Shown here: piece after piece, positions 1-64,000 of the stretch
Layout: every line of letters starts with the position of its first letter
Position numbering within the stretch: position 1 is the stretch's first letter
Origin: a virus
DNA: 64,000 nucleotides
Strand: one strand, 5' to 3'
Virus record (IMG/VR): IMGVR_UViG_3300037454_000906
Coordinates: 1-64,000 of that record
Program-made: the position numbers and the translations under genes
Notes under the pieces: generated by a model
Told to the model about the DNA's origin: nothing
The model's input: the letters and a program-made list of their open reading frames with translations, nothing else
The model's database searches: none

Positions 1-471
1 ATCGAACCGAACACGGTCAACGTCATAACCATTTCCGACGCGGTAATTGACGAAACGGTCGAAATCATCGAAACTGTTAACGGAGATACTATCCGTCACC
101 ATTATGGCCAGGCCGACAGCCCAATCCCGACCAACATCACCGGGATAGATTTAACTATCGTCGGTGACGGGCGCCTGACGCGGTACCTCCCGGAATCCAA
201 GGTGATGATTCGCAACTCCACAACGATGAAGTTCATCCCGAACATACTGCCAACATCAGACCCGAATGACCCGTCCACACTGGTCGAGGGCAACATCGAC
301 ACTACTGCCGGTACATCGGTCGACCTCTACATCGATTCGCACAAAATCGGTACGATTGCACCGGATGAAGTCTATGTCATTGACCTCGCTGGGCCGGTAT
401 ATGAACTGAAGAAGGTAAATGGAGGCGGAATTATCCTACCGGAACCGCCTCCCCCAGCTGTCCAATCCTAA
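1..471 (+). CDS. 3' part of a hypothetical protein truncated by the window edge
   Basis: Frame 1 is open from base 1 (IEPNTVNVITISD...) through the listed 202..471 ORF to the TAA at 469-471. Confidence 0.7.
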   Translation: MEPNTVNVITISDAVIDETVEIIETVNGDTIRHHYGQADSPIPTNITGIDLTIVGDGRLTRYLPESKVMIRNSTTMKFIPNILPTSDPNDPSTLVEGNIDTTAGTSVDLYIDSHKIGTIAPDEVYVIDLAGPVYELKKVNGGGIILPEPPPPAVQS

Positions 472-497
472 TAAACAAGTTTAAACAGGAGCATAAT

Positions 498-896
498 ATG
501 CAAAATCAGCAACCGAAAAAGCGGATTACCGCCGAGGAACGCAAAGCAGTCAACAAAGCTATCTTCGATGCCATCTTCAGGAAGGGCCTCAAGGGTGTCG
601 ACAAGGCCCTAAAATCCGGTAAGGTCCCTCTCGAAACCGTAGACAAGGACGGTACCAAGAAACCCGTCGACAAGGAGAAGGTCAGTACCTTCATCGAGGG
701 TCTACTGAAGCGCCAGGAGACGTTCCGGAAGAACTTCGATGAACTCCGGAAGGAAGGCATCCGCCGGCATCGCGAAGCCTTCGGACCCCATTTCCACCAC
801 AAGGACAAGGCCAAGGAGGAATCTAAGGCCGAGGCCGTGAAGGAAGAGGTCAAGGTCGAGGAAACCAAGGTCGAACAGGCCGACGAGAAAAAGTAA
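498..896 (+). CDS. Hypothetical highly charged protein (132 aa)
   Basis: AGGAG RBS upstream; K/E-rich; followed by a hairpin. Confidence 0.75.
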   Translation: MQNQQPKKRITAEERKAVNKAIFDAIFRKGLKGVDKALKSGKVPLETVDKDGTKKPVDKEKVSTFIEGLLKRQETFRKNFDELRKEGIRRHREAFGPHFHHKDKAKEESKAEAVKEEVKVEETKVEQADEKK

Positions 897-908
897 TTTT
901 CCTCCCAT

Positions 909-944
909 ACGGAAACACGCGGCGACCACCGCGTGTGTTTCCGT
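909..944. terminator. Hairpin between convergent genes, probable terminator
   Basis: ACGGAAACACGCGG-cgacca-CCGCGTGTGTTTCCGT imperfect inverted repeat at the +/- convergence point. Confidence 0.6.
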
Positions 945-969
945 GCAACAGAACTGGCCGCAATAGCGG

Positions 970-1416
970 CTATTTCTCTGTCGTGAAGTTGTCCCTTATG
1001 TAGTTGATTGCACCACCCATCTCCTTCCGGAACCGTTCGAGCTCCTCACGCACCTCTTCGTCGGTACATACTTTCGTCTTTGGGCCGAGCTTGAGCGAAT
1101 GGGTCGACTTCTGACGGTACAGTCTGAGACCGTCAAGATACGTGTACGAGAACTCGCAGTCACACACGCAATATATCTCGGGGTCGCTTCCATCCATGAT
1201 GTAGCTGCTGAAGTTCACTTCAGCCAGTTGCTTCACGTGATAATAGTCATGACTGATGCCAGATTGCACGTGCACCCACTTTCCTTCGAATTTTTCGGCA
1301 GCTTTCCTCACCACGACATCAGCAATCTGTTTCTTGAGGTCGTCCAACTGTCCGAACAGATTCTTCACTTCGTTGTCCGTCTTGGCTACGGGCGTCTTCT
1401 TGAGTTCCTCAACCAT
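970..1416 (-). CDS. Hypothetical protein (148 aa)
   Basis: GAGGA RBS; co-directional with the block. Confidence 0.7.
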   Translation of the reverse strand: MVEELKKTPVAKTDNEVKNLFGQLDDLKKQIADVVVRKAAEKFEGKWVHVQSGISHDYYHVKQLAEVNFSSYIMDGSDPEIYCVCDCEFSYTYLDGLRLYRQKSTHSLKLGPKTKVCTDEEVREELERFRKEMGGAINYIRDNFTTEK

Positions 1417-1593
1417 GTTTATCCTCGTGTGTTATCTGCACCAGTGTATTCCTTATTCTCTACTTCGTAGAGTTCGAAGTTGGAGCTAGTCGCAATCTTG
1501 TCGTAGCAGGAGTTGAAAAAAAAATCTTGCTCAAACGCTGGGCGACTTCCATGTTTGAAGGTCGGCTATATTCCAGTAGTTGTTTTACGTTCA

Positions 1594-2007
1594 TCACATT
1601 GCCTCGAATACAAGAGTCTTGAAGATATCCCAGTTGGCGTCAATCTGCTGGTAGATGTCTATTTTCCGTTCGGTTTTGGTGTCGGGCCATCCAGTGACGA
1701 TGACCTCGTACTCGCATTTAGCCCAGAAGAAGTACATGCACTTGCGGCGAAGCTCTATTTCAAGAAGATCGTCGGGCGTATATTTTTTCTTGCGCTTCTT
1801 GTCGTCCCATATCATCTGGTCGATGAGTTTCTGGTACTTTTCATCGTCCTTTCCATAAGCGGCATTCAGTTTCTTTTTGAGCTTTTTGAGGGCGTCAATA
1901 AGTGAGCTGAGTTGTCCGAATTCAAATATGTTCTTGAACTGGATACCATCCCCATATTCATTGTAGATTACGAGAAATGACGGTTTCTTTGCATGGTTCT
2001 TTTTCAT
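1594..2007 (-). CDS. Phage-type hypothetical protein (137 aa)
   Basis: GGAGG RBS; aromatic motif YFFWAKCEYE...WP...KIDIYQQI resembles hypothetical proteins I recall from gut phages (not searched). Confidence 0.7.
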   Translation of the reverse strand: MKKNHAKKPSFLVIYNEYGDGIQFKNIFEFGQLSSLIDALKKLKKKLNAAYGKDDEKYQKLIDQMIWDDKKRKKKYTPDDLLEIELRRKCMYFFWAKCEYEVIVTGWPDTKTERKIDIYQQIDANWDIFKTLVFEAM

Positions 2008-2021
2008 GTTGCCTCCTGTCT

Positions 2022-2672
2022 CTAGAAGTCCTTTAACCGGTGAGCCATTGGCATAGGCTCCATGTTCATCATTGCCGTGGCGTAGAAATCTTGAAAATCG
2101 GGAACATACGACGGAAGAAAATTGGGCTCCAACCCAGTCTTATCGAAATAGGAGTCCTTTACGAACGTGCAATACATCGTATTGAAGTCATCGCGGGATT
2201 CTGGCCCAACAATTGGTCTTTCGTACCTGTGGGTGCCACTGTAATTACCGACCTGTTTCCATTCGGTAGTCCAGCATTCCTGCGGGAATTTGACTGTACC
2301 TTCAACCTTGGCGCACACGATTGTAAGGAACAGCCTGTCGGCATACGGCATGGCCGCCCTGTAAGCGGATGCCCCGCCAATGACGAAAAGCTCGGTCTCG
2401 CCGGCATCCTCGGCAATCTTGATTGCCTCCTCTACGGAAGCGACCGTAGTGCAACCCTCGGCCTTGAAGTTCGTGTCGCGGGTAAGTATGAGGTTGATTC
2501 GGTCAGGCAACGGTCTACCGATATCCTCGTAGTTCACCCGTCCCATCAGGACATGGTGTCCCGACGTAATCCGCTTGAACCGTTTCAGGTCCGAACCGAT
2601 ATGCCAGGGGAGGTGGCCGTTGTTCCCGATAACCAAACCGGGAGTCATTGCAACAATCATTGAGATAATCAT
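2022..2672 (-). CDS. folA: Dihydrofolate reductase with C-terminal extension
   Basis: MIISMIVAM..VIG..GHLPWH..SDLKRFKRIT....LMGR..YE.IGRPLPDR.NLILTR and LFVIGGASAY motifs; ATG at 2672 lies 5 nt from the thyA stop. Confidence 0.93.
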   Translation of the reverse strand: MIISMIVAMTPGLVIGNNGHLPWHIGSDLKRFKRITSGHHVLMGRVNYEDIGRPLPDRINLILTRDTNFKAEGCTTVASVEEAIKIAEDAGETELFVIGGASAYRAAMPYADRLFLTIVCAKVEGTVKFPQECWTTEWKQVGNYSGTHRYERPIVGPESRDDFNTMYCTFVKDSYFDKTGLEPNFLPSYVPDFQDFYATAMMNMEPMPMAHRLKDF

Positions 2673-2676
2673 AACG

Positions 2677-3489
2677 CTATACCGCCACGGGGGCCTTGAT
2701 TGCCGGCCACGGATCATAATCGGCCAGTTCGAAATCCTCGAACTTGAATCCAAATATGTCCTTTACTTCCGGGTTGATTTTCATGGTGGGAAGTGGCCGG
2801 GGTTCCCTGGAAAGCTGCAGATTGGCCTGTTCAAAGTGGTTGTTGTACAGATGCAGGTCACCGAAGGTATGGACGAACTCGCCCGCCTCGTACTCGCACA
2901 CCTGCGCGAGCATCATTGTCAGCAGTGAATACGAGGCGATGTTGAACGGAACCCCAAGGAACATGTCGGCGCTGCGCTGGTAAAGCTGGCAACTGAGCTT
3001 GCGCTTGCCGCTTGCGCCCTCGCCGCCCACGTAGAACTGGAAAAGGCAGTGGCAGGGTGGCAAGGCCATCTTGTCCACGTCGGCCACGTTCCACGCGCAC
3101 ACGATGTGGCGGCGGGAATCCGGGTTGTTCTTGAGGCTGTCCACGAGGTTCGCAATCTGGTCGATGTGGCCCCCGTCCGGGGTGGGCCAGCTGCGCCACT
3201 GGTGGCCGTAGACCGGGCCCAGGTCGCCGTTCTCGTCGGCCCATTCGTCCCAGATGGTTACGTTGTTATCGCGGAGGTATTTTATGTTCGTGTCGCCTTT
3301 CAGGAACCACAGGAGTTCGTGGATGATGGAACGCAGGTGAAGTTTCTTGGTGGTCAGGCAGGGGAACCCCTTGGAAAGGTCGAACCGTATCTGGCGTCCG
3401 AACACGCTGCGGGTACCCGTGCCGGTGCGATCGGGACGGTCAACCCCGTTGTCGATGATGTCGTGAAGGAGGATGAGATAGTCTTTCAT
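2677..3489 (-). CDS. thyA: Thymidylate synthase ThyA
   Basis: DRTGTGT, ELLWF, IWDEWA, LGPVYG.QWR, PDSRR, MALPPCH (catalytic Cys), [26 protein letters not shown] motifs. Confidence 0.98.
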
Positions 3490-3546
3490 GAGATAATTCC
3501 GGTGTGTAAGTGTGATTTTTTGATATTTTTTGCGGTATTCCGGGCC

Positions 3547-4479
3547 CTAGTTAGCCGGGGCGCCATCGAAGAGGATGTTCCCTAGCGTTTCCAGAAACTC
3601 GTCCTTCTCGGCGGTGGGGATTATCTGCCCAGCGGCGCCGGGATGTCCACCCCCGCCGCGCCCCATCTCGCGGAGGGTCTTGCCGAGGTCAATGCCATCG
3701 AGGCTCGTCCGAAATTCCAGCTTCGTCATGCCCGGCGTGCATTCGGACGTACCGCAGATTACTAGCCAGTTGTAATGTTCGACAAGACGCAAAGTGATGT
3801 CGCTCATATACCGGCTCGCCTCGATGTAATAGCCATCGTGGGGGAGGGGATGCTGGACGCAGTTGCTGATGTACCGGTCAACCTCGCGGTCATGCGAGGC
3901 CAGCAGTTCCCTGGCATCGTCGGGGAGATTGTACTTGTCCATGCCGCACATGAAGCGTTTCATGAACTTGTTGAACCCATACGAGTACATGAGCGTGTTG
4001 AGATTATCGGATAGGGGCACCATTTTTCGAAGCCAAAGATCGTGGTCCTGGGTCACCTCGCATAAGGTCCGGAGGTGTTCGAGGTTCACGAATTTTGAAA
4101 AATATTCTAGGGCTACCATCGCGCCACACTTTCCGGTTTCGATCACGTATGCGCCGGACATGTCCTCGCGAATATCCGTCCTTGGATGGTGGTCGATTAC
4201 GAGATACGGCTTCCCGGTAGAATGTACCATCTGGATCAGCTGCTCATCGGGGTAAAAATCGGTAAAGATAATTCCATCGAACTTGGCGGTCCTGATGATC
4301 TGCAATGCGCTGTCGTAGTAGGATGTGCCCGCGTAGTTTACTCGATTCACCCTGGCTTTAGGGTATACGGTCTTTATCACTATCCCGGACACCGCGCCGT
4401 CGAGGTCGGTGTGGGTTAGGTTGAGGATGTTCAGATCCCGCATGTTTGGCCCGGTAAAAAATTTTTCGATTCGTTCCAT
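3547..4479 (-). CDS. DHH/DHHA1-family phosphoesterase
   Basis: THTDLDG, IFTDF, VIDHH, DHDLW and C-terminal GGGGHPGAAG motifs. Confidence 0.88.
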   Translation of the reverse strand: MERIEKFFTGPNMRDLNILNLTHTDLDGAVSGIVIKTVYPKARVNRVNYAGTSYYDSALQIIRTAKFDGIIFTDFYPDEQLIQMVHSTGKPYLVIDHHPRTDIREDMSGAYVIETGKCGAMVALEYFSKFVNLEHLRTLCEVTQDHDLWLRKMVPLSDNLNTLMYSYGFNKFMKRFMCGMDKYNLPDDARELLASHDREVDRYISNCVQHPLPHDGYYIEASRYMSDITLRLVEHYNWLVICGTSECTPGMTKLEFRTSLDGIDLGKTLREMGRGGGGHPGAAGQIIPTAEKDEFLETLGNILFDGAPAN

Positions 4480-4485
4480 GGACCA

Positions 4486-4514
4486 AATATAGCAAAGCCG
4501 GCGCCTTTCGGCAA
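4486..4514 (-). promoter_or_regulatory. Sigma70-type promoter for the DHH-thyA-folA block
   Basis: TTGCCG (4514-4509), 17 nt, TATATT (4491-4486); overlaps a GCCGG...CCGGC hairpin. Confidence 0.6.
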
Positions 4515-4539
4515 CCGGCTTGTCCGTTATACGGCGTGA

Positions 4540-7439
4540 TTACATGCCGTCCCCATCATCCCACTTCTCGCGATTCTCCATGCACCACCTGACCAGTTCA
4601 CGGCAACGGTCGCCGTAGCCGCAGATGTCCAGGTTAGTCCACACGAAGTCCTTCCAAGCCGCTTCGCCCAGGTCGATGAACTCGCGGAAAAGGGGAATCA
4701 TCATGCGGCCCAGGCGGCTGCCCGTCATGAGTCGGCGGGTGCTGCTGAACGCCGGATCCTTTTCGTAGAGTTCCTTGAAGTTGCACTCGGAAAGGATGTA
4801 GGTGAGCATGCCGAACGGGCCATGCGGGTAACGTTTCAGCGGCTCGGCGACAAACCCGACCGTTTCGATGACCTTGTTCTTCATGCATACGGTAGCATTT
4901 GCGCGGTCGATAACTGCGTTCGCGATTTCGGTAATCGTGGAGAGAAGGAACTTTGCGTTCTCATCATCCTTGGCGGCAAACATTTTGAGCATGAGGAGCA
5001 TGATTTTCGGTGACGCGCCCGAATTCAGTAGCGAGTCCATCTTCTCGACTTCATCCTGCGTGAGTTCGAGATCGAGTGCCTGTTCAAGAGTTATCATATT
5101 CTATTCCTTTTCAAATCAATGGTTTATACCTTCCATCAAGCCTTTGTGTATAGCGAGTTCAACAATACACTGGCCTTCAGATACGATGGTGCGTTCATTC
5201 ACAGTTTCCCTTGAATTTATTGGCAAGAGCAAGATACTTTCGTTCCAGTCTTGCATAGAATTTGATTGCACCACTATATCCTATACTGTCTGCGTAATTT
5301 ATTTCAGCTCGGCTGTATTTTGCTAAATTCAGGCACCGCCTGTACTTTTGTTGGGCAAGTTCCTTGAGTGCTTTCTGCCTGGAATGCATGCAGTATAACA
5401 GCGCAGCGAGCGCCAACACCAAGACAACGGGTGTCACAAACCGAATAGAACGGACAACAGCGTAACGAGTGCCGACAACAAGACAGCGGGCATCAAGTAG
5501 AATAGCAATGACATCCACCGCGGATACGTTTCTATGATTATTTCTGCCTTAGGTTTTGGTGGTATTATAACTTTATGCCGTTTCATGTTTTAATTCCCCT
5601 TACGGAAGCCTTCATTGAACATTAGTAGAGGCGGACTGCTTCTTTCGACCCCATGCGGCCCAAACGTTACCGGTTCCTCACTGGTGAACGGATCAATCTC
5701 CATTCCATCATAGCGAATTTTCTTGCACATTATTGTTTCTCCTTGGTCTGCTTAAAGAAAAATGAAATTTTATGTGACTAAATCAAGTCAGCCGTGCTCT
5801 CCAGGGGAGCAACCAGGGTGCGGTGACACGCGGGGCATTCGGTAACCAACGCGAACTTGTGGTAGAACCGCCTGCAACCATAGTCCCAGAAGTGCCCATA
5901 CTGGTACACCTCGTAGTCATGTGCCTCCTTGACGAACGCGGCCCGGCAACTCTTGCACTGAAAGGTCACGATACGGTTCTCTCCAAGTTCTTTCCTGAAC
6001 TGGGGAGAAAGTTCGGCGTCCCGAGCGACCTCGCCGCATGTCTTGACGATTTCATCGATTTTGCTCATTCTTCTTCGCCCTCCTGGACAGGGATACCCAG
6101 CCTGCGCTTATATTGCACAATTTGGGATTCGTTGTATTCATATAGGGGCATGATATTGATATAGCGTCCCCTGTACGTTCGATAGAAATAAGTGACTTCC
6201 TTCAACAGGCGCCGAAGTTCGGACGGGTCATCGGTCGCGCCCTTGACGGCAGCGACGGCCTGATCGATGATCTCCCGCTCGTTATCCAGGTAATCGCATG
6301 ACGATTTTGGTTTCACTCGGTAATCGTATCGGTACATTTCGAATACGTTACCGCCGGTTTCTTTGGATCCGTAGTGTATAGAGAAATCCAGATCGGTGAT
6401 ATCCGCCACATCCTGCCACGGCGTGATTTCCGCTTCATTGAAATCGGTGTCGCCGACAGTCGTAATGAGTTTGCGCCGCTGGATTTTCTTGTCCTCGGCC
6501 ACCGCGGCCAGAATTTTCTTAATTTTTTCCGTGTTCATGTTGGTTCCTCACGAAAGTAGGTAAAGGAATAACAGGAAGAAAAGAACGCCGAGTACCACCA
6601 CGGCAATCTTCTCCTGACTCAATGCGGGCGCTTTCTTCTGCCCCGGTTCACTCAGGTGGTAATAGGGCGACATTCGGATTGACGGCCCGTTCCATATATC
6701 ATCATCTTTCATCATGTTCATCCGCTTCCTTGTCGAGTTCGACAACGTCTACTGGCTCGTCATCGAGTTCGACAACGTCTGCTTTATAGTCATCGGATTT
6801 GTTGGTTTCGGGTTTACCCATGCTGCCGAATACATTCTGCGCATTATCGGCCATGGCCATCCGCACCTTCTCGGTCCTGGCCAGGAAGTCTTCGTCCGTC
6901 AGAACATCTACGAAATTGTGACAATCGAGACGGATTTTCTTGACCACTGTGATGCCCACAACGTCCTGGCTAAAAGCATAGAGTTTTCCGCTTACATAGC
7001 ACTTTTCGGAATATGGATCTTTCCCGTCTGACGTAAGGGATTCAATATGCTGAACCGTTAAAACCTTATATTCCTTGCCATCCTTTGCATCTTGGGTGGT
7101 TGAATTTGGAGCACTCAGTAACAGGTGTTTGTTCAGGAACTTCTTTTTGCCCACCTCCATCCCGAATTCGTCAAGATAGGAGTTGACTTTCTTCTGTGCC
7201 GTCCTTATCTTGTCATTTATTTCCTCTTTCCGTTCCTGGAGGGCCTTGATACGGTAGTTGACGGAACTCAATTCCTCTTCCAACCCGGATAGCTCCTTCC
7301 AGTCGCGGGCGAAAGATTCGAGGTGTCTGTCAAGCACCCTGTTCGCGCAATCCTCGTGTTTGGGCCACCCGGTTTCCCCGCACAGCACCTTCACTTTACC
7401 GATGAAAACGTTCCTTGCGACTTCCTGTTGTTCAGTCAT
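4540..7439 (-). CDS. Block of hypothetical ORFs: 4540..5097, 5195..5518, 5778..6068 (CxxC/CxxC zinc-binding), 6065..6538, 6548..6745 (C-terminal TM), 6702..7439 (coiled coil)
   Basis: Tightly packed co-directional ORFs, several with overlapping stop/start codons and GGAG RBS. Confidence 0.65.
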
Positions 7440-7447
7440 GCTTCCTC

Positions 7448-8218
7448 CTAGACCGCCATGCTTTCGTAGCAGTTAATTGCGCCGAGTTGTTCCTTCATGT
7501 GCTTCATGGCCCTGTTTTTCACCTTGCGGGCCCATTCGTGTGAGCACTTGTGGCTTGCACCCCATTCGCGGGTGGTGACATGTTCATCGGACATGATCAT
7601 CGCCGTCACGGCATCGCGTTCGATTTTCGGGAGGTTGTCGAGGAGGCAGTTCACAATGCGCTCGGTATCCTTGCTGGCCGCAATCTCGGCGGAATCCGGG
7701 TCGCCGGATGACAACGTTTCCATGAGGGTGGAACGCCCATCCTCGTCACCCACGGGGGAATCCCCGGAAATGATGGTGAACGGGCGGGTGACCGTAACAC
7801 GGTTGCCGTTTTCATCTACCGTGAACTTCTTCTTGGGCTTGATAAGGTTTTCGGGGCAGTGTACATCAGAGTCGGCATATATCTCCTTTCTGATGTGGTG
7901 ACCGATGTGCCACTTGTAGTAGCAGCCGAATTCGAAGCCGCGAGAGGTGTCGAAGAGGTCGAGGGCGCGATTGAAGCCGAGGGTGGCGGCGCTCATGAGG
8001 TCGCCGAAGTCACCCGAGTAGGGGTCGGAATCGGGGGAATTGACGTAGCTCATGACCATGGGGATGTACAGGTTAAAGAGCATATCCCTGGAATAGCGGT
8101 CACCCGCCTTGGCCTTGACGATGATGTCCTTCTCGATTTCGGGGGTGCTGATTACTTTCCGGGCAGCCTCATATGCCTGGCTGAGTTGACGGCGGAAGAA
8201 GTCGGGGCATTTGATCAT
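7448..8218 (-). CDS. Sigma70-family RNA polymerase sigma factor (regions 2 and 4)
   Basis: AKAGDRYSRDMLF..YIPMV, DLMSAATLGFNRALDLFDTSRGFEFGCY (region 2); LPKIERDAV...TTREWG...SHEWARKVKNRAMKHMK (region 4 HTH). Confidence 0.8.
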   Translation of the reverse strand: MIKCPDFFRRQLSQAYEAARKVISTPEIEKDIIVKAKAGDRYSRDMLFNLYIPMVMSYVNSPDSDPYSGDFGDLMSAATLGFNRALDLFDTSRGFEFGCYYKWHIGHHIRKEIYADSDVHCPENLIKPKKKFTVDENGNRVTVTRPFTIISGDSPVGDEDGRSTLMETLSSGDPDSAEIAASKDTERIVNCLLDNLPKIERDAVTAMIMSDEHVTTREWGASHKCSHEWARKVKNRAMKHMKEQLGAINCYESMAV

Positions 8219-8301
8219 GTGATGTTCCTCGTTTGGATGTTGCGTTCAAGTTGTTGCGCCTGACCCCACCGCGTTCGGTGGGGGGATTACATGGCGGGGT
8301 C

Positions 8302-9504
8302 TCAGGCGACCGATTTCCCGGCACGTCCCACCTCCGCAAGCATCGCGGAAATGAAGTTCGCGATGTCGGAATCGGACATCCAGCAGCCGTGGAGCCTGGT
8401 TACGCCTCCGGTCGTCTTGAAGAGCATGTCGCCGTTGCCGAGCAGGGATTCCGCGCCCACTTCGTCCAGGATGGTCTTGGAGTCCACCTGCGAGGGGAGG
8501 CGAAAGGCCACGCGGGTGGGAAGATTCGCCTTTATTGTTCCGGTGATGACATCCCTGGACGGTCTCTGGGTAGCGAGAACCAGATGGATGCCCGCGGCAC
8601 GGGCCTTGGCGGCCAGGCGGGCGATGCTCGCCTCCATGCCCGCTCGGTCCTGCGCCATGAGGTCGGCCACCTCGTCAATGACCACAACGATGCGCTTCAT
8701 GTACCGCGAGTAGTCGTTCCCCACCTGGGACATGTAGTTCCCGATCGTACGGATGGGGAAGCCGAGCCGTGAGGTCATCTCGGTGAACCTGCCGTAGCGG
8801 TATTCCATGGTGTTGACCAGGGATTCCAGTACCTTTACCGCCTCACCCGCGTCGTTGATTACGCGGACATTGGGGAGCGCGGCGTAGCTCTGCATTTCGG
8901 TGCCCTTGGGGTCCACTAGCACCATGTCCAGTTCGCAAGGATTGTTGTTCATCAGCAGGTTGCAGATGATGGAGTTCAGGAAAACGCTCTTACCCGAACC
9001 GGTCTGGCCAGCCACGAGCATGTGCGGTGCCTTGGCGAGATCAAATGCGACACGGTTGCCGACGATATCCACGCCCATGCCGATTTCGGTGGAGCCAAAA
9101 CGCATGGGGCCGCAGGAAACCGGAAGAACAATTTGGTGACAGGGGACAACGGCGCGCACGGCGTTGGGAACCTCGATGCCGATGCAACCCTTGCAGCACT
9201 CGATTCGGATGGACTTCTTCGGTACACCGATGCGCATCGCAATGTCTTCGAGGTTGTTGCGGATGTTTCGTACGCGTACCCCGTCACTCACGGATACGAG
9301 GTAACGGGTGATTACCGGTCCGCTCTCGGTACCGACCACGGATGCGTCGAGATGAAGGTCGTGCAGCGCCCGGTTGAGCTCGACCGTGCGATCTTCTGCA
9401 GTGGGAAGATTGCCCTCCTCGGTCGTGGAGCGGATGGCTCCCCAGAGCTTACGGCTGGTTTTCCTGCGCCAGTCGTCGATACGGGCGTATTCGAGCTTCA
9501 TCAT
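8302..9504 (-). CDS. FtsK/SpoIIIE-family DNA translocase (alpha and motor domains only)
   Basis: GPVITRY and IGIEVPN (alpha domain); APHMLVAGQTGSGKS Walker A; DPKG.E; VVVIDEVADLM Walker B; RAAGIHLVLATQRPS; AESLLGNGDML. Confidence 0.95.
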   Translation of the reverse strand: MMKLEYARIDDWRRKTSRKLWGAIRSTTEEGNLPTAEDRTVELNRALHDLHLDASVVGTESGPVITRYLVSVSDGVRVRNIRNNLEDIAMRIGVPKKSIRIECCKGCIGIEVPNAVRAVVPCHQIVLPVSCGPMRFGSTEIGMGVDIVGNRVAFDLAKAPHMLVAGQTGSGKSVFLNSIICNLLMNNNPCELDMVLVDPKGTEMQSYAALPNVRVINDAGEAVKVLESLVNTMEYRYGRFTEMTSRLGFPIRTIGNYMSQVGNDYSRYMKRIVVVIDEVADLMAQDRAGMEASIARLAAKARAAGIHLVLATQRPSRDVITGTIKANLPTRVAFRLPSQVDSKTILDEVGAESLLGNGDMLFKTTGGVTRLHGCWMSDSDIANFISAMLAEVGRAGKSVA

Positions 9505-9584
9505 TGGTCATCTCCGTGGTTGAATGTTTCGGGTTAAACGAAGTGCCGCCGGGCTCCACAGGGCGTGGGAAGCCGGCAACACGG

Positions 9585-12484
9585 TCACTTGTACTTGTTG
9601 GTCAGGATGTAGCAGTACAGATCGAGCAGTTCGTCGGGCACGCTGAATCGAGTGCCGGTGATCTCGATGGTCTCGGGGTCCTTCCCCACGAACACCTCCG
9701 CCGTGTCCGTACCCGGTACATAGGAAGTATCTCCCGGTACCGTCGGCCTGCCGCAAATTGTGTCGAGGATGTCGCACGAGCTCACGTTGATGGTCTCGCG
9801 GTCCCCCGGCACGTATTCCAGGCGGGTGATTGCGCAGAGCTCCACGCTCTTCTTTACCCCGTCTCTCTGTGTCCACGCCATTATCATGAGGCTACCCCGA
9901 GACACGTGACCGGAATGCCGTCGATATCCATGGAGCACTTGGCGAACGGGGTCTTGAAGAACACACGCTGGGCGAAACGCTTGTCCTTGTCAAAGAAGCT
10001 GTCCCCGACGAACAGATCCACTCGGTTGCCGGTTGCGGAAAGCACGCCGAAAACCCTGTATGCGCAAGAAGAAACCGTCGGGTTGGCCTCCCGGGTTTCC
10101 TCCTTTCTCAGTATGGGGTCTCTGAATGTGATGGTCATTTCTTTCTCCTCGTTCGTTTCGGTCTTCCGCCGGTCCCCACCGGGCGTGGGATGCGTGGCGC
10201 ACGGCTGGGTTTCTTGGGTCGTTCCGGGGTATCCGGTATCTTCATCGCCTCCGTCGCCAGGGCCTTGACCCGCATGGCCGCAAGGGCGTATTCCTCGGGA
10301 TCCGTCACGATGGCGTATTGTGCCCGGGTGCCGCAGTCGGACACGATGATGTGCGAAGGCGACAGTTCCAGCACGTTACCGTACCTGATTGATACCGAGC
10401 TGGCCTGGATGGTGTCGCCGCCGATTCGGTTGTACTTTCCGAGGCGGATGCCGAATAGCTTCACCAGGGTATCGAAGTCGTTGCGGTCCCATTCGGCTCC
10501 CTTGATGAACATGTAGTCGAATGAGTTCCTGATGCCCGTCGGGAACTTGATGCACTTCCCGGCGAGTCCGGCGAAGAACTTGTCGTACCGTATCGACGTG
10601 TCCATCGATGCGCTCTTGTACATATCCTCGTTTGCCGTGCGGATAATGCGGTTGCACGCTTCGATGGCCTGTTCCATGGTGGCCGGGGTCCATGAGGATA
10701 ACTTCATGAACATGTCGGCTACGGCGGGGCTCAAAGGGGTCTGGGCGGGGGGTGGTGTCCTTGTGTCTACCTGTCTTCGCATCAATTTACTCCGTTGGAG
10801 GTGAGTACCGGCTCGGCGTATTCCGGCCCGTAGTTGTCCCCGTTCGCCGCGGCATACAGCATGGCCCGACGGTTGTCCTGGGATGCCTTATCGGCTTCCC
10901 TCTGCCGTTCAACCATGGCGACATACTTTTCCGATGCCGACACGACCGGGCCAAGGTATTCGAGTATCCACCGGGTTGCTTCGCGCGTGCTCGCGAAGTA
11001 CCTGCGGCCCCTGGAATCGACGTAGGAACCGTCGAGGGGAACCTTGTCGCCGAGCTTCGACGGGTCCAGCCAGGTGACTCCAAGACGGTGGTCGAATGTC
11101 GGCCTGGCCGAACCGCAGTTCCTGACTGTCGCCTTAAGGAGGGAATCGACGGCGAGAACCATGCCATCGTTGGTGGGAATGGCTCCCTCCGTCAAGTCAA
11201 TGGCGGTCTCGCCTGGGCGAATGCGCATGAAATGGGGCACCCCTGCCCGGTCATGCACATTGAAGGTAGATTCGCCCAGACGGGAAATCACGCCAATGAA
11301 GTACCTGGTGGACCCGGCCATCTTGAACAGTTTGATCCTTACAGCCGTCATTCCCCATCCTTGATGTTGAATTCGAGGCCCGGGTGCAGTTCCATTGCAC
11401 GGACCTTGATGCGGTGGACAATCTCCGCGGGCAGTGATGCCCATTCGAGCATGCGCATGCGCTTGGCATGGAACTCGACGATCCAATCAAGGAATTCCGG
11501 CTTGTACGAGTTCCACGGCTTCTTCGGGATTTCCCCGCCGATCAGCACGTTGTACCTGCAGACTATGTCCACGGACCCGGTATACACCGTCTCGGTACAT
11601 GAGAACAACTGCCTGCTGTTGTTTCGGCACGGGTACCTTAATATGTTCTTGTATTTCCACATTATGGCTATTTCCTCTTTGGCTGTACGGTCAGTTTTCG
11701 GGCACCACCCTGGACGGGATGCCCCTTACGCGACGGGGGTGCGAACAGGGCGTCCACCAGTTTTACCAGGCCCGGGATGACCACGCTGTCGATGCGGGTT
11801 CTTTCGCTTTCCTTCCCCGGGCCAATGCCCGAGTTGAGGACCTCGGCTTCGCCGGGCACCGTACTTAAACCAGTGTTTCCGCGATGCATGGTCCAGGCAT
11901 ATCTCGCTGATAGGATGATTGCGCGCATGAGCTCGATGAACTTGTAGCGAATCGACTCGTCGATGACATCCTCGAATGCCGATTGTGCGGTCAGGATCTC
12001 ATTGGCCATCACTGAGCAGAATATCGCGGTACCCTTCCCGGGGCGGCTGCCTTTGTCGAAGTGGTATACCATGGCCACTTCCCAGTAACCGTTTGGGGCC
12101 ATACGGGGCTTTTCCATCCACATGTTGTTACCGGCCCGGTCGGTTCCGAGCTTCCAGTAGTTCTTGGGAATGTCGGTGGAAATCACCGTGCCCTTACGTT
12201 CTTGCGTTCTTTGCATTTCGCATCCTCAAGTTGCTGTTGATGGACAGTGCGGGGAGCTCGTATGCCAGCACGAAGTCCATCACGTCCATGCAGTGCCCGT
12301 ATATCGACAGGAACGAGACGGTAGCCGCCGAGTCCGGGTTGTCGCGAATACTGTCCCAAATACGACCGTAAACGCCGCCAAAGGTGCTGGCCGCGTCACG
12401 AACAATGTTAACAAGTCTTTCAAGTGTCTGCTTTTCCATAACTGAATACACCTCCATGGCCAAATGTAGCATAACATTCGGCAC
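9585..12484 (-). CDS. Block of hypothetical ORFs: 9585..9938, 9884..10138, 10135..10785, 10782..~11349, 11348..11662, 11668..12216, 12194..12484
   Basis: Contiguous, overlapping co-directional ORFs; no recognisable motifs. Confidence 0.55.
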
Positions 12485-12554
12485 GTGGCAACAAGATATC
12501 CTCCCGGGCCATAAGGATGAAAGAAGGAATGTTACTGGGGCCCGGGAGGACAGT

Positions 12555-13187
12555 TCATCGTCGGGCGGGCCCGCCGGTGCGTTCGCCGTGCACGCTCCCG
12601 GGTCGTTCCCATGAGTCCCACCCGCTTCCCGGCCTCCTGGCGAGCCAGTTGTACGTGTCCCGGTACCTCACCTGGTCCTCGAACTTCTTATCGAACCGAT
12701 CGAGCACGCGCGGGGCATTGGACAGGTGCTGCCTGATGGGCACGCCATCCTCATAGTAGATAGTCTGATTCTCCCCCGGCTTGAACCAATATTCCCCGAC
12801 CACGGTGAACCCCCCATCGACGGTTGCCAGGATGTCCGGGCAGTCTTCGCGCAGCACGTCGTTCGACATGAAATGCCCGCCGTTGTCCGGGAAGGCCCAG
12901 TCGTAGGCACAGTGCAGCCCGATTATCTTGCCATTGTTCTCCATGGCGGTAGCGTCTGCCAAGTGAAGAATGAGGATGTCGCTACACGTACCCTCCCGGT
13001 TGGGAGGAAGGACGATCTGTCCCGTGTACACGCACGCGGGCACCCCCTCGACGCGCACCAGAGTCCCCTGCTTGTTCCATGCCGTGTTGTGGATGGCGGC
13101 GGACTGCGCGAACTTCCATGTGCCTTCGGGGCTGCGGGCGAACGAGCAGGAAACGAGTACGAGCAATATGAAAACGAGTCTTGCCAT
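12555..13187 (-). CDS. Putative secreted protein or lipoprotein (210 aa)
   Basis: GGAGG RBS; MARLVFILLVLVSC has a basic residue, a hydrophobic core and an LVSC lipobox-like motif. Confidence 0.6.
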   Translation of the reverse strand: MARLVFILLVLVSCSFARSPEGTWKFAQSAAIHNTAWNKQGTLVRVEGVPACVYTGQIVLPPNREGTCSDILILHLADATAMENNGKIIGLHCAYDWAFPDNGGHFMSNDVLREDCPDILATVDGGFTVVGEYWFKPGENQTIYYEDGVPIRQHLSNAPRVLDRFDKKFEDQVRYRDTYNWLARRPGSGWDSWERPGSVHGERTGGPARR

Positions 13188-13195
13188 GCGTCCTC

Positions 13196-14373
13196 CTACA
13201 CCTTCTCGGCTGTCCGGTGGAAATAGCGGGGCGGCGCATCGGAGCCAAGGATCCTGACCTTCAGGAACTTGTTGTCGAGGCGGCGGGGCGCCCATTCCTC
13301 TACCTGGCGGTAGATTTCCTCGGAACAGATACTGAACATCTTATCCGTTTCGGGGGAATAGCGGTTGATGTTGAGGGCCACCCCGTCGTTACTGCGTTCG
13401 GAGGTCACAGTGTCGTGGGCCGTGATGATGGCCACGGCGCATTCCTGGTTGTTCTCCGCCGTTTTACCGAGAAAGTTCACCACCTTGCGGATGACTTCCC
13501 CGCGCATTCCCTTGGATTCCTTGTAGGCGGGAATGTTGTACCTTTTGATTCGTCTGTTCATTGCCAACACCTCCTATGTGGCCATGGTTGTGGACGGGAC
13601 GGCCATCAGCTTGCTGATGAGGCCATCCACCTTGTAGAAATGGTACGGGCCGTACTGGCCGTTATCGATACGGTACTTGCCGGCCTTGCCGTCAGCGGAA
13701 CGGAAAGTGACGAATGTCGCGTCGCCTTCGCGCTTCGCTCGGATCACCTTCGTGACCCGACCGCCATCGGACAAGATGGTTTCACGTACCTTGCCGATGA
13801 CGTATTCGATGTCGTAGTTCTTGGTCACCCTGTACTTAGTGAACATAGCGGCCTCCTCCAAAAACAAAATTTAAAAATCAGGTCTGCGACCTAGAAGCAA
13901 ACGTCGGTGGTGAGTCGGATCTCGGTCGGGTTGAGTGCGCAGACGGCATTCTTCCCTACGTTGTTGAATTTGACATCATAGTAGTTGGTGGGTAGCCCGA
14001 AACGGAACTTGGCGCCGTCATCGGTGCATTCGTAACCGATGTTCAACCAGATCTTTTTGTTGAAAGCTGCCGCTTTTACTGCGGCAAGGGCCTTGGCGAG
14101 TTTCAACAATGCGTCAGGCACCCTCGCATTGAACTTGAACACTTCCTTTACGTTCCGCTTTACGCTCATAGTTGCGTTATCGTAGCCCGGGTACTTGAGA
14201 CAATCATCCACGGACAGTGCGGCCAGGCCGTAGTCATCCGGACAGTTTAGCTTGGTCTCGCTGAGCACCTTCTGGAATTTCCTGTACTGCACGGGAACCA
14301 GTTTCTTTACGCAATCGGAGTCGATTACTAGGTCGGCTTGGTTGTTGATGGGATATTCCTTGGTTTTGGACAT
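13196..14373 (-). CDS. Three hypothetical ORFs: 13196..13561, 13574..13846, 13891..14373
   Basis: Each has a clear GGAG(G) RBS 5-8 nt from the ATG. Confidence 0.7.
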
Positions 14374-14439
14374 GGTTGTCTCCTTGCGGATGGTGATTTG
14401 CGACACACGGTGATGCCCGTCATGTCGGGGTAAAATGTC

Positions 14440-14468
14440 TTTACAATGGCTTGCAGATAAGCTATATT
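14440..14468 (+). promoter_or_regulatory. Sigma70-type promoter driving a plus-strand small ORF
   Basis: TTTACA (14440-14445), 17 nt, TATATT (14463-14468). Confidence 0.65.
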
Positions 14469-14514
14469 TATGAGGAAACTCGCCAGCACTTAGTTCATAG
14501 AGGAGGGCTCTACC

Positions 14515-14673
14515 ATGATGGGCGAAACCAGTTCGGTAACGAAATTGTACCTTGCGCAGTTTGCTGGCAATGCGGGTTGCATGCCCGGCGACATGTTCAG
14601 CAACGGGTACCTGGTGGCCCTCATACTGGTCGGGGCGCTCATCCTGCTGGGGCTGGTCCTCGACGTACTCTAG
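14515..14673 (+). CDS. Small membrane peptide (52 aa), below the ORF-track cutoff
   Basis: AGAGGAGG RBS; MMGETSSVTKLYLAQFAGNAGCMPGDMFSNGYLVALILVGALILLGLVLDVL*; C-terminal hydrophobic helix; stop overlaps the stop of 14670..14927(-). Confidence 0.65.
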   Translation: MMGETSSVTKLYLAQFAGNAGCMPGDMFSNGYLVALILVGALILLGLVLDVL

Positions 14674-14927
14674 CTTGCCGGAACATACGGCAGTTCGTCG
14701 ATATCGACCACAGTCTCCTCCCCTGTCCACACGGGACCATTGGGAAACCGATCAAACTCCTCCTGGGTATACTGGAACCCCCATTCCTTGCCGAACTTGG
14801 CTTCCATTAGGGCCCTGGCTCTTTCCCTGGAATCGTCTCCGGGAGGAACGGACACCCTGCAGAATGTCTTCCCGTAGGCCGGATGGGTAAACGAGAAGTT
14901 GAAGTAGTAATTCACCGTGCTTGCCAT
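14670..14927 (-). CDS. Hypothetical protein (85 aa)
   Basis: AAGGAGG RBS; preceded by a copy of the hairpin repeat. Confidence 0.65.
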   Translation of the reverse strand: MASTVNYYFNFSFTHPAYGKTFCRVSVPPGDDSRERARALMEAKFGKEWGFQYTQEEFDRFPNGPVWTGEETVVDIDELPYVPAS

Positions 14928-15046
14928 CGTAGCCTCCTTTGCACGCCGCCAGGTTGCGCTCCCGGACTCCACCGATTGTGGGATGCCGGTTACATGGATG
15001 AAAATGGGCGCGAGTGACTCGCGCCCATAAGTGTTCGGTAAGGTTC

Positions 15047-15886
15047 CTACTTGTCCTCGTCCCTGGCGAATATCTCGCCCCCATTGCTCCTGAGCGCACG
15101 TTCCGCGCCCGTTTCGGGAGGGGGGTTCATGAACAGGCCGTAGTTCTCGTCCTTCTTCTCCGGCTCCATGATGTAGCTGAAGCGTTTCAGACGTTCGGGG
15201 TGCGCCTCGTCGGGGTGCTTGGTCTTGATCATCGAGGTAAACGCCTGCTTGCCGAGGTCGTTCTTCGCGGGGGGATCGTCGGTGAACACCCCGTATTCGG
15301 TGAACGGTTTACCTTCTCGGTCAACGTACTCGGGTTTCTTGCCGGGCTCCTTGATCAGGACACAGTCCTGGTCGTACTTGCCGCACATTTCGATGGCGAA
15401 GTTGCGCAGCTCGTCCATGGGGACAATGGAACCGTCGGGCTTCTTGCTCGGGATGACGAACGATGTCTCGTAGTTGCCATAGTGGCCGTCGAGCTCGCGG
15501 AAACCGCCATATACGGTGAAGTAGGAATATCCGCGGGACCGTATGTCCTCGATAAGGCCCTTACGGGTCACGTAGTTGCCCATTGCGCCCCGGCTCCCGC
15601 GGTCGGAACTGATGATGACCATGCCGTTCTCGCCGTGGTAGTTCACTACGCGATCCAGGGTGGATTCGGTCAGCACCTGGAGGGGGCGGCGGTTCGCCAT
15701 GAAGCCATAGAGGCGCATGGGCGTGGATGCCATCATAGTGTCGATCGATTCGTTGAGGCTGGACAGGGAACCGGACGAAAGGGCCCGTGCGGCCTCGCCA
15801 GCCTCCATGAGCCCCAGAGTGGCGGCTGCCTGGGCGGCTGCCTCGACCATCGCTGTCCCTATGTTCTTGTCAATGTCACTATTCAT
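15047..15886 (-). CDS. Conserved phage-type hypothetical protein (279 aa)
   Basis: ESTLDRV..H...GMVIIS.DR...DIRSRGYSY..VYGGF.E...E.SF...GKYDQDCVL pattern resembles a large-phage family from memory (unverified). Confidence 0.6.
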   Translation of the reverse strand: MNSDIDKNIGTAMVEAAAQAAATLGLMEAGEAARALSSGSLSSLNESIDTMMASTPMRLYGFMANRRPLQVLTESTLDRVVNYHGENGMVIISSDRGSRGAMGNYVTRKGLIEDIRSRGYSYFTVYGGFRELDGHYGNYETSFVIPSKKPDGSIVPMDELRNFAIEMCGKYDQDCVLIKEPGKKPEYVDREGKPFTEYGVFTDDPPAKNDLGKQAFTSMIKTKHPDEAHPERLKRFSYIMEPEKKDENYGLFMNPPPETGAERALRSNGGEIFARDEDK

Positions 15887-16002
15887 GCGAAAACTCCTGT
15901 GTTGCTTGTTTGGGCGACAGTATGACAAATGTAGCAAACTGTCGGGCAAGTGGCAACAACAGTTTATATACGGCGGAAATGGCTTCCCGCCTATCTTCAA
16001 GT

Positions 16003-17828
16003 TCATAATTCGTATAGGAAAACTGCCTTGGCCGTATCGCGAATCCACCGTAATGCCCTGCGCCACCAGATGTTTTGCCTCCGCTCCTCTTCAGCTTGCT
16101 TGCGGACTTCCTCCGGGTGCTCGGCTTCCCACTTTTTGCGATCCGCCTCTGCTTTGGCCCGGCATTCATCCCATATTCGGCTGGTTTCCACGCTATACTT
16201 ATCGTCGCGCCAGTTGAGCCATGCATCGTTTGGGTTGGTCACGTCACGATACCATACGATGTCGCTCCACCCGTGGTCATGCGGCAGCTCGCCGTTGAAC
16301 CCGAGGTACCACTTTCCATCTTTGACATATAGGTACATGGCGCATGTGCGTTTGGACATTGACACCTGGGCGTACGACACGGAGAACATGAAGCCACCCT
16401 CCGAGTCCTTGCGCACAGCAATGTTTGAGCTTCCCTCGAGGAAGCACGCTACATGGCGAAATCCGAGCGCGACCAGGAACGATACTTCTTCCGACATACC
16501 CAGGCCATGCGAAATCAGGGTGGTAGCCGAGTCGAACAGGAAGTTGGTGGTATACTTGGACCATGTATCCTTACGGATCATTGTTCCGTATTCCTGCCTC
16601 TCTACGGCAGTAATCGATTCGTCGTTGCCGGGAATGACCGTAAACCCGGTGTGCTTGTTAGTTTGCTGTTCCATTGGCGTCCTTCGTGTCCGTGGGTTCA
16701 TTCAAGTGGTCCGATAGCGGGCGTACTTTCATTTCGATGCGCTCCTTGCTGGTGTCGTAGATGCCAAACGTGACGCCCACCTTTTCTTCGCCGATTTCCT
16801 TTTCCTTTGAGCACAGTGTATTGATTGCTTCCAGGATGGCCGGATTGCTGGCAGATACGTGGATTGTGTGCGTACAGGTTTCATGGTAAAATTTGATTGC
16901 GATGTAGCACAAAGCTCCCCACATGCCCATCATGCACCGGTTCAGTACCTGCCACCCCAGTCCGAACGTGCTGTCGGCGATAGAGAGGCATATTAGTCCG
17001 GTAGTGAGTGCCAGGAGTATAACCAGCAGGACAACAAGGGACATGAAAGGGTGCTTGCTATATAACCGGGCGACCAGTCTGCCCGTCCCGGATAGCCACA
17101 GGCGAGCCGTCTTGAATACGGTGGTGCCACTTGCACGGTAATCGGCAACGAGATACAGGGTGCTAATGTAGCCGAGGGACCCGCATGCGATACATATGGC
17201 CGCGTACGAGACGAGGAACGGCTTGTCTTGGATACACGGGATGTATCCGGTGATAATGATGAACAGTGCTAGGGCGACTTCCGCCAGGATGGTCACTATT
17301 CGAGTGCGCGACGGATAGCGTTTCAGGTCGGATACCATGCGGTCGTCCGGCCAATCAAGGATTTGTAAAATTTTGGATACCATTGATAATACCTCTCTGT
17401 TTGTTTATGCGCCGCCGCGAACGGGATGTGATCGCCATTCGTAGCGGAAATTCGACTGTTTAACCCATGGTGAACCCGACGGTCCCGCGCAGCGACTTGG
17501 GGCGCTTCATGCGCACGTATGTCCCCCCATCGTGATTCTGGTTGTCTTTCCAGCGATAGAAGCGTACCGCTTTGTCGGTGTCATCGAGAAGCATGGCCCC
17601 ATATGGTCCCTCCGGTACGCACTCAATCAGCGCATGGGGATAATACGGGAGGCATTTCGGCACGTAGTCGCAGATGACTGACGCATTGAGTTTCATACTC
17701 TTTTCCGCGTCCTCGAACGTCTGGTACCATCCGATGGTGCGTTCTTCCATGGAAGGATGCTCCTCGCTACGTTCAAGATATCGAATCACTTGGAGTACAT
17801 AGATACACTTGGGTTTCTTCCGCCTCAT
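16003..17828 (-). CDS. Three ORFs: 16003..16674, 16658..17383 (multi-pass membrane protein), 17460..17828
   Basis: RBS-supported; 16658..17383 has about four hydrophobic segments. Confidence 0.65.
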
Positions 17829-17855
17829 GATAACCTCGAAAAAATGAAAAAATAA

Positions 17856-17930
17856 TCGTACCGGGGAGATTCGAACTCGCCAACCTCTGCCTTCGGAGAG
17901 CAGCGCTCTATCCAGTTGAGCTACGGTACG
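17856..17930 (-). tRNA. tRNA-Arg(CCG)
   Basis: Acceptor CGTACCG/CGGTACG; D arm GCTC-AACTGGATA-GAGC; anticodon stem CTGCT/GGCAG with loop CT-CCG-AA; TTCGAAT loop with one C:C mismatch in the T stem; CCA not encoded. Confidence 0.88.
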
Positions 17931-17938
17931 CAAAGTTG

Positions 17939-18385
17939 TCAGCGCATCCTCGGGTCCACGAATTCTTCCTGCTCGACCAGGTCATCGGACTTGAACGGGT
18001 TTAAAGGATTCTGGACCATGACCTTGATGGGCACCTTATTTCCGCCATATTCGAGCCAGACGCAGAACAGCCTGCCGCATTTCACCTGTTTCCAGGCGAT
18101 CGCCATCTCGGATCCCTTGCAGGGGCATTCTTTTCGGCGCATGATATGGTCTCGGCTCCACTTCACGTAGTCGGGATCATCGTCACATTCCTTGTAGATG
18201 TCGTTCCTGTCCTCGTCGCGCTTACCGGTGTTGACCATCCTGGGTGCGGTAAGGTTGATGTACTCGCGGAACGTGGCATCAACTGCGGGCAACACCAGGG
18301 AATAACCGTCGGGGCCTATCTTGATGTATGCGCCCGCGAGGGCTTCCTCAATGGGCATATACGTGGCATTGGTCTCTTCGCTCAT
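17939..18385 (-). CDS. Hypothetical protein (148 aa)
   Basis: AAAGGAG RBS; TATATT -10 upstream. Confidence 0.7.
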   Translation of the reverse strand: MSEETNATYMPIEEALAGAYIKIGPDGYSLVLPAVDATFREYINLTAPRMVNTGKRDEDRNDIYKECDDDPDYVKWSRDHIMRRKECPCKGSEMAIAWKQVKCGRLFCVWLEYGGNKVPIKVMVQNPLNPFKSDDLVEQEEFVDPRMR

Positions 18386-18429
18386 GGTGTATCTCCTTTC
18401 GTCGAAATATAGCACGCTTCGGTGCATCT

Positions 18430-19887
18430 GTGAACTACCCACCGCCTAAAGAGCTTCGGTTCTTGCCATCGACACCGAGTCTTGCCTGTATGCAATCGGA
18501 TTGCAAATCGGTATAGGACCTAGCTCCGGCGAGGCTTGTTCCAAGCACTCAGCTCTTTTTGACGAGCCAATCATCAAGACCACGCGAGCAGAATGGATAT
18601 CCCTATCCATGGTATAGCCACAGCCGCACTTGTAGATACGGTCGGCTAGAGTAGGATGGTTGATGCATCCACAAACTGGACATAACTTGGTAGTCGGTTC
18701 CCACTTGGAAATCTTGAAGCTACGGCCACTTGTTTCCAATGCAACTAGCCTCTGCTTCAATGCACCAAGACAGGAGGACTGCACTTGCTTACCGAACAAT
18801 CCCTTATGCCAGTTCTTAATCTGCTCGTCTTGAAAGTATATAACATCATAGTCGGTTACCAACTTGTGGTAGATTTTATTGGCCATATCCTTGCGGACAT
18901 TGGCAATATGCTCGTACTCACGCTTCAGTTGACGAAGACACCTGTAATACCGCTTCGACCCCTTCTCGTTCTTTTTCTTCCCTCTACGGTTCAGTTTCCG
19001 TGACAGGAATTTCAGGCGGTCCGTTTCTCGCACATTACACTTGTACTTGTCACCGTATGATGTCGTTATGGAATCCTTTATTCCGAAGTCGAGACCAACG
19101 TTACGGTTGGTAGGAATCCTCCTCTCCTTCGGTAGCATTACGCTAATCTTTACGTAGTAGCCAGACGCCTTGCGGATTAGCTTGGCATCGGCAAGTTCAA
19201 ACTTATCGAATTGATGCAACTGGTTCAGACCATGAACTCGCAACTTGCGGAACCCGGGAATGGTTATCCGACAACCATCCAATATCTGCGTAAAACCGGT
19301 AATTATCGGAAGGCAGTTCACTTGCGACTTGAACTTCAATGCACCGACCTTGACACCTTTCTTCTTTGCCTTGGCAAGGTTGACAATGTCCGTCTTTTTC
19401 TGTGCCACCGTTGCCCTATGAAGAACCGATGGCAATGTAACTGTATCCGTTATCGGGTTCTTGTCCTTGTCGTAGTGGACTACATCCTTGTGGTCGGTGT
19501 ACTTGTAGTCGAACATGCTATTGTCTGGGTTGCCCTTGGACAACGACAGCATGTCGTTGATTACCCACTTCGCCTCCTTGAAGCATTGTGCCAGCTTCTG
19601 GAAGGTCTCTTTCGGGTTGTGTCGTATGGACACTTTAAGCTCGAATACACGGCAGACTTGGGTCTGCCGTCTGGCCTTCGTCGCGGACATGCTTGCCCGT
19701 ATCTTGGCCTTCGTATCTTCGCTTCTTACAAGTTCCATATCTAGTTTCTTGACTTCAATTAAAGTTTATAATATCTTAACTCAAATATAATATGTTTTAA
19801 CGGCTTAGAATGTTATTTATTTCTTACATTATTTATCGGCGGGTCTTACCCACGCCTTAAAGGGCGTGAGTTTGTGACCGCCTAGTT
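18430..19887 (-). mobile_element. IS200/IS605-family element carrying tnpB only (IS1341-like)
   Basis: Left end follows TTGAC (19892-19888) and has hairpin CTCACGCCCTTTAAGGCGTGGG; right end ...GGCGGTGGGTAGTTCAC ends at 18430; no tnpA inside. Confidence 0.85.
18446..19738 (-). CDS. tnpB: TnpB RNA-guided endonuclease (430 aa)
   Basis: RuvC-I VGLDFGIKD, RuvC-II region YFQDEQI, zinc finger CPVCG/CGCG, RuvC-III DRDIHSA; tail runs into the right end. Confidence 0.9.
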   Translation of the reverse strand: MELVRSEDTKAKIRASMSATKARRQTQVCRVFELKVSIRHNPKETFQKLAQCFKEAKWVINDMLSLSKGNPDNSMFDYKYTDHKDVVHYDKDKNPITDTVTLPSVLHRATVAQKKTDIVNLAKAKKKGVKVGALKFKSQVNCLPIITGFTQILDGCRITIPGFRKLRVHGLNQLHQFDKFELADAKLIRKASGYYVKISVMLPKERRIPTNRNVGLDFGIKDSITTSYGDKYKCNVRETDRLKFLSRKLNRRGKKKNEKGSKRYYRCLRQLKREYEHIANVRKDMANKIYHKLVTDYDVIYFQDEQIKNWHKGLFGKQVQSSCLGALKQRLVALETSGRSFKISKWEPTTKLCPVCGCINHPTLADRIYKCGCGYTMDRDIHSARVVLMIGSSKRAECLEQASPELGPIPICNPIAYRQDSVSMARTEAL

Positions 19888-20063
19888 GTCAACCAACAAG
19901 GTATATTGCCGACCACCATCAGGTCGGTGGGCGGCAATACACGGGTGGCAATGGTGCGACAGGTGCACTTATGTGCACCTGCCCGGCGGATGCAGGTGTG
20001 TAATACCTGGTTTGGGGCGGCATCCGTCGGCATGCGGTTCGATAGACCGTCTCCCCGCAAGCG

Positions 20064-21834
20064 CTAGTCCTTGTTCTTGATCTTTACCATTTCGGGCATG
20101 ATGACTTCGATCTTTTCCTTCGGGTCCGTAAGGGATTGAATGTCATTGGTGTCGCCGCGGTACCTGGCGATTTCCAGGGCCCGATTGATGGCCATATCGC
20201 GGCTATTGGCGTTAAAACCATACTCAATGTTGCCGTCGGTGGCATATTCCAGCAAGAGCGCGGTGCCCCCGTGGTTCCTGCCCAGGCCGAACGTCTGCCA
20301 TTTGTAATACGGCTCGCCGCATTCTTCCCAGACTTCCCCGTTAAACACCACGTAACCATCAGCTACTTTCTGTGCGGCCTCGGTCGCATCTTCAAGCGAG
20401 GATGCCACTATCTTGTACGCGCCGTTGAGGGTTTCCTCGGATTCTTCGAGCGTCTTATACCAGCCGAAATCACGCTGGCATTCGATTTCATTCGCCAGGC
20501 CATCCGCTTTCATGGGCTTCTCGGAACGGAGTGCACCAAACTGGTATGGCTTGGCGCGGAAGCACTTTCCATTGTAGGTTCGTATCGCGAACCTGTTGAA
20601 GATGCCGGCGGATTTGTCGGAATCGTACGCTTTCCTTACTTCGTCCATGGTCGAGGCGCCTTTCGCGATGCTCTCGTAGTCTGTCACGAAGAATGCTACC
20701 GGGAATTCGTCTTCAAGCAGCACGGGGGAATACAGGGTGACTTTCTTACACACGCGTTCCCTGATGACCGTGCGGCTCTTGGCCGAGGGGAGATAGGAAA
20801 TCTTGAACGGTATCTTAACTTCCATCTGTAAACGGCAGTGCTCATGGTTTTTCGGGTTCATGCTGGTCTCCTTTCGTTATGCGTGTAAGATATGACCCCG
20901 ACCTCCACCGGGCTCGGGGTCCGTGGAATGCGGCAGGTTACTTCTTCGGCTCTTCGTTGCCGGGGTTCGCGGGCTTTTTGGTGTCCTCAGCGAGCTCCTT
21001 GTCGATCATCCTGGCCATGAAGATGGTTGCCGGATCGAGCGGCTGGTTGCTGTTGATGGCCTGGAGAATCATGCAGTTTCCGATGGAGATGTCGTTCTTC
21101 GTCTCCATCTCCTTCATCACCTTGCCCATGAGTTTCGCCTTGGTCACGGAGGCAAAGTCGATGGCGCCGTTGGCCTGGATGCTCTGCATCAGCATGATCT
21201 TGGAGTAGTCGATGTTGTCGGGATCTTCGGCCATCTGGCCAATGATTTTCGCCTTCATGACATCCCCGAGATTGAAGTTGAAGTTGGCGGCGGAATTGTT
21301 GGTTTGGTTGTTTTCTGCCATGATATTTGTTTCCTTTTGGTTGTTGTTTGAATGTTGTTCCGTGCCTTTCACGGTATGTCCGGTATATCGTCCGGTATAT
21401 TGTGGGTGGGTTATTACTTCAAACGCAATTTCACCGGGGGTCATATTTCTACGAAGTCCAGCTATAACTGCGGTAAGCAAGATGGCGTGGCCTGGGGTGT
21501 CTTCGGTTATGCGGGGGTAACCGTTATCAACGATAATGTCCGTTACCCGTTGAATCATGGAATCTATCGGTTCGCCGTATTTGGCGGCAGTTTTGGTAGT
21601 ACCATCCGCGGGGCCATGCCTAAAAACTTGCTTGATCGAATCCAGCGTTTGTTGGGCATTAGATACGCGTTCTGCATATTCCGCAAGTTCTGCATATTCC
21701 GCAAACTTCTTGATGCGGCCCTCGCGATTCTTGATTTCGTTATAATCCTCGCGAAACTGCTGGTGATCCAAATCTGGATCATAATGGCTTATTTCTTCAT
21801 CACGCAGGGATATCCTCCTTTTGTTAATGGTCAT
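20064..21834 (-). CDS. Hypothetical ORFs 20064..20861 and 20938..21834 (the latter with a probable internal start at MAENNQ, ~21320)
   Basis: RBS-supported ORFs separated by a degenerate hairpin copy. Confidence 0.65.
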
Positions 21835-21976
21835 TTCTGGCCAAAGTGTTTTGTTGGTGTGGCTTGTGAGCGTTCACTCGGTTATGACAGCCGGTTAGCC
21901 ACTAAATTCTTCGTTCTTGCTGAGCCCATGGTATATTCCCGGGGTCCACTGTACGTGGCATGACACGTACACGGGG

Positions 21977-22023
21977 GTGAACTACCCACGCCCTACAGGG
22001 CGTGAGCTTGCGACCGCCCATTT
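21977..22023 (-). mobile_element. 47-bp non-autonomous IS605-family derivative (PATE-like, fused left and right ends)
   Basis: TTGAC | AAATGGGCGGTCGCAAGCTCACGCCCTGTAGGGCGTGGGTAGTTCAC; the 5' part matches the left end at 19887 and the 3' part matches the right end at 18430. Confidence 0.8.
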
Positions 22024-22024
22024 G

Positions 22025-23308
22025 TCAAGTCTCCTGAATGAATGAGGTCTCACCGTGCACAACGAACGTGCGGTAACGCTGTCCGCTGGACCACCGTACG
22101 ATGCGCTCGTTGGAATGGCTCGGGTCACTTGGTTCCACGTATTGGATGGAACACCCGTTGCCGGACCGGATGAACGCGATCTCAATGATTCGACCTGCCG
22201 TGTCGTAATACTTTACTAATCCCTCGTCGGGGAAGGTTTCGCGTGAACTGTAATCCGTCGCGCATGAATTGTACGTCGTTTCCAAAGTAGTCTCCTACCG
22301 AAAATGATTAAGGATTGCTACGTTTTTCCAGATTGCTTCTTGGCATTTTGCCTCCTGGGCTTAATTAGCAATATGCTGTGTCGGGGATCGAAGTGGTCCT
22401 GGTCAACATACAGGGCGTACTTGCGATAACGGGACGGGGACGCCGTAAGATGCAGCTCCTCTCCAATGGGTTCTCCGTCCTCGCCAACGATGTCGTACCA
22501 TGACGATAAGGCACCCGACTGTCCCTTGTAGGCTTGGCGTCGTGAACCGAGGTCGATATGCACTCCTGTCTGTTCGTAAAGGTAACGCGCAAACTCCATG
22601 TCGGTTACACGAATCCTTCGGTAGCCGTATTTGTCATCATGGTAATTGGTACACATGTAGTCCAATTTATGCTTTTCGTACCCTGGCATGCCGGGTTCAA
22701 GCGTTACTACTAGAGACATGGTTCCCCCTCGCCAGATATTTGTTGCACGCAATAATCCGCAGGTTTTCCCGGGTATTGTAACTCGGCCCGCCGTTTGCAA
22801 ACATTTCTTTCGCCCGGTCAAGGCCGTATAAATCAACCGCCGTTACCTTTTCCGGGTCAACGAACCCGTCTTTGTCGGTAACGAAGTCTGCTATTTCTCT
22901 GTAGCTCATTGTCTATCCATAATTCAATGGTTCACTTCGCGTCAATCACTTGGATGGCCAGATGTCCATTGGCTTCAAGTTGTTCAATGATATCATTCAT
23001 TCTGCGGTCGTTCGGGATCACCATCGCCTTGGCGGCGGTTTCACAGAGTAATGCCCTTATAACCTTTCCGGGAGTGCGGGTCGCTTCCGAATAAACCGAG
23101 AACACGTCCCTGATGTATTTCCTGCTGAACTGGTCGAACAATATTACCATGCTTTCTCCTTGCTCGTCGATTTCGTACACTTTACTTTACACCGTGCCTT
23201 CCCTGGGTTCAGGCTGAACCCCAGGGGGACCAGGGTGGTGCCGTCAATGTCCACCCTCACTCGGACGTTCATCGAATTGGCGATGGCTATATCTAACGGG
23301 TTGATCAT
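22025..23308 (-). CDS. Small hypothetical ORFs: 22025..22285, 22318..22719, 22697..22909, 22932..23180, 23144..~23308
   Basis: Contiguous co-directional ORFs. Confidence 0.55.
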
Positions 23309-23390
23309 TTGGTTTCCTCCGTGTTCCTCGTGTCCCCATGATGCGCACCCCGGCTCCACCGGGCGAGTGGAACCGTGTACACGGAATGGG

Positions 23391-24011
23391 CTAGTAGGTT
23401 GACCTGAAGATGGCCTCGGATTCCTTGTCCAACTCATCCAGGTACTTGTAGGATACTTCCGTCTTCGGCTGGGGGCTATCGGGATGCGCGGGCATCTGAG
23501 CTATACAGAATCGTACGCCTTCACCACAGTATATAGCCTTGCCATACTGGACCAGCGCGCCAAGCCGGGTCTTGTTGGGAATGAGTTTCAAGGTGACCTT
23601 GAGGGCCTTGCAGAACTTTTCGAGTCTGGGGAACTGATCTGCGTGGACATAGGACATGGTGTTCCATTCGGGGTCCTGGTTGCCAAACGGAATAACCCTG
23701 TTTAGCAGGGGGACCCTGGTATCGTCATCGCTCAATTTTTCCGGGGGGAACTTCGTTCCGTTTCTCGGCGCGAGCTTGACTGCATCGAAATCTCCACCGA
23801 CTGGATCGAGACCAAGGTAATCGGCGTATTCGTTTGCCAATCCGGCCACGAGGCCCCTGCTGGCCTTAACGATAACCAGAGCGTGCCCATCGGTTGCTTC
23901 GACAGTACACTTTCGGAGGTCGAATTTGATGCCATTGATCCAGCGGTAAGCGTAGTCCTTACCGACGAACGACTGGATGGCATAGAGCAACTTGCTAAGT
24001 CTCTTTTTCAT
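23391..24011 (-). CDS. Possible sliding-clamp (DnaN)-like fragment protein
   Basis: INGIKFD....VEATDGHAL resembles the DnaN L.G....ATDGHRL motif; strong internal RBS before MKKRL. Confidence 0.45.
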   Translation of the reverse strand: MKKRLSKLLYAIQSFVGKDYAYRWINGIKFDLRKCTVEATDGHALVIVKASRGLVAGLANEYADYLGLDPVGGDFDAVKLAPRNGTKFPPEKLSDDDTRVPLLNRVIPFGNQDPEWNTMSYVHADQFPRLEKFCKALKVTLKLIPNKTRLGALVQYGKAIYCGEGVRFCIAQMPAHPDSPQPKTEVSYKYLDELDKESEAIFRSTY

Positions 24012-24253
24012 GGTTGGTGTTCTCCTTTGGTTCGGTTTCTTCCCTGTAACATGCCTTGCACAAGAACCGAGTCCTGAACCGGTCGGTACCCCAAAAATAA
24101 GGTACTTCGTCGGGTACCCGCACTTATCGCATGGTTCGGGATACCCGTTGGGTTTCCGCATGTACTGGTTCAATTCCTTGTTCACGTGAATCCTTGTTCG
24201 TGTTGTCGGATCATATGATGTGGCGCCGGACACCATCGTGTCCGGCGGCTACG

Positions 24254-27200
24254 TTACACGGATGTTTCGCGTGTCCACCAGGGATCCGGGTGGGAGCGTG
24301 CCTCCGAGGGCCAGCGGTCGCTGGGCGGGGGAGGGAGTTCAGCGGGGCCGTAGTCAATGCGCAGGTCAGTGAGATTCCTCCCCATCCACCCGCAACATGC
24401 AACGAGTTGTGCTTCGCCGTGATCCGGGTTCTCGTAGAAAACCACGCGCTCACCCGTTTTCTTGATTACGCCGGAGACCTTGTACAGTTTCGGCTTGGAT
24501 GATCCGAGTATGAGGGTGGAAAGCGCGCAGCCTATTACACACAGCCATAGAACTATTTCGTCACTCATTGTCTTTCTCCTACAAAGTAGTCCTTCATGAT
24601 TAGTCCCCTTAATTTTCGCTGTTTTCGGTTTCCGGGCCGGTCTGTTTCCACTCGATAACCTCGCAGGGTCCAAAGTCGGCATCGACCATGAACTGTTCGG
24701 CATACTCGAGGGCTTCTTCTCTGTTCCTCGCCCGGACTTTGACGCGGCAAACTGCGGTAAGTTTGAAGTCAATCTGAAAATCCCGTTGTTCGGCATCTTC
24801 CTTGATGGCCTGCTCGATAGCTTCCGGGGAAAGGTCATGAACACCATCCATTTCGGCGCTTTCGCGAAGAATATAGTCGCGATCGCTTGCGTCAGTAATG
24901 TCGTCCACTTCGATGTTGTACTTGCTTCGGCAAATGTCGGATTCTTCCTTGATTATGCCAGCCTTTACGGATGCCCTGAGGATGATATTGGCACCAAGCT
25001 CCCTGTCCGAACGCACGGCAAAGTTGTGCAGAGTATAGCATGCCTCCTCGTCGGAAATGTCGATGTGGTACCATTTTTCCATTTTGACCTCTTTTATTAT
25101 TGGCTATACCCACCCAACCTTAGTATTCTTGGCAGGATTATAGCAGCCCAGTTAAGCCGAACGATTTTATTGCTGGAAACAGTGTTTTACGAGTTTGTTG
25201 CCGTTGTCAAGGTTCCAAATATCGTCCAAAGAATCTTCGTAAGAGTTCTCTGTATTTTCGTCATCCCCGTACTCTTTTTTCATGGCTTCAAACTGATCAG
25301 GTGTAAGCTCTGTATAAGTTTCCCCGATGCACCGCAAAAAGTGAGCGGTATCAATTTCGCTGCAATAGTCTTCGTCGTATCCGCTATTTTTAAAGTACGT
25401 ATCGCAGAGATCTTTGACGATGATTCTTTGTGATTCTTCGCAATAGAAAGTTTCGCCTGCGATACAATCCTTTACTTGCTTCCTGAAATCTTCGATTTTC
25501 ATTTTAGTCCTCTTCCTCGGGGGTGAAAATTGACTTGCCGTCGTACAGACCGACCGAATCATCCGGCTTGATTTCGTAGAAACCGTGCCGCTCCATGATG
25601 TCCTTGGGAATTTCATGGATTTGGTTCACACAAAAATATTTTTCGACCAGTTCCTCGGCGGACGGATTTCCCTCGATGGGGTTGAAAAGGTTAGTGGAGT
25701 CCCGGAACGACTTGAAGTCGCTCTTGGCCCAGTCGGAGGCAGCATCATGGATAATCTTCTTGACTTTCTCCCAGTCACCTCCCGGACCGTCCGGGATAGT
25801 GAACACGAACAGGTAGCTTTCGTCCCCGTCCGCAGCCAGGGAATTGATTTGCATTTTAATCTGTTTCGTCTGGTTTTTCATAGGAATGTTCTCCATTGTT
25901 TTAATTCCTCTGTATGGCAGCCCCGTTAAGCTGTAATCTCGCTATACTTGCTTTCAAGTTCTCTCACGTTCCCAATGAACTCGTCAAAGGTAATGTATTC
26001 CCCGATTTCCACGAACCAAAAGGCTCCGCACGTGCTCAGGGTGCTATCGCCCTTTAAGAGCGTTTCGGAGAGTTCGTTGTCTTGTTGCGGATTGAATTTG
26101 GGGACTCGCAACAATATCGTGCGGTTCTTCCTGTCCTCTGCAACTAATTGTAATGTAGCCATAATTCTCCTCTTATATTATTTTCGTTTATTCTTGGGTT
26201 TCCACGACTTGACCATCGAGCACCATTCGAAATTGTCGCAACAGTCTCCGATGCACGAGTTCTTCTTTTCCTCACCGCACCACGTCACACGGTCCTTTTT
26301 GTGGAAATGCTTGCAAAAATAACATGATTTTTCAAATTCGGCCATAACAATACCTTACCTTGAATTTTAACTTGATGCCGGTACGGTGTGCTCCCGGCCT
26401 CCACCGACCCCGGATCGCCGGTGACACGGGGGTCAAAATACCACGACCACTCGTTCTCGGTGGTATTCTTCCTTGGTCTCGGAACCGAAGTCAATGTCCC
26501 CGGGCTTGGTCCAAACCGGGTTTCCGCTGAAAACCACCCGGTCGGTATCGAAATCGTACATCCAGGCAGTTCCCTCGTTATTGTACATTTCAATCATGTC
26601 AAGCGGAGAGATGCGGCGGCTGCTTTCGATCTTGATTACGCCGCTCAATGTGTCACCATGGAGGTCCATGTATAGTTTGGACCAGTGAGGTTCCTCTGCC
26701 AGCATCGGGTAACGGGGTGTCGTTTGGATTCCCTTGTTCGTAGCCTCGTGAAATGCTTCATCGGTCAACAAATGATCCAGCCAGACACGCTGGCCCCTGG
26801 CATCGGCTTCACCGATTGTGGTCCAGATTTTCTCACACTCCTCTCGACCGATGGCCTTCAAGGTCTTGCCGTGTTCATAGCCGTCGTGTGCCACATAGAT
26901 GTAACGGACCTCGTTCCCCTTGCGGAAACCAATGTGTGAACGTGTACCCATTTTGTCCTCCTATACGTCTTTGTTTGAGTTCTGCCGGTACGGTGCGCCA
27001 TCGGGTACCACCGTTCATGGGGAACCGGTGGCACGGGTGGTCCATTATGGATCCAAGTCGAGCAGGGATTCATCGCTCTCGTCGAGGAACTCGATGTCCA
27101 CGGGGACCTTGGAGAACCCCTGTGACGGGACGAGGGAGTTGCCGCTCTCGTCATTGTTGGCTAACATGGCGTTAATTCTCTTCCATTTACCGGAAGGCAC

Positions 27201-27353
27201 GGCATATAGACCGATATCTTCCGGTTTCCCTCCCCCGCCGAAGGCGAAATATAGGTCGGCCTTGTTGCGCTTGGCGACATATAGGAGATTCTTGACAGCC
27301 ATGGTGATTTCGGCCATGGCTTCCGGCTTGATGTTCATTGCACTCATATGCAC
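24254..27353 (-). CDS. Hypothetical ORFs: 24254..24568, 24609..25082, 25167..25502, 25504..25896, 25926..26162, 26433..26951 (MGTRS.IG...IY..HDGY phage-type N-terminus), 27045..27353
   Basis: RBS-supported co-directional ORFs; 25.1-26.3 kb is visibly more AT-rich. Confidence 0.6.
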
Positions 27354-27378
27354 CTCCTCACGGGTGAACTGGTATGGG

Positions 27379-27843
27379 TTAGTATTTGTCCATTTCGGCT
27401 ATTTCTGCCAGATCATCGGCATCATAGTCCCAGGTAGTTCCTTCTCTCACCGATTTCATGAACCCTTCCCAGAGGTGCCTGTCGGAGTCGAGATTTCCAT
27501 TGAATAATTCACCGAATCCAAACCACCCCTTATCATGCGTACGGGCATAGAACACCCTCGGTTCCTCCTTGTCGGGCTCCGGGTATCCTTCCGTAACGAC
27601 AATGAAGTCGGTTGTTTCGGCGAACAGCCAGTAACTGTTCTTGACGGCCTGTTGCCACATCGCGAAAGCATCCTTCATGTCTTCGCGGGTCTGGAAATCC
27701 TTAAAGGGGATTACTTCAATCACCTTGTCGAGGTAATGCCTAGACAGGCGAATCTTCCCATCGTCGAACACATGGTACACCTTTCCGACTTCGGGAACCA
27801 CGTCGGTTTGATCCTTATCATAAATGTTTGGTATCTTCATCAT
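27379..27843 (-). CDS. Hypothetical protein (MMKIPNIY..., 154 aa) abutting the CRISPR array
   Basis: The listed 263-aa ORF is inflated by read-through of the array; plausible ATGs at 27843 and 27840. Confidence 0.65.
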   Translation of the reverse strand: MMKIPNIYDKDQTDVVPEVGKVYHVFDDGKIRLSRHYLDKVIEVIPFKDFQTREDMKDAFAMWQQAVKNSYWLFAETTDFIVVTEGYPEPDKEEPRVFYARTHDKGWFGFGELFNGNLDSDRHLWEGFMKSVREGTTWDYDADDLAEIAEMDKY

Positions 27844-28404
27844 GTTAGTCACCATGCGACCCAGTGGGGATGCTATCGAACGCGGCGGGGCATAGAAGTT
27901 TCGCGGAGTTGTAGTCACCATGCGACCCAGTGGGGATGCTATCCTGGGACACCAATGAAATACTCCGTTCAGTGTTGTAGTCACCATGCGACCCAGTGGG
28001 GATGCTATCTTATATGGGCGAAGGCCGCAGATTGTGCCCGTTGTAGTCACCATGCGACCCAGTGGGGATGCTATCGATTCCCGGCACCCTTCGTGTGTAG
28101 GTAGGTTGTAGTCACCATGCGACCCAGTGGGGATGCTATCTGTCATAGTCTCCTGTTGCGGTTTCGCCATGTTGTAGTCACCATGCGACCCAGTGGGGAT
28201 GCTATCAAAAAGAAATTTAATATCTCGGCTCGAACCGTTGTAGTCACCATGCGACCCAGTGGGGATGCTATCACCGAGGGGGCACTGCTCATAGAGAGTA
28301 GAGTTGTAGTCACCATGCGACCCAGTGGGGATGCTATCGCGTCTCGGGAACGACTCATCAACGCGACTGTTGTAGTCACCATGCGACCCAGTGGGGATGC
28401 TATC
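27842..28404 (-). CRISPR. CRISPR array: 9 repeats (36 nt) and 8 spacers (seven 30 nt, one 29 nt)
   Basis: GTTGTAGTCACCATGCGACCCAGTGGGGATGCTATC at 27908, 27974, 28040, 28105, 28171, 28237, 28303 and 28369; degenerate copy at 27842. Minus orientation is inferred from the degenerate end and the gene direction. Confidence 0.97.
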
Positions 28405-28474
28405 CGATTTCTCGTAAGGTGTTGTTTGTCAATGCATTGCAGCATAAGTTAGCAAACTTTTTACCATCTTTTAG

Positions 28475-28495
28475 GCATGGTTTGGGGGCTACACC
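28475..28495 (-). ncRNA. Candidate anti-repeat (tracrRNA-like segment)
   Basis: Plus strand GCATGGT-TTGGG-GGCTACACC is an inverted partial copy of repeat positions 1-16: 7/7 match, 5-nt bulge, then 7/9. Confidence 0.45.
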
Positions 28496-28587
28496 CACCA
28501 TTATTTCCATTCTATGTTGCGTTGCTAACGACGCCATTTTAATTCCTTGTTATTCAAATGGATACATAATATATCCTTGGTACAAAC

Positions 28588-29868
28588 TTAGCAATTTGCA
28601 GCCAATTTGGCAAGTCCCGCTTGTTTAATATTCATGGCGGCATTTACATCGCGGTCATGATGTGCACCACACTTGGCACAGGTCCATTCGCGGATACTGG
28701 TCACCAACTTTTCAGTCAGTTTGTTTCCACAACAATGGCATGTGCGGGATGTATATGCAGGGTCCACTTCGACCACGGTTTTACCATAGGTGGAAGCCAT
28801 AGATTTAATCTTGGTGGCAATCCTGCCCATGGATGCTTCTGCGATGTTCCGGTGAGTAGTCCCGTTTTGACGGTTACTCTTATCGGCAACGTCTTTCAGC
28901 AAACCGCCTTTGATGGCCAAGTCTTCCATGCAGATGACATCAGCATTATCGACCACGAATCTTGCGGTTTCATTGATGTAATTGTTCCTCATGTTATAAA
29001 GTTGTTCGGTTAGTGCCGCAACCTTCTTCTTATAGCGCTTGTAGTTACCCGATTCTGCAACCAGTTTACGCTTTTGGTGTTCCTTCCCATCTTTCCCGGT
29101 AAAAGTGACTACGGTCCATGTACCAGCCCTCATCTTCTTCGCCTGGTAAAATTCAATTTTATTACGAACTTCCTTTACACGCGGATCATCACCGTTACGA
29201 TTGCCCCTAAAATATTTCTTTTTTGTTACAATGGACCTACGGTCAATTTTTCTTCCATCATCAAAGGTAACCGCTGTCGATACCCCGAGGTCGATCCCAA
29301 CCGTATTGCCCGTTTTCGGTAACGGTTCAGCATCCGGCACCTCACAAAGGATGGAAGCAAAATATTTCCCTGTGCTGCTCCTGGAAATTGTGATGGTCCT
29401 TGTTTTCAGTTCAGCGAAGTTGATGTCCTCATAATTCCTAAACTGTATCATCCCTGGGCATTTGGGAACTTTCAACTTATGGCCGTTAACTTTAATCTTG
29501 TCACTCTGGAAACTTCCAGCAATAGATTTTTTATGGTATTCCGGGTGCTTGGCACGGCCCTTGAAGAAGTTGTCAAATGCGGTTTCCAGGTTTCTCTGTA
29601 CACAGTTCAAAGCCCTGGCCTCAATCTCCTTCAAAAAACTGGTAGTTTCCTGCTTCGGGTATATGCTGTAATTGATCTTATGCTTAAACTTGTGGGCTTT
29701 TTTCTCATCGGCGCTCATTCCTTCGATGGATTTCTTGTATTCCTCATAGGCTTCGTTTGCATCATGGAGCATCATGTTGAATATGGCCCTTGCACATACG
29801 ATGGCCTTGGCGAAATAGTTGGCCTGTATTTTGTTGGGGTAGAGCCTTACTTTAAATGCTTTCAACAT
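28588..29868 (-). CDS. CRISPR-adjacent TnpB-like RuvC nuclease (candidate compact Cas12/type V-U effector, 426 aa)
   Basis: N-terminal LKAFKVRLYPN (IS605 OrfB-type); RuvC-I VGIDLGV, RuvC-II CMEDLA, zinc finger CHCCG/CAKCG, RuvC-III DRDVNAAMNI; no IS end hairpins in the flanks. Confidence 0.85.
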   Translation of the reverse strand: MLKAFKVRLYPNKIQANYFAKAIVCARAIFNMMLHDANEAYEEYKKSIEGMSADEKKAHKFKHKINYSIYPKQETTSFLKEIEARALNCVQRNLETAFDNFFKGRAKHPEYHKKSIAGSFQSDKIKVNGHKLKVPKCPGMIQFRNYEDINFAELKTRTITISRSSTGKYFASILCEVPDAEPLPKTGNTVGIDLGVSTAVTFDDGRKIDRRSIVTKKKYFRGNRNGDDPRVKEVRNKIEFYQAKKMRAGTWTVVTFTGKDGKEHQKRKLVAESGNYKRYKKKVAALTEQLYNMRNNYINETARFVVDNADVICMEDLAIKGGLLKDVADKSNRQNGTTHRNIAEASMGRIATKIKSMASTYGKTVVEVDPAYTSRTCHCCGNKLTEKLVTSIREWTCAKCGAHHDRDVNAAMNIKQAGLAKLAANC

Positions 29869-29954
29869 AAGCGCCTCATTGGTTCGTTGTTATTGATGCC
29901 CATACGATGTACCCTCGTGTACCACCGGATCGGGAGTACCCGGTACACGGTCGG

Positions 29955-32900
29955 TTACTTCTTACCCTTCTGTATGCCGTCCGGCATACTCCACAACAGG
30001 TTGTTCTGCGCCCTGGCGAGGCTTTCCGCGAGGCTCACCGCATCGGCGATTGTGTATTCGTCGATGAAGGTCACGGTCGGGAAACCAACCTTGGAATAAG
30101 CCTTCTTCACGTCTGCCTGATTGAAGGAGAGGACAACTTTCAGCATGTTCTTCTTCTTGGCTACTACCGGGGTGATGCCCACAGTGTGGTGGGCATCGCA
30201 CAGCCCGTCACTCAAAGTGAACAGTGCGAAGTCGGTCTTTGGCCCTTCCATCAACTTCTTGCGGGTGTGCTGACAGGACAGGTACTTCTTGGATTTCAGT
30301 TCTTTCAGTTCGCTCTTGGTGAACTTGCGTTCCTTGACTTTGCAGCGCATTGTTACCCCCATTGCTTTTTGAGTCTGCGGTTAATGAGTTCCTGGGCAAT
30401 CATCGCGTTAGACATGGATTCGACCATGTTGATTACAGCCCAGAGTTGGTCACGGACTTCGTAATGCGTCCCATGACGGAAATATTCCTGGTTGGAGGTG
30501 ATGGCATGCACCTTGTTGGTAAAGTCTCTCACCGCTTCGGCAAATTCCCATTCAGCACACTTGTGTTCTGCGGTCAAGCGGTCGGCATCTTTCGACGCCT
30601 TGTCATAGTCAACAAACGCTTTCGGGCTATGTTCCACCCATGTATGGCATCCGCTACGGGCCTGGTCCTCCTGGACCACCTGGAAAGACGTGCTGTAAAG
30701 GGATCGTGCGGCGCACCATTTCTGTTTCGATTCTGCCATACTAGTCCTCACATATTGTATCTATTGTGTACATGATGATTTCGCGCGGATTGACCACGGA
30801 GGAGAAACACAGGGTGCATTTACTCCGGGAGACGAACTGGTCGGCAATATGCTCGATGCGGTCATTGAACCCGTCGCCATAGATCAGGTTGAACGTCGGC
30901 TCACTGGTGAACTTGCACCACAGTCGCTCTGCTTTATCACTGCATAGACCGACCGCTTTCATAGCCTGCACGGTGAGACGCTTTATGTTCTCGAGTTCGC
31001 TATCATTGCTCGCCTTGGCGAGAATGGCTGGGGAACACTTTGTACATAGGCATTCCTGGGAAAGGCGGTGTGCTTCATAGCAACACGACATGATAAGTAT
31101 CTTCATTGTTCAACTCCTTGCGATTGATGTGCTTGCGTTCTGTTCCCGATCCCCACCGGAGCCGTGTCGTGCGGCACACGGTCATGCGTACGTGTCTCCG
31201 GTTACTGTCTTCTCTTGATCAGGTATATCTTGGTCTCGCGGTCGCGTTCGCTTTCGGGATATGGCTCGTTATGCCAGTCGATGCGGCATCGTATCTCGGT
31301 TCCAATTTCTTCCCGTTCGTGACGCTCCATGCACATCTTGATGAATTTGTCAAGGTCGGAAACCTTGCGGATGCGCCACTTCTCGTACATTGCGGCGTAT
31401 TTCCGTTCAATTTCCTCGGACTTGCGGGAACGCGTTTCTTCATTGATATCCAGGTTCTCGAACTGCGCCCACAGTTCCTTTATCTCCTCGTCCTCCCGTT
31501 CCTGCAATTTCATCAATTCGTCATCGCGGAGATACGCGTAGCTGCGGGAACCCGTATTGCCCGGATGCTTTTCGAGGAACGCCCGCAGGTATTCGCGTAT
31601 CCTATCCCATGCGGCACTGGTCTTGAGCACATCCCTTGACAGTCGCCATCCAGGGTCGCCAATTATCATGTGCGTGTACACTATCGACAAAATCGCCATA
31701 ACATCGATCTCCTTACATGGTGTGCAAAAATGTAAAATATTTTTAACCGTGTCCGGTAATACTTTTGACAGTAAAAAATACTATCTTTATAATGTCGCCG
31801 GGTTTGGCGTTCTTTGGGACCCACGTGGCCCGGCGACAGGATAAACCATTTCCTTCCGAACCATGTGGGTCCCTTTGTATTCAGCGCATCAGTCGTTGGC
31901 CAGGAAGTCGATCGAATTGCCGAGGAGCTTATGGTCGATGTACTGGTACAGGCGCGGCATGCCCTTGAACTTCTCGCGCAGAGCGACGCACTGGTTGGCG
32001 AACTGGATCAGTTCTTCGAACCCGCCACCCTCGATCGCGGCAAGGGTATCCAGGTGTTCCTGGCGGTCGCGTTTCAGGGAATCGAGGTACGGCCCGGTGA
32101 TTCCGAGAAGCACCTGCTCCGCAGTCGGTTCCACCAGGGGAACCCTGTTTGTCCCCTCTTTCCATTTGAAATCCGGCCAGTTGGCGCATACCCAGTCGTA
32201 TACGTTATTGTAGTTGAAGCCGAAGTAGAAATCGAAGGATTCGATGGCGCGGTCGCAGAGCTCGCCCTTGTCGATGCACGAAATCTTGACCTGGTAACCG
32301 CTAGTGTTGCCGTAGAAGTCATGCGTCTTGTTGACGGTGACATACCTGTACGTGTACCCGCCGCTCCCGCTGCCCCAGGATTCCGGGAGGTCGCCCATCG
32401 CGAAATTGGAGGTGAAGTTCTTGCGCTCGGAGCCATCCTTCTTCGTATTGAGACGGAGGAAGCCGAGGGCGAGAATGCTGTTGTCGAGTGATGCAATGGC
32501 CTTCTTCACCTCGGTCACCAAGGTGTTCTTTTCGTTTCTTTGGGAGGATGTAAGTTCCATCGTCGTTTCTCCTTGTTGTGTTGTGCCCGCAGGATATGCC
32601 GTCGGGCCCCACCGTATCCGGTGGGTACCCCGCGCGGTCGGTCTATTTCGTAACCGCCTCGATCAGTCGCGTGGCGACAGCGATGTCCCGCATTGCCATG
32701 GCGTTGAAGTCAAGTTCTTCCTTCGAATTGCTATCCGGTACGTAGGCATCCAACGCGTCCAGGATAGCGGCCTTCGGTGTCTCGCCCACCCCGACAACCC
32801 TGACCGTCTTGCCTTCCGGGGGGATGACGAACGTGACGTACGCGCCATATTTCGCCTTCGGTGCCCCGGTGCCCGCTCTCTCGACGAGACGGGCATGCCT

Positions 32901-35900
32901 GGCGAGCATTTCCTGGTATAGCGGGTGATTCATCTGCTCGACTTCCTTCAACGGCCTCACCCCCGCGCCGGAAAAGCTGTAAAATGCATTGGGGAAACAG
33001 TTCACCAGGGATTCGAGGCTGATTCCCCTTTCGGTTTCCTCCGTGTGGCGAATGAACCTTTCGGCTAGATCCGCGATGCGGTTGAGTGCGTCCGTGAGTT
33101 TCTTTACGGTGTCGATCAATGCCATGGGTTCATCCTAGAACTCGACTGATATGATTTGTTCGAACGGGATGAACTTGGTGTGGCTGTATCTGGGGGGTTC
33201 CCCATCCAGCTTCATCGGAAGCATCCCGAAATTGGCAATGCTGTACTTATGTCCCGCGTCATCAACCACAAGTTCGTCTTTCCCAATATCCTTGGGGTCA
33301 ACGCCCGACTGAAGCGGTTCGAGGTGGTTAAGTTTAACCGAAAGGAGCCCATTATACACATGGACTTCGTCCAGGAATACCTTCGGCTTCCCACCCACCT
33401 GGATTGTGCTAATCCCCGGGATTTCTTCGGTCACGACAATGGCACTCTGGGCGCACTTATCGCGGGGAGTGTATGTAATCAAGTAAATTCCGTGGGAATT
33501 GGCTTCATGCAGCATGTCATTGCATTCTTGCAAGTCCATCTGTACCTCCTGTGTTGTTCTGTGTCCATGGTGTTACACCGGATCAAACCGGGTGCGTGAC
33601 GTGGCGTACGCGGTGCGTTTACTTGCCAAATTTCCACCAGATGTCTCTGGCCAGTTCGCACGCGATTGATGCGGGATATGTCTTGGCCATGATGTAACAC
33701 CCGGCCACGATGCAATCCGGTGGAACCGCGGGGGTCCCGAAAGTGGCTATGAATGCGCTCACTGCGTCAGTGAGCGACTTGGGGTCGGGTTCGTGCACTT
33801 TGATGACGAAGCTCCCGTTTTCCTCGTCCAGGGAAAGAATGTCAAGTCTGTGGTCCATTTTGTTTTCTCCGCGTTACATTACCACCGGGTCCCCTGTCAC
33901 CGGGACCCGGCACTCGCGGTTGGCTACGAATTAGCCAGGTAATGAATCTTGGTTGCGTAGTTGTCCAGGTCTACTGTTGAATATGTCACGTTGAGACCGT
34001 TCGCCCACGAAATCAGCTTCGAGAACACAGAGGTCCCCGTGGAAATGTGATTGGTCTGTACCTGGAAGCACGGGTGGGTGGGCTTGAGGAACAGGAGTTC
34101 GGGGAACGTCTCGGTTATCTTTCCGTCAACGTTGTGACTCACGGTGGCGGTGAACTTGACCGCATGGGGATAGTCGGAGATTACTCCATAGAGCAATTCA
34201 TGTGTGTTCTTTGCCTTCTTCATGTTCGGCTCCTTGTACATGTGCATACGTCGTGATCCCGGCCTCCACCGGATTCGATGGAACCGGAACACGGATGTAA
34301 TGGAATGGATGGGTCCGGGACCGCAGAGGCTCTCCCGGCATAATCTACTCGTCCGTAGTGCGACTTTCGTTAACGGTTCTGTCTGGCTCCGCGACCTAGA
34401 CTACGATTCATTCGCGGGACAACCCATCCAAGTTTCTATTTTGCCTTTCGGTCGCGGGTTACTTCCGCGATGAAGGGGTCAAGATATTTATCCAACTGTT
34501 CCATCACGCTGTTCAAGGCGTTATGGAAAACTCGATCGGTAGCTGCCGCCAACCTGCGCCATTCGAGGCAGTTGTCGGTGTCCTTCAATGCCGATACATT
34601 TACGCCAAACTTACCATTTCCCCCCATGTAGTGAAGGGATGCGGTAACCTTGATATTGGCCGGAATATACACCCCATGTATGCTATACATGCAGTACATA
34701 TTGCCTGGACTCTCGATATCATTTTCGATGGCCGAATCCACGGCGGGTTCACACTCGAACCGCTCACACAAAGCGGCATGGAGCTCAGCAATTTCCTGCG
34801 GAAATTTAGTCACTTTGAAATCAATCGGACCCTTGGTCGGCATAAAGGTTTACTCCATTTTCAGTAGTTATTTTTCGCAGTTATCCTCGGTGCAAAAGTT
34901 GGTGCAGAAACCATCGTGGCAGAACCCGTAGGTGTCGGAAAGCCAGTCGGCCACGTCATCCTCGTCCATGTAATACGGGACGATTACGGATCGAGGGAGG
35001 CCGCATTCTTTGTATGTCGCACCATCGGTGTCCCACTTGATGCGATATGCCTTGTGTGGCTTCGTCATAAGAAGGCCCTTGGCGTTCCTTGGGTTCTGAT
35101 TCATTTCGGTGTCCCCATCGGTGGCTTCGACGAATGGGGCACCGGACTGCTTCAGAGCCCAGATATCTTCCTGAATCTCACCGAGTTTCTTCGTGGTCAG
35201 ACACTTACCATTGTACCCGTACCACTTGTCGAAGAACGGAATAAACGCAGGGTTCGACTGTTGAACCCCGTCGGGAACATAAATCCCGCTGTAAGCCATG
35301 CTGCGCCGTGGGTAATACGTGTAGCAGAAGAAATTCAGTCTTTGTTTCTTCTTGTCAGCTTGGGTATATGATACGAATACTACACTGGAATTGTCGATTC
35401 TGAACCCGATGCAGAAATCGCCAAATTGTTTACGAATTGTACTCATGGAATGCTCTCCTTGTTAATTGTTGACCATACGCTGTGTCACCGGACACCCCCG
35501 GATCGGGGACACCCGTTAAACGGCGGGTCACTTGATAAGTTCATCTATCATCAAGCGAACGGCCAGGGGGGAATACCAGGGGCACATTCGTATTCTGCGA
35601 TTCGGGTATCTGGTTGTCACTCACGACGGTTTCCCCCATCTTCCATGATGGCCGCTGTGTCTAGGTGGAAATGTATGTCATCGGGAATTGTATTCAAGCG
35701 GAAGTTCACGACGCGCTTGCTTTGCTAACGTTGGCCCCCGTCCCCATCGGAACGGACACCCCTTACGTGCATTCGGTACTAGATGCGATCACGGAGACCC
35801 TTCAATATGATGTTGATTGCTCGGGCTTGTTCCTCATAGGAAGACAATTTCAAAATTTCTTCGCATGACGCTTCAAGCGGCTTGCCGTCCTTGCCAATCA

Positions 35901-37122
35901 CGCTCTCCCATTCATCGAAGCCCGGCATTTCCTCCGGGAGCGGTTGGAAAAATTCCTCGTTACTATCCCACTCGGAAAACTTGTTCACGGCAATCTTGAT
36001 GCGCTTGCAGTCTCCGCTGATGACAACGGCATTACCAAGGTCGCTGTAGTATTTCTGGAAACGCTTCACGTGAACGTTCTTGCCCTGGTGGTGACGTACA
36101 CAGATACTGTGAAGTTCATGGGGCCAAAACCAGTCGGGAATAGGCGAATCGCTGTACTCCACCATGTTCCCTTCCACATAATGGGCCATGGCCATCAACG
36201 CGGACATTGCGGTCCTGTAACACTCATGGCACTCATGGTCGTTCACGAAGTACACGGTGTCACCGAAGTCGTCCCGCTTGGCAACAAGGTACGTGCTGTC
36301 CCCGAGGTAGATTTCCTCGCTATTGCGCCAGTCACCGTTGACTTCCGGCTTGCCGTAGCCGAGGACGCGAATGACCTTAAGGTCCCTGGCCGTGAAATAC
36401 TTGCTATCCTTGATATCCATGCTGCTCTCCTTGTTAAGTTCTGTCCCCAGGTTGTAATCCCGGACACCACCGGATCGGGGACCGAAACCGCACGGTATGC
36501 ACATCACTCGATGTTCACGTATTCCTTCGTCTCGACAAAGGCATCCTCGATGCCCTGGTCAAGCGCGTCCACGGCCTTCGCCACGGAGCGTAGCACAGTT
36601 TCGAGGTCATCCGATTCCTTGAACACCTTGCTGATGATAAGGTTGTTCTCGCCTTCCTTCCATCCCGGAGGGACCTCGTCGTGCATGATGTTGAAGTGCG
36701 GGACACAACTCTGGTAAGACTTGCCCAAGAACACCTTGGCAACGATGTGCATGTAGTTGCTCACGTAGGTGAGTCTGTCACCGACGTTGTTCTTGTTGAA
36801 GTGATAGCCCTCCTCGGAGAGCTTCTCAATGAGTTCGTCTGAAAATTCCATCGCAACCCCCTTAACTTACCTTCGGGTACACCTTGTTGATGACTGCCTT
36901 GATCGAGGTGGGTACGTTATTGGAATACACGTTCACCGTGACATAATTGTCTTCCTTCCATGACGCGAAGGTGAGGCCGACTGCGATAATGCCGCTGTCA
37001 TAGTTCACCTCGCTGATGTAAAGGCGCGGTTCCGCAACACGAAGCACGGTTTCCAAGAGTTCGAGCTGTTCCTTGCTGAACTCGGCCATCGCGAGGTCGT
37101 TCTTGGTCTGAATAATCTTCAT
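29955..37122 (-). CDS. Hypothetical ORFs: 29955..30362, 30353..30751, 30741..31106, 31202..31699, 31889..32560, 32643..33125, 33135..33539, 33619..33858, 33924..~34220, 34436..34843, 34868..35446, 35779..~36420, 36504..36851, 36862..37122
   Basis: Co-directional and RBS-supported; many are separated by the hairpin repeat. Confidence 0.6.
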
Positions 37123-37176
37123 GGGATTCCTCCTCGTTAAGTTCTGTCCATACGCTGTGCGCCCGGAGTCAACCCG

Positions 37177-37597
37177 CTACGGTCGGCTCCCTGCACGGTC
37201 GATCTGTGCACCCGTTTCCAGGGCAAGCGCGACGGCGAGGTCACGCGCCTGCTTTTCCGCATTCGCTATGACCTTCGGCACATCATCCAGGATAGCCACG
37301 TGTTCCGTGGTCTTGCCGAGGTGGTGCACCGTCTCGTCCTTTATCTGCTCGAAGATGCTCACGGTAAACTTAAGGGGCTCATTCGTGGCCCTGATGTTCA
37401 ATCCGTAGTAAACGCCCTTTATGGCGCAGAACATCCTGGACAATCCGAAAAAAACGACGCGGGGTGTCCTTGGTGTACCCGTAGCCCCATACGCTTTCCG
37501 GCGTGGTTGCATTCGGGTTCCGCGGGTGTGCCTTTACGTACTCCTGTATCTTCTCGAACACTTCGGGTGTAAACGTTGCAGTTGTGCGCATGGGCAC
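37177..37597 (-). pseudogene. Gene split by a one-base frameshift in a T7 run
   Basis: ORFs 37379..37597 and 37177..37512 join in frame (..TPRRFF|GLSRMFCAIKG..) if one T of the run at 37448-37454 is removed. Confidence 0.55.
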
Positions 37598-37600
37598 CTC

Positions 37601-39162
37601 CTATACGGACATGTAATAGTTCAGAATCTCGGCGATACGGGAATCGTTGTCGAGGTCCACGACATCGGTGAGAAGTTGCGTGGGGCACCTGGCGAGACAC
37701 AGGTGCGAGCCTTCATTGTCCACAACGACTTTGCACTTTACCTTTGTCCCGGTCTCCTTGCGGTTGACCGTGAAGTTAATAGTGATTGTGCCGGACTCGG
37801 GTTCTATCTCGATGATGCCCGGGTACCATGCCAGTTCGTACTTGGAGTTCTTGATTATGGCATTGGCGACGATAGCCTGTTGGACGCGCTTCCCCGTGTT
37901 CAACATGGTCGCGCAGTCATCCGCATTGAACGCGATGATGTTCGGCTTGATTGATTCCAGTTTACCCATAAGTGTTCTCCTCGTTGATTTCTGCGCTTAC
38001 GCTGGGACACCGGGGCACACCGGATCTGGCGCGCCCGGAACATGGTAGGTCAGGGAAGCGGGCCGCCATGCAGCCAGTCGTTGTATTTGTCGGCCAAGCC
38101 TACCGTAAGTTTCAGTTCGGGCAGCACGCCGCCGTATTGCTGCCAGGATTCGTATAGCGGCTCGATGTAGACCTTGTTGCCGCTCGTCATCGTGACTTTC
38201 ACCTTCCTGCGGGAAGGTTGGTTCACGAAAAGCAGCTCGACTTTCTTTATCTTGCTGTCTTCGGGTCGTTTGGGACGCATTCGTTCTCTCCTCGTTAACG
38301 GAGTTCCGGGGCAAAGACGCTTAGCTTCTTCACCTCATGCTGATTCTTGTCCTTGCATTCGTCAAGGAAGAACTCCATGATATCCTTGACATCCTTGGGG
38401 TCGCACTTGCCCGTGCCGGGACGAGTGATGTCGTGGTAAGATTCCTTCAGCTCTATGTGGAAGAACCTCTCATGCGTTTCCATGAATATGCCTTCCACCC
38501 AAGAGCGGATATACAACCTGTTCTCGGGGAAGTTGCGGTTCCAGTACAGGATGACGGGGAACCAACATTTCTCGTCGGGATGATATTCCTGCCGGAGAAC
38601 ATATACATTTTCCCAGTTCTTCTTGGCCTTCTTGGGGCCATTGGTGTCCATGATGGTAAAATTCGGTTTCTGGGCCATTACGGTCTCCTTTATACTTTCC
38701 GCGAATACGTTCTGCCCCCAGGTTCCCCGGGATCGGGGACCCGCTGTACATGGTTGGTTATGCGCCGATCTGCAATATGGCGTAGACGATAGGTGTACTT
38801 TCACCCACGGTAACGTAAACATGGCTAATGCCGCCACATTTGAGCCCTTCGTGGAGAAGTTTCAGTTCCTCCGTGCACTCATTGTCATCGGTCACGGTGA
38901 AGTCCAGTATCTTTTCCCAGGGTTCCCCAACGGTTGCGTTGCGACGGATATGCCAGTCACAGGAAGTGATGCCGTGCTTGTAGGCCACTACATGCACATC
39001 TTCATCATAGTTCATGATGGTGTCCTCGACGCTCTGCATCACGGGGATGACCAGGGGGTCGATACTCTCCTTGGTGTCGATTTCCAGTTCCAGTCTCTCG
39101 CACTTGCCGTCGAGGCTAGTGCCGCCGTGGGAAACGAGAATGTATCTACGCTTGTCTGCCAT
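37601..39162 (-). CDS. Hypothetical ORFs: 37601..37969, 38050..38280, 38295..38678, 38758..39162
   Basis: RBS-supported; hairpin copies at ~38000, ~38715 and 39192. Confidence 0.65.
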
Positions 39163-39250
39163 GATTGCCTCCTTGTTGATTTCCTGCCCATACGATGTGC
39201 CACCGGGTCCCCTCGATCGGGGGACACATGGCACACGGTAGGATAGATAG

Positions 39251-39362
39251 GTGCCGGAGACGGACTCGAACCGTCAGGTGCTACTGTTTAGATAGTGCCG
39301 AGCGGCCCACAGTTCTCTCTGCTTTACCGCCCCGTGTCTCTGCCAAATTCCACCATCCGACA
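39251..39362 (-). ncRNA. tRNA-Leu-like RNA with expanded anticodon arm
   Basis: Acceptor TGTCGGA/TCCGGCA; TGGTGGAAT..GGCA..GACAC D region; long variable arm; GACGG-TTCGAGT-CCGTC T arm; anticodon stem GGGCGG/CCGCTC closes 21 nt instead of 7. Confidence 0.65.
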
Positions 39363-39371
39363 CTTGTTAAT

Positions 39372-42300
39372 TTATCCTTTCCAGTCCTCCGGGGTGCATT
39401 CACGCCACGGTACCCAATGCTTCTTGGGATACGGGGTCGTGTGAGTGACGAACATGCGAACATTCGCAACGAGCACATTTCCGTCCAGGCAGTTGATTAC
39501 TACCTTGTGCGTATCGGAGTCGCTTAGACTGGACACAGTCTCACAGGTTTCCTTCCGGGTCTCGAAAGGTACAACCGTTCCCGCCGGGTCGTTGCCGTAC
39601 ACGACAACATTCTTGATGTTATATTCCTCTCCGTCCGCGATGAAATATTTAGCCCAATCCTTCAACATGCCAACACGCGCATAAGTACCCTCGACCGGGA
39701 AATTCTGCGTGAACAACTGGTTCTTGTTCAAAGTCGTGATTATATTTACAATCATACTATCTCCTTGATTGCCATGACCTTACGATGTGCCACCGGGTCC
39801 CCTCGATCGGGGGACACATGGCACACGGTCGGTCTATTGTTTGCGGTTCCACGGTGCCTTCGGCATATATGCGCCGAGCTTCTTCACTTCCTGCACGGGG
39901 CCGCAGGGGTCGTACTCGTCGCATTCGGCCTGGTAATGCGCTACCATGGCATTCACGTGTTCCGGGTCGCACTTGTCCGTTCCAGGACGGCTGATGCTCG
40001 CATAGTCGGACTTCGGCGCCGAATAGTAGTAGGAACTCCCGGTCTCCGTACAGAGGCACTCGACCCAGCAACGGAAGCGGGTGGTCCCGTCTGCCGTGGT
40101 CTCCTCCATGCGGTTCCAAAAGAAGATAATCGGGAACCATGCATTACGATACCTGTTGTACTCCTGACGGAGCGCGTACACGTTCTTCCAGGTGCGCTTG
40201 ATGGCACTACCCTTCGTCATCATCCTATATATTAACGATTTTGCCATGATGCTGTTCTCCTTGTTGTCTTGATGCCCACAGGATATGCAGCCGGGCCCCA
40301 CCCGATCGGGAAGTCCGGCGGTACGGTCTTACTTGATTACCCAACCATCGTCATCTACAACCCACCCGTCAAGTTCATTCGCGATTTGCTTGGCGAAATC
40401 CAGGCTCGGGAGGTGGACCCTGTACTCATGGGTGATTACGTCGTTGCCGTCGTACTCCTTCGCCCAGATGTTGAACACGGGGTCGTTCTTGTGGGGTCCG
40501 CGGTCGAACAAGTCGTGGCTCCCCTTGGCGGGAGGGTATGCCTTGGACAAAATCCTTTCTATGTCGGATGTGGAAACCGTCCACAGGTTCGGGGCGTTGT
40601 CCACAAGGTCCGACAGCCGGGTGTACTTGTAGGTAGTAGTCATGGATAGGTCTCTTTGTTGCCCGTACGATGTGCCATCGGGTCCCCTCGATCGGGGGAC
40701 ACCTGGCACAGGGTTGGCTATTTAGCCCGTTTCAGTACGCGGAGCATCTTGTCATACTCCTTGTCGGAAAGCCTGTTAATTATGATGGAACGGCCCAGTA
40801 TGTACTGTACGCGATTTGTCTCGAAGGATAGTTTGTCCAAGAGGATTTCAAACGCCGCTTGTGCAGCCTCATGATTTTCGAACTGGATAATCGCCCGGTT
40901 GCCGTGGTCCACAGCAAGTGTAAACTTGTCGTGGTCAATGAGAGTGTACTGCATGGTAATCTCCTTTGTTGATTTCCTGCCCGTACGATGTGCCACCGGG
41001 TCCCACCCGATCGGGCAGGACCGGAACACGGTCGCATTACTTCTCGATCCCGAGGTCGTGCATAACACAGTAGGATGCGTTGTTTAGCTGTTGGCTATAC
41101 GCGAACACGCCACGGATTCCGGTCTCCAACGCTTGCAGGTCGCTCTCGCCGCTGTAAACCAACTGGACCAACTGCCCGTCAGTACCAAGGATGTCGAACA
41201 CGGCGTAGCCTCCCGCCTCCTCGATGTCGCGGATTAGATCGATGCCAGGGTTGTTCCCCAAAAGGTCCTTGCGTGTACAATGGGTCTGGATTTCCGTGAT
41301 GGGGCTGCCCTTTATGGTGTTGCAAATCCTGTCGTAAAGTTCCTTGCTCACCTTGCTCACCCCGTTCGAGGGGCCACCAGACCTGGTGCCGACATTCTGG
41401 ATATCCCAAAAATTTTTTACAAAATTTCGGATTTTGTGCTTGAAATAGGCGGTTCCGTCAATCTTCGTCCGATTGCACTTGGCGACCTGTTCACCATCCT
41501 TGAAAATCGTGAACCCGAGCGTTTCATCATCCACATGGACACAGAACACCGCGTCATACTTCTTGTCACCATTGGACACAAGCTCGCCCTTGATTTCGAT
41601 TTCCGTTCCATTCGGGTCATTGACACGCATTTCCTCGAATTTGAACATGCCTCCGAGCGCATCCTTGATACCATCGCGGTAAAGGCAGAAGTAATTTTCA
41701 AGGATGAACGAGGGCAACGATGCCTTCGACGGGATGTCGATACAGTTCCCGTCGTGCATGAGTTCCATGACGTGCTCGCCGTTCGCCACGACGAAACGCA
41801 GCGTGAACACCTTCCCGAGGAACTTGAACTCCGTGTCGTGCCACGGTGCGCTAGGGTCATCCGAGCGTTCCTGGTTGGTCACCTTCGCGCCCGGTACCAT
41901 GATGCCCAGGACTTGCTCGGCGAGTGCGTCCACGCCCTTCAATCCCTCCAGGTAGCCGAAAATCTTCTCAATCATGATGGTATCTCCTTTTTTGGTTTCT
42001 GCCCCTACGTTGGATCCCCGGACCCAACCGGACCAGGGACACGCGGGGCACGGTACGCTAACACTCGACCGTGTTTCCTTCCGCGACGAGGACACGCTTA
42101 TAGTAGTTCCGTACCAGTTGCATCACATCGGGCCATTGGGCATCGGGAATCCTATTCGCGTCAGGTTCATCGACGATGACGAAAAGGGTCGCGCTGTCAT
42201 TCGCATCGCCCTCGTCGGCCTTGATGTTCGCTTCAAGAAGGACGGAGTACACATCGCGGTTTATCCCCACCAGGGTCCCGCATTTCGCCATGGCGCGGAA

Positions 42301-44445
42301 CACCGTGGTCACATATTTGTTGACCGACCCGGAACTGGGTTTCGGGCCGACCGGGTGAACCCCCGCGAGAGCATCATAGAACGGGCAGCACATCCCGAAG
42401 TTCATGAGGGAATCGGCGACATCGGTACAAAGCGACCTGGCATTGTCGCGGGTGATGATAAGTTTGATTTTCATTGGGGCCTCCGTATGTAAAAAATTTT
42501 TTACGCGTCCGGGTTGGATTTCTGCTTCGCCTCGGCAACCTTTTTTCGACCGTATTCGGCGAGCCGCTTCGCGAAGCGTCTTGCCGTGCGCTCGCTCTTG
42601 AAAAAGAGGTCAAGGAGACAATGGACATCATCGCCGTATTCGTCGTACTTGGCCGGGTAACAGCGCAGGTACATGTTGCGGCCCGCAACGGCAGCCGCCA
42701 TGTCCATGAACTCACATTCGGGGACACCGAGCATGGATGCGGTGTCCTCGGTACAGAGGACCTCGTTGCCGTTCATGAAACCGATTGTCCACCCGGACTC
42801 CCATTTGCAGTTGTCGCGGGACAGCGACTCCTCGATAATGCCAATCGGGCATGCCCCGGATGTTGTCGGGACATCGGCGACCTTGGTCAATTCCTTACTC
42901 TTGGCCATTATTACCACCTTTCCACTTTCTGCACTTACGTTCGTAGCCAAGGCCACGTTTTGCCAGTTCCATGATTTTCAGGGCATTCGCCTCGCTGTTG
43001 CAGGCACAGGCGTAATTGGCCAGGTTGGAGAGCATGTCCCCGAACGCGGACCAGTGCATGCTCACGTAGCTCATGGAAGCATAGGCCGCCTGAAACTCCT
43101 GGTTGGCCTTCTTCGCCGATACGAGCGTGAACCCGTACCGCTTCGCGTTGCTTGCACTGGGCTTGCCCAGGCCGTCCACAATCTCCTTCGCCATGAGCAT
43201 AATGTCGCGACGATCGATGCATTTCTCGTTAACTTCCGCCATATCGGCCTCCTTTTCGATTTCTGCCCCTACGTTGGGGCCCCGGACCCAACCGGAGCCG
43301 GGACCGCCGGGACACGGCGGGCTACACCTCCGTCTCGCGAACGCAGATGTCAAGGTGCGCTTGACGGAGCGTGTCCGGGTTGGCGATGCCGATGTGCACT
43401 TCCGTTTCCAGGCGCTCCATCGCCTCCAACTTCCTGCGGAAGATTCCGAGGAACCTCTCCAAGGGAATCACACCGCCCGCCCGGATAGGCTTGAAGTCCT
43501 CGTCCTCCGTGTCGCAGAAGAACTTCCACCCGAAATGGCTTGTACCCGCGTTCAGCCTGTCGAGGTCGAGCGCGGTGCCGTCCCCCGACAGGGGCCACCC
43601 GCGCCCCTCGCTCTCCTCGCGGAGATAGTCGCGGATGTCAGCGATTACCCCGTCAACGGCCAGGGCGCGGCTCGTCTTTATCCCGTTCGCCACGCCCGGG
43701 GCTCCGGGCTCCCTGCTGAACTTCATCGTCACGGTTACGGCGTACGCCGCCTGCTTCCTGCGCATGGCATTACCCCCAAAAATGTAAAAATTTTTTAACC
43801 TTCTCCTTCCACGGGGGACAGGCAGCTCCTGGCCTCGTAGGAGGACAGGCTCGCGACCAGGGCGCGGCCCGCCCCGTCAACGCCGAAGTCCACGCGCACC
43901 GTGTCGGTCTCGAAGTCGATCGACGTGACCACGCCAGTCGCGGTCCCGAAGTCCGCTACGCGGACCTCGCGGCCATCCCCGGAGCCCGCGCCGTACAGGA
44001 AGTAGTGCTCCTTGTACGGGAGGGCATCCAGGCGCATGCCGCGCTCGGTCGCCTCGCTGTATTCCAACGTGTCGGACATGTCGCCTATAACGGCTGCGGC
44101 CAACGAGGTCATGTCGAACCCGTACCGCTTCCCGACCTCCAGGGAACAGAGGCGGGTCCTGGCGTTCAACGCCGCGACCGCCCTCTCCGCGTCCCTCTTC
44201 CTCGCGTAGTACGCCCGCATGTCGGTGCCGGGCATCACGAAGTACATCGGGCGCATGTCGCCCCCGGTGGCGAGGTAGTCGGACATGAGGACGCCTTCCA
44301 ACGTACCCACGGCCCTCGCTATCTCGCGGACGTAGGGAAAACCCTCCCTCCCGCGGAACGCCACGCAGTACAGTTTCTGGTTGAGGTGGAACGGGTAGCA
44401 TCCCTTCGGGGCAACACCCACTTCAAACACTTCGTAGTTCGTCAT
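39372..44445 (-). CDS. Hypothetical ORFs: 39372..39755, 39834..40247, 40329..40643, 40718..40954, 41037..41975, 42058..42474, 42501..42908, 42895..43242, 43322..43765, 43795..44445
   Basis: Starts chosen from AGGAG-type RBS that follow the hairpin repeat. Confidence 0.65.
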
Positions 44446-44471
44446 GTCCTTCTCCTTTCCGGTTTGTGTTT

Positions 44472-44837
44472 GGCTATGTTCACCCAAAGTGTTGTTTGGT
44501 GTAAATGGTTAAAAGTTTCACATTTTTTTGCCCGGGCATTGATACGGACCTTGTATTCTTCCGTGTATTTTCCAGCTGTCCGGCTCAATGTTCGGACATA
44601 ATGCCGCTAACCCTTTACGCACTTCATTTTCGAACTGTTCAGTCTTGGGTTGAGCCTCCGTGTCAATGGACACTTCCATATCGGTGATTTTGACTTTACC
44701 GTGGTCGCCGTGGCCGTAAAGCCGTACATAATATCTTGAGATGTCGCTATTGGTCGTTTGTTTGCTCATTTGTCGGGTCCTTTTGTTATTAACTGTTTAC
44801 TTGCTGCTAGTCAGCAACACTTTGGGTGAACATAGCC
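44472..44837. mobile_element. Non-autonomous TIR cassette (IS1595-family-like ends) carrying ORF 44518..44769
   Basis: Perfect 23-bp TIR GGCTATGTTCACCCAAAGTGTTG (44472-44494 and 44815-44837); 8-bp direct repeat TTGTGTTT (44464-44471 and 44838-44845). Confidence 0.9.
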
Positions 44838-44911
44838 TTGTGTTTCATGCCCGTACGTTCGATCCCCGGAACCCACCGTCCGCGGCACCACCGTTACACG
44901 GCGGGTGTCAT

Positions 44912-46134
44912 CTAACGCTCCACCTGTACCCAGTAGGCGTGGTTCACCCCGTCGCAGTTGCCGCACATCACCCCCGAAAGGCAATCCCAGACCTCCTTTC
45001 GCAACGTGGAAAGGTATGCGTCCCTGTCGCTCGAACGGTGCACGCTGAACGTGCGAACCCATTGGCCCACGGCGTAGTAACCCATCACGACGGTCGTAAC
45101 GTCCTGGTCGAAAGGGTCGATGGTCGTGATGCCGTAGGTGCCGTCCGCTCCCATGTACGCCTTCTTCAATGCCGACTGGGTGCTGCCCGCAGGGGCCTCC
45201 CCGCTTACACGGAAGTTAATCCTAGAAAACCGGAAACCCAACGAGGGCTCGGCCCCCGTGTCAACCTCGGCCACCAGTCGCGTCACTAGGTCCACCAGGC
45301 CGTCGAAGGTCTTGTAGTACCTGTACGCGCTCCCGGAAAAACCTGCCTTTTTCTTATCCGTCCTATCCATTTTCCATAGCCTCCCAAGGCACGAAGATGC
45401 GTACCCGTTTGCTTGCATGCCCGTACGTTCGATCCCCGGCACCCACCGACCGCGGCACCGCCACGGCACGGAAGGGGCCGGATGTTCCATGTGGAACACC
45501 GCGATTCATATAATTGATATAATTGATAGAATCCATAGACCCGCCGCCCCCAAGGGAACACCTGCCCACAAGTGCACCCTCCAAGGTATCTATGCCACCC
45601 ACTATCCCACACTTTTCCCCACCGCTTCCCCCAGTGCGGCAACAGGTATGGGGCCGACCGGGGGGAAATGGCGGGACACGGGTGGACCGAGGGGGATTAA
45701 ACCCGTGTTCATCGGTCCCCCGAGTTCCCCTTTTTGCGCCAAAAACGCCACATGGTTTACAAAAGGTTACGTAACCCGGTGTGGCCTGGGTGCGCCAGGG
45801 GGACCTGGGGGACAAATGTAAACTAGGGTTTACAGATTGCCGCTCCCGACAGGATCGAGAGTTTCTTGTAGAGCTTGAGGGAATCGGTGAACTTGTCGTT
45901 CCCGATTTGCAGTTCGGCGACCAGGTACCTGTCCCCGAAATTTTCAAAAGATTTTTTCTCGGGTTCCTGTGCGAAGATGATGTCGATGACCTTCTCGGCC
46001 CAAGCCTGGTCATAGTAGTGCACCCTCGTACACTGGCCCCCGGGTGCCTCGGGGTTCCAGGTGACCTTGCCGATGGTCACGAAGGGGACGGTCGCCCTGC
46101 CCCCGTTGGCTAACGTGAGTTCCATGTGTTGCAT
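44912..46134 (-). CDS. Hypothetical ORFs 44912..45370 and 45823..46134
   Basis: GGAGG RBS before each. Confidence 0.6.
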
Positions 46135-46599
46135 GGTACCTCCTGTGGTCATTGGTGCACACGCGGGCACCCCGTGTCCAACGATGGGGTCGTGGACATG
46201 GGTGCCCGTGTGTGCAGTGGTGGACCCCCGTGGTTCGCGGTGGCAACACGGGGGAAACGCTTGGTCGGCGGGGGGCGCGGGTACGGGGTAGCCGCCACGG
46301 TCATTCGGGGACCTGGGGGCCACCCCCTGTGAACGCAGGCCGTGCCCTGTCCGGCGACCTGTGCCTACGCTGTACCCCCGTGTCCCCCTCGATCTGGGAC
46401 ACTGGGTACACGGTGGGCATGGGGTCGCCGGGGGTCACTGGTCGCGGGAGGGGTGGTACACGGTGGGGATGGGCGGGCAGGGCGCGGCGGTGGAGCCTGG
46501 ACGGAGGTGGCGCCTGGGTTGTTAGCTGTTAATGAAAATGTTAATAAAATTTAACTAAACATACTTAAATATGCTAATGGAAATAATGTATATTTAGTT

Positions 46600-46805
46600 A
46601 TGCCTAGTTTGATATGCCGACCGTGTTAAGGCTCTTCAGTAATGAAGTAGGACTAGGCAAGTCAGCCGTGTTGCTTGATGCATATTAGGTATATCGCGTA
46701 GATACGGTTGATTAAGTGCCGTTACGGCCTACCCAGTGATGGGCAAGGTAGGAAATCACATAAGTCTATCTCTTGGTAGATTTAGGTAGGTTTCAGCTAA
46801 CGGTG
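46600..46805 (+). ncRNA. Candidate structured non-coding RNA
   Basis: No ORF; TATATT at 46589; three closing stems TGCCTAGT/ACTAGGCA, AGTCAGCCGT/ACGGTTGATT and CCGTTA/TAACGG, with internal GNRA-capped hairpins. Confidence 0.6.
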
Positions 46806-46830
46806 GAAAAATGAAAAATTAAAAAACGGA

Positions 46831-46859
46831 AAGGCCCCCGGTTGTTCACCGGGGGCCTT
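46831..46859. terminator. Strong intrinsic terminator hairpin
   Basis: AAGGCCCCCGG-ttgttca-CCGGGGGCCTT with an A-tract on the left (U-tract on the minus strand). Confidence 0.75.
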
Positions 46860-46898
46860 GGATGTTTGGAGTATTATATGGATTTGATTGAGATTGTA

Positions 46899-47905
46899 CT
46901 AGGGGACCATCTTGGATCCGAATATTTTCCTGGACCACTTCCTGAACGTTTCGGGGGTGCAGGGGTTGAGCCAGTTGCCGCATTGTGCGTCGGAGATCTG
47001 TCCGTCCCTGTGGAGGGAGTCCTTGAACGCCGCCCAGGAGAGCTGCATTTCCCAGTAGTCGCCCCAGGGGGTGTCCTTGGACTCGACGAACATCTGGATG
47101 GCCTGTCGTTTGGTGAGGTACTTGCGCATGGTGTTCTCCTTACTGCGGCATGACGTGTACGCGGGTGTTGAACCCGAGGGCGGACTCCCCGAGCATCTTT
47201 GCGATGGATTTTCCCTTTTCGGTGAGGGAGAGGGCGAAGATTTCGCCTTGTTCCTCGGTGTCGATAGTCCACACGGGTTCGAGGGTGTCCTTGGTGTCCA
47301 TGTAGCCGATGCTGAGGAACACTCCGCGTTCCTGGGCGGCGTTCTTCACGTCCTCGATTGCGCCGTAGAACTTCTGGACAGCGGGGAGTTCGGCGGTCGG
47401 TATTCCCTTGGCCGGGGCCGCGCCGTCGAGGATGTCCTTGAGGTCGGCGCCGTCTTCGTAGAGGTGCCTGATGGCCTGGTGTGCGTCCTGGTAAGCCTTG
47501 TAGATTTCCGGGGTGACGAGTTTTCTCATGCCTTCGTGTCCGATTTCGGCGTGTCCGAAGTAGGAACCGTTGACTCTCGTGGCGTTTCTCATGATTGGAT
47601 CTCCTTTTGATGCCTGTACGGCGTGTCCCCGGGGTCCACGGGGTACGGGGACCTCGGGACACGGCGGGGATGGCTAGAAGCCGACGGGGATTCCGATGGC
47701 TAGTTTTGCAAAAATGAAAAATTTAAGAATCAAATTCCCGGCCCAGGCCACGGAAGTCCTTGTCCATGATATACGCGATTTCGTCGGTGTTGTGCCCGTC
47801 GCGGTAAAGTTCCTGCACCTTGCGGCGGTCCGCCTCGTCGAGGTAGAACCAACCGCGGGCGCGGCACTTCGCCGATACGGCTTCCCATACCTGCTCGAAG
47901 TCCAT
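46899..47905 (-). CDS. Hypothetical ORFs: 46899..47129, 47140..47592, 47723..~47905
   Basis: AGGAG RBS-supported. Confidence 0.6.
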
Positions 47906-47915
47906 AACTACCCCC

Positions 47916-48578
47916 TTACCCGTCGCCGTTGTCGCAGAGGTCCTCGGCGAGGGATTCATGCCCACGCTGATAGCGGTCCTGCGCACGGTCGAGCATTTTT
48001 ACGATATTTTCCTTGTCCGGTTCGTCGCAATCGGGGATAAGCGGCATGATTCCGGCCATCCACGAATCACCTGCACAGATGTGCACACCTGTCCTGCCGA
48101 GGCCCATGAGGCCGTAATCGGCGAGGCACCTGCCCCCGGTGCGGGTGCGTTCCACGGCCTTGATGCAGTCAAGGAGCGCAATCTCGCTGAAGGGGCTGAA
48201 AATGGCGCCCGTCTTGGGGAGCGGCACAAGGTTGTCGGTGGACGGGGAACCCTTGCTCGACGGGAGGATATGGCGGTAATTCGGGTAGCGGAAGCCATCG
48301 TCGTTGCGCGGGATGTCCTTGAAGAACATCAGGATGCCGTCGCCGCTCGGGTCTGCGAGGACCTTGCAGCGGTGTATGGTCGCCATGTTTTCCAAGCTGA
48401 TGCCCACGGAACCGTCATCGGTGAAGATGAAGATGATGTTCCCGTTGGTCGCCGTGAAGCGGCCCAGGCGCGGTTCGTAGAAAATCGGGTGAAGGTTCGG
48501 ACGGCTCTTGTCCGTAGAAACCACCTTCTTCATCTTGGAAAGGACGGTAGCGGTGTGTGCCATAGAAAATGTAGCCAT
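47916..48578 (-). CDS. Second possible sliding-clamp (DnaN)-like fragment protein
   Basis: VSTDKSRPNLHPIFYE.....FTATNG resembles the DnaN S.d..Rp.L.Gi....ATDG segment. Confidence 0.45.
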   Translation of the reverse strand: MATFSMAHTATVLSKMKKVVSTDKSRPNLHPIFYEPRLGRFTATNGNIIFIFTDDGSVGISLENMATIHRCKVLADPSGDGILMFFKDIPRNDDGFRYPNYRHILPSSKGSPSTDNLVPLPKTGAIFSPFSEIALLDCIKAVERTRTGGRCLADYGLMGLGRTGVHICAGDSWMAGIMPLIPDCDEPDKENIVKMLDRAQDRYQRGHESLAEDLCDNGDG

Positions 48579-48648
48579 GTTCGTGTCTCCTTTTGATGCT
48601 CCCCGTATGTTACGGGGGTGGCGCCTGGGGAGGCGCCGTCCGTGATTC

Positions 48649-51600
48649 CTAGTCCTGCGGCTCGAAGGAAACTTCTTCCACGAAGCGGGAGTTGCCTTCC
48701 TTCGAGGTGAGGTCGAGGGCCTCGAACTTTTCGCGGGCTTCTTCCTCGTTGGCAGCGGTGATGTAGATTTCGCTGCGGTAGGTGATGCGGAATTTCTTGC
48801 CCCCTTCGGGTTCCTTCGGGGTTTCCGGCTTCTTCTTGGATGTCCTCGGGACGACAACATGGAGTTTGAGCATACCGCCACCTTCCATGTCGATTTCCAC
48901 TTCGTTGCCCTTCATGAGTTCGGCCTTGACGGTGTTCACGAGTTCGTCGAGGCCGAGCTTGCCATCTTCGGCGCGGTCATACATGTCGTTGCCTTCTTCG
49001 CCGATGCTGTCGAGGGAGCCTTCGTCGATATGGCCCGGGACAATCTTGTCGTCCTTGTCAACGGCTTCCTCGTATTTGAGGAACCCTTTGAGCGTTTCGA
49101 TACCGACATCGGCACATTCTTCCTGGGTGTCGCGGAGTTCCGGGTCGAGACGGTCGATCGCCGGGGTGAACTGGCCGGAATAGCAGATTTCGCCTACGAG
49201 GCAGAACTGGGTGGGCTTGGAATTGTTCTTCTTGGACTTTGCCATAAATCGTGTCTCCTTTTGATATGCAGGATATGTTACGGGGACGGCGCCTGGGGTG
49301 GCGCCTCCCGTGATTCCGCGTTACGCGGCCTTCTTCGCCCTTACATGGCAGATTTCGTTCATGGATCCGTATTGGGTCCCGTAGAACTTCCTCCCGTCGA
49401 GGATGAAGCCTACATCGGTCCTTGTCCCGGCGAGGTTGTGGCGCCCTTCCACCGCGTAGTCCACGGGGATTTTGAGGGTGCCGGGCCAGTTAGAAACAAA
49501 AAATTTTCCGTCCTTCTTCGTGAGATACAGATGATACTGTTCGCGCCCTTTGAGGCCCAACAGCGCCTTGCGGTCGCGGACGGCGCAACAGGCGTAGCAA
49601 ATCTTCGCCCCCTCGTATATGCCGCACCCGGTCCCGAAGGATTCGCGTTGCACGGGGAAAGGCTTGCCGCAGTCGGAGCATACGCCCGGTTCCTGGTGGA
49701 CGAAGCCCTTGTAGGCATCCCTCATGGACTTGTCCTGGTTTACCTTGACCTCGACGGTGTAGGTGTCGCCCTTGTATTCGAGCTTCCATTCGCCGAGGTA
49801 GTCGTCGGAGACCTGGCTCCCGGTGACCTCGGAAAGGTCGCCCTTTTCGTCGGGCTTCATGAGGATGGCCTCGGTCCAGGCGCCCTCGTCCTCGGATTCG
49901 GCCCCCACGCACTTGACATCCATCACCATGCCGTTCTCGAAGGTGGCGGAACGGATGATGCTTGCGCCCGGGTCGAGGCGTTCGGTGTTGTCGAGGGCGC
50001 GTTGGACGCGCTCGGCGGTTTCGGGGAAGAGTTCGATTGTGGCACGGTAGTTCATGTTGGTGTCTCCTTGTCTGATAGCCCTACGGTGTGTCCCCGGTGT
50101 CCACCCGGCATGGGGACACTGGGACACGGCGGGAACCGGGATTTTAGATGCACATGAGCGTTCTTTCGACCTTGGCGATGTCCACTGCGGCCTTGGCGAC
50201 CATGAGCAGTCGTTCCGTGACGAGCGTGGGGACTGGGTTGTTGGTGAGGATGTCGCAGTCTCTTACGATGCCGGAATGAAGGACCTTGACAATGGCCTTA
50301 TGGGGTTCCACATGGGAGCCGACTCGGGAGATAGTCCACTTTATGCCATCCTTGGCCTGGGAGAACTTGACCATGATGATTACGGAGGCAGTGGCAAAGC
50401 GCTCCGTGACGATGATGTTGAACCCCGCGCCGTTGCATTTCCAAGTGGAGGGTTTACCCTTTCCGTGGTATTTGATTGTAATGTATTCGACCTCGATGTA
50501 CGCGTCGTGATTGTCCCCGGTGAAATTTTGCTGAATATAGCCTTTCCATTCATGCCGGAGGGATATGAGTGCTCCGATGTTTGGTTTCCTAATTAACATG
50601 AATGCCTCCTTTCGGCGGTTGCGGGGATTAATCTTCCTCGCCATCGAGCCATTTGATCAGTTCATCGCGGCACTTGCCGCATATCTTCCTTTCCAACTTG
50701 AAGCCGAGGACATTGGTCATGATGACCGTGTTCATGGGGACATGTCCTTCGAATTTGCACCTGGAACACTTGTTCTTGTGCGGCATTAGTTCTTCTTCAG
50801 GGGGCATTTGTTTCTCCTTTTGATGTCCCTACGGTGTGCCGCCGGGGTCCACCGATCGCGGGGACACCCTGGCACGGTTGGGTATAGGGCACCGGGCGGG
50901 CTTCGAACCCGCAACTGTTGACCAGGTAGTCCTGGAACGGACCCCGTGCCTTACCGATGGGCACGGTGGTTATGGTCCCGCCTCTTTCCACGGATTTTTG
51001 GGCTACCGATGCCGATTTCAAAAAATATTTGGGTATGTCTACCCAAAGTGTTTCTAGTGGGGGATGTTTTCGTATTCGTCAGAAACCCAGATGGTCGTGG
51101 TGATGATACTGGTGAAACCGTGGCGCAACGCGATTTCATCCGGCATGGACTTTACTACCATTTCCCAGGTCACGGTCGACTTCTTTGCGGCGCTCTTGAA
51201 ACCAGGCTCGCCCGGCTGGATAGCCAAGTCGTTCATTCCCACGTCGGCAACGGCAGCGGCGAAATCTTCCGGGTTACTATCAATCCAGTCCTTGATTGCA
51301 CTCTTGACATTGTACTTAAAGATCTTTTCCGTGTTATGTACGGACTTGAACACAAAGACACGGACACCATCATCACCGTCACATTCCACCTTGTAGATGT
51401 ACGGAAAATTGGTTTCTACCGTCTCGTCAGCGAACTTCGGCAATACTACTTTCTTGGTCATGGTTTTCTTCTTGGGCTTGGATCCGTCATAGGTGACCGT
51501 TCCGTCCAACAGGTCGGCCAGTTCATCGGCATCCTTGCGGGAGGGGAGGTGGATTTTCAGGTAATTCTCCTCATAGTATTCATCCATGGAGTTGTCGATG

Positions 51601-53631
51601 ACCTTGATTTTGAACTCCGGGTCATTGGCGCCTTTGTCCATGTCGTATTCGGTATTGTCCTTTGCGGAATCGTCCGGGTAGATGTCGTGGAGGAACTTCT
51701 CGACAGTAGGTACATCGGTGCCATCGTATGCGGACACGTTGGCGAGAAATTCGGCGACATTGTTATATTCGTTCACGTGGGTGGAAATGCTCATGGGTTT
51801 TTCTCCATTTCAAAAAAATTTTTTAGTAAAGGTAGAAGTTCACCTTGCGGGTGAGGCCCTCGGTTTCCGCGAGGTGCTTGTGGACCTTGAAGGACTGGGT
51901 TTTATGCTGTTCCCAGTATTCCTCGCCCTTCTTGGTGAGAATGAGAACATCGAGGGACAGGGTGCCGTCATGGTGGTGATCCGCCACATGGAGGCCGTCC
52001 TTGTCGATGTAGATGTCTTGGGCATAGGATGACCTGCCGATGAATTTGAGGAAGTCATCTACGGAGTTGACCTCGATGACCTTGCCAGCGGCACCGGACG
52101 GCTGATAATCAGGGTAGCGGCTGTTGTAGTGACCGAAGAACAGGCAGGTCTTTCCCATGAGGGGACTGTGTTCCATGTTGCTCTTGAAGTCCTCGTATTC
52201 CAGGGTGTCGGAGGGGATGTAGGTGACCTTCGGTGTCGCCTGGAAGTCGATTCTTAATTCTTTCGTGTCTGCCATGATGTTGTCTCCTTGTTTCCTTGTT
52301 GTCCCTACGGTGTGTCCCCGGGGTCCACCCGGGATGGGGACATCGGGACACGGCGGGGACTACAAGTCCAAATCCTCGAACTCGAAGTCGGTTTGGTCAC
52401 CATTCGGCTTGGTGACATAGATGTTCATGATATGGTCCCAATAATGGGGCTTCAAATGCTCCATGAACATCATCAGCTTGGTCGGGTCATCGGTGCTTGG
52501 GTCATACGTGAGTTCGTTTAACCCAGGAACCGTGGATTCGCCCTCGTAGATGTAAGTACGCAGAGTAATCTTGCAGGGGGCAAGTTCCTCGCACCGCATG
52601 GTGATGTACTCACACATATCGTCAATGATTTCGTAGCTGGGTGAACGGCACGGGCCATCATACATAACCGTTTCGCCATTTTCACGCAGAATGTAAAGGT
52701 CACAAGCCATATTTTACCTCATTACCCGTAGGTAGGTTCTCCAAAGATGATGCAGTCGATGAAGTTCAGCGCGGAGCACATGTCGGCATTGCCTTTGAGG
52801 TAGTCGGCGAACGCATTGTATTCCTTGGCGTGGTCGATAAGGGCTTGGAGACCCTTCTCGAAGTCGGCCAGGGTGACATCGTGGTCCTTGCCGTCCGGGT
52901 CGGTGACAAGGATGGTCATGCCGCGTTCGAGCATCCCTGCGAAGATGTCCTCGATGCACGGGCCGAACTGGTCATCCTTGGGCCAGGTTTCTTTGAGTGC
53001 CTTCTTCACCTGGTCGTACTCGCCTTCGTTCTTCTCGTTGATGGCGTAGCCTGTCCCGGTGAACATGTCGGAAATGAGATAGGACAGCTTGTAGTCGCTC
53101 AGCTCGAGGAACTTCTTGAAAGTGATTGTTGCCATGTTGTCTCCTTGTTTCTTGTTGCCAGCACGTTGTATCGCCGGGGGCCACCGGATCCGGGCCATCG
53201 GATACACGGTGGGCTAAAGGCGCCCGGATGAAAAAAACACGACAAAAAGGGGGCGCCTGGAAACCAGGCGCCCCCGTGGAGACAACAAAATGTTAGGAAA
53301 TTTTCTTTACGATGCCTTCGGCAATCTTGACCAGGGGCTTCATTGCGACAATCTTCGAGAGCGCATTCGCGACCGCCTGTTCCGGTGTGTCGCCTATGCC
53401 GAAGCACTGGTTGGTGCATCCGGTCATCCCCGCGTAGTCGATTACCCCGATGGCCTTCTCCGTGGAGTAGGTGAGCGCGAACGGGGCAATCACCTCCTTG
53501 TTGAACCAGTGCCGCCCCATTTCGTCTTTTAGGGCATTGTGCGCCTCCTTCCCTTGATACCACGCGATCTCGCGGATGAACTCGCCGTCGGCGAGGGAGC
53601 AGAGGTCCAGTTTCGGTTTCTTCTTGGGCAT
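48649..53631 (-). CDS. Hypothetical ORFs: 48649..49245, 49321..50055, 50144..50644, 51054..51794, 51823..52275, 52360..52710, 52722..53135, 53293..~53631
   Basis: RBS-supported; hairpin copies at 50083, 50831, 52307 and 53163. Confidence 0.65.
50888..50969 (-). ncRNA. Degenerate tRNA-like element
   Basis: GCGGG-TTCGAAG-CCCGC T arm; TGCC-CATCGGTAA-GGCA D-like arm; 5-bp CACCG/CGGTG acceptor core; no canonical 7-nt anticodon loop. Confidence 0.4.
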
Positions 53632-53893
53632 TGTAAACTCCAAAAGTAAAATTTTAGTAACGATACTCGACCCGAGGGGACTCGCCGGAAAACATTATTT
53701 TCCGCTGTCGCACCGCACACCTGTGGTCCGCATCGACTCGACATACATTGATGGTCGCCCGGTCGGTCAATCGGCTGAATATCTCTGTCTCGGGGTGGCA
53801 TACCCCAAAGCCGATTTAATCGCCACCAAGAATTGATGCCACAATGTCCTGGTTGTATGTCTATATCGTTACGTCAATATGGCAATTTTAAAA

Positions 53894-54518
53894 GGCTATG
53901 TCCACACAAATTGTTGCTGGGCTAATCACACCAATAGTGTGCTAGTGGGTCTCCCCAGCAATTTTCTGGGAGTTTACCGTAATATGGTGAACCATAGGGT
54001 TGAAATCTACGATTCTTTCCGTTAGGAATATAGGGTTTCTTACATTTACCGTCATCGTTTTCAGTAAATCCGTCATTACATCCAGTTATGTAAGGCTGGT
54101 ATGTATCACTTGGTTGCAATTTTACTTTTCTTACATCTTTTCGCAAAGTTTCGTCTAATTCATTACCTATTTCATTAAATTCCCAGCCAGTGCTGGTTGA
54201 CTCTAACTCAATTTCTAGTATAGTTCCCAAATACATGCCATCTGCGTCATATCCCACAAGTTTAACCGATACACCATCGTTAATAGACCACCAATCCCAC
54301 GAAATGCGTCCACGACCAGTTTTCCAATTATATGATGCCGAGATTTTATTATCTGAACACCACCCATTCTTCGGCTTAGGACATATTGTATTACCGATAG
54401 TAGTAGTTAAAATGTTTGATGCATTAGTCATGCATACAAACATCAAAATCAAAAATACCATTTTTTTCATATTTTCCTCTTGTTAATTATTATAGCAACA
54501 CTTTGGGTGAACATAGCC
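53894..54518. mobile_element. Second non-autonomous TIR cassette carrying a secreted-protein gene
   Basis: TIRs GGCTATGTCCACACAAATTGTTGC (53894-53917) and GCAACACTTTGGGTGAACATAGCC (54495-54518), 21/24 match; 8-bp direct repeat TTTTAAAA (53886-53893 and 54519-54526). Confidence 0.88.
53922..54470 (-). CDS. AT-rich putative secreted Cys/Trp-rich protein (182 aa), cassette passenger
   Basis: MKKMVFLILMFVCMTNA signal-peptide-like N-terminus; markedly lower GC than the flanks. Confidence 0.75.
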   Translation of the reverse strand: MKKMVFLILMFVCMTNASNILTTTIGNTICPKPKNGWCSDNKISASYNWKTGRGRISWDWWSINDGVSVKLVGYDADGMYLGTILEIELESTSTGWEFNEIGNELDETLRKDVRKVKLQPSDTYQPYITGCNDGFTENDDGKCKKPYIPNGKNRRFQPYGSPYYGKLPENCWGDPLAHYWCD

Positions 54519-54527
54519 TTTTAAAAT

Positions 54528-57500
54528 TTATTTTCGCGTGAAAGTGTCATAGGCAGAATCAAATCCATACATACCGAAGTCGATGTACGGGATGCATTCG
54601 ATCTTCACCGCCGTGTTGTCGGACTCATTGTCCGAAAGGGTGTTCGGGACCAGGTACGTGACATTGGACCCTTCGAGGTTCCTGTCGATGTAGAGTTTCA
54701 CCCCCGCGGCCTTCGCAATGTCCTTGATTGCCTGGACATGCGGTTCCATCTTCTGCTTGACATCGAGGACGGCTTTGAGATCGTCCTCCATCGTGATCCT
54801 TTCCTTGACGAGCATCGCCTCGTACTGGGTATGGATCGTGTCCAGGATGCGCATGAAGGGAAACTCGGAATCATCCAGGTCCTCCGGCTTGAACTCGGCC
54901 TCCCCCCATTCCTCCTTTGGCCCGTCGCTGTCATCGACGAATGCGCGGACATACCAGGAAGCGTTAAGGAAATCGACGGTCAGGACAATCTGCACCTCGT
55001 CCGTTCCACCGCACCATGTCGGCTTCACGTGGAGACGGAAGTCCAGGTAGGAACCGAACGGGTCGTTGTTCTCGGCTTCCTCGCACTTGACTGCGCGGTA
55101 CATCTCGGGATGTTCCCGTTCGGCCAGGTTGCGGTACATGGCGGCGAAATGTTCCAGTTGGGTATCGGTGAGGCCTTTCTTGGCCTCGGGGGTCATGTTG
55201 GCTAAAAGGAACGCCAAGGACATGAGCTTGTTCATTATTGTCTCCTTGTTTCGTTGTTGACCGCACGTTGTGCCGCCGGGTCCCACCATTTATGGGACAC
55301 CGGGCACATGGTAGGTGCTAGGCGGGACTAAGGTGTTCCAGTCTCACGATGACCCTTGGGGGCGGGTTGTCCGCGAACGCTATGAGGTCGCGCACCAGGT
55401 CGTCCACCAGGTTCTGTATGCGTAGCTCGGAATCTCCCCCGTCGAACGCCGCTGATGCCATGAGGTGGCAGCTCCCCATGTAGCCCCCCGCGAGCAGGTG
55501 GCCCGTGGAGTCAAAGAGGGGGCCGATGTCTCGGATGCCATAGGTCCCTACGGCATTATCCCATGCCCGTGCCTTTTCAGCGGGGTCCATTTTTGAAAAA
55601 TCTTCTTCATAGGGGACATCATCGACTCTGAACTTGATGGCTCCTATGTCACCCCCTTCCTTCCTGATTTTATTGTTCACGTGCGCCGCGATGATTTCCC
55701 CGAGGAAAACGGGGGAACACACGATGTACTCGGGATGAATCCAACATGCTTTGCTCATTTAGGTCTCCTAGTATATGCGAATGTTTCCATTCTCGATTAT
55801 GAGCCCATTGGCGAGGTCGTCCGTCCCGTGTTGCCATCCCGCTTCGAGACTGAGCCGCATGAACTCTATCGGACGGGGGAACAGGGTCGTGTCGGCGAAC
55901 GCATCGCGAATATATGCGTAGTCGAGGCGGGAAACGTTCAACGGCCCGTTGAAGTAGGCGCGGTCAGCGTCCGCCACCCAGATGCAGACGCCCTCCTTGC
56001 GTTCCCATGGTTCGAGAATCCATTTCTTGATCTCGTCCTTGGCTTTCCTGCGGAGTTCCGCGATGAGCTTGTGGAGCTCGCCCTTGGTGAAGTTCTGGTT
56101 GCCGACCTTGTTCGCCATCGTAATCTCCTTGTTTCGTTGTTGACCGCACGTTGTGCCGCCGGGTCCCACCATCTGTGGGACACCGGGCACACGGGAGGTC
56201 ACTCGTCGGCGGTCACCCCAATCGCGGGGATACCGATGACAACCTTGTCCCCGGACTCGCGGGCGAACTCGATTGCGGCCCTCAACCCCTTTTCCTTGTA
56301 TGTCAGCATGAGCTTCCTCATGAAGCTGATGCCCTTGTGGTCGCCGTAGATGGTCCCGTTGGCCAACGCGTAGCCATAGGAGCCGTCGTTGTAGACGGTG
56401 GCGTCATTGGAGCCGTAAACCATGGGCCCGTCAACCTTGTTGTTCTCGTCTCCGAAGCAGAAGCCGTCGATTGAAAAATATTTTTCATGGTCCACGGGCC
56501 CGAACTCGTCACTCGGTGAGAAACTGGGGTAAAGCCCGTTTGCGGTGGCCCAGTCGAACAATTCGCGGAAATGCAGGGTCAGGTTGGCGCGCAGCTCGGC
56601 CAGGATAAGCCTCTTGACAAGGCACACGGCCTTGTACAATGCATCCGCCTGCTTGTCCAGGCACGTCTCCGCGGCCTTCCTGGTGCGCTTGGAGGGCGGG
56701 TAGAGGTTCTCGACGATGGTGTCGGTGTAGATGTCGAAGTTGCCCCCGTAGCTCGCCTCGCGGCACAGGCGCTTGACCTTGAACACCTCGCCGTCATCGT
56801 ACCTGCGGTCGAGGGGGATGTCCTCGGCTTCCTTATGGCAGATGAGGTGGCCGACGTTCAGCTCGGTAACGTCGCTTTCCCCGTTCACATCGTCGTAGTT
56901 GCCGATGCAGATACTTTCGAGCATCTGCTCGGCAAACCCGAGCACGGCCTTGCCGAAAGTGGAACGGGGCTTGGCCCTGCCCTTGATTTTCTCGTAAAGT
57001 CTGTTTGCGTTCATCGCTTGTCTCCTTGTGCCCCCACGTTGTGCTCCCGGGGTCCCCCACCCATGGGACCGCCAGCACACGGTGGGCAAGGGGGCCCAGG
57101 GGCAAAAATGTAAAAATAAAAATACAAAAAACCCGTCCGGACACGTGGCCCGGACGGGAAAAGTGTTGGTTCCCGGTCGCTAACAAGGAGTTTGACATGC
57201 GGCGCGCGACCGGGAACCGGGGGCAACATTGCGCCGCACATCAGGCAATAGTCAGTCCCACTGGATTGCGTTGTATGAGCACCCGTCGGGATCCACATGC
57301 ACGTTGTAGATGATTTTCCCCCTGGAAATGCGTTCCTTCTGCGCCTTGAATATGGCATCGACTTCTTCCCGCGAGAGGCTGTACGCCTCGTCCTGGGCCT
57401 TGTTGTACCCGAACTTGCGCAGCACCCTCCCGCTCCCGTCGATTTCCCACAGGCGCTGGAACTGGAACTTGACCCCGTACTCGCCCAGATCGTCCCCGTA

Positions 57501-60500
57501 GCAGATGCAGGAATTGGACATCCGCATCGCGTCAAGGACGGCTTGTCGGTGGATTTCGCTCGGGGTTCGCAGGTACCCGCAGCCGTTGGGGAGGGGCATC
57601 CCGTGCCGTTTTCCCACGGCTTCCCAAATCTTGCGTTCCTCCGCCTGGATTTCCTCTGTCGTTAGCCCAATGGGCCCCATCTTGTATTTCTTCTTCATTT
57701 TCTCCTCGTGACCCCACGCTGTATCCCCGGGCCCAACCACATCTGGGCACCGGGATACACGGGCGGTTACCATTTCACTTCGAACTTCTTCGTGCAGTCT
57801 GAACATACCGGGGTGGAACCGACAAATCGGTAGGTCGGCTTGCCGCACCCCTTGCACGGGTATTTCGTCCCGGCGGTTTCGCTCTTGTTCTTGAATCGCG
57901 CCTCCCCGTAATGGGTGTCAATCTTCGGGGGAGGGTTCGGATTCCCGTCAAGCCACAGCGACATGGGTTTCTCCTTGAAATCAAAAAATTATTTTTTGGC
58001 CAGGGTGTAGTTGTAGCCGGAATCCATCTTCCCGTGGAACTCGGGGTGCCTCTCGTACCCTGCGCGGACAATCGTCTGGTCGTGCGTGTTGTAGCCGCTG
58101 CCCGAACAGAAACTTGCACCGAACAGGTCGAGCCTGTATCCGTGCCCGGTGTTGAGGGGCTTGCCTTCCAGGTGGTCCCGGTAGGCCGCGATTGCGACAA
58201 TCCAGGCGAAAACCGGATTTTCCTTGAAGGCAATCGAGGTGGCCGTGGATTCCTTGTCGAACCCGTAGCCCTGCGTAACTTTTCCCGTTGTCAGGGTGCC
58301 GTCGGCGTACACGTTGGCCTTGGGGAGGAAGCCCCACGTACGGCTCTTGTGCCACTCGACGCGCACGCTGATGTCGGAGGGGAGCCCGATCTCGCTGCCG
58401 CGCCTGATCTCGGCCAGGGTGTCGCGGCGGCACTTGTCGAGCTCGATGCACGTGGCGTGGAGGACCTCTTCCCTGGCCTGTTCCAGGGTAATCTTCCCCT
58501 CGTCCAGCTTTTTGAGCGCCCTCTTGCCGAGTCGGCGCCGGATGTCGTCCTCGCCCATCTCCTTAATCCACCCGGCGTCCTTGGCCTTGGCGAGCACCGC
58601 GGTTTCAAGTATGGCGCTTTCCGTGAAAGCGAGGACCTTATCGGCATCGAACTTGAAAGTCTGTTCCATTTCAGTCTCCTTGTTTCCTTGTTGACCCCAC
58701 GTTGTGCTCCCGGGTCCCACCACAGATGGGACCCAGGGCACATGGTTTTCGTCAACTTCTAACAACCCATGCCGCCATGTCGGCAATCTATTCGGTCAGG
58801 CACCCGTTTTCAACGTGGAATCCGCAGCCCTGGTCATACGCCTCGCCCTGTATGGTGTCGTTCGCGTAGAACGTGAAGCAGCAGGCGTCGATTGCTTGCG
58901 GGTAGTCTCGCATCTGCGTCATTATCGACTCGATGTCATCGGCGCCGCACTCCACGCACTCCCGCCCTCTCCCGTTGTCGGGGTAGCCACGGATATCCAG
59001 GAAGAACGGATATTCCAGGTCATCGTTGGCACGGGAGTCGATTTGCTGCTCCATGGCGTCTTTCCATGCCGTGTACAATTCCTCGTAAGTAAATTTTTGG
59101 TGTCCGACCATGGAATTGCGAACCCGGTGGAACTTCTTGGGGAACCCGGGAATCTTGTATTTCGCGTAGCCCATGGACTTCGCGTCGGCCACGGAGCGAA
59201 TGGGGTCGAACGCTATGATGTTTCCGTGGGAATCATTGCGGACACGGAACCAGGATGCATTGGATTCGAGCGCTTTACGGGCGAGCGCTTGATATGCGGT
59301 CACTTCTTCCCGCGCCGTATTGGTCACATGGAGGGCGTGTGACAGGATTTCCGAGGTAACGATGCTCCCGGTGAACATGGCCAACGGCACCATGAGCTGA
59401 TCAAGTTCGGACCATTCGGCGGGCTCCTCGTTATCGACAGACGTGGTAACCTGTCCGGCGGCAAAATCGCGGTAGCATTCCTTCTTGGCCATTTCGAGCG
59501 CGATGCCGCTGGCCATGTCCGCGGTCGCGGCGGTCACTTCGTAGGTCTTGTGGAACAGGCGTTCCACCTTGATTTTCCACTTGATTTCATGTGCCATGTG
59601 TATCTCCTTGTTTCCTTGTGACCCCACGCTGTGCCGCCGGGTCCCACCATTCATGGGACAACTGGCACGCGGTGGGGCAAACGGAAAATCGAAAAATAAA
59701 AAGTGCCCATGTGGGCACTATGGAAACTTAGCCTTTTTATTATTTCTCCCCTATCCCCAAAGTGTTGCCGATTTACCTGTAATTGCCCATAACAGACGCA
59801 GCTAAGGCATCCTCCGTCAAGTCCTCATCCGTAATGGTACGGATTGCGGATGAGCCGCATTCGCTACGCCTGTTTCGCATGAATTTAATCCAGCAGTCCT
59901 TTGCGGGATGGGAACTTTTCTCCATTACGGCAAGCACCATGTCCGCTTCTTCATCGTTCATTTCAAACCGAACCAAGTGTATTTCTCCTTTTACGTTTTA
60001 ATTCCTCGGTTTAAGCACCCCGTGCGTAGGCGATGCCGTTCCAGTGCTCGGGACGGAGCCGGGGAGCCGGATAGCTCCTGCGGAGGTCCATGACGAGCGG
60101 TTTCACGCGCTTGGCCAGGGACGGCATGGACTCGATCTTGTCCGCGAGCCTGCTGCGTACGGAGTCGCCGGGGTAGCATTCCCAGGTGCGGTTGCAGTAG
60201 CCGACGTTGGCACGGGCGACCACGTTGCCCTGTGGGTCAACGAGGGCAGCCGAATGCACGAACTGGGTCTCGGTCCTGGGATTGTCAATCCCGTAAGACC
60301 ACCATTCAGTATGGTATTGGCCTGTGGGTTGGAATTTCGGGTTCTTCCTGCCGAGTTTCGGTGTCTTGTACATTGTTGTCTCCTTGTTGTTGAACATGCC
60401 CACGTTGTGCCCCCGGGTCCCACCAATCATGGGACATCTGGCGCATGGTCGGGGACCAGGGTTAACATAGGGAGCAAGTCCTTGGTCTTGAAGTACACGC

Positions 60501-63500
60501 GGCAATTCTTGAACGGCTCATGAAACGCGCAGACGGACATTTTTCCAAACGAGCGGATGGCTGCATGGAGCTGCATTTCGGTCAGCATTTTCTCCTCGCC
60601 ATTTACCACGTATTTTTTCGTGCACAGCTTTTTCCAGTAGTTCTCAAATTCTTCGTCACTCAGAATCGAATCATAGGCTCGCAGCAGAGCCCAACCTTCG
60701 TCGGTCAATTCGACGTACACGTAATCATTCATGTTAAATTCTGTAAACATAGTTGCCCCAAAATTAAAAAATTAAATTTGAATTGCGTTGATGGTGTAGG
60801 ATCTCTCGGAACCATCACTCCACATGAGAAGCACATACTGGCGCGCTTCGGGTTTCATGTTCTTCATCACATATTCGTAGGCTTCTTTCCAAGAAGTGGC
60901 CGTAAATGTGTCTGCGTCGTTGATGGAGATATTAAGTTCGGTCCCATCAACCATATTTGCCACCTCGTTGGCGATGGATTCACGGGCCTCTTCCCCGTTG
61001 ATATAGAGTTCGGTATTTCCGTCCTCGTTATCGAACACGCCCGTCGCGTCATTGATATGTCCGTTTTTGTCGGTGTCCGCCTGGGTCACAATGTAGTAGG
61101 TTGTCATGGTTCCCCCTAGATGTCGAGGTCGTTGATGGTGTAGACATCGGTGCGGGTGGAGCCGTCAGCGATGTAGATCTGCTTCACCATGATGGTAGTC
61201 GCGCCGTTGGCGATTGCCTCGCATACCGCCCCGACATTCGGTTCGATTGAGTTGCCCTCGTCGTCCTCGATGGTGATGTCCTTGATGTCGTCCATAGCGA
61301 GCGTGGCCGCCACATCGTCTGAGAGCGCGGGAACGAGGTCATCCGTGGTCTCCCCGTGCGCCATGATGACCACCGGAACCATCTCGCGGTCAATTTGGTC
61401 GCTGAGGTTAAGGTGGTCGCCGCAGGAATAGGTAGTCAGAAGTTTCATGTTGTCTCCTTGTCGTTGAACACGCACACGTTGGGCCCCCGGGTGCCCCCGA
61501 TCGCGGGACACGGGGAGCACGGATGGCTACGCCTGCATGACGGAAAGTCCGAGGTCCGGGTTCCCGTAGAGCCATGCGTTGTAGATTACGTCATAGTCCA
61601 TGTTGAGCAGGGTGGCCAGTTTCTCAAACAGGCGCTCGCGGACAACGCTGTCGCCCACCCCGATATAATCATAGATGTCCTTGTGTTCGCGGAGCGTCTG
61701 AATTGCTCCCGCAAAGGTTCCCGTAATCCGATTACCGAGGGTATCGTCCGGGAAAGCCTTTTTGTACCACGGCTTGATTGCCTTGTTGAACGGCTTCATT
61801 CCCTTGTTGATTTCGCGTTTAGCCATGCCGTTGCCTCCTTGGTTAAGATGGTGTTAGTCCTTGCACTCGAAGTCGAAGAAGTCTTCATCACAATGGTCAC
61901 ATGTCCATCGGTATTCACCCACCTCGGACGGGGTAACCTTGCGCCCGCAGCGCGGGCAATGGCGGTGATTCGCGTTGTCGCTTACTATGGGCAAGATGGT
62001 CCATCGGATGTTGTGGGCATCGTGTTCGGCGCGGTCGAGGACAACCTCGTGCTCGAAGATGATGATGGTGCCGTCATGGTCCTCCTGCTCCTTTTCCGCG
62101 ACACGATTGGCAAAGTCTTTCGCCTCGTCATGCGAGGGGAAATCCCTGGCGTACGCGGTCACATGGGTGTTCTCGGGGTCATCCGAGTGCTTGATTACGA
62201 CGTAGCGTTCGTCGGCCCCCTCGTTTCCTTGTTTCTGTTCGTGCTTTGCCATGTCGTCTCCTTGTCTCTGAACGTGCCCACGTTGTATCCCCGGGCCCCA
62301 CCGCCCGCGGGAATCCGGATACCCGGTGGGGGGAATGGGAAAATTGAAAAATAAAGTGCCCGTTTGGGCACCTCATTCCGATCGAGGTCACTTCGCGCGC
62401 TCGGGGGCGCGGACCTTTGCCACTTTCAGCTGCCCGTTGGAACCCGGGACGAGCATCGGTGCGCTATATTGCTTCTCTTCGCGCATTCTGTTCTCCTTAG
62501 TTGAAGTCAAGTTTGAAATCCAGGTCGCTCGCGACGGCCATCATGTAGAGGTTGTGGTGCACGAACTCATTCACTTTCATGGCCAGGAAGAGCATGTCCC
62601 CCGCATTGTCCGCATGGAACGTGCCGTGGAGAAGGCGGTTCCCGTTCCCCCCGTTTTCCGCGTTCGCGCTGTCGAAGCGGATGGAACACACTTCCACGTC
62701 AATGTCCCCGTTGTTCGTGTGGTTGGGCGTGAACAGGATGTCGAGCCTGGGATATTCGTGCGTGGTCCCGACGAGTCGGCTCCCGCTCCTGTCGCGGGGG
62801 ACCGCCTTGCAGGCGAACATCTTGATAGTGCCGTTCTCGTTCTCCACGGGGACAAGCTCGCCCATGCCCCAGTGCTCGTGGGCAATCTCGTTGAAATTGT
62901 TGGTCTCCCCAATCGTTTTCAGCATCTTGGCCGTCTTTTCGGTAAAGTACATGTCGCGTCTCCTTGTCATTGCATCCCCACGATGTGCCGCCGGGTCCCC
63001 CCGTCCGTGGGACACCGGGCACACGGTGGGCATAGGGACCCAGGGGCAAAAAAATGTAAAAATAAAAATACAAAAAGGGGCGCCTGCTCACGCAGGCGCC
63101 CCCGTTGGGATGGATGGAATTTTTTAGTCAGTCAGCTCGGGTGGGTTGTCGATGGGCACAACCTTTTGCTTGGGGTATGCCTTTTTCATTCTCGCCAGGG
63201 CCATCCACTTTGATTCGTCAAAGATGGACTTGGTTGCGGTGTATCCCGTGAAGTGAACCTCGAAGAGGAACTTCTTCTTGGGATATTTTCCGAGAGTGGG
63301 TTGAATGGGTGTCGCCATTGTTCCTCCTAGAAGTAGTTGCCCGCGCCGTCACCCTCTTCGTAGAGGGAGTTCGTTTCGGTGGAAAGTATCGTCACGGAGA
63401 GATCGTCGATTGCCGGGACGGTATCGAGGTCGATTTCCAGGTCACACTGGTCCTTGCCGGACTCATCTTCTTCCGGCGTAAGTTCGCGTGCTTTATGCCA

Positions 63501-64000
63501 CATCTCGACCTCTTCGGGGACAAGGCGGATGGTAGTGTCCCAATAGCAATCGTTTTGCGCGAGAAGTCTGCAATCCGCTTCATCAACGGCATCTTGCAAC
63601 TGCTTTGCCAAACTGCGAATCTTCGCAAGCTGTTCTTCGGGAATCTTTCTCATGATTTCTCCTTGTTTCTGTGTTGCCCATACGATGCACCCCCGGCCCC
63701 CACCTTGTCGGGGGTGCCGGGCGCACGGAAGTCATGCTTCATCGTCGTCGGGTCAATTTTTCATCTGCCGACTTTCGGATTTCTGATGTGGTGGATTTCA
63801 TAGTCTTTGCGAGCGTGTCCGGGGAATCGCGGGCGTGCTGCACTATGGCATCCTTGGTGTCCTTGGCCATCTCGACCGCCTTTTTCTTGGCCGAGTCAAC
63901 CATCTCGCCGCCCTTTTCGGCCACGACCTCGCCCGCCCCCGATGCTACCTCGGTGGCAATGTCCAGGGTAGCGGAGACCGCATCCGTGGCCATCGCGCCC
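54528..64000 (-). CDS. Hypothetical ORFs: 54528..55235, 55318..55758, 55768..56118, 56199..57014, 57252..57698, 57767..57964 (Zn finger), 57989..58669, 58788..59597, 59773..59976, 60011..60373, 60427..60750, 60772..61107, 61116..61448, 61527..61826, 61854..62252 (C-terminal CPRC/CDHC Zn ribbon), 62497..62952, 63124..63318, 63327..63653, 63739..>64000
   Basis: Most follow the hairpin plus CAACAAGGAAACAAGGAGAC-type leader. Confidence 0.65.

Follow-up and report, generated by a model that had tools for sequence, protein, structure and literature searches.

The window analysed here comprises the first 64,000 nucleotides of the 253,117-bp virus record IMGVR_UViG_3300037454_000906, and its minus strand carries an array of short GC-rich hairpins placed before genes. 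A preliminary description of this DNA had reported about 40 hairpin-separated genes at 9538-63730. The array is indeed real and larger than was reported. A profile HMM seeded with 16 element copies detected 40 copies in the window and a covariance model added five degenerate ones, giving 45. In the whole record the HMM found 69 copies (span 9,540 to 82,085) and the covariance model 74, all of which (74/74) lie on the minus, coding strand. The outermost cores in the window, 9538-9584 and 63682-63728, agree with the limits given before, but the array continues beyond the window to 82.1 kb. It is confined to 9.5-82.1 kb, with no copy on either strand of the remaining 170 kb of the record, and a strict core pattern had three matches against 0.00 expected. 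The previously quoted example at 56148-56194 has the sequence described for it. The elements precede ~74 unrelated small genes (one paralogous pair among 65) in a single ~73-kb arm of unknown-function genes, and copies also head conserved core genes, for example FtsK and sigma. The element cores and adjoining features are as follows; cores were identified by HMM and alignment where nothing else is given.

9538-63728, minus: window part of the element array (HMM and covariance model; whole array 9,538 to 82,080 of the record)
63682-63728, minus: element core, 47 nt
62980-63026, minus: element core, terminator upstream
62280-62326, minus: element core, terminator upstream
61476-61522, minus: element core
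60402-60448, minus: element core
59626-59672, minus: element core, terminator upstream
58699-58745, minus: element core
57716-57762, minus: element core
57036-57082, minus: element core, terminator upstream
56148-56194, minus: element core, the example quoted earlier
55265-55311, minus: element core
53163-53209, minus: element core, terminator upstream
52307-52353, minus: element core
50831-50877, minus: element core
50083-50129, minus: element core
47618-47664, minus: element core
46367-46413, minus: element core, long GC-rich leader, next gene starts near 46134 (HMM)
45425-45471, minus: element core
44855-44901, minus: element core
43271-43317, minus: element core
42007-42053, minus: element core
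40985-41031, minus: element core
40667-40713, minus: element core
40280-40326, minus: element core, gene behind it has an ortholog in relative G002 (HMM)
39782-39828, minus: element core, 5' arm co-inherited with the upstream gene in G002 (HMM)
39192-39238, minus: element core
38707-38753, minus: element core
37999-38045, minus: element core
37152-37198, minus: element core
36449-36495, minus: element core
35477-35523, minus: element core
34248-34294, minus: element core
33567-33613, minus: degenerate element core (covariance model only)
32591-32637, minus: degenerate element core (covariance model only)
31135-31181, minus: degenerate element core (covariance model only)
29904-29950, minus: element core heading the 426-aa gene at 28588-29868 (HMM)
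26990-27036, minus: element core
26383-26429, minus: element core
24215-24261, minus: degenerate element core heading the RusA-like core gene at 23391-24236 (covariance model)
23338-23384, minus: weak element core
21928-21974, minus: weak element core, long leader (HMM)
20887-20933, minus: degenerate element core (covariance model only)
14951-14997, minus: weak element core
10158-10204, minus: weak element core
9538-9584, minus: element core heading the FtsK/SpoIIIE-like gene (HMM)
8302-9504, minus: FtsK/SpoIIIE-like gene, conserved anchor at the downstream array end (profile scan of genes, relatives)
8248-8294, minus: degenerate copy directly upstream of the sigma-factor gene (by eye only; relatives have a detectable copy here)
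7448-8218, minus: phage sigma-70-family factor (regions 2 and 4), which relatives conserve at the corresponding position

The core is 47 nt long and GC-rich, with the blocks CCGTGT, GGTGG, CCGG and CAnCGT spaced invariantly. Sixty-nine copies aligned over 63 columns with zero gaps, at an information content of ~0.84 bits per position over the 63 positions. Columns C4, C5, G38 and C48 are invariant and another 12 are conserved at ≥90%, and the bulge positions are kept while all four bases occur in them, as had been described for the bulged N (column 47, T25/A23/C12/G9; column 16, T30/G17/C15/A7). Downstream of the core follow an A/C-rich unstructured leader, a Shine-Dalgarno site and ATG, with an element-to-ATG distance of mostly 24-31 nt. 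This uniform placement on the coding strand before unrelated genes of one arm is in keeping with a promoter. The shared sense orientation, the tight RBS spacing and the unstructured leader would also suit a purely RNA-level cis element, which is the main rival and which we regard as possible but doubtful. Under that reading, a few very long transcripts would start from promoters in AT-rich islands and pass the terminators by antitermination, and the hairpin would be a cut site for host RNase III or another nuclease, or an end-protecting, insulating stem that standardises translation. At the gathering threshold, an Rfam search of the whole window yielded one tRNA only, and the elements at 55.2-63.1 kb had no match at E up to 1; the lack of a match to a described Rfam family counts against an RNA element.

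The high information content, the uniform orientation and the invariant, fixed-spacing bases regardless of pairing could also reflect operator-type DNA sites, at which a phage regulator would bind the blocks on double-stranded DNA or a cruciform and switch the whole accessory arm together. Such sites leave the constant RBS distance and the initiation after terminators unexplained, and Pfam and PHROG scans of the neighbouring genes returned no regulator; we consider them improbable. Such operators would be comparable to the stoperators of Cluster A mycobacteriophages, which form many oriented sites. These stoperators and the start-associated sequences (SAS/ESAS) of Cluster K are, like the element, short conserved motifs that recur with uniform orientation at numerous gene starts or intergenic gaps of a single clade, and SAS include the RBS, but they are 13-17 bp long, have no long covarying stem and are unrelated to the element in sequence.

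The element folds into a hairpin of ~18-24 bp with conserved bulges, which in the best copies extends into the flanks. In a single fixed register 73.6% of cells pair and columns 16, 40-41 and 47 stay unpaired; the register shifts between subfamilies, and RNAalifold returned no consensus structure for the element alignment. The mid and upper stems covary. In this genome native copies (mean −21.4 kcal/mol) are more stable than arm-swapped chimeras (−19.1, p = 2.5e-4) and than shuffled copies, which average −16.4. Furthermore, 83 copies from relatives contained 98 double changes versus 42 ± 5 in shuffles, with 0/500 shuffles reaching 98, and 81 copies from relatives had a mean energy of −23.0 versus −14.1 for shuffles. 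Covariation and energies well under those of shuffles were thus seen in four phages. The compensatory stem changes reported earlier are significant by double changes and energies, but they are weaker than was implied, as the incomplete pairing and the missing RNAalifold consensus show. These comparisons indicate that the base-paired structure of the element is under selection.

Long hairpins with covariation and low energies argue for an RNA-level role, as does the better folding of the sense than of the antisense strand in this genome (−21.4 vs −19.05, p = 5e-7). However, the sense preference is gone in relatives (−23.0 for each strand; A.C mismatches 101 vs G.U pairs 47). Dyad symmetry without strand preference in relatives would fit operators, but a dimeric operator predicts no arm covariation, against the 98 double changes seen. 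Hairpin potential and compensatory change also count in favour of a composite promoter and stem-loop, although a purely double-stranded promoter needs no covariation, so that the hairpin would need a putative second function. The 3' arm is conserved more strongly than the 5' arm, the invariant G38 pairs with its nominal partner in only 34/69 copies, and CCGG-box cells are unpaired in 41-48 of 83 copies from relatives. This pattern fits sequence-specific reading of one half with the other half kept complementary, whereas a host double-strand RNase needs no invariant bases at fixed spacing. T7-type RNase III sites are irregular hairpins of about two turns with internal bulges, intercistronic, just upstream of the RBS and repeated along the early region. 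The element shares the bulged two-turn form, the position before the RBS and the repetition; T7, however, has about ten sites in one polycistronic transcript, as opposed to 74 copies here, many right behind strong terminators, and the element has bases that are invariant independently of pairing. A further point against the RNA-level explanation is that no RNase III gene was found in the phage.

Intrinsic terminators and an AT-rich island in the window are as follows.

63076-63103, minus: intrinsic terminator ~50 nt before the element
62348-62379, minus: intrinsic terminator before the element
59702-59719, minus: intrinsic terminator before the element, GTGCCCA..TGGGCAC palindrome family
57132-57158, minus: intrinsic terminator before the element
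53249-53275, minus: intrinsic terminator before the element
46831-46859, minus: strong terminator closing the upstream sub-array, followed by the AT-rich island and no element
46540-46830, minus: AT-rich non-coding island between two sub-arrays, candidate conventional promoter region

On the coding strand, 13/15 strong intrinsic terminators have an element 30-65 nt downstream, and nothing else is conserved in the interval. The strong terminators that immediately precede many copies suggest a promoter role, which the preliminary description had not considered. The arm of relative L120 begins behind a divergent gene, and its first gene is preceded by terminator, 8 nt, element and RBS, in that order; any promoter after that terminator must therefore be in the element or its leader. 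There the element has nothing to separate, which also speaks against a purely intercistronic RNA site, and the 13 terminators upstream of elements would oblige such a site to rely on a putative antitermination system. In contrast, the 9-46 kb sub-array has almost no terminators and the element lies 2-9 nt after the stop codon, an arrangement that suits an intercistronic RNA site equally. T7-type polycistronic placement is plausible for this sub-array but contradicted for the 13 copies behind terminators. Each of the two sub-arrays is preceded by an AT-rich island (82.3-82.7 kb and 46.5-46.8 kb), one of which is kept in L120. These islands could hold conventional promoters driving long transcripts, which would favour the RNA-level alternative over promoters in the elements themselves.

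A scan for sigma-70 consensus promoters gave chance-level matches, none coinciding with elements, in agreement with the earlier statement that no sigma70 promoter is visible in them. A phage-encoded RNA polymerase was searched for as well, and no large ORF contained a polymerase domain or metal-binding motif; the phage does encode the sigma-70-family factor with regions 2 and 4. Its gene is preceded by a weak element copy in relatives G003, L120, L122 and L123 and by the degenerate copy in this genome, as would be expected of an alternative sigma factor, for which autoregulation is typical. Together these observations favour promoters read with the phage sigma factor. On the other side, the sigma gene sits at the end of the arm that sigma would switch on, and the conserved blocks fit the −35/−10 geometry of no sigma factor known to us. 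Sigma-54 promoters carry two nearly invariant dinucleotides separated by ten bases, GG at −24 and GC at −12. This candidate (GG-N10-GC) was rejected, since the spacing fits only the subset of copies reading GGCAC..GGGCA, G and C reach just 64% at columns 42 and 43, which covary with columns 11 and 10, and 42% of copies have C at column 54. Phage N4 has three hairpin promoters, each with a 3-nt loop on a stem of 5-7 bp, which its giant virion RNA polymerase recognises. As in N4, the hairpin could belong to an early-gene promoter signal, but the stem of the element is ~18-24 bp and no such polymerase was found in the phage.

The same element is present in six other related phage contigs. Two flanking genes shared with L120 (91% and 70% identical) enclose 73.3 kb with 74 elements in this genome and 5.9 kb with ~6 elements in L120, so that arm size differs 12-fold between relatives. 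Ortholog maps showed many indels and same-strand transpositions, and genes beside elements are gained, lost and reordered with orientation kept. Together with the unrelated downstream genes, this bears out the cassette-like layout described earlier. The gene behind 40280-40326 has a G002 ortholog (89% amino-acid and 86% nucleotide identity) that stands behind a different element variant. At 39782-39828 homology with G002 is lost from the loop onward, the 5' arm being inherited together with the upstream gene. Two adjacent genes have traded places between G002 and G003 without a change of orientation, in one case the exchanged unit comprises leader, gene and the following hairpin's 5' arm, and variable genes accumulate between the conserved AT-rich control region and the conserved core.

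The exchange unit, the pair swap and the accumulation beside the control region, like the single unrelated ORFs between structured palindromes with bulges at conserved positions, would be expected of integron-like capture, in which a dedicated recombinase would cut the hairpins, acting as ssDNA recombination sites, at a fixed point and each gene with its hairpin would be a mobile cassette. attC sites, too, are imperfect palindromes between unrelated single ORFs in one orientation; their folded strand has extrahelical bases at conserved positions, a trait that the unpaired columns of the element may share. For this part of the earlier interpretation both the enzyme and the expected signature are missing. 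An integron array has an IntI-type tyrosine recombinase, attI and Pc beside it, but tyrosine recombinase PF00589 is absent from the 99%-complete record, whereas all control genomes gave a match. The sole Y1 transposase is encoded by an IS at 186.5 kb, and the element-bearing relatives G001 and G003 do not have this transposase. Homology tracts end at element columns 0, 20, 46, 54-65 and 80-83 instead of at one fixed hairpin position. Furthermore, the element differs from attC, which varies in length, in its fixed length, in the constant spacing at which every copy is joined to a leader and RBS and in its lack of the GTTRRRY core, which the preliminary description had already observed and the alignment confirmed; copies before the core genes FtsK and sigma also argue against capture. 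The earlier interpretation is thus supported in part, and integron-like capture is very unlikely because there is no tyrosine recombinase and the junctions fall at differing element positions. We likewise give a slim chance to a broader alternative, namely that the array is a gene-capture platform, integron-like with a different site and recombinase, in which ORFs enter beside the AT-rich control region by folded-hairpin recombination through an unrecognised enzyme, or that the hairpin, as folded DNA, is a promoter for a sigma-70-family holoenzyme.

High copy number, palindromic form and the greater similarity of neighbouring than of distant copies might suggest a selfish miniature repeat (REP/MITE-like) that spread through intergenic DNA without serving the phage. 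This is extremely unlikely given the strict orientation, the start-codon distance and the confinement to one arm, and even phages with just 46% identity between their sigma factors share the same conserved blocks. Among 185,579 bacterial and archaeal species, scanned with one genome each, only single chance-level matches were found. REP/RAYT repeats were rejected on the single IS-type Y1, absent from G001/G003, and on the one orientation of all 74 copies.

The reading that we favour, tentatively, is that the element is a composite promoter/stem-loop expression module similar to the PeSL (promoter-early stem-loop) cassettes of T4-like phages, and that it also helps gene shuffling. From the sequence we infer promoter activity, a start site, an acting sigma factor and a role for the hairpin. 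The cassette order would be an optional intrinsic terminator, the 47-nt imperfect hairpin, the short A/C-rich leader, the Shine-Dalgarno site and ATG, and the module would head nearly every small transcription/translation unit of the hyperplastic arm. Its 3' half, with the G-rich GGTGG box, the CCGG box and the invariant CAnCGT, may be a sequence-specific signal for a holoenzyme that does not use the sigma-70 consensus. The simplest such enzyme would be host core RNA polymerase carrying either the phage sigma factor or a phage co-factor, and the predicted start site is the CA of the following GGGCA, a few bases downstream. The 5' half would be kept complementary to the 3' half, such that read-through RNA or extruded DNA could fold into the long bulged hairpin and insulate or attenuate the upstream unit. 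Homologous recombination between direct-repeat copies would add, delete and permute genes, because ~75 nt of near-identical sequence are repeated 74 times in direct orientation, and it would account for the 12-fold difference in arm size.

PeSLs consist of stop codon, promoter overlapping a stem-loop, SD and start, lie upstream of ORFans in hyperplastic regions and mediate shuffling, and promoter and terminator activity as well as mini-circles have been demonstrated for them (Arbiol et al. 2010, PMC2839356; Comeau et al. 2014, PMC4122927). This shared logic and the hyperplasticity of the arm support the promoter module. The element likewise occurs in ~50 or more copies per genome, directly upstream of ORFans between stop codon and SD/start, with insertions, deletions and replacements between relatives, here with junctions in or next to elements at varying columns. 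Both contain a stable stem-loop, and both pair a terminator-like with a restart function, which for the element is predicted. In contrast to PeSLs, which have an E. coli sigma-70 consensus promoter and an AT-rich upstream region, the element is GC-rich and lacks that consensus; the PeSL stem-loop varies in position, whereas the element has a rigid 47-nt geometry with invariant bases, is accompanied by a separate upstream terminator in half of the array, and is a promoter by inference. An attempt to place the phage among T4-like phages did not succeed. The element resembles the T4-like promoter/stem-loop cassettes but is new in sequence, with no recognisable standard promoter.

In uncultivated huge phages the element is a compact, clade-wide and highly regular gene-start module. 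As a promoter, it would define a new promoter class and probably also the specificity of a phage sigma factor, and the sequence by itself would reveal the temporal class of ~74 unknown genes. As an RNA site, it would exceed in within-genome copy number every other intercistronic processing or insulation element known to us. It may also serve as a natural insulated expression part for synthetic biology, and with the covariance model from this analysis the arm can be located, and its limits set, in metagenomic phage contigs. With either reading, a phage arm can grow twelve-fold by gaining standardised single-gene units, which extends the PeSL idea beyond T4-like phages.

The record is a single contig of 253,117 bp (52% G+C, estimated to be 99% complete) in which the element, a 47-nt GC-rich imperfect hairpin core followed by an A/C-rich leader, a Shine-Dalgarno site and ATG, is repeated along one arm and on one strand. 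The copy at 56148-56194 (-) was checked and matches its preliminary description. A strict pattern for the core occurred 3 times against 0.00 expected, and a profile built from 16 copies found 69 copies in the whole record, 69 of 69 on the minus strand, which is the coding strand, between 9,540 and 82,085. A covariance model built on these 69 gave 74 copies, all on the minus strand of the same 73-kb arm, with 0 in the remaining 170 kb. The array that had been described as about 40 genes is therefore real, with 45 copies inside the window, but its extent is larger, as the whole record holds 74.

All 69 copies fit a gap-free alignment of 63 columns. Columns C4, C5, G38 and C48 are invariant, and 12 further columns are at least 90% conserved. 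Read 5' to 3', the conservation falls into blocks: CCGTGT marks the 5' end, CC precedes the loop, GGTGG comes after it and is followed by CCGG, and CAnCGT marks the 3' end. Beyond these come GGGCA and the A/C-rich leader; the start codon, served by a Shine-Dalgarno site, is mostly 24-31 nt past the element. GATC occupies the same place in the loop (columns 24-27; CGATCG, GGATCC; for example window 39205-39215) in ~30% of copies here and in many copies of two related phage contigs, G002 and G003, and the 3' CCGG box reads CCTGG in G003; each is a motif typical of methylation or restriction sites.

By the rough gene calls used here, the element-containing intergenic gaps are bimodal (68-95 nt and 118-170 nt). 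At ~53-82 kb, the end of the upstream gene is followed by an intrinsic terminator and, 25-45 nt later, by the element; at ~9-52 kb, the element begins 2-9 nt after the stop codon. The 65 element-headed genes are mutually unrelated except for 1 paralogous pair, and no Pfam domain was found in the ten largest tested. Two element-free gaps (window 48579-48649 and 49246-49321) carry another hairpin, GGCGCC-N-CCCCAGGCGCC, ahead of the same type of leader and ribosome-binding site (RBS), which may be a second module type.

Three related contigs from IMG/VR also carry the element, with 8 copies at the contig end of G001 (253 kb), 47 in G002 (42 kb) and 28 in G003 (203 kb), and every copy is co-oriented with the genes. 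A pattern scan of 185,579 bacterial and archaeal species, with one genome per species, returned 83 loci that were nearly all singletons and are taken to be chance-level. Four matches in a Lentimicrobiaceae MAG were rejected as repeated coding sequence unrecognised by the covariance model. Rfam contained no matching family (the window at gathering threshold, the elements over 55.2-63.1 kb at E up to 1), and 10 kb of the window had no match in a phage collection by megablast.

The hairpin and its compensatory changes, as proposed in the preliminary description, are supported by tests that do not depend on register, but the single register put forward there pairs in only 73.6% of cells, slightly above column shuffles (71.4%) and well above slid controls (34-47%). 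RNAalifold found no consensus structure on the fixed alignment because the register of the 5' arm differs between subfamilies while the 3' arm is fixed, and mutual information in the element alignment is dominated by two leader subfamilies. Native copies had a mean folding energy of -21.4 kcal/mol, compared with -16.4 for shuffles and -19.1 for arm-swapped chimeras of different copies (p = 2.5e-4). Among the 83 copies from the three related phages, whose alignment was fitted to the model and somewhat favours structure, 98 cells showed changes on both sides, against 42 +/- 5 after shuffling (reached by 0 of 500 shuffles), and the covariation score reached 0.157, where shuffles gave 0.083 and slid controls 0.04-0.09. 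Pair 10-43 in these relatives is G-C in 16 copies, U-A in 16, A-U in 15 and C-G in 3, and pair 19-33 is C-G in 48 and G-C in 19; the mean energy of 81 of the 83 copies was -23.0, against -14.1 for shuffles. The register-independent energies and the double changes therefore show that selection maintains a base-paired structure in the middle and upper stem.

The stem base, CCGTGT with CAnCG, showed zero covariation. The 3' CCGG box is kept even where its 5' partner is unpaired: 34 of 69 copies pair the invariant G38 with its nominal partner, and in the relatives 41-48 of 83 CCGG-box cells lack pairing. We tentatively read the element as a composite promoter/stem-loop module of the kind formed by PeSLs, the promoter-early stem-loop cassettes of T4-like phages, in which the 3' half would be read as sequence and the 5' half held complementary to it. 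Such a composite would explain why the stem base is conserved on both sides without covariation, and why spacer positions covary freely while the invariant bases lie in the 3' arm. In this genome the sense strand is the stabler (-21.4 versus -19.05 for the antisense) and G.U pairs exceed A.C in the upper stem, whereas the relatives show the same energy for either strand and have more A.C mismatches than G.U pairs. The wobble test, with its direction reversed in the relatives, was therefore rejected as a discriminator and favours neither RNA nor DNA.

As had been stated, the elements show no sigma-70 consensus promoter: matches of sigma-70 type occurred at chance frequency and none coincided with an element. 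A sigma-54 promoter was also rejected, its likeness being restricted to a subset of copies. Of the coding strand's 15 strongest terminator-like sites, 13 have an element 30-65 nt after them, and the element is the sole conserved part of that interval. In L120, another related contig, the first gene of the arm sits past a divergently transcribed gene, and the sequence leading to it comprises, in order, a conserved AT-rich region, a terminator carrying six consecutive T, 8 nt, the element and the RBS. With terminators directly before elements, transcription must restart in the element or leader, unless the polymerase is made terminator-resistant. The A and T of CAnCGT would match the two key bases of a sigma-70-family -10 sequence if transcription started at the CA of GGGCA, 5-7 nt further on.

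Window 7448-8218 encodes a 256-aa member of the sigma-70 family in which regions 2 and 4 are present. The gene keeps its place at the arm's downstream end across relatives, and the element copy upstream of it is degenerate in this genome and weak in G003; autoregulated alternative sigma factors usually carry their own promoter signal upstream. Metagenomes contain 23 clusters of homologs of this sigma factor, and in three of the contigs, L120, L122 and L123, whose homologs are 46-52% identical, the element heads several genes each, including the FtsK-like and sigma genes. In G001 and G003 there is also another sigma-like protein (~270 aa, 23-24% identical; loci noted, G003 5260-5808 and G001 14645-15193), of which this genome showed no counterpart and near which no element lies. 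For a phage RNA polymerase, Pfam gave no match to single-subunit or beta-type domains, the negative for PF00940 being weak, as its control genomes were also silent; the nine largest ORFs tested had no PHROG or Pfam match, and no ORF above 250 aa contained a DxDGD-type motif.

Many elements follow terminators that make up a separate repeat family, with the near-perfect palindrome GTGCCCA-NN-TGGGCAC:

Terminators with the palindrome GTGCCCA-NN-TGGGCAC (L001 is the record beyond the window)
Window 59702-59719, palindromic terminator
Window 62348-62379, palindromic terminator
L001 2134-2151, palindromic terminator
L001 10206-10227, palindromic terminator
L001 14418-14435, palindromic terminator

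A variant in G001, GGTGCTCAG..GAGCACC, lies the same 26-31 nt from the element, and some copies are without a T-run. The half-site TGGGCA is also present after the element.

An AT-rich divergent region (L001 18250-18790, record 82.25-82.79 kb) separates the first element from a 578-aa TnpB/Cas12f-like gene. Its DNA sequence is conserved in L120 (2420-2700), the sigma factors of the two phages being 52% identical, and it is likely a control region with promoters, operators or an origin. A second AT-rich, non-coding island (window 46540-46860), with no significant similarity to the first, stands behind a strong terminator and divides the array into two sub-arrays that differ in leader subfamily (CGT-GGGCATGTTCA versus CGT-ATGGGCA); the element following it is succeeded by a ~260-nt GC-rich, apparently non-coding stretch. 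Long antiterminated transcripts from these islands (82.3-82.7 and 46.5-46.8 kb) could carry the element as a site acting in RNA only, in processing, end protection or translational insulation. This main rival is possible but less likely than the composite module: it fits the terminator-free sub-array well, but would require a hypothetical antitermination system. The phage record has no RNase III gene. Elements serving as operator sites are improbable and a selfish repeat is barely credible, each fitting more poorly than either the composite module or the RNA-only site.

Several other features were observed in the genome. A nine-repeat CRISPR-like array with 36-nt repeats (window 27842-28434) adjoins a 426-aa gene (28588-29868) that is itself element-headed (29904-29950), and a second CRISPR-like array lies at ~87.5 kb of the record; both repeat types are unrelated to the element, and a link to the phage CRISPR systems was rejected. 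A tRNA-Arg(CCG) gene (window 17856-17930 (-)) lies within the element array near an IS-type tnpB region (18.4-19.8 kb). Just downstream of the array and sigma gene, window 2022-4479 encodes thymidylate synthase, dihydrofolate reductase and a DHH/DHHA1 phosphoesterase. Elsewhere, record 232225-240411 (-) is a 2,728-aa ORF without an informative Pfam domain, and the tail/baseplate region has several further ORFs of 1,000-1,700 aa without a family.

The arm is flanked by the TnpB/Cas12f-like gene (91% identical to L120) and an FtsK-like gene (70% identical), the interval between them spanning 73.3 kb with 74 elements in this genome and 5.9 kb with ~6 elements in L120. Taken in order, the genes of L120 have their counterparts at 8-15 kb and 23.4-24 kb of this genome; therefore ~60 kb of genes of unknown function were added here or lost in L120, and the arm is hyperplastic. 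Mapped against G002 and G003, orthologs keep a broadly colinear order that is interrupted by many gaps and several same-strand transpositions, and one adjacent gene pair is swapped between G002 and G003. Gene 39834-40247 has 86% nucleotide identity to its G002 ortholog; the homology starts in the leader, ~15 nt upstream of the RBS and after an element variant that differs strongly, extends across the next element's 5' arm and is gone from the loop onward. Other tracts end at columns 0, 20, 46, 54-65 and 80-83, read only where nucleotide identity was high enough, as the relatives are too diverged for most junctions to be base-resolved. Neighbouring elements are 67% identical, compared with 59% for distant ones (permutation p < 0.0005).

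Comparison with the relatives thus places junctions in or beside elements, with genes gained, lost or reordered, but at no single fixed position. The proposal of single-stranded DNA cassette recombination gained little support: the record contains no tyrosine recombinase, and its sole Y1 transposase gene (IS200/IS605-type, record 186545-186922 (+), a 144-aa frame, E = 1.3e-32) is part of an IS and missing from three element-bearing relatives, G001, G002 and G003. Integron-like capture, in which the elements would serve as recombination sites, is very unlikely given the varying junction columns and the lack of that recombinase. The junction pattern is as would be expected from homologous exchange between direct repeats, not site-specific capture. 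Such exchange has been described for PeSLs (PMC2839356, PMC4122927). If the element is a composite promoter/stem-loop module, gene shuffling in these phages would be a by-product of module repetition.

Follow-up and report, generated by a model that had tools for sequence, protein, structure and literature searches.

A TnpB-family nuclease, its scaffold RNA and a CRISPR array form a probable transposon-CRISPR intermediate in a jumbo phage

A phage gene for a 426-aa TnpB-family nuclease was found to be followed by a conserved scaffold RNA and a CRISPR array. This system is probably a transposon-CRISPR intermediate of the TranC type, in which a TnpB has lost its transposon context and the end of its omegaRNA has been reiterated as a repeat. 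TranCs are presented as transposon-CRISPR intermediates in accounts (PMC13565253, PMC13639567 and bioRxiv 10.64898/2026.03.27.714800) of the work of Jin et al. (Cell 2025, doi 10.1016/j.cell.2025.09.004), and TnpB-like nucleases associated with arrays have been published as V-U* groups (PMC10691335). The lineage appears to be new, but its kind is already known, as TranC (2025) and as the V-U* groups. A preliminary description, made from the sequence alone, had proposed a TnpB-to-Cas12 intermediate; the coupling of a TnpB-derived nuclease to an array on a phage, without adaptation genes or a transposase, was confirmed, but the kind had been published before. The window analysed comprised 64,000 nt (positions 1 to 64,000 of IMG/VR record IMGVR_UViG_3300037454_000906), and the features located in it are collected in Table 1. 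The carrier is a jumbo phage, with a record of 253,117 bp (253 kb) and a genome that is 99% complete.

Table 1. Features of the tnpB locus, in window coordinates
Feature	Position	Strand	Details	Evidence
TnpB-family RNA-guided nuclease gene (P0001)	28588..29868	-	426 aa	ORF, Pfam/NCBIfam matches, alignment, fold model
5' leader of tnpB gene	29869..29954	-	hairpin, then CAA-rich stretch and ribosome-binding site	upstream alignment, sequence
Conserved scaffold RNA, omegaRNA/tracrRNA type	28405..28587	-		conservation, covariation
Scaffold helix 1	28522-28529	-	pairs with 28448-28455	
Scaffold hairpin 2	28495-28500	-	pairs with 28483-28488; loop 28489-28493 forms pseudoknot	
Scaffold hairpin 3	28462-28480	-		
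Scaffold hairpin 4	28432-28445	-	GNRA-capped	
Anti-repeat in scaffold	28413-28421	-	pairs with first-repeat positions 28377-28385	
First repeat	28369..28404	-	continuous with scaffold	
Pseudoknot strand in first repeat	28371-28375	-	-7 to -3 from guide; pairs with hairpin-2 loop	
CRISPR array	27842..28404	-	nine 36-nt repeats, eight unique 29-30-nt spacers	repeat search
Degenerate terminal repeat	27842..27877	-	3 mismatches, all within guide-adjacent pseudoknot element	

The array had a period of 65-66 nt, and on the minus strand every spacer lay 3' of its repeat. Eight of the nine repeat copies were identical; the copy with 3 mismatches was the one most distant from the gene, at the trailer end of the array, where it extends over the start codon of the gene that follows (27379-27846). 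The scaffold was located wholly downstream of the stop codon, in the 183 nt (28405-28587) that separate it from the first repeat. These coordinates agree with the preliminary description, which had reported nine repeats of 36 nt and spacers of 29-30 nt at 183 bp from the gene. Since the locus holds nine repeats and eight distinct spacers, and spacers differ between strains, it differs from an omegaRNA whose only guide is set by the flanking DNA.

Nor is the locus part of an IS200/IS605 transposon (TnpA and/or ends, mobile or multi-copy), because the ORFs neighbouring it matched no Pfam family, the sole Y1 transposase (TnpA) of the phage lies at 186.5 kb, 157 kb away, the sequence upstream of the gene is a phage leader, and the tnpB locus is single-copy in the 99%-complete genome. 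The 5' leader, which the upstream alignment showed to be common to homolog loci L032, L024 and L026, is not an IS left end. Contrary to the earlier claim that the gene lacks a tail, an omegaRNA-like tail is present after it; a transposase and a left end are what the locus lacks. As had also been proposed, cas1 and cas2 were lacking: no Cas1 was found in the phage genome, and no Cas2 scored above the cut-off there, the sole Cas2-like signal being a sub-cut-off match of 15.1 bits at 92.5 kb.

The 426-aa protein matched the Pfam families HTH_OrfB_IS605, OrfB_IS605 and Cas12f1-like_TNB, and scored 229.7 bits against the NCBIfam model guided_TnpB (NF040570; cut-off 100). No Cas12 model of NCBIfam came near its cut-off, with Cas12f2 at 43.6 bits where 450 are required, and the Cas12f profiles of PADLOC, which carry no curated cut-off, matched at 167.8 bits, below the score of the TnpB model. 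The RuvC triad (D193, E315 and D407) was intact and, like the four cysteines of the zinc ribbon (CxxC...CxxC), invariant across the clade alignment. The Pfam matches and this alignment bear out the initial identification of an IS605-OrfB-type protein with all three RuvC acids and a zinc ribbon. By sequence, the best solved relative was ISDra2 TnpB (E 1.8e-35), as compared with LaTranC (6e-13) and Cas12f (1e-6). A structure model of the protein (pLDDT 88) was compared with solved folds, yielding Z 28.0 for 8IAZ and Z 27 for 8EXA and 8H1J, but about 21 for Cas12f and about 20 for LaTranC. Sequence and fold alike place the protein nearest to ISDra2/ISFba1 TnpB, and not to Cas12f or LaTranC. Because Cas12f2 reached only 43.6 of the 450 bits and the Z score was about 21, versus 27-28 for TnpB, it does not belong to Cas12f (type V-F). 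Its NF040570 score, its similarity to ISDra2 TnpB and its Z of 27-28 to TnpB structures establish descent from an IS605/IS607 TnpB with TnpB-like size and fold, a defining property of TranCs.

The alignment with ISDra2 TnpB was interrupted where query residues 210-272 faced ISDra2 residues 208-235, leaving about 35 extra residues. The basic insertion of roughly 35 aa after RuvC-I that had been noticed at the outset is thus real, and it was kept throughout the clade (residues ~211-272), to which it is specific. As modelled, the insertion would form a helix (229-248) and a beta-hairpin (250-271) directly ahead of the long RuvC helix (274-307).

The clade consists of about 20 clusters at 54-87% identity, after which identity drops to 34%. 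The tree recovered it as a monophyletic group with a long stem (1.43 substitutions per site) that sets it apart from ordinary IS605 TnpBs, which showed at most 34% identity. Every readable member carried the same conserved scaffold after the stop codon, and then a repeat. Arrays followed the gene in this phage and in L024 (6 repeats), L026 (5+3+1 repeats), L211-L219 and L216, while those of the P0142 family had 3 to 8 repeats and most short contigs ended inside or at the first repeat; tandem scaffold+array modules also occurred in the clade. Since homologs at 54-87% identity keep arrays, the closest relatives are not ordinary array-less IS TnpBs, and spacer sets differed even among contigs encoding an identical homolog protein. 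Association with an array is thus evolutionarily conserved, as in TranCs. The flanking genes were not common to the homolog loci, and the gene-scaffold-array module occupied unrelated neighbourhoods even for the 87%-identical homolog. Protein-pattern scans for further members in IMG/VR, JGI metagenomes and GTDB genomes recovered only generic TnpBs at no more than 34% identity, and the scaffold core was absent from the rest of IMG/VR; the clade is apparently phage-restricted.

In the single-repeat forms L021 and L201, scaffold and repeat were one continuous RNA, and past the repeat, single-repeat homologs continued directly into the promoter or beginning of the following gene. The tree placed two single-repeat lineages nested inside array-bearing lineages, and the single-repeat state is therefore derived rather than ancestral. 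With their collapse to one repeat, the two lineages again resemble an omegaRNA.

The system could also be regarded as a selfish TnpB/omegaRNA element, whose array would be a series of tandem omegaRNA 3' ends. These would provide a number of homing guides by which the module is retained in, or spreads between, phage genomes, and would not serve defence or competition. The single-repeat forms L021 and L201 favor this explanation, but a single-repeat lineage nested in array-bearing lineages is a derived one. Likewise, the nearness of the protein to bona fide TnpB and the occurrence of the module in unrelated neighbourhoods, even at 87% identity, must be set against the absence of a nearby transposase and of a left end, and against the single copy of the locus in a genome that is 99% complete. 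The spacer searches (own genome, fetched loci and INPHARED; IMG/VR for spacers 1, 2 and 5) gave no protospacer in a phage or plasmid, as a selfish element would allow, yet the spacers are unique, uniform in length and different at identical protein, which is not how guides set by an insertion site behave. We therefore consider a selfish element unlikely.

The segment 28405-28587 between gene and array is not featureless, but proved to be a conserved, folded scaffold of omegaRNA type. When covariation was scored for each scaffold with its contiguous repeat, which proves folding in cis only, a six-helix model had 87.1% of cells paired versus 31-49% with partners slid, and compensatory change at 19 of 36 pairs, values attained by none of 500 shuffles; the two repeat-contacting elements alone were 90% paired versus 29-45% slid, with a covariation score matched by 0 of 500 shuffles. 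In this phage's own unit, only 7 of the 9 pairs of the anti-repeat helix were formed. The U:G wobble pairs of the model are valid solely in minus-strand RNA, in agreement with the minus-strand, type V crRNA layout suggested earlier, with the spacer 3' of the repeat. An alternative anti-repeat, in which a CCATGC segment of the scaffold would pair with the repeat, showed no compensatory change and was indistinguishable from shuffles; the anti-repeat helix directly upstream of the array is preferred over it. Thermodynamic measures were uninformative, both for the single-sequence fold (z = -0.45) and for duplexes of free repeat and scaffold, whose energies were no better than those with shuffled repeats.

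To our knowledge, a guide-adjacent pseudoknot is common to TnpB and all Cas12 guide RNAs. Here, the pseudoknot element of the repeat covaried with a hairpin loop of the tnpB-adjacent scaffold, and its position (-7 to -3) agrees with that in the omegaRNA of ISDra2 TnpB (-6 to -2; PMC10097598). The GTTGTAG end of the repeat, once taken to hint at type II-C, is the reverse complement of this element, and the hint finds no support. Covariation of both repeat contacts, together with single-repeat members in the form of one continuous RNA, identifies the guide RNA as derived from a reRNA/omegaRNA, with an anti-repeat and with the repeat as its old 3' end, as described for TranCs. In the covariation-backed model, the CRISPR repeat is visibly the terminal 36 nt of what was an omegaRNA.

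The same data bear on whether this is an orphan array that serves another Cas effector (from the Cas-lambda-like system of the phage itself, or from a type II-C or type V system of the host) and has TnpB as a mere neighbour, which we regard as very unlikely. In favor of it, phages are known to carry mini-arrays that rely on Cas proteins of the host, and Cas1-Cas2 typically builds arrays of 36/30 geometry. However, the guide-adjacent end and the 3' half of the repeat covary with the tnpB-side scaffold across lineages with differing repeats, arrays accompany this clade of TnpBs wherever it occurs in unrelated surroundings, and the U:G wobbles, which fit minus-strand RNA only, put the spacer 3' of the repeat, as in type V, and not 5', as in type II. 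A second CRISPR system, the Cas-lambda-like locus, does exist in the same phage, but the repeat of its array is unrelated, and the TnpB-side repeat had no occurrence outside its own array within the 253,117-bp record.

The search of phage and metagenome databases that had been proposed for the spacers yielded no protospacer for about 35 spacers from four lineages (own genome, 220 loci and INPHARED; IMG/VR for spacers 1, 2 and 5 only). In INPHARED, the whole array and the arrays of one homolog gave no match or chance-level matches only (E at least 0.09); exact 20-mers of spacers 1 and 2 had no match in IMG/VR; and all spacers, compared with the phage's own genome and the fetched loci, gave self matches only. 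Spacer 5 agreed with a terminase-like ORF of the phage itself in 24 of 29 positions. None of 200 shuffled controls did as well, but the match is marginal after correction for eight spacers. A degenerate scan with spacer 5 recovered only a near-identical relative with the phage's own version of the site, and a codon-degenerate scan only motif-level look-alikes (21-22 of 29). Spacer GC followed carrier-phage GC in three lineages, which, like the different spacer sets at identical protein, points to a living array.

TldRs are nuclease-dead, whereas the RuvC triad and zinc ribbon of the present protein are invariant, its spacers turn over between strains, and none fits the phage's own genome well enough for guiding. 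A domesticated, TldR-like regulator that is guided to silence the phage's own or host genes is thus highly improbable, although TnpB-derived repressors exist (reviewed in PMC13565253), the promoter or start of the next gene lies past the repeat in single-repeat homologs, and spacer 5 resembles the terminase-like site at 24/29.

In the preferred reading, that of a TranC-type intermediate, a TnpB nuclease of the IS605 lineage would have lost its transposon context, and its omegaRNA would have become a scaffold of ~183 nt and a terminal segment of 36 nt, now reiterated as the CRISPR repeat. Transcription of gene, scaffold and array is probably from the minus strand. The scaffold forms four covarying helices, with the 3' half of the repeat pairing with the anti-repeat just upstream of the array, and bases -7 to -3 before the guide pairing with a hairpin loop to give the guide-adjacent pseudoknot. 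The first repeat-spacer could be used in cis, in the manner of an omegaRNA, while later repeat-spacer units would need to pair with the scaffold in trans, as a crRNA does with a tracrRNA. Once loaded, the nuclease would use its intact RuvC site to cleave DNA that matches the spacer of 29-30 nt and lies beside a putative 5' TAM/PAM. It is likely to act against competing mobile elements, such as rival phages, that share the host.

What counts against the preferred reading is that uniform 30-nt spacers occur in a phage without adaptation machinery, that the spacer searches described above yielded no protospacer, that the duplex energies were no better than with shuffled repeats, and that the phage's own anti-repeat helix has only 7 of 9 pairs. 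It is conceivable, if rather doubtful, that the clade gains and loses spacers without a Cas1-Cas2 of its own and flips between an array and a re-fused single-guide omegaRNA, with uptake perhaps being non-canonical. Candidate routes would be a TnpB-dependent activity, or a process in which the 3' segment of the omegaRNA is duplicated and captures new flanking sequence. If true, non-canonical uptake would show how nascent type V systems got memory before recruiting Cas1-Cas2.

TranCs, as characterized in the accounts cited above, resemble this system in having a TnpB-sized, IS605-descended nuclease, a downstream array, no cas1/cas2, and an omegaRNA/reRNA split into scaffold and repeat. TranCs can use a split guide (tracrRNA + crRNA) as well as a single guide of reRNA type. 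The closest description is that of TranC clade 3 (OsTranC3), said there to be ISDra2-TnpB-like, with only the bridge helix in RuvC enlarged and with 32- or 36-bp repeats; the likeness to the present system (426 aa, one insertion before the long RuvC helix, 36-nt repeats) is one of description only. LaTranC (clade 11), the only solved TranC, differs in being distant (E 6e-13, Z ~20) and in its expanded REC/WED domains, which are absent here. Compared with TranCs, this clade is distinguished by being phage-borne, by its tandem scaffold+array modules and by members collapsed to a single repeat; some published array-associated TnpB-like nucleases are described as phage-borne as well (PMC10691335; PMC13565253; bioRxiv 10.64898/2026.03.27.714800).

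ISDra2/ISFba1 TnpB (PDB 8H1J, 8EXA and 8IAZ; PMC10097598) shares with the phage protein its domain order and its catalytic and zinc residues, and has a guide RNA 3' of the gene with a guide-adjacent pseudoknot. In contrast to it, the phage locus lacks TnpA and transposon ends and has not spread to multiple copies, its scaffold is located entirely past the stop codon, the terminal segment of 36 nt recurs with eight different spacers (29-30 nt), and its protein carries the ~35-aa insertion. The V-U* groups and Cas12f (V-F) likewise comprise array-associated, TnpB-like effectors with a downstream array and no adaptation genes (PMC10691335), and the reversal of an array into an omegaRNA described in the same paper resembles the nested single-repeat lineage found here. 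Cas12f differs in its enlarged REC/WED domains and its action as a dimer, and its models and structures fit less well than those of TnpB. Compact type V systems of phages (CauTranC9, Cas12r of Thermus Lalka phages, Cas-phi and Cas-lambda) also have a single effector and no cas1/cas2, and are used or proposed to act in conflict between mobile elements. Their effectors belong to other lineages and, unlike the present system, for which no targets were found, phage-encoded CauTranC9 is described as having documented targets (bioRxiv 10.64898/2026.03.27.714800), as does Cas12r (bioRxiv 10.64898/2026.04.20.719267).

The clade adds a well-resolved lineage to the recently described transposon-to-CRISPR intermediates and leaves the current picture of type V origins unchanged. 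Three features make it a convenient lineage in which to study the transition: the covariation-backed RNA model; close relatives in three states (with an array, with tandem scaffold+array modules, or with one repeat fused again into an omegaRNA); and spacer turnover between contigs with the same effector protein, the complete phage genome being free of adaptation genes. The nuclease, 426 aa long and with a scaffold of ~220 nt, is also a candidate compact editor.

The 426-aa TnpB-family protein P0001 lies beside an array of nine direct repeats, as the preliminary description had read from the sequence, and this structure was borne out by the open reading frame (ORF), the array and a match to the NCBIfam guided_TnpB model of 229.7 bits (cut-off 100). 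The repeats were identical in eight of nine cases; the ninth, most distant from the gene, had three mismatches and overlapped the following gene's start codon. All eight spacers were unique (29-30 nt). No further copy of the repeat was detected elsewhere in the 253,117-bp record, whose first 64 kb make up the window and for which CheckV gave a completeness of 99%.

Coordinates of features at the P0001 locus, elsewhere in the same phage genome and in homologous loci (L numbers)
Feature	Position	Strand	Remark
P0001 ORF, 426 aa	28588-29868	minus	
Non-coding gap, 183 nt	28405-28587		between P0001 ORF and array; holds scaffold RNA
Array, nine 36-nt direct repeats	27842-28404		period 65-66 nt
Spacer 5	28076-28104		
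Hairpin and CAA-rich leader	29869-29954	minus	upstream of P0001 gene
Second TnpB-like ORF, 430 aa	18446-19738	minus	OrfB_IS605 and TNB domains
tRNA gene	17856-17930	minus	430-aa ORF directly upstream
Second CRISPR-like array, eight 36-nt repeats	about 87,513-88,009 (L208)		outside window
ORF, 894 aa	88,346-91,030	minus	adjoins second array
Cas2-like signal	92,517-92,633 (L017)	minus	within 155-aa open frame
Site resembling spacer 5	99,482-99,510 (L207)		
Terminase-large-subunit-like ORF	99,324-100,736		
Y1 (IS200/IS605) transposase	186,545-186,922 (L221)	plus	
Single-repeat unit, scaffold and one repeat-like unit	L021:7309-7472		abuts promoter or start codon of next gene
Single-repeat unit, scaffold and one repeat-like unit	L201:3070-3237		abuts promoter or start codon of next gene
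Tandem scaffold-array modules	L026:5807-7304; L211:4282-4990; L216:3053-4270; L204:587-847		two or three modules

P0001 matched all three IS605 OrfB/TnpB domains in Pfam and scored far below the respective cut-offs of all NCBIfam Cas12 models. Among relatives of solved structure, the best by sequence was ISDra2 TnpB (E 1.8e-35), with LaTranC, a transposon-CRISPR intermediate (TranC), at 6e-13 and Cas12f at 1e-6. An AlphaFold model computed from a 49-sequence alignment was confident (pLDDT 88.3, pTM 0.72), and the predicted fold was nearest to TnpB structures (8IAZ, Z 28.0; 8EXA and 8H1J, about Z 27), compared with about Z 21 for Cas12f and Z 20 for LaTranC. The RuvC triad (D193, E315, D407) and zinc ribbon noted previously were present, and the triad and the four zinc-ribbon cysteines were invariant throughout the clade. 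The proposed basic insertion of some 35 aa after RuvC-I was likewise recovered as an interruption of the alignment to ISDra2 at residues 210 to 272, where P0001 carries about 35 extra residues. Many residues of this insertion were invariant throughout the clade; in the model, 229-248 form a helix and 250-271 a beta-hairpin, directly preceding the long RuvC helix.

The stretch between gene and array was conserved throughout the clade, and RNAalifold detected three covarying hairpins within this scaffold. A six-helix model was assembled from these hairpins, a long-range helix, an anti-repeat helix joining the scaffold segment immediately upstream of the array to the 3' half of the repeat, and a pseudoknot in which the invariant hairpin-2 loop pairs with repeat positions -7 to -3. 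In this model 87.1% of cells were paired, as compared with 31-49% when partners were slid by 1-3 columns; compensatory change was seen in 19 of 36 pairs, and 0 of 500 shuffles reached the observed values. For the two repeat-contacting elements alone, pairing was 90% versus 29-45% after sliding, and the covariation score was again matched by none of 500 shuffles. At the single-repeat loci, loop and repeat end were altered together (G to A in the loop, C to T in the repeat), and two neighbouring pairs of the anti-repeat helix were both compensated in L203 and in module 1 of L026. Another candidate anti-repeat in the scaffold was rejected, as covariation was absent. Many pairs of the model are U:G and valid solely in minus-strand RNA, which fixes the transcribed strand and places each spacer 3' of its repeat, the type V orientation already suggested. 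The ISDra2 omegaRNA pseudoknot occupies guide-adjacent positions -6 to -2, and all Cas12 guide RNAs retain it (PMC10097598). The repeat-end pseudoknot described here is its counterpart, and better accounts for the likeness of the repeat to type II-C arrays that had been remarked on. From the architecture, and by analogy to TranC and Cas12f, we infer that later repeats would pair with the scaffold in trans; scaffold-repeat energy calculations were non-discriminating on this point.

A search of 5.8 billion proteins yielded about 20 clusters with 54-87% identity to P0001, beyond which identity fell sharply to 34%, the level of ordinary IS200/IS605 TnpBs. Quick maximum-likelihood inference recovered the clade as monophyletic (stem 1.43 substitutions per site, SH-aLRT 100). 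Genomic contexts, retrieved for twelve clusters, showed that homologs keep arrays: six repeats were found in L024/L025 (64% identity), three tandem modules of five, three and one repeat(s), each preceded by its own scaffold copy, in L026 (54%), and three to eight repeats in the family of P0142, a 66%-identical homolog. Short Logan contigs mostly broke off inside the first 36-nt repeat or exactly at its boundary, as expected of assemblers at an array. A single repeat-like unit adjoining the next gene was seen at two loci (L021/L022 and L201) of one sub-lineage, sister to the window's group (support 96). Since this sub-lineage is nested within array carriers, its state is most simply read as an array that has collapsed back into an omegaRNA-like RNA, a reversal described by Altae-Tran et al. 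for another lineage (PMC10691335). In the tandem modules of several homologs, every scaffold fits its own repeat variant, and in L204 further copies of both scaffold and repeat precede the gene. Clade contigs were phage-like, with many small family-less ORFs, an integrase and Phage_VG64, and several were of gut metagenome origin, judged from record names.

The identical 426-aa P0142 protein is encoded on ten contigs, seven of which have one common three-spacer set; L216 and L211 carry wholly different spacers and a second scaffold-array module. Differing spacer sets beside an identical protein indicate that the array is alive. In three lineages, spacer GC tracked that of the carrier phage (53% versus 52% here; 44% versus 42-43% in the P0142 family). 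No protospacers were found for about 35 spacers in the phage's own genome, the fetched loci and INPHARED, or in IMG/VR for window spacers 1, 2 and 5. Spacer 5 equalled a site in its own genome at 24 of 29 positions, exceeding 200 of 200 shuffled controls, yet the match is marginal. The site lies within a terminase-like ORF (PHROG terminase, E 8.5e-41), and spacer 5 may derive from a homolog of this gene in a related phage.

The phage lacks Cas1, and its one Cas2-like signal (15.1 bits) fell under the cut-off of 23.8, in line with the reported absence of cas1/cas2; the frame that holds it is a short way from a second CRISPR locus. The repeat of that locus is unrelated to the window repeat, contradicting the possibility that it serves the P0001 array; two single-effector CRISPR systems, each with a repeat of its own, are thus present in a single phage. 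The reported absence of insertion sequence (IS) ends was upheld for the left end: the region upstream of the P0001 gene is a hairpin leader of a type common before this phage's cassette genes. The sole Y1 transposase lies far away. The same kind of leader precedes the gene in L032, L024 and L026; other homologs have sigma-70-like promoters there. No Pfam families were found in ORFs neighbouring the P0001 gene. Flanking genes differ even from those of the 87%-identical homolog, so that gene, scaffold and array together form a self-contained cassette.

The novelty first assigned to the system was too high, as V-U* and TranC are already catalogued. V-U* groups comprise TnpB-like nucleases with downstream arrays and without adaptation genes (PMC10691335, 2023). 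A 2026 preprint reports one TranC located in a phage, and a 'TranC clade 3' that is ISDra2-TnpB-like with only the bridge-helix region enlarged and repeats of 32/36 bp (10.64898/2026.03.27.714800). Phage-encoded Cas12r has experimental activity against rival mobile elements (10.64898/2026.04.20.719267), and landfill megaphages have arrays adjoined by TnpB-sized ORFs (PMC12607003). The window system belongs to this known kind of array-linked TnpB, possibly as a new clade.

Other TnpB-like genes occur in the same phage. Copies at 182-186 kb, 36-39% identical to P0001, adjoin the Y1 transposase. The 430-aa ORF of the window was missed by the P0001 search and thus represents another TnpB lineage.

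What the first reader, a model, noticed from the sequence alone, without database searches (positions are those of the whole stretch)
46589..46859. Highly structured ~200-nt ncRNA candidate running against the gene block
Seen: an ORF-free, AT-richer stretch after a TATATT hexamer with three domains. (i) TGCCTAGT 46601-08 / ACTAGGCA 46652-59 encloses CTTCA-GTAA-TGAAG. (ii) AGTCAGCCGT 46660-69 / ACGGTTGATT 46704-13. (iii) CCGTTA 46719-24 / TAACGG 46798-803 encloses CCTACC/GGTAGG with CCCA-GTGA-TGGG and AAGTCTATC-TCTT-GGTAGATTT. GNRA loops and many G-U pairs favour the plus strand, and a strong hairpin follows at 46831. I do not recognise it as tRNA, tmRNA, RNase P, SRP or 6S. Inference: a new phage ncRNA.
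Basis: partly seen in the sequence, partly recalled or inferred. Interest (0 to 1): 0.72.

Follow-up and report, generated by a model that had tools for sequence, protein, structure and literature searches.

The report
Gene-less TnpB guide-RNA mini-transposon in phage
The flagged structured RNA is real, but it is the guide-RNA scaffold (omega RNA) of a 285-base protein-less jumping element that occurs three times in this 253-kb cattle-gut phage and probably borrows the phage's own TnpB nuclease, which is a kind of selfish element already described.

Summary
Every helix is at the stated coordinates. The + strand folds far better than shuffles (z -6.4), and ten diverged copies keep 99% of the base pairs, with compensatory and G-U changes.

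It is not an orphan new RNA. The ~205-nt scaffold is homologous to the 3' end of a 578-aa TnpB gene in the same phage. Both RNAs stop at ...TTTCAGNNAACGGT, after which the flanks differ, as in an omega RNA (reRNA).

The scaffold and an AT-rich ~80-bp left end form a 285-bp ORF-free element (46520-46804). It sits next to a GGGT motif and is present three times in the genome. Related phages lack it at two of these sites: a contig joint skips 46517-46815, and a 97%-identical Cas12-like locus has an uninterrupted CRISPR leader.

The tracrRNA/leader reading is rejected. The hairpin at 46831 is the terminator of the neighbouring minus-strand gene, not part of the RNA.

Stand-alone omega RNAs and PATE-like elements are already published (Meers 2023; Altae-Tran 2023). 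This scan has also met the same family in a related 260-kb phage. The RNA family is absent from Rfam.

Verdict: new member of a known kind, of moderate interest. Action in trans with TnpB and transcription are inferred, not shown.

The parts
46516..46519 (+). GGGT, the target-adjacent motif (TAM-like) directly 5' of the element
   Evidence: GGGT precedes the left end in all 11 mini and full-length copies that keep a left end, while the flanks before it differ. It is present in the uninterrupted site of the copy-B relative.
46520..46804 (+). 285-bp protein-less mini-transposon (left end plus omega-RNA right end), copy A
   Evidence: There are three copies in the genome at 93-98% identity with sharp common borders. 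Contigs of a related phage skip 46517-46815. No ORF is present.
46520..46599 (+). AT-rich left end, the likely promoter and transposase-binding part; includes the TG+TATATT box at 46587-46594
   Evidence: It is conserved in 8 of 10 mini copies. It aligns without gaps at about 60% to the left end of full-length TnpB elements (read by eye). The sigma-70 scan finds no canonical promoter, so the promoter is inferred.
46600..46804 (+). omega RNA (reRNA) scaffold with three domains: 46601-46659, 46660-46713, 46719-46804
   Evidence: It is homologous to the last ~190 nt of the 578-aa tnpB locus. The fold has z -6.44 and shows covariation.
46805..46824 (+). flank-derived guide segment of the omega RNA (inferred; length of 16-20 nt assumed)
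   Evidence: Sequence conservation among copies ends exactly at 46804, and every insertion has a different 3' flank.
46831..46859 (-). intrinsic terminator of the neighbouring minus-strand operon (not part of the element); it may also stop the omega RNA transcript
   Evidence: The terminator scan calls it on the minus strand only, with a 12-bp stem and a T-run. It is not shared by other copies.
46899..47129 (-). 76-aa ORF with an AAGGAG ribosome-binding site, convergent with the element

Best explanation
The region is copy A of a 285-bp non-autonomous mini-transposon (46520-46804) derived from a TnpB-encoding IS element of the IS200/IS605-IS607 superfamily. The left ~80 bp is the transposon left end and probably carries the promoter. 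The right ~205 bp encodes an omega RNA scaffold that ends exactly at the transposon right end. Transcription therefore runs into the flank and adds a site-specific guide of about 16-20 nt (46805 onward). Inferred mechanism: the RNA is loaded in trans onto the phage's 578-aa TnpB (genome 82792-84528, with intact RuvC D/E/D motifs and a zinc ribbon). The complex then cuts DNA that carries GGGT followed by the guide match, which is the same site without the element, either after excision or in a co-infecting sibling phage. Recombinational repair would then copy the element back in (homing/retention). Shown here: repetition, borders, homology to the tnpB 3' end, conserved structure, and presence/absence polymorphism at two sites. 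Inferred: transcription start, loading on TnpB, cleavage, and which transposase moves the element.
For: - **Copies:** there are three at 46516-46804 (+), 88027-88315 (-) and 71105-71395 (-), 93-98% identical, and conservation stops at ...AACGGT.
- **Homology to tnpB:** nhmmer finds a fourth match over the stop codon of a 578-aa ORF (E 9e-6), and the alignment extends this over ~190 nt. That ORF has the Cas12f1-like TNB domain (1.2e-11) and its best solved relatives are Cas12f/TnpB.
- **Other phages:** 15 further loci in viral contigs split into 8 gene-less and 7 tnpB-3'-end versions, each with a different 3' flank.
- **Structure:** 18 of 46 consensus pairs covary between the two versions, and 99.1% of pairs are kept among the mini copies.
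- **Empty site, copy B:** a 97%-identical Cas12-like locus reads ...TGTGGGT|TAACTATTTGG... without the element. Copy B's flank matches that site at 19 of 20 positions after GGGT.
- **Empty site, copy A:** contigs in three runs of one study join 46517 to 46815.
- **Co-occurrence:** a full-length TnpB gene of the same type is present in 5 of 7 records that carry mini copies.
- **Literature:** PATE elements often encode omega RNAs that need TnpB in trans (10.1101/2023.03.14.532601). Stand-alone omega RNAs work in trans with compatible effectors (PMC10691335).
Against: - **Divergence from the full-length RNA:** the mini scaffold is only ~65% identical to this phage's full-length omega RNA, and domain ii aligns poorly, so compatibility with this TnpB is unproven. 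No full-length element with a closer scaffold was found.
- **Left end:** the homology is weak. A profile of full-length left ends hits a mini copy only at E 2.4.
- **Promoter:** no canonical sigma-70 promoter is found.
- **Expression:** the data are contigs from metatranscriptome libraries, which may contain DNA.
- **Empty allele at site A:** the known empty allele reads GGAT rather than GGGT and differs inside the guide match, so it would probably not be cut.
- **Transposase:** it is not identified.
Confidence: 0.82

Rival explanations
1. It is a tracrRNA-like or leader component of the phage's type V CRISPR system, because copy B lies between the 894-aa Cas12-like gene and its 8-repeat array.
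For: Copy B is co-oriented with the cas gene and the array and ends 35 nt before repeat 1.
Against: The two known orthologous loci (97% and 89% identical effectors) go from cas gene to a ~90-nt leader to the array without the element. There is no anti-repeat: the element-repeat duplex is -20.7 kcal/mol against a mean of -26.3 for shuffled repeats. Copies A and C lie far from any array.
Confidence: 0.02
2. It is a decaying relic: dead fragments of TnpB elements with no activity, whose structure persists only because the copies are young.
For: Copies within this genome are 93-98% identical. One copy elsewhere lacks the left end and sits behind a tRNA, and another has a different left end. The only known empty allele at site A lacks the GGGT motif.
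Against: Copies from other phages are down to 85% identical yet keep 99.1% of pairs, with 9 double-change cells and mostly G-U-compatible single changes. The motifs CGACCGTGTTAAG, TAGGAAATCAC and TTTCAG..AACGGT are invariant even against the 65%-identical full-length version.
Confidence: 0.1
3. It is a domesticated guide gene: the phage keeps these cassettes as portable guides so that its TnpB attacks rival phages, or a rival's CRISPR leader, rather than to spread the element.
For: Copy B's guide matches the intact CRISPR leader of a sibling phage at 19 of 20 positions next to GGGT. The genome carries 8 TnpB-type genes plus a Cas12-like system. Stand-alone omega RNAs 'provide for targeting additional sites' (PMC10691335).
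Against: Every guide is simply the local flank, as expected of any insertion. Nothing shows selection on the guides. The same data fit plain selfish homing.
Confidence: 0.06

Closest known systems
Stand-alone omega RNAs and PATE-like protein-less IS200/IS605 elements (Geobacillus stearothermophilus ISGst relatives, Meers et al. 2023; stand-alone omega RNAs of OMEGA systems, Altae-Tran et al. 2021/2023)
   Same: It has no ORF. It has a left end plus a right end that encodes a full guide-RNA scaffold. It is multicopy, mobile, and shares a genome with an effector-encoding relative, so it needs the nuclease in trans.
   Different: It is carried by a 253-kb phage rather than a bacterial chromosome. 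The partner is an unusually long (578-aa) TnpB. The ends carry 10-bp-spaced subterminal repeats and GGT at both junctions. One copy sits in a CRISPR leader.
TnpB omega RNA / reRNA of ISDra2 and other IS200/IS605-IS607 elements
   Same: The scaffold overlaps the 3' end of tnpB in the full-length version, ends at the transposon right end, and is followed by a flank-derived guide. It is a multi-helix structured RNA of ~150-200 nt.
   Different: There is no detectable sequence similarity to catalogued families, since Rfam 15 gives no hit. Here the scaffold is uncoupled from the gene and preceded by its own AT-rich upstream region.
tracrRNA of type V CRISPR-Cas systems
   Same: It is a structured RNA gene between a Cas12-like gene and the array (copy B only), and tracrRNAs are thought to descend from omega RNAs.
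   Different: It has no anti-repeat, is absent from orthologous loci, and is present elsewhere without arrays.

Membership tests
TnpB omega RNA (reRNA) | Scaffold homologous to the 3' end / right end of a tnpB element | tested here: met
   The nhmmer match spans the stop codon of the 578-aa TnpB gene. Alignments A2 and A3 extend it over ~190 nt with invariant blocks.
TnpB omega RNA (reRNA) | Scaffold ends at the transposon boundary and is followed by a variable, flank-derived guide | tested here: met
   All 25 copies examined end in TTTCAGNNAACGGT (one has AATGGT), and each distinct insertion has a different flank.
TnpB omega RNA (reRNA) | Conserved secondary structure supported by covariation | tested here: met
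TnpB omega RNA (reRNA) | Transcribed, bound by TnpB, and guides TAM-dependent DNA cleavage | not testable with these tools
   The only hint is that short contigs from cattle-gut metatranscriptome libraries cover 46646-46804 at higher contig depth than the flanks. DNA carry-over and multicopy effects are not excluded.
PATE-like / stand-alone omega RNA mini-element | No protein-coding gene between the ends | tested here: met
   No ORF of 30 aa or more lies within 46533-46841. The frame equivalent to the TnpB C-terminus is broken by stop codons (read).
PATE-like / stand-alone omega RNA mini-element | Both ends related to those of a full-length element | tested here: inconclusive
   The right end is clearly related. 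The left end shares the same GGGT junction and about 60% ungapped identity by eye, but the profile search gives only E 2.4.
PATE-like / stand-alone omega RNA mini-element | Mobile: several sites, and unoccupied sites in relatives | tested here: met
   There are three sites here and other sites in 6 further records. Empty sites exist for copy B and copy A.
PATE-like / stand-alone omega RNA mini-element | Effector-encoding relative in the same genome | tested here: met
   The 578-aa TnpB is at 82792-84528. The same type of gene is present in 5 of 7 records that hold mini copies.
IS200/IS605 (Y1 TnpA) versus IS607 (serine TnpA) ends | Subterminal ssDNA hairpins with distinct left and right cleavage motifs (IS605), or a shared GG core with repeated TnpA-binding motifs (IS607) | tested here: inconclusive
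   GGT occurs at both junctions, and 10-bp-spaced AAATCTACC-like repeats lie in inverted orientation at both ends, which leans towards IS607. The genome encodes one IS607-type TnpA (MerR HTH + resolvase) and one Y1 TnpA. The region upstream of the IS607 tnpA resembles the left ends only about 2 sd above shuffles.
tracrRNA | Anti-repeat complementary to the CRISPR repeat, and conserved presence in orthologous loci | tested here: not met
Any Rfam 15 family (tRNA, tmRNA, RNase P, SRP, 6S, HEARO, RAGATH etc.) | Covariance-model score at or above the gathering threshold | tested here: not met
   Nothing reaches gathering score in the region. At E up to 10 there are only sub-threshold chance hits.

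The most novel reading that the evidence does not exclude
The mini-elements may be more than passengers. They could be portable guide genes that let this huge phage's TnpB cut sibling phages lacking the insert, an RNA-guided 'marker exclusion'. Copy B's guide is aimed at the intact CRISPR leader of a rival's Cas12-like system. Copy B may also supply a promoter that reads into this phage's own array, placing an omega RNA gene, a Cas12-like gene and a CRISPR array in one transcription unit.
Probability: 0.12. Interest if true: 0.7.

Novelty: new member of a known kind. Interest (0 to 1): 0.38.

Why it matters
This removes a false 'new ncRNA class' and supplies a well-documented example of a guide-only selfish element in a huge phage. 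The example has borders, a GGGT adjacent motif, a covariation-supported three-domain structure and two unoccupied sites. The RNA family and its 578-aa TnpB partner are abundant in cattle-gut phage contigs but are not catalogued in Rfam, so a covariance model would improve annotation. The natural scaffold variants (mini versus full-length, ~65% identical with fixed motifs) show which parts of the RNA are constrained. The insertion into a CRISPR leader is a natural case of a transposon guide RNA sitting beside a Cas12-like array.

Tried and rejected
- **tracrRNA/leader idea (my first reading, 60%):** rejected by the orthologous loci without the element and by the missing anti-repeat.
- **Phage-collection BLAST:** searches of the region and of 14 kb around it found no match.
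- **Relatives of the 894-aa effector in viral contigs:** none found. Only two protein clusters exist in the large protein database, and there are no Pfam, NCBIfam or PDB sequence hits.
- **Copy-A flanks in five related phage records:** only the element itself matched, so these gave no empty site.
- **Linking the ends to the genome's IS607-type TnpA element:** local alignment scores are about 2 sd above shuffles for the left end and at chance for the right end. The other seven TnpB genes have unrelated right ends.
- **Sigma-70 promoter scan:** none found.
- **Metatranscriptome contigs:** the 5' part 46543-46596 has cover in one run only. This says nothing firm about the transcription start, because the data are contigs and the libraries may hold DNA.
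- **'Solitary degenerate CRISPR repeat' after copy C:** on inspection it is the phage's common intergenic hairpin plus ribosome-binding-site motif.

Full report
**Observation.** It lies in an AT-rich island (30-50% GC) within flanks of 60-75% GC. It has no ORF of 30 aa or more.

The + strand folds at -99.8 kcal/mol with z = -6.44, and none of 200 dinucleotide shuffles folds as well. The minus strand gives z = -4.4. ARAGORN and Rfam 15 find nothing here at gathering score, and only sub-threshold noise at E up to 10.

One detail needs correcting. The hairpin at 46831-46859 is scored as an intrinsic terminator on the minus strand only. Its T-run is the A-rich 46805-46830, and it follows the convergent 76-aa gene at 46899-47129. 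It is not shared by the other copies.

**The element is repeated.** The window is the first 64 kb of a 253,117-bp virus record that is 99% complete. The element occurs three times in this record: 46516-46804 (+), 88027-88315 (-, 98% identical) and 71105-71395 (-, 93%). The alignment shows sharp common borders. Conservation starts at GGGTTGTTAGC and ends at TTTCAG(C/T)TAACGGT, and the flanks are unrelated.

**It is an omega RNA scaffold.**
- A profile of the three copies finds a fourth, partial match at 84454-84543 (+), E 9e-6. This match spans the stop codon of a 578-aa ORF at 82792-84528.
- That protein has RuvC-type motifs (GIDVN, AMENL, NADIHSAKN) and a CxxC...CxxC zinc ribbon. It matches the Pfam Cas12f1-like TNB domain at 1.2e-11, and its nearest solved relatives are Cas12f/TnpB.
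- The alignment extends the homology over ~190 nt, from CGACCGTGTTAAG to AACGGT, which lies 15 nt past the stop codon. The flanks diverge after that point.
- A scaffold that overlaps the 3' end of tnpB, ends at the transposon right end and is followed by flank-derived guide is the defining layout of TnpB omega RNA/reRNA (established knowledge; for a published description).

**Related sequences and covariation.** A motif scan of viral contigs gave 15 loci. Eight are gene-less copies and seven are 3' ends of 578-aa-type tnpB genes. Each distinct insertion has its own 3' flank.

Between the two versions, 18 of 46 consensus pairs show double compensatory changes. Among ten gene-less copies (85-99% identical):
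- 75 predicted pairs are standard in 99.1% of cells;
- 6 pairs have double changes, and most single changes are G-U/A-U or G-U/G-C exchanges;
- no shuffle out of 500 reaches the observed values;
- slid controls pair at only 28-41%.

The tetraloops stay GNRA (GUAA/GCAA, GUGA/GCAA/GCGA). The structure and the + strand assignment are therefore well supported.

**It is a protein-less mini-transposon.** The full-length elements begin at GGGTTATCAACAGC..., about 250 bp upstream of tnpB, and unrelated flanks precede that point. The gene-less copies begin at GGGTTGTTAGCTG.... The first ~50 nt of the two left ends align without gaps at about 60% identity by eye. A profile search, however, is not significant (E 2.4). 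GGGT precedes every copy that keeps a left end.

Two unoccupied sites show mobility.
1. **Copy B.** The 894-aa Cas12-like protein next to copy B has a 97%-identical homologue on another contig. There the sequence runs from the cas stop to ...TTATTTTATGTGGGT|TAACTATTTGGTCAACGGGG... to repeat 1. My genome has 285 bp inserted at the bar. An 89% homologue also lacks the element.
2. **Copy A.** Contigs of 5.7, 0.8 and 8.8 kb in three cattle-gut runs of one study align to 46300-46517 and then to 46815-47100. Only 11 nt lie between the two parts. This is a related phage without the element at this site. That allele reads GGAT rather than GGGT.

I therefore place the element at 46520-46804, with GGGT (46516-46519) as the adjacent motif.

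**Which transposase?** This is unresolved.
- GGT is present at both junctions.
- The ends carry 10-bp-spaced AAATCTACC-like repeats in inverted orientation: three in the full-length left end, and two in each right end.
- These features lean towards an IS607-type (serine recombinase) element rather than hairpin-ended IS200/IS605.
- The genome encodes one IS607-type TnpA with a MerR-like HTH plus a resolvase domain, and one Y1 TnpA.
- The ends next to the IS607 tnpA are not convincingly similar to these ends. The other seven TnpB genes have unrelated right ends.

**Rejected reading: tracrRNA or CRISPR leader.** Copy B lies between the 894-aa RuvC-bearing ORF (88346-91030, -) and an array of eight 36-nt repeats (87515-87991). 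Three results count against this reading. The orthologous loci lack the element. The element-repeat duplex (-20.7 kcal/mol) is weaker than the mean for shuffled repeats (-26.3). Copies A and C are not near arrays. Copy B is an insertion into a CRISPR leader.

**Mechanism (inferred).** The left end probably supplies the promoter, through a TG+TATATT box at 46587-46594. No canonical sigma-70 pair is present, and the host's promoter type is unknown. The RNA would start near 46600 and run through the scaffold into the flank.

Loaded on the 578-aa TnpB in trans, it would direct cleavage of GGGT + guide-matching DNA. That target is the unoccupied allele, and cutting it would favour retention or homing of the element. 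Copy B's flank matches the sibling phage's intact leader at 19 of 20 positions after GGGT, as this logic predicts.

A full-length 578-aa-type gene is present in 5 of 7 records that hold mini copies. The two exceptions are a 36%-complete fragment and a 32-kb record. The 578-aa family is abundant, with 796 hits and many above 80% identity on contigs of 200-450 kb.

Expression evidence is weak. Short contigs from metatranscriptome libraries cover 46646-46804 at higher contig depth than the flanks. These are contigs, the element is multicopy, and DNA may be present in such libraries.

**Comparison with what is known.** Meers et al. describe minimal protein-less IS elements resembling PATEs. [quoted passage not shown] The present element is a new member of that kind. 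It differs in four ways: it is carried by a phage, its partner TnpB is long, its end architecture is as described above, and one copy lies in a CRISPR leader. Earlier notes of this scan describe the same family in a related 260-kb phage, and the same kind in many other phages. I tested the central claims independently here.

**Verdict.** This is a new member of a known kind, with interest 0.38. I put the identity at about 0.9. Function in trans with this phage's TnpB is plausible but untested.

Noticed in passing
genome 87515-91030 (beyond the window; L004 7516-11031): An 894-aa protein with RuvC-like GIDLN / MENDL / ADENS motifs has no Pfam, NCBIfam or PDB sequence match and only two homologous clusters in 5.8 billion proteins. 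It is followed by a CRISPR array of 36-nt repeats and appears to be a very rare phage type V-like effector.
   Followed up: partly
L029 4985-5870 versus genome 87515-87991: The 97%-identical sibling locus has about 14 repeats. My genome's spacers 1 and 2 are its spacers 4 and 5. The sibling therefore carries three extra leader-proximal spacers (or mine lost them), although no cas1/cas2 was seen nearby.
   Followed up: no
window 27846-28404 and 28588-29868 (-): A second array (36-nt repeat GTTGTAGTCACCATGCGACCCAGTGGGGATGCTATC, period 66) lies 183 bp from a 426-aa TnpB-type protein (HTH_OrfB_IS605, OrfB_IS605, TNB domains).
   Followed up: partly
genome-wide (18.4, 28.6, 84, 109, 128.5, 145.5, 182.5, 185 kb): There are eight TnpB-type (TNB-domain) genes in one phage genome, plus one Y1 TnpA (186545-186922) and one IS607-type serine TnpA (148773-149507).
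   Followed up: partly
genome 146708-148780 (-; L040 1709-3781): A 690-aa GIY-YIG / NUMOD homing-endonuclease-like ORF sits between the IS607-type tnpA and its 463-aa tnpB, as if one mobile element had inserted within another.
   Followed up: no
genome 71395-71420 (L003 about 1790-1840, minus strand): At copy C the upstream same-strand reading frame appears to run into the element and stop at the TAG in its first bases (GGGT TGT TAG). If so, the insertion has replaced the end of a gene.
   Followed up: no
window 46250-46510: A very GC-rich (70-75%) non-coding stretch with repeated GGTACACGGTGGG(C/G)ATGGG motifs lies directly upstream of the element. It is probably part of the phage's recurring intergenic hairpin/promoter motif.
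   Followed up: no
L015 5780-5870 (minus strand) and L007: In one related contig the omega RNA scaffold lacks the usual left end and lies directly behind the 3' end of a tRNA gene. In another, a 32-kb virus record without the 578-aa TnpB, the left end is replaced by different sequence.
   Followed up: no
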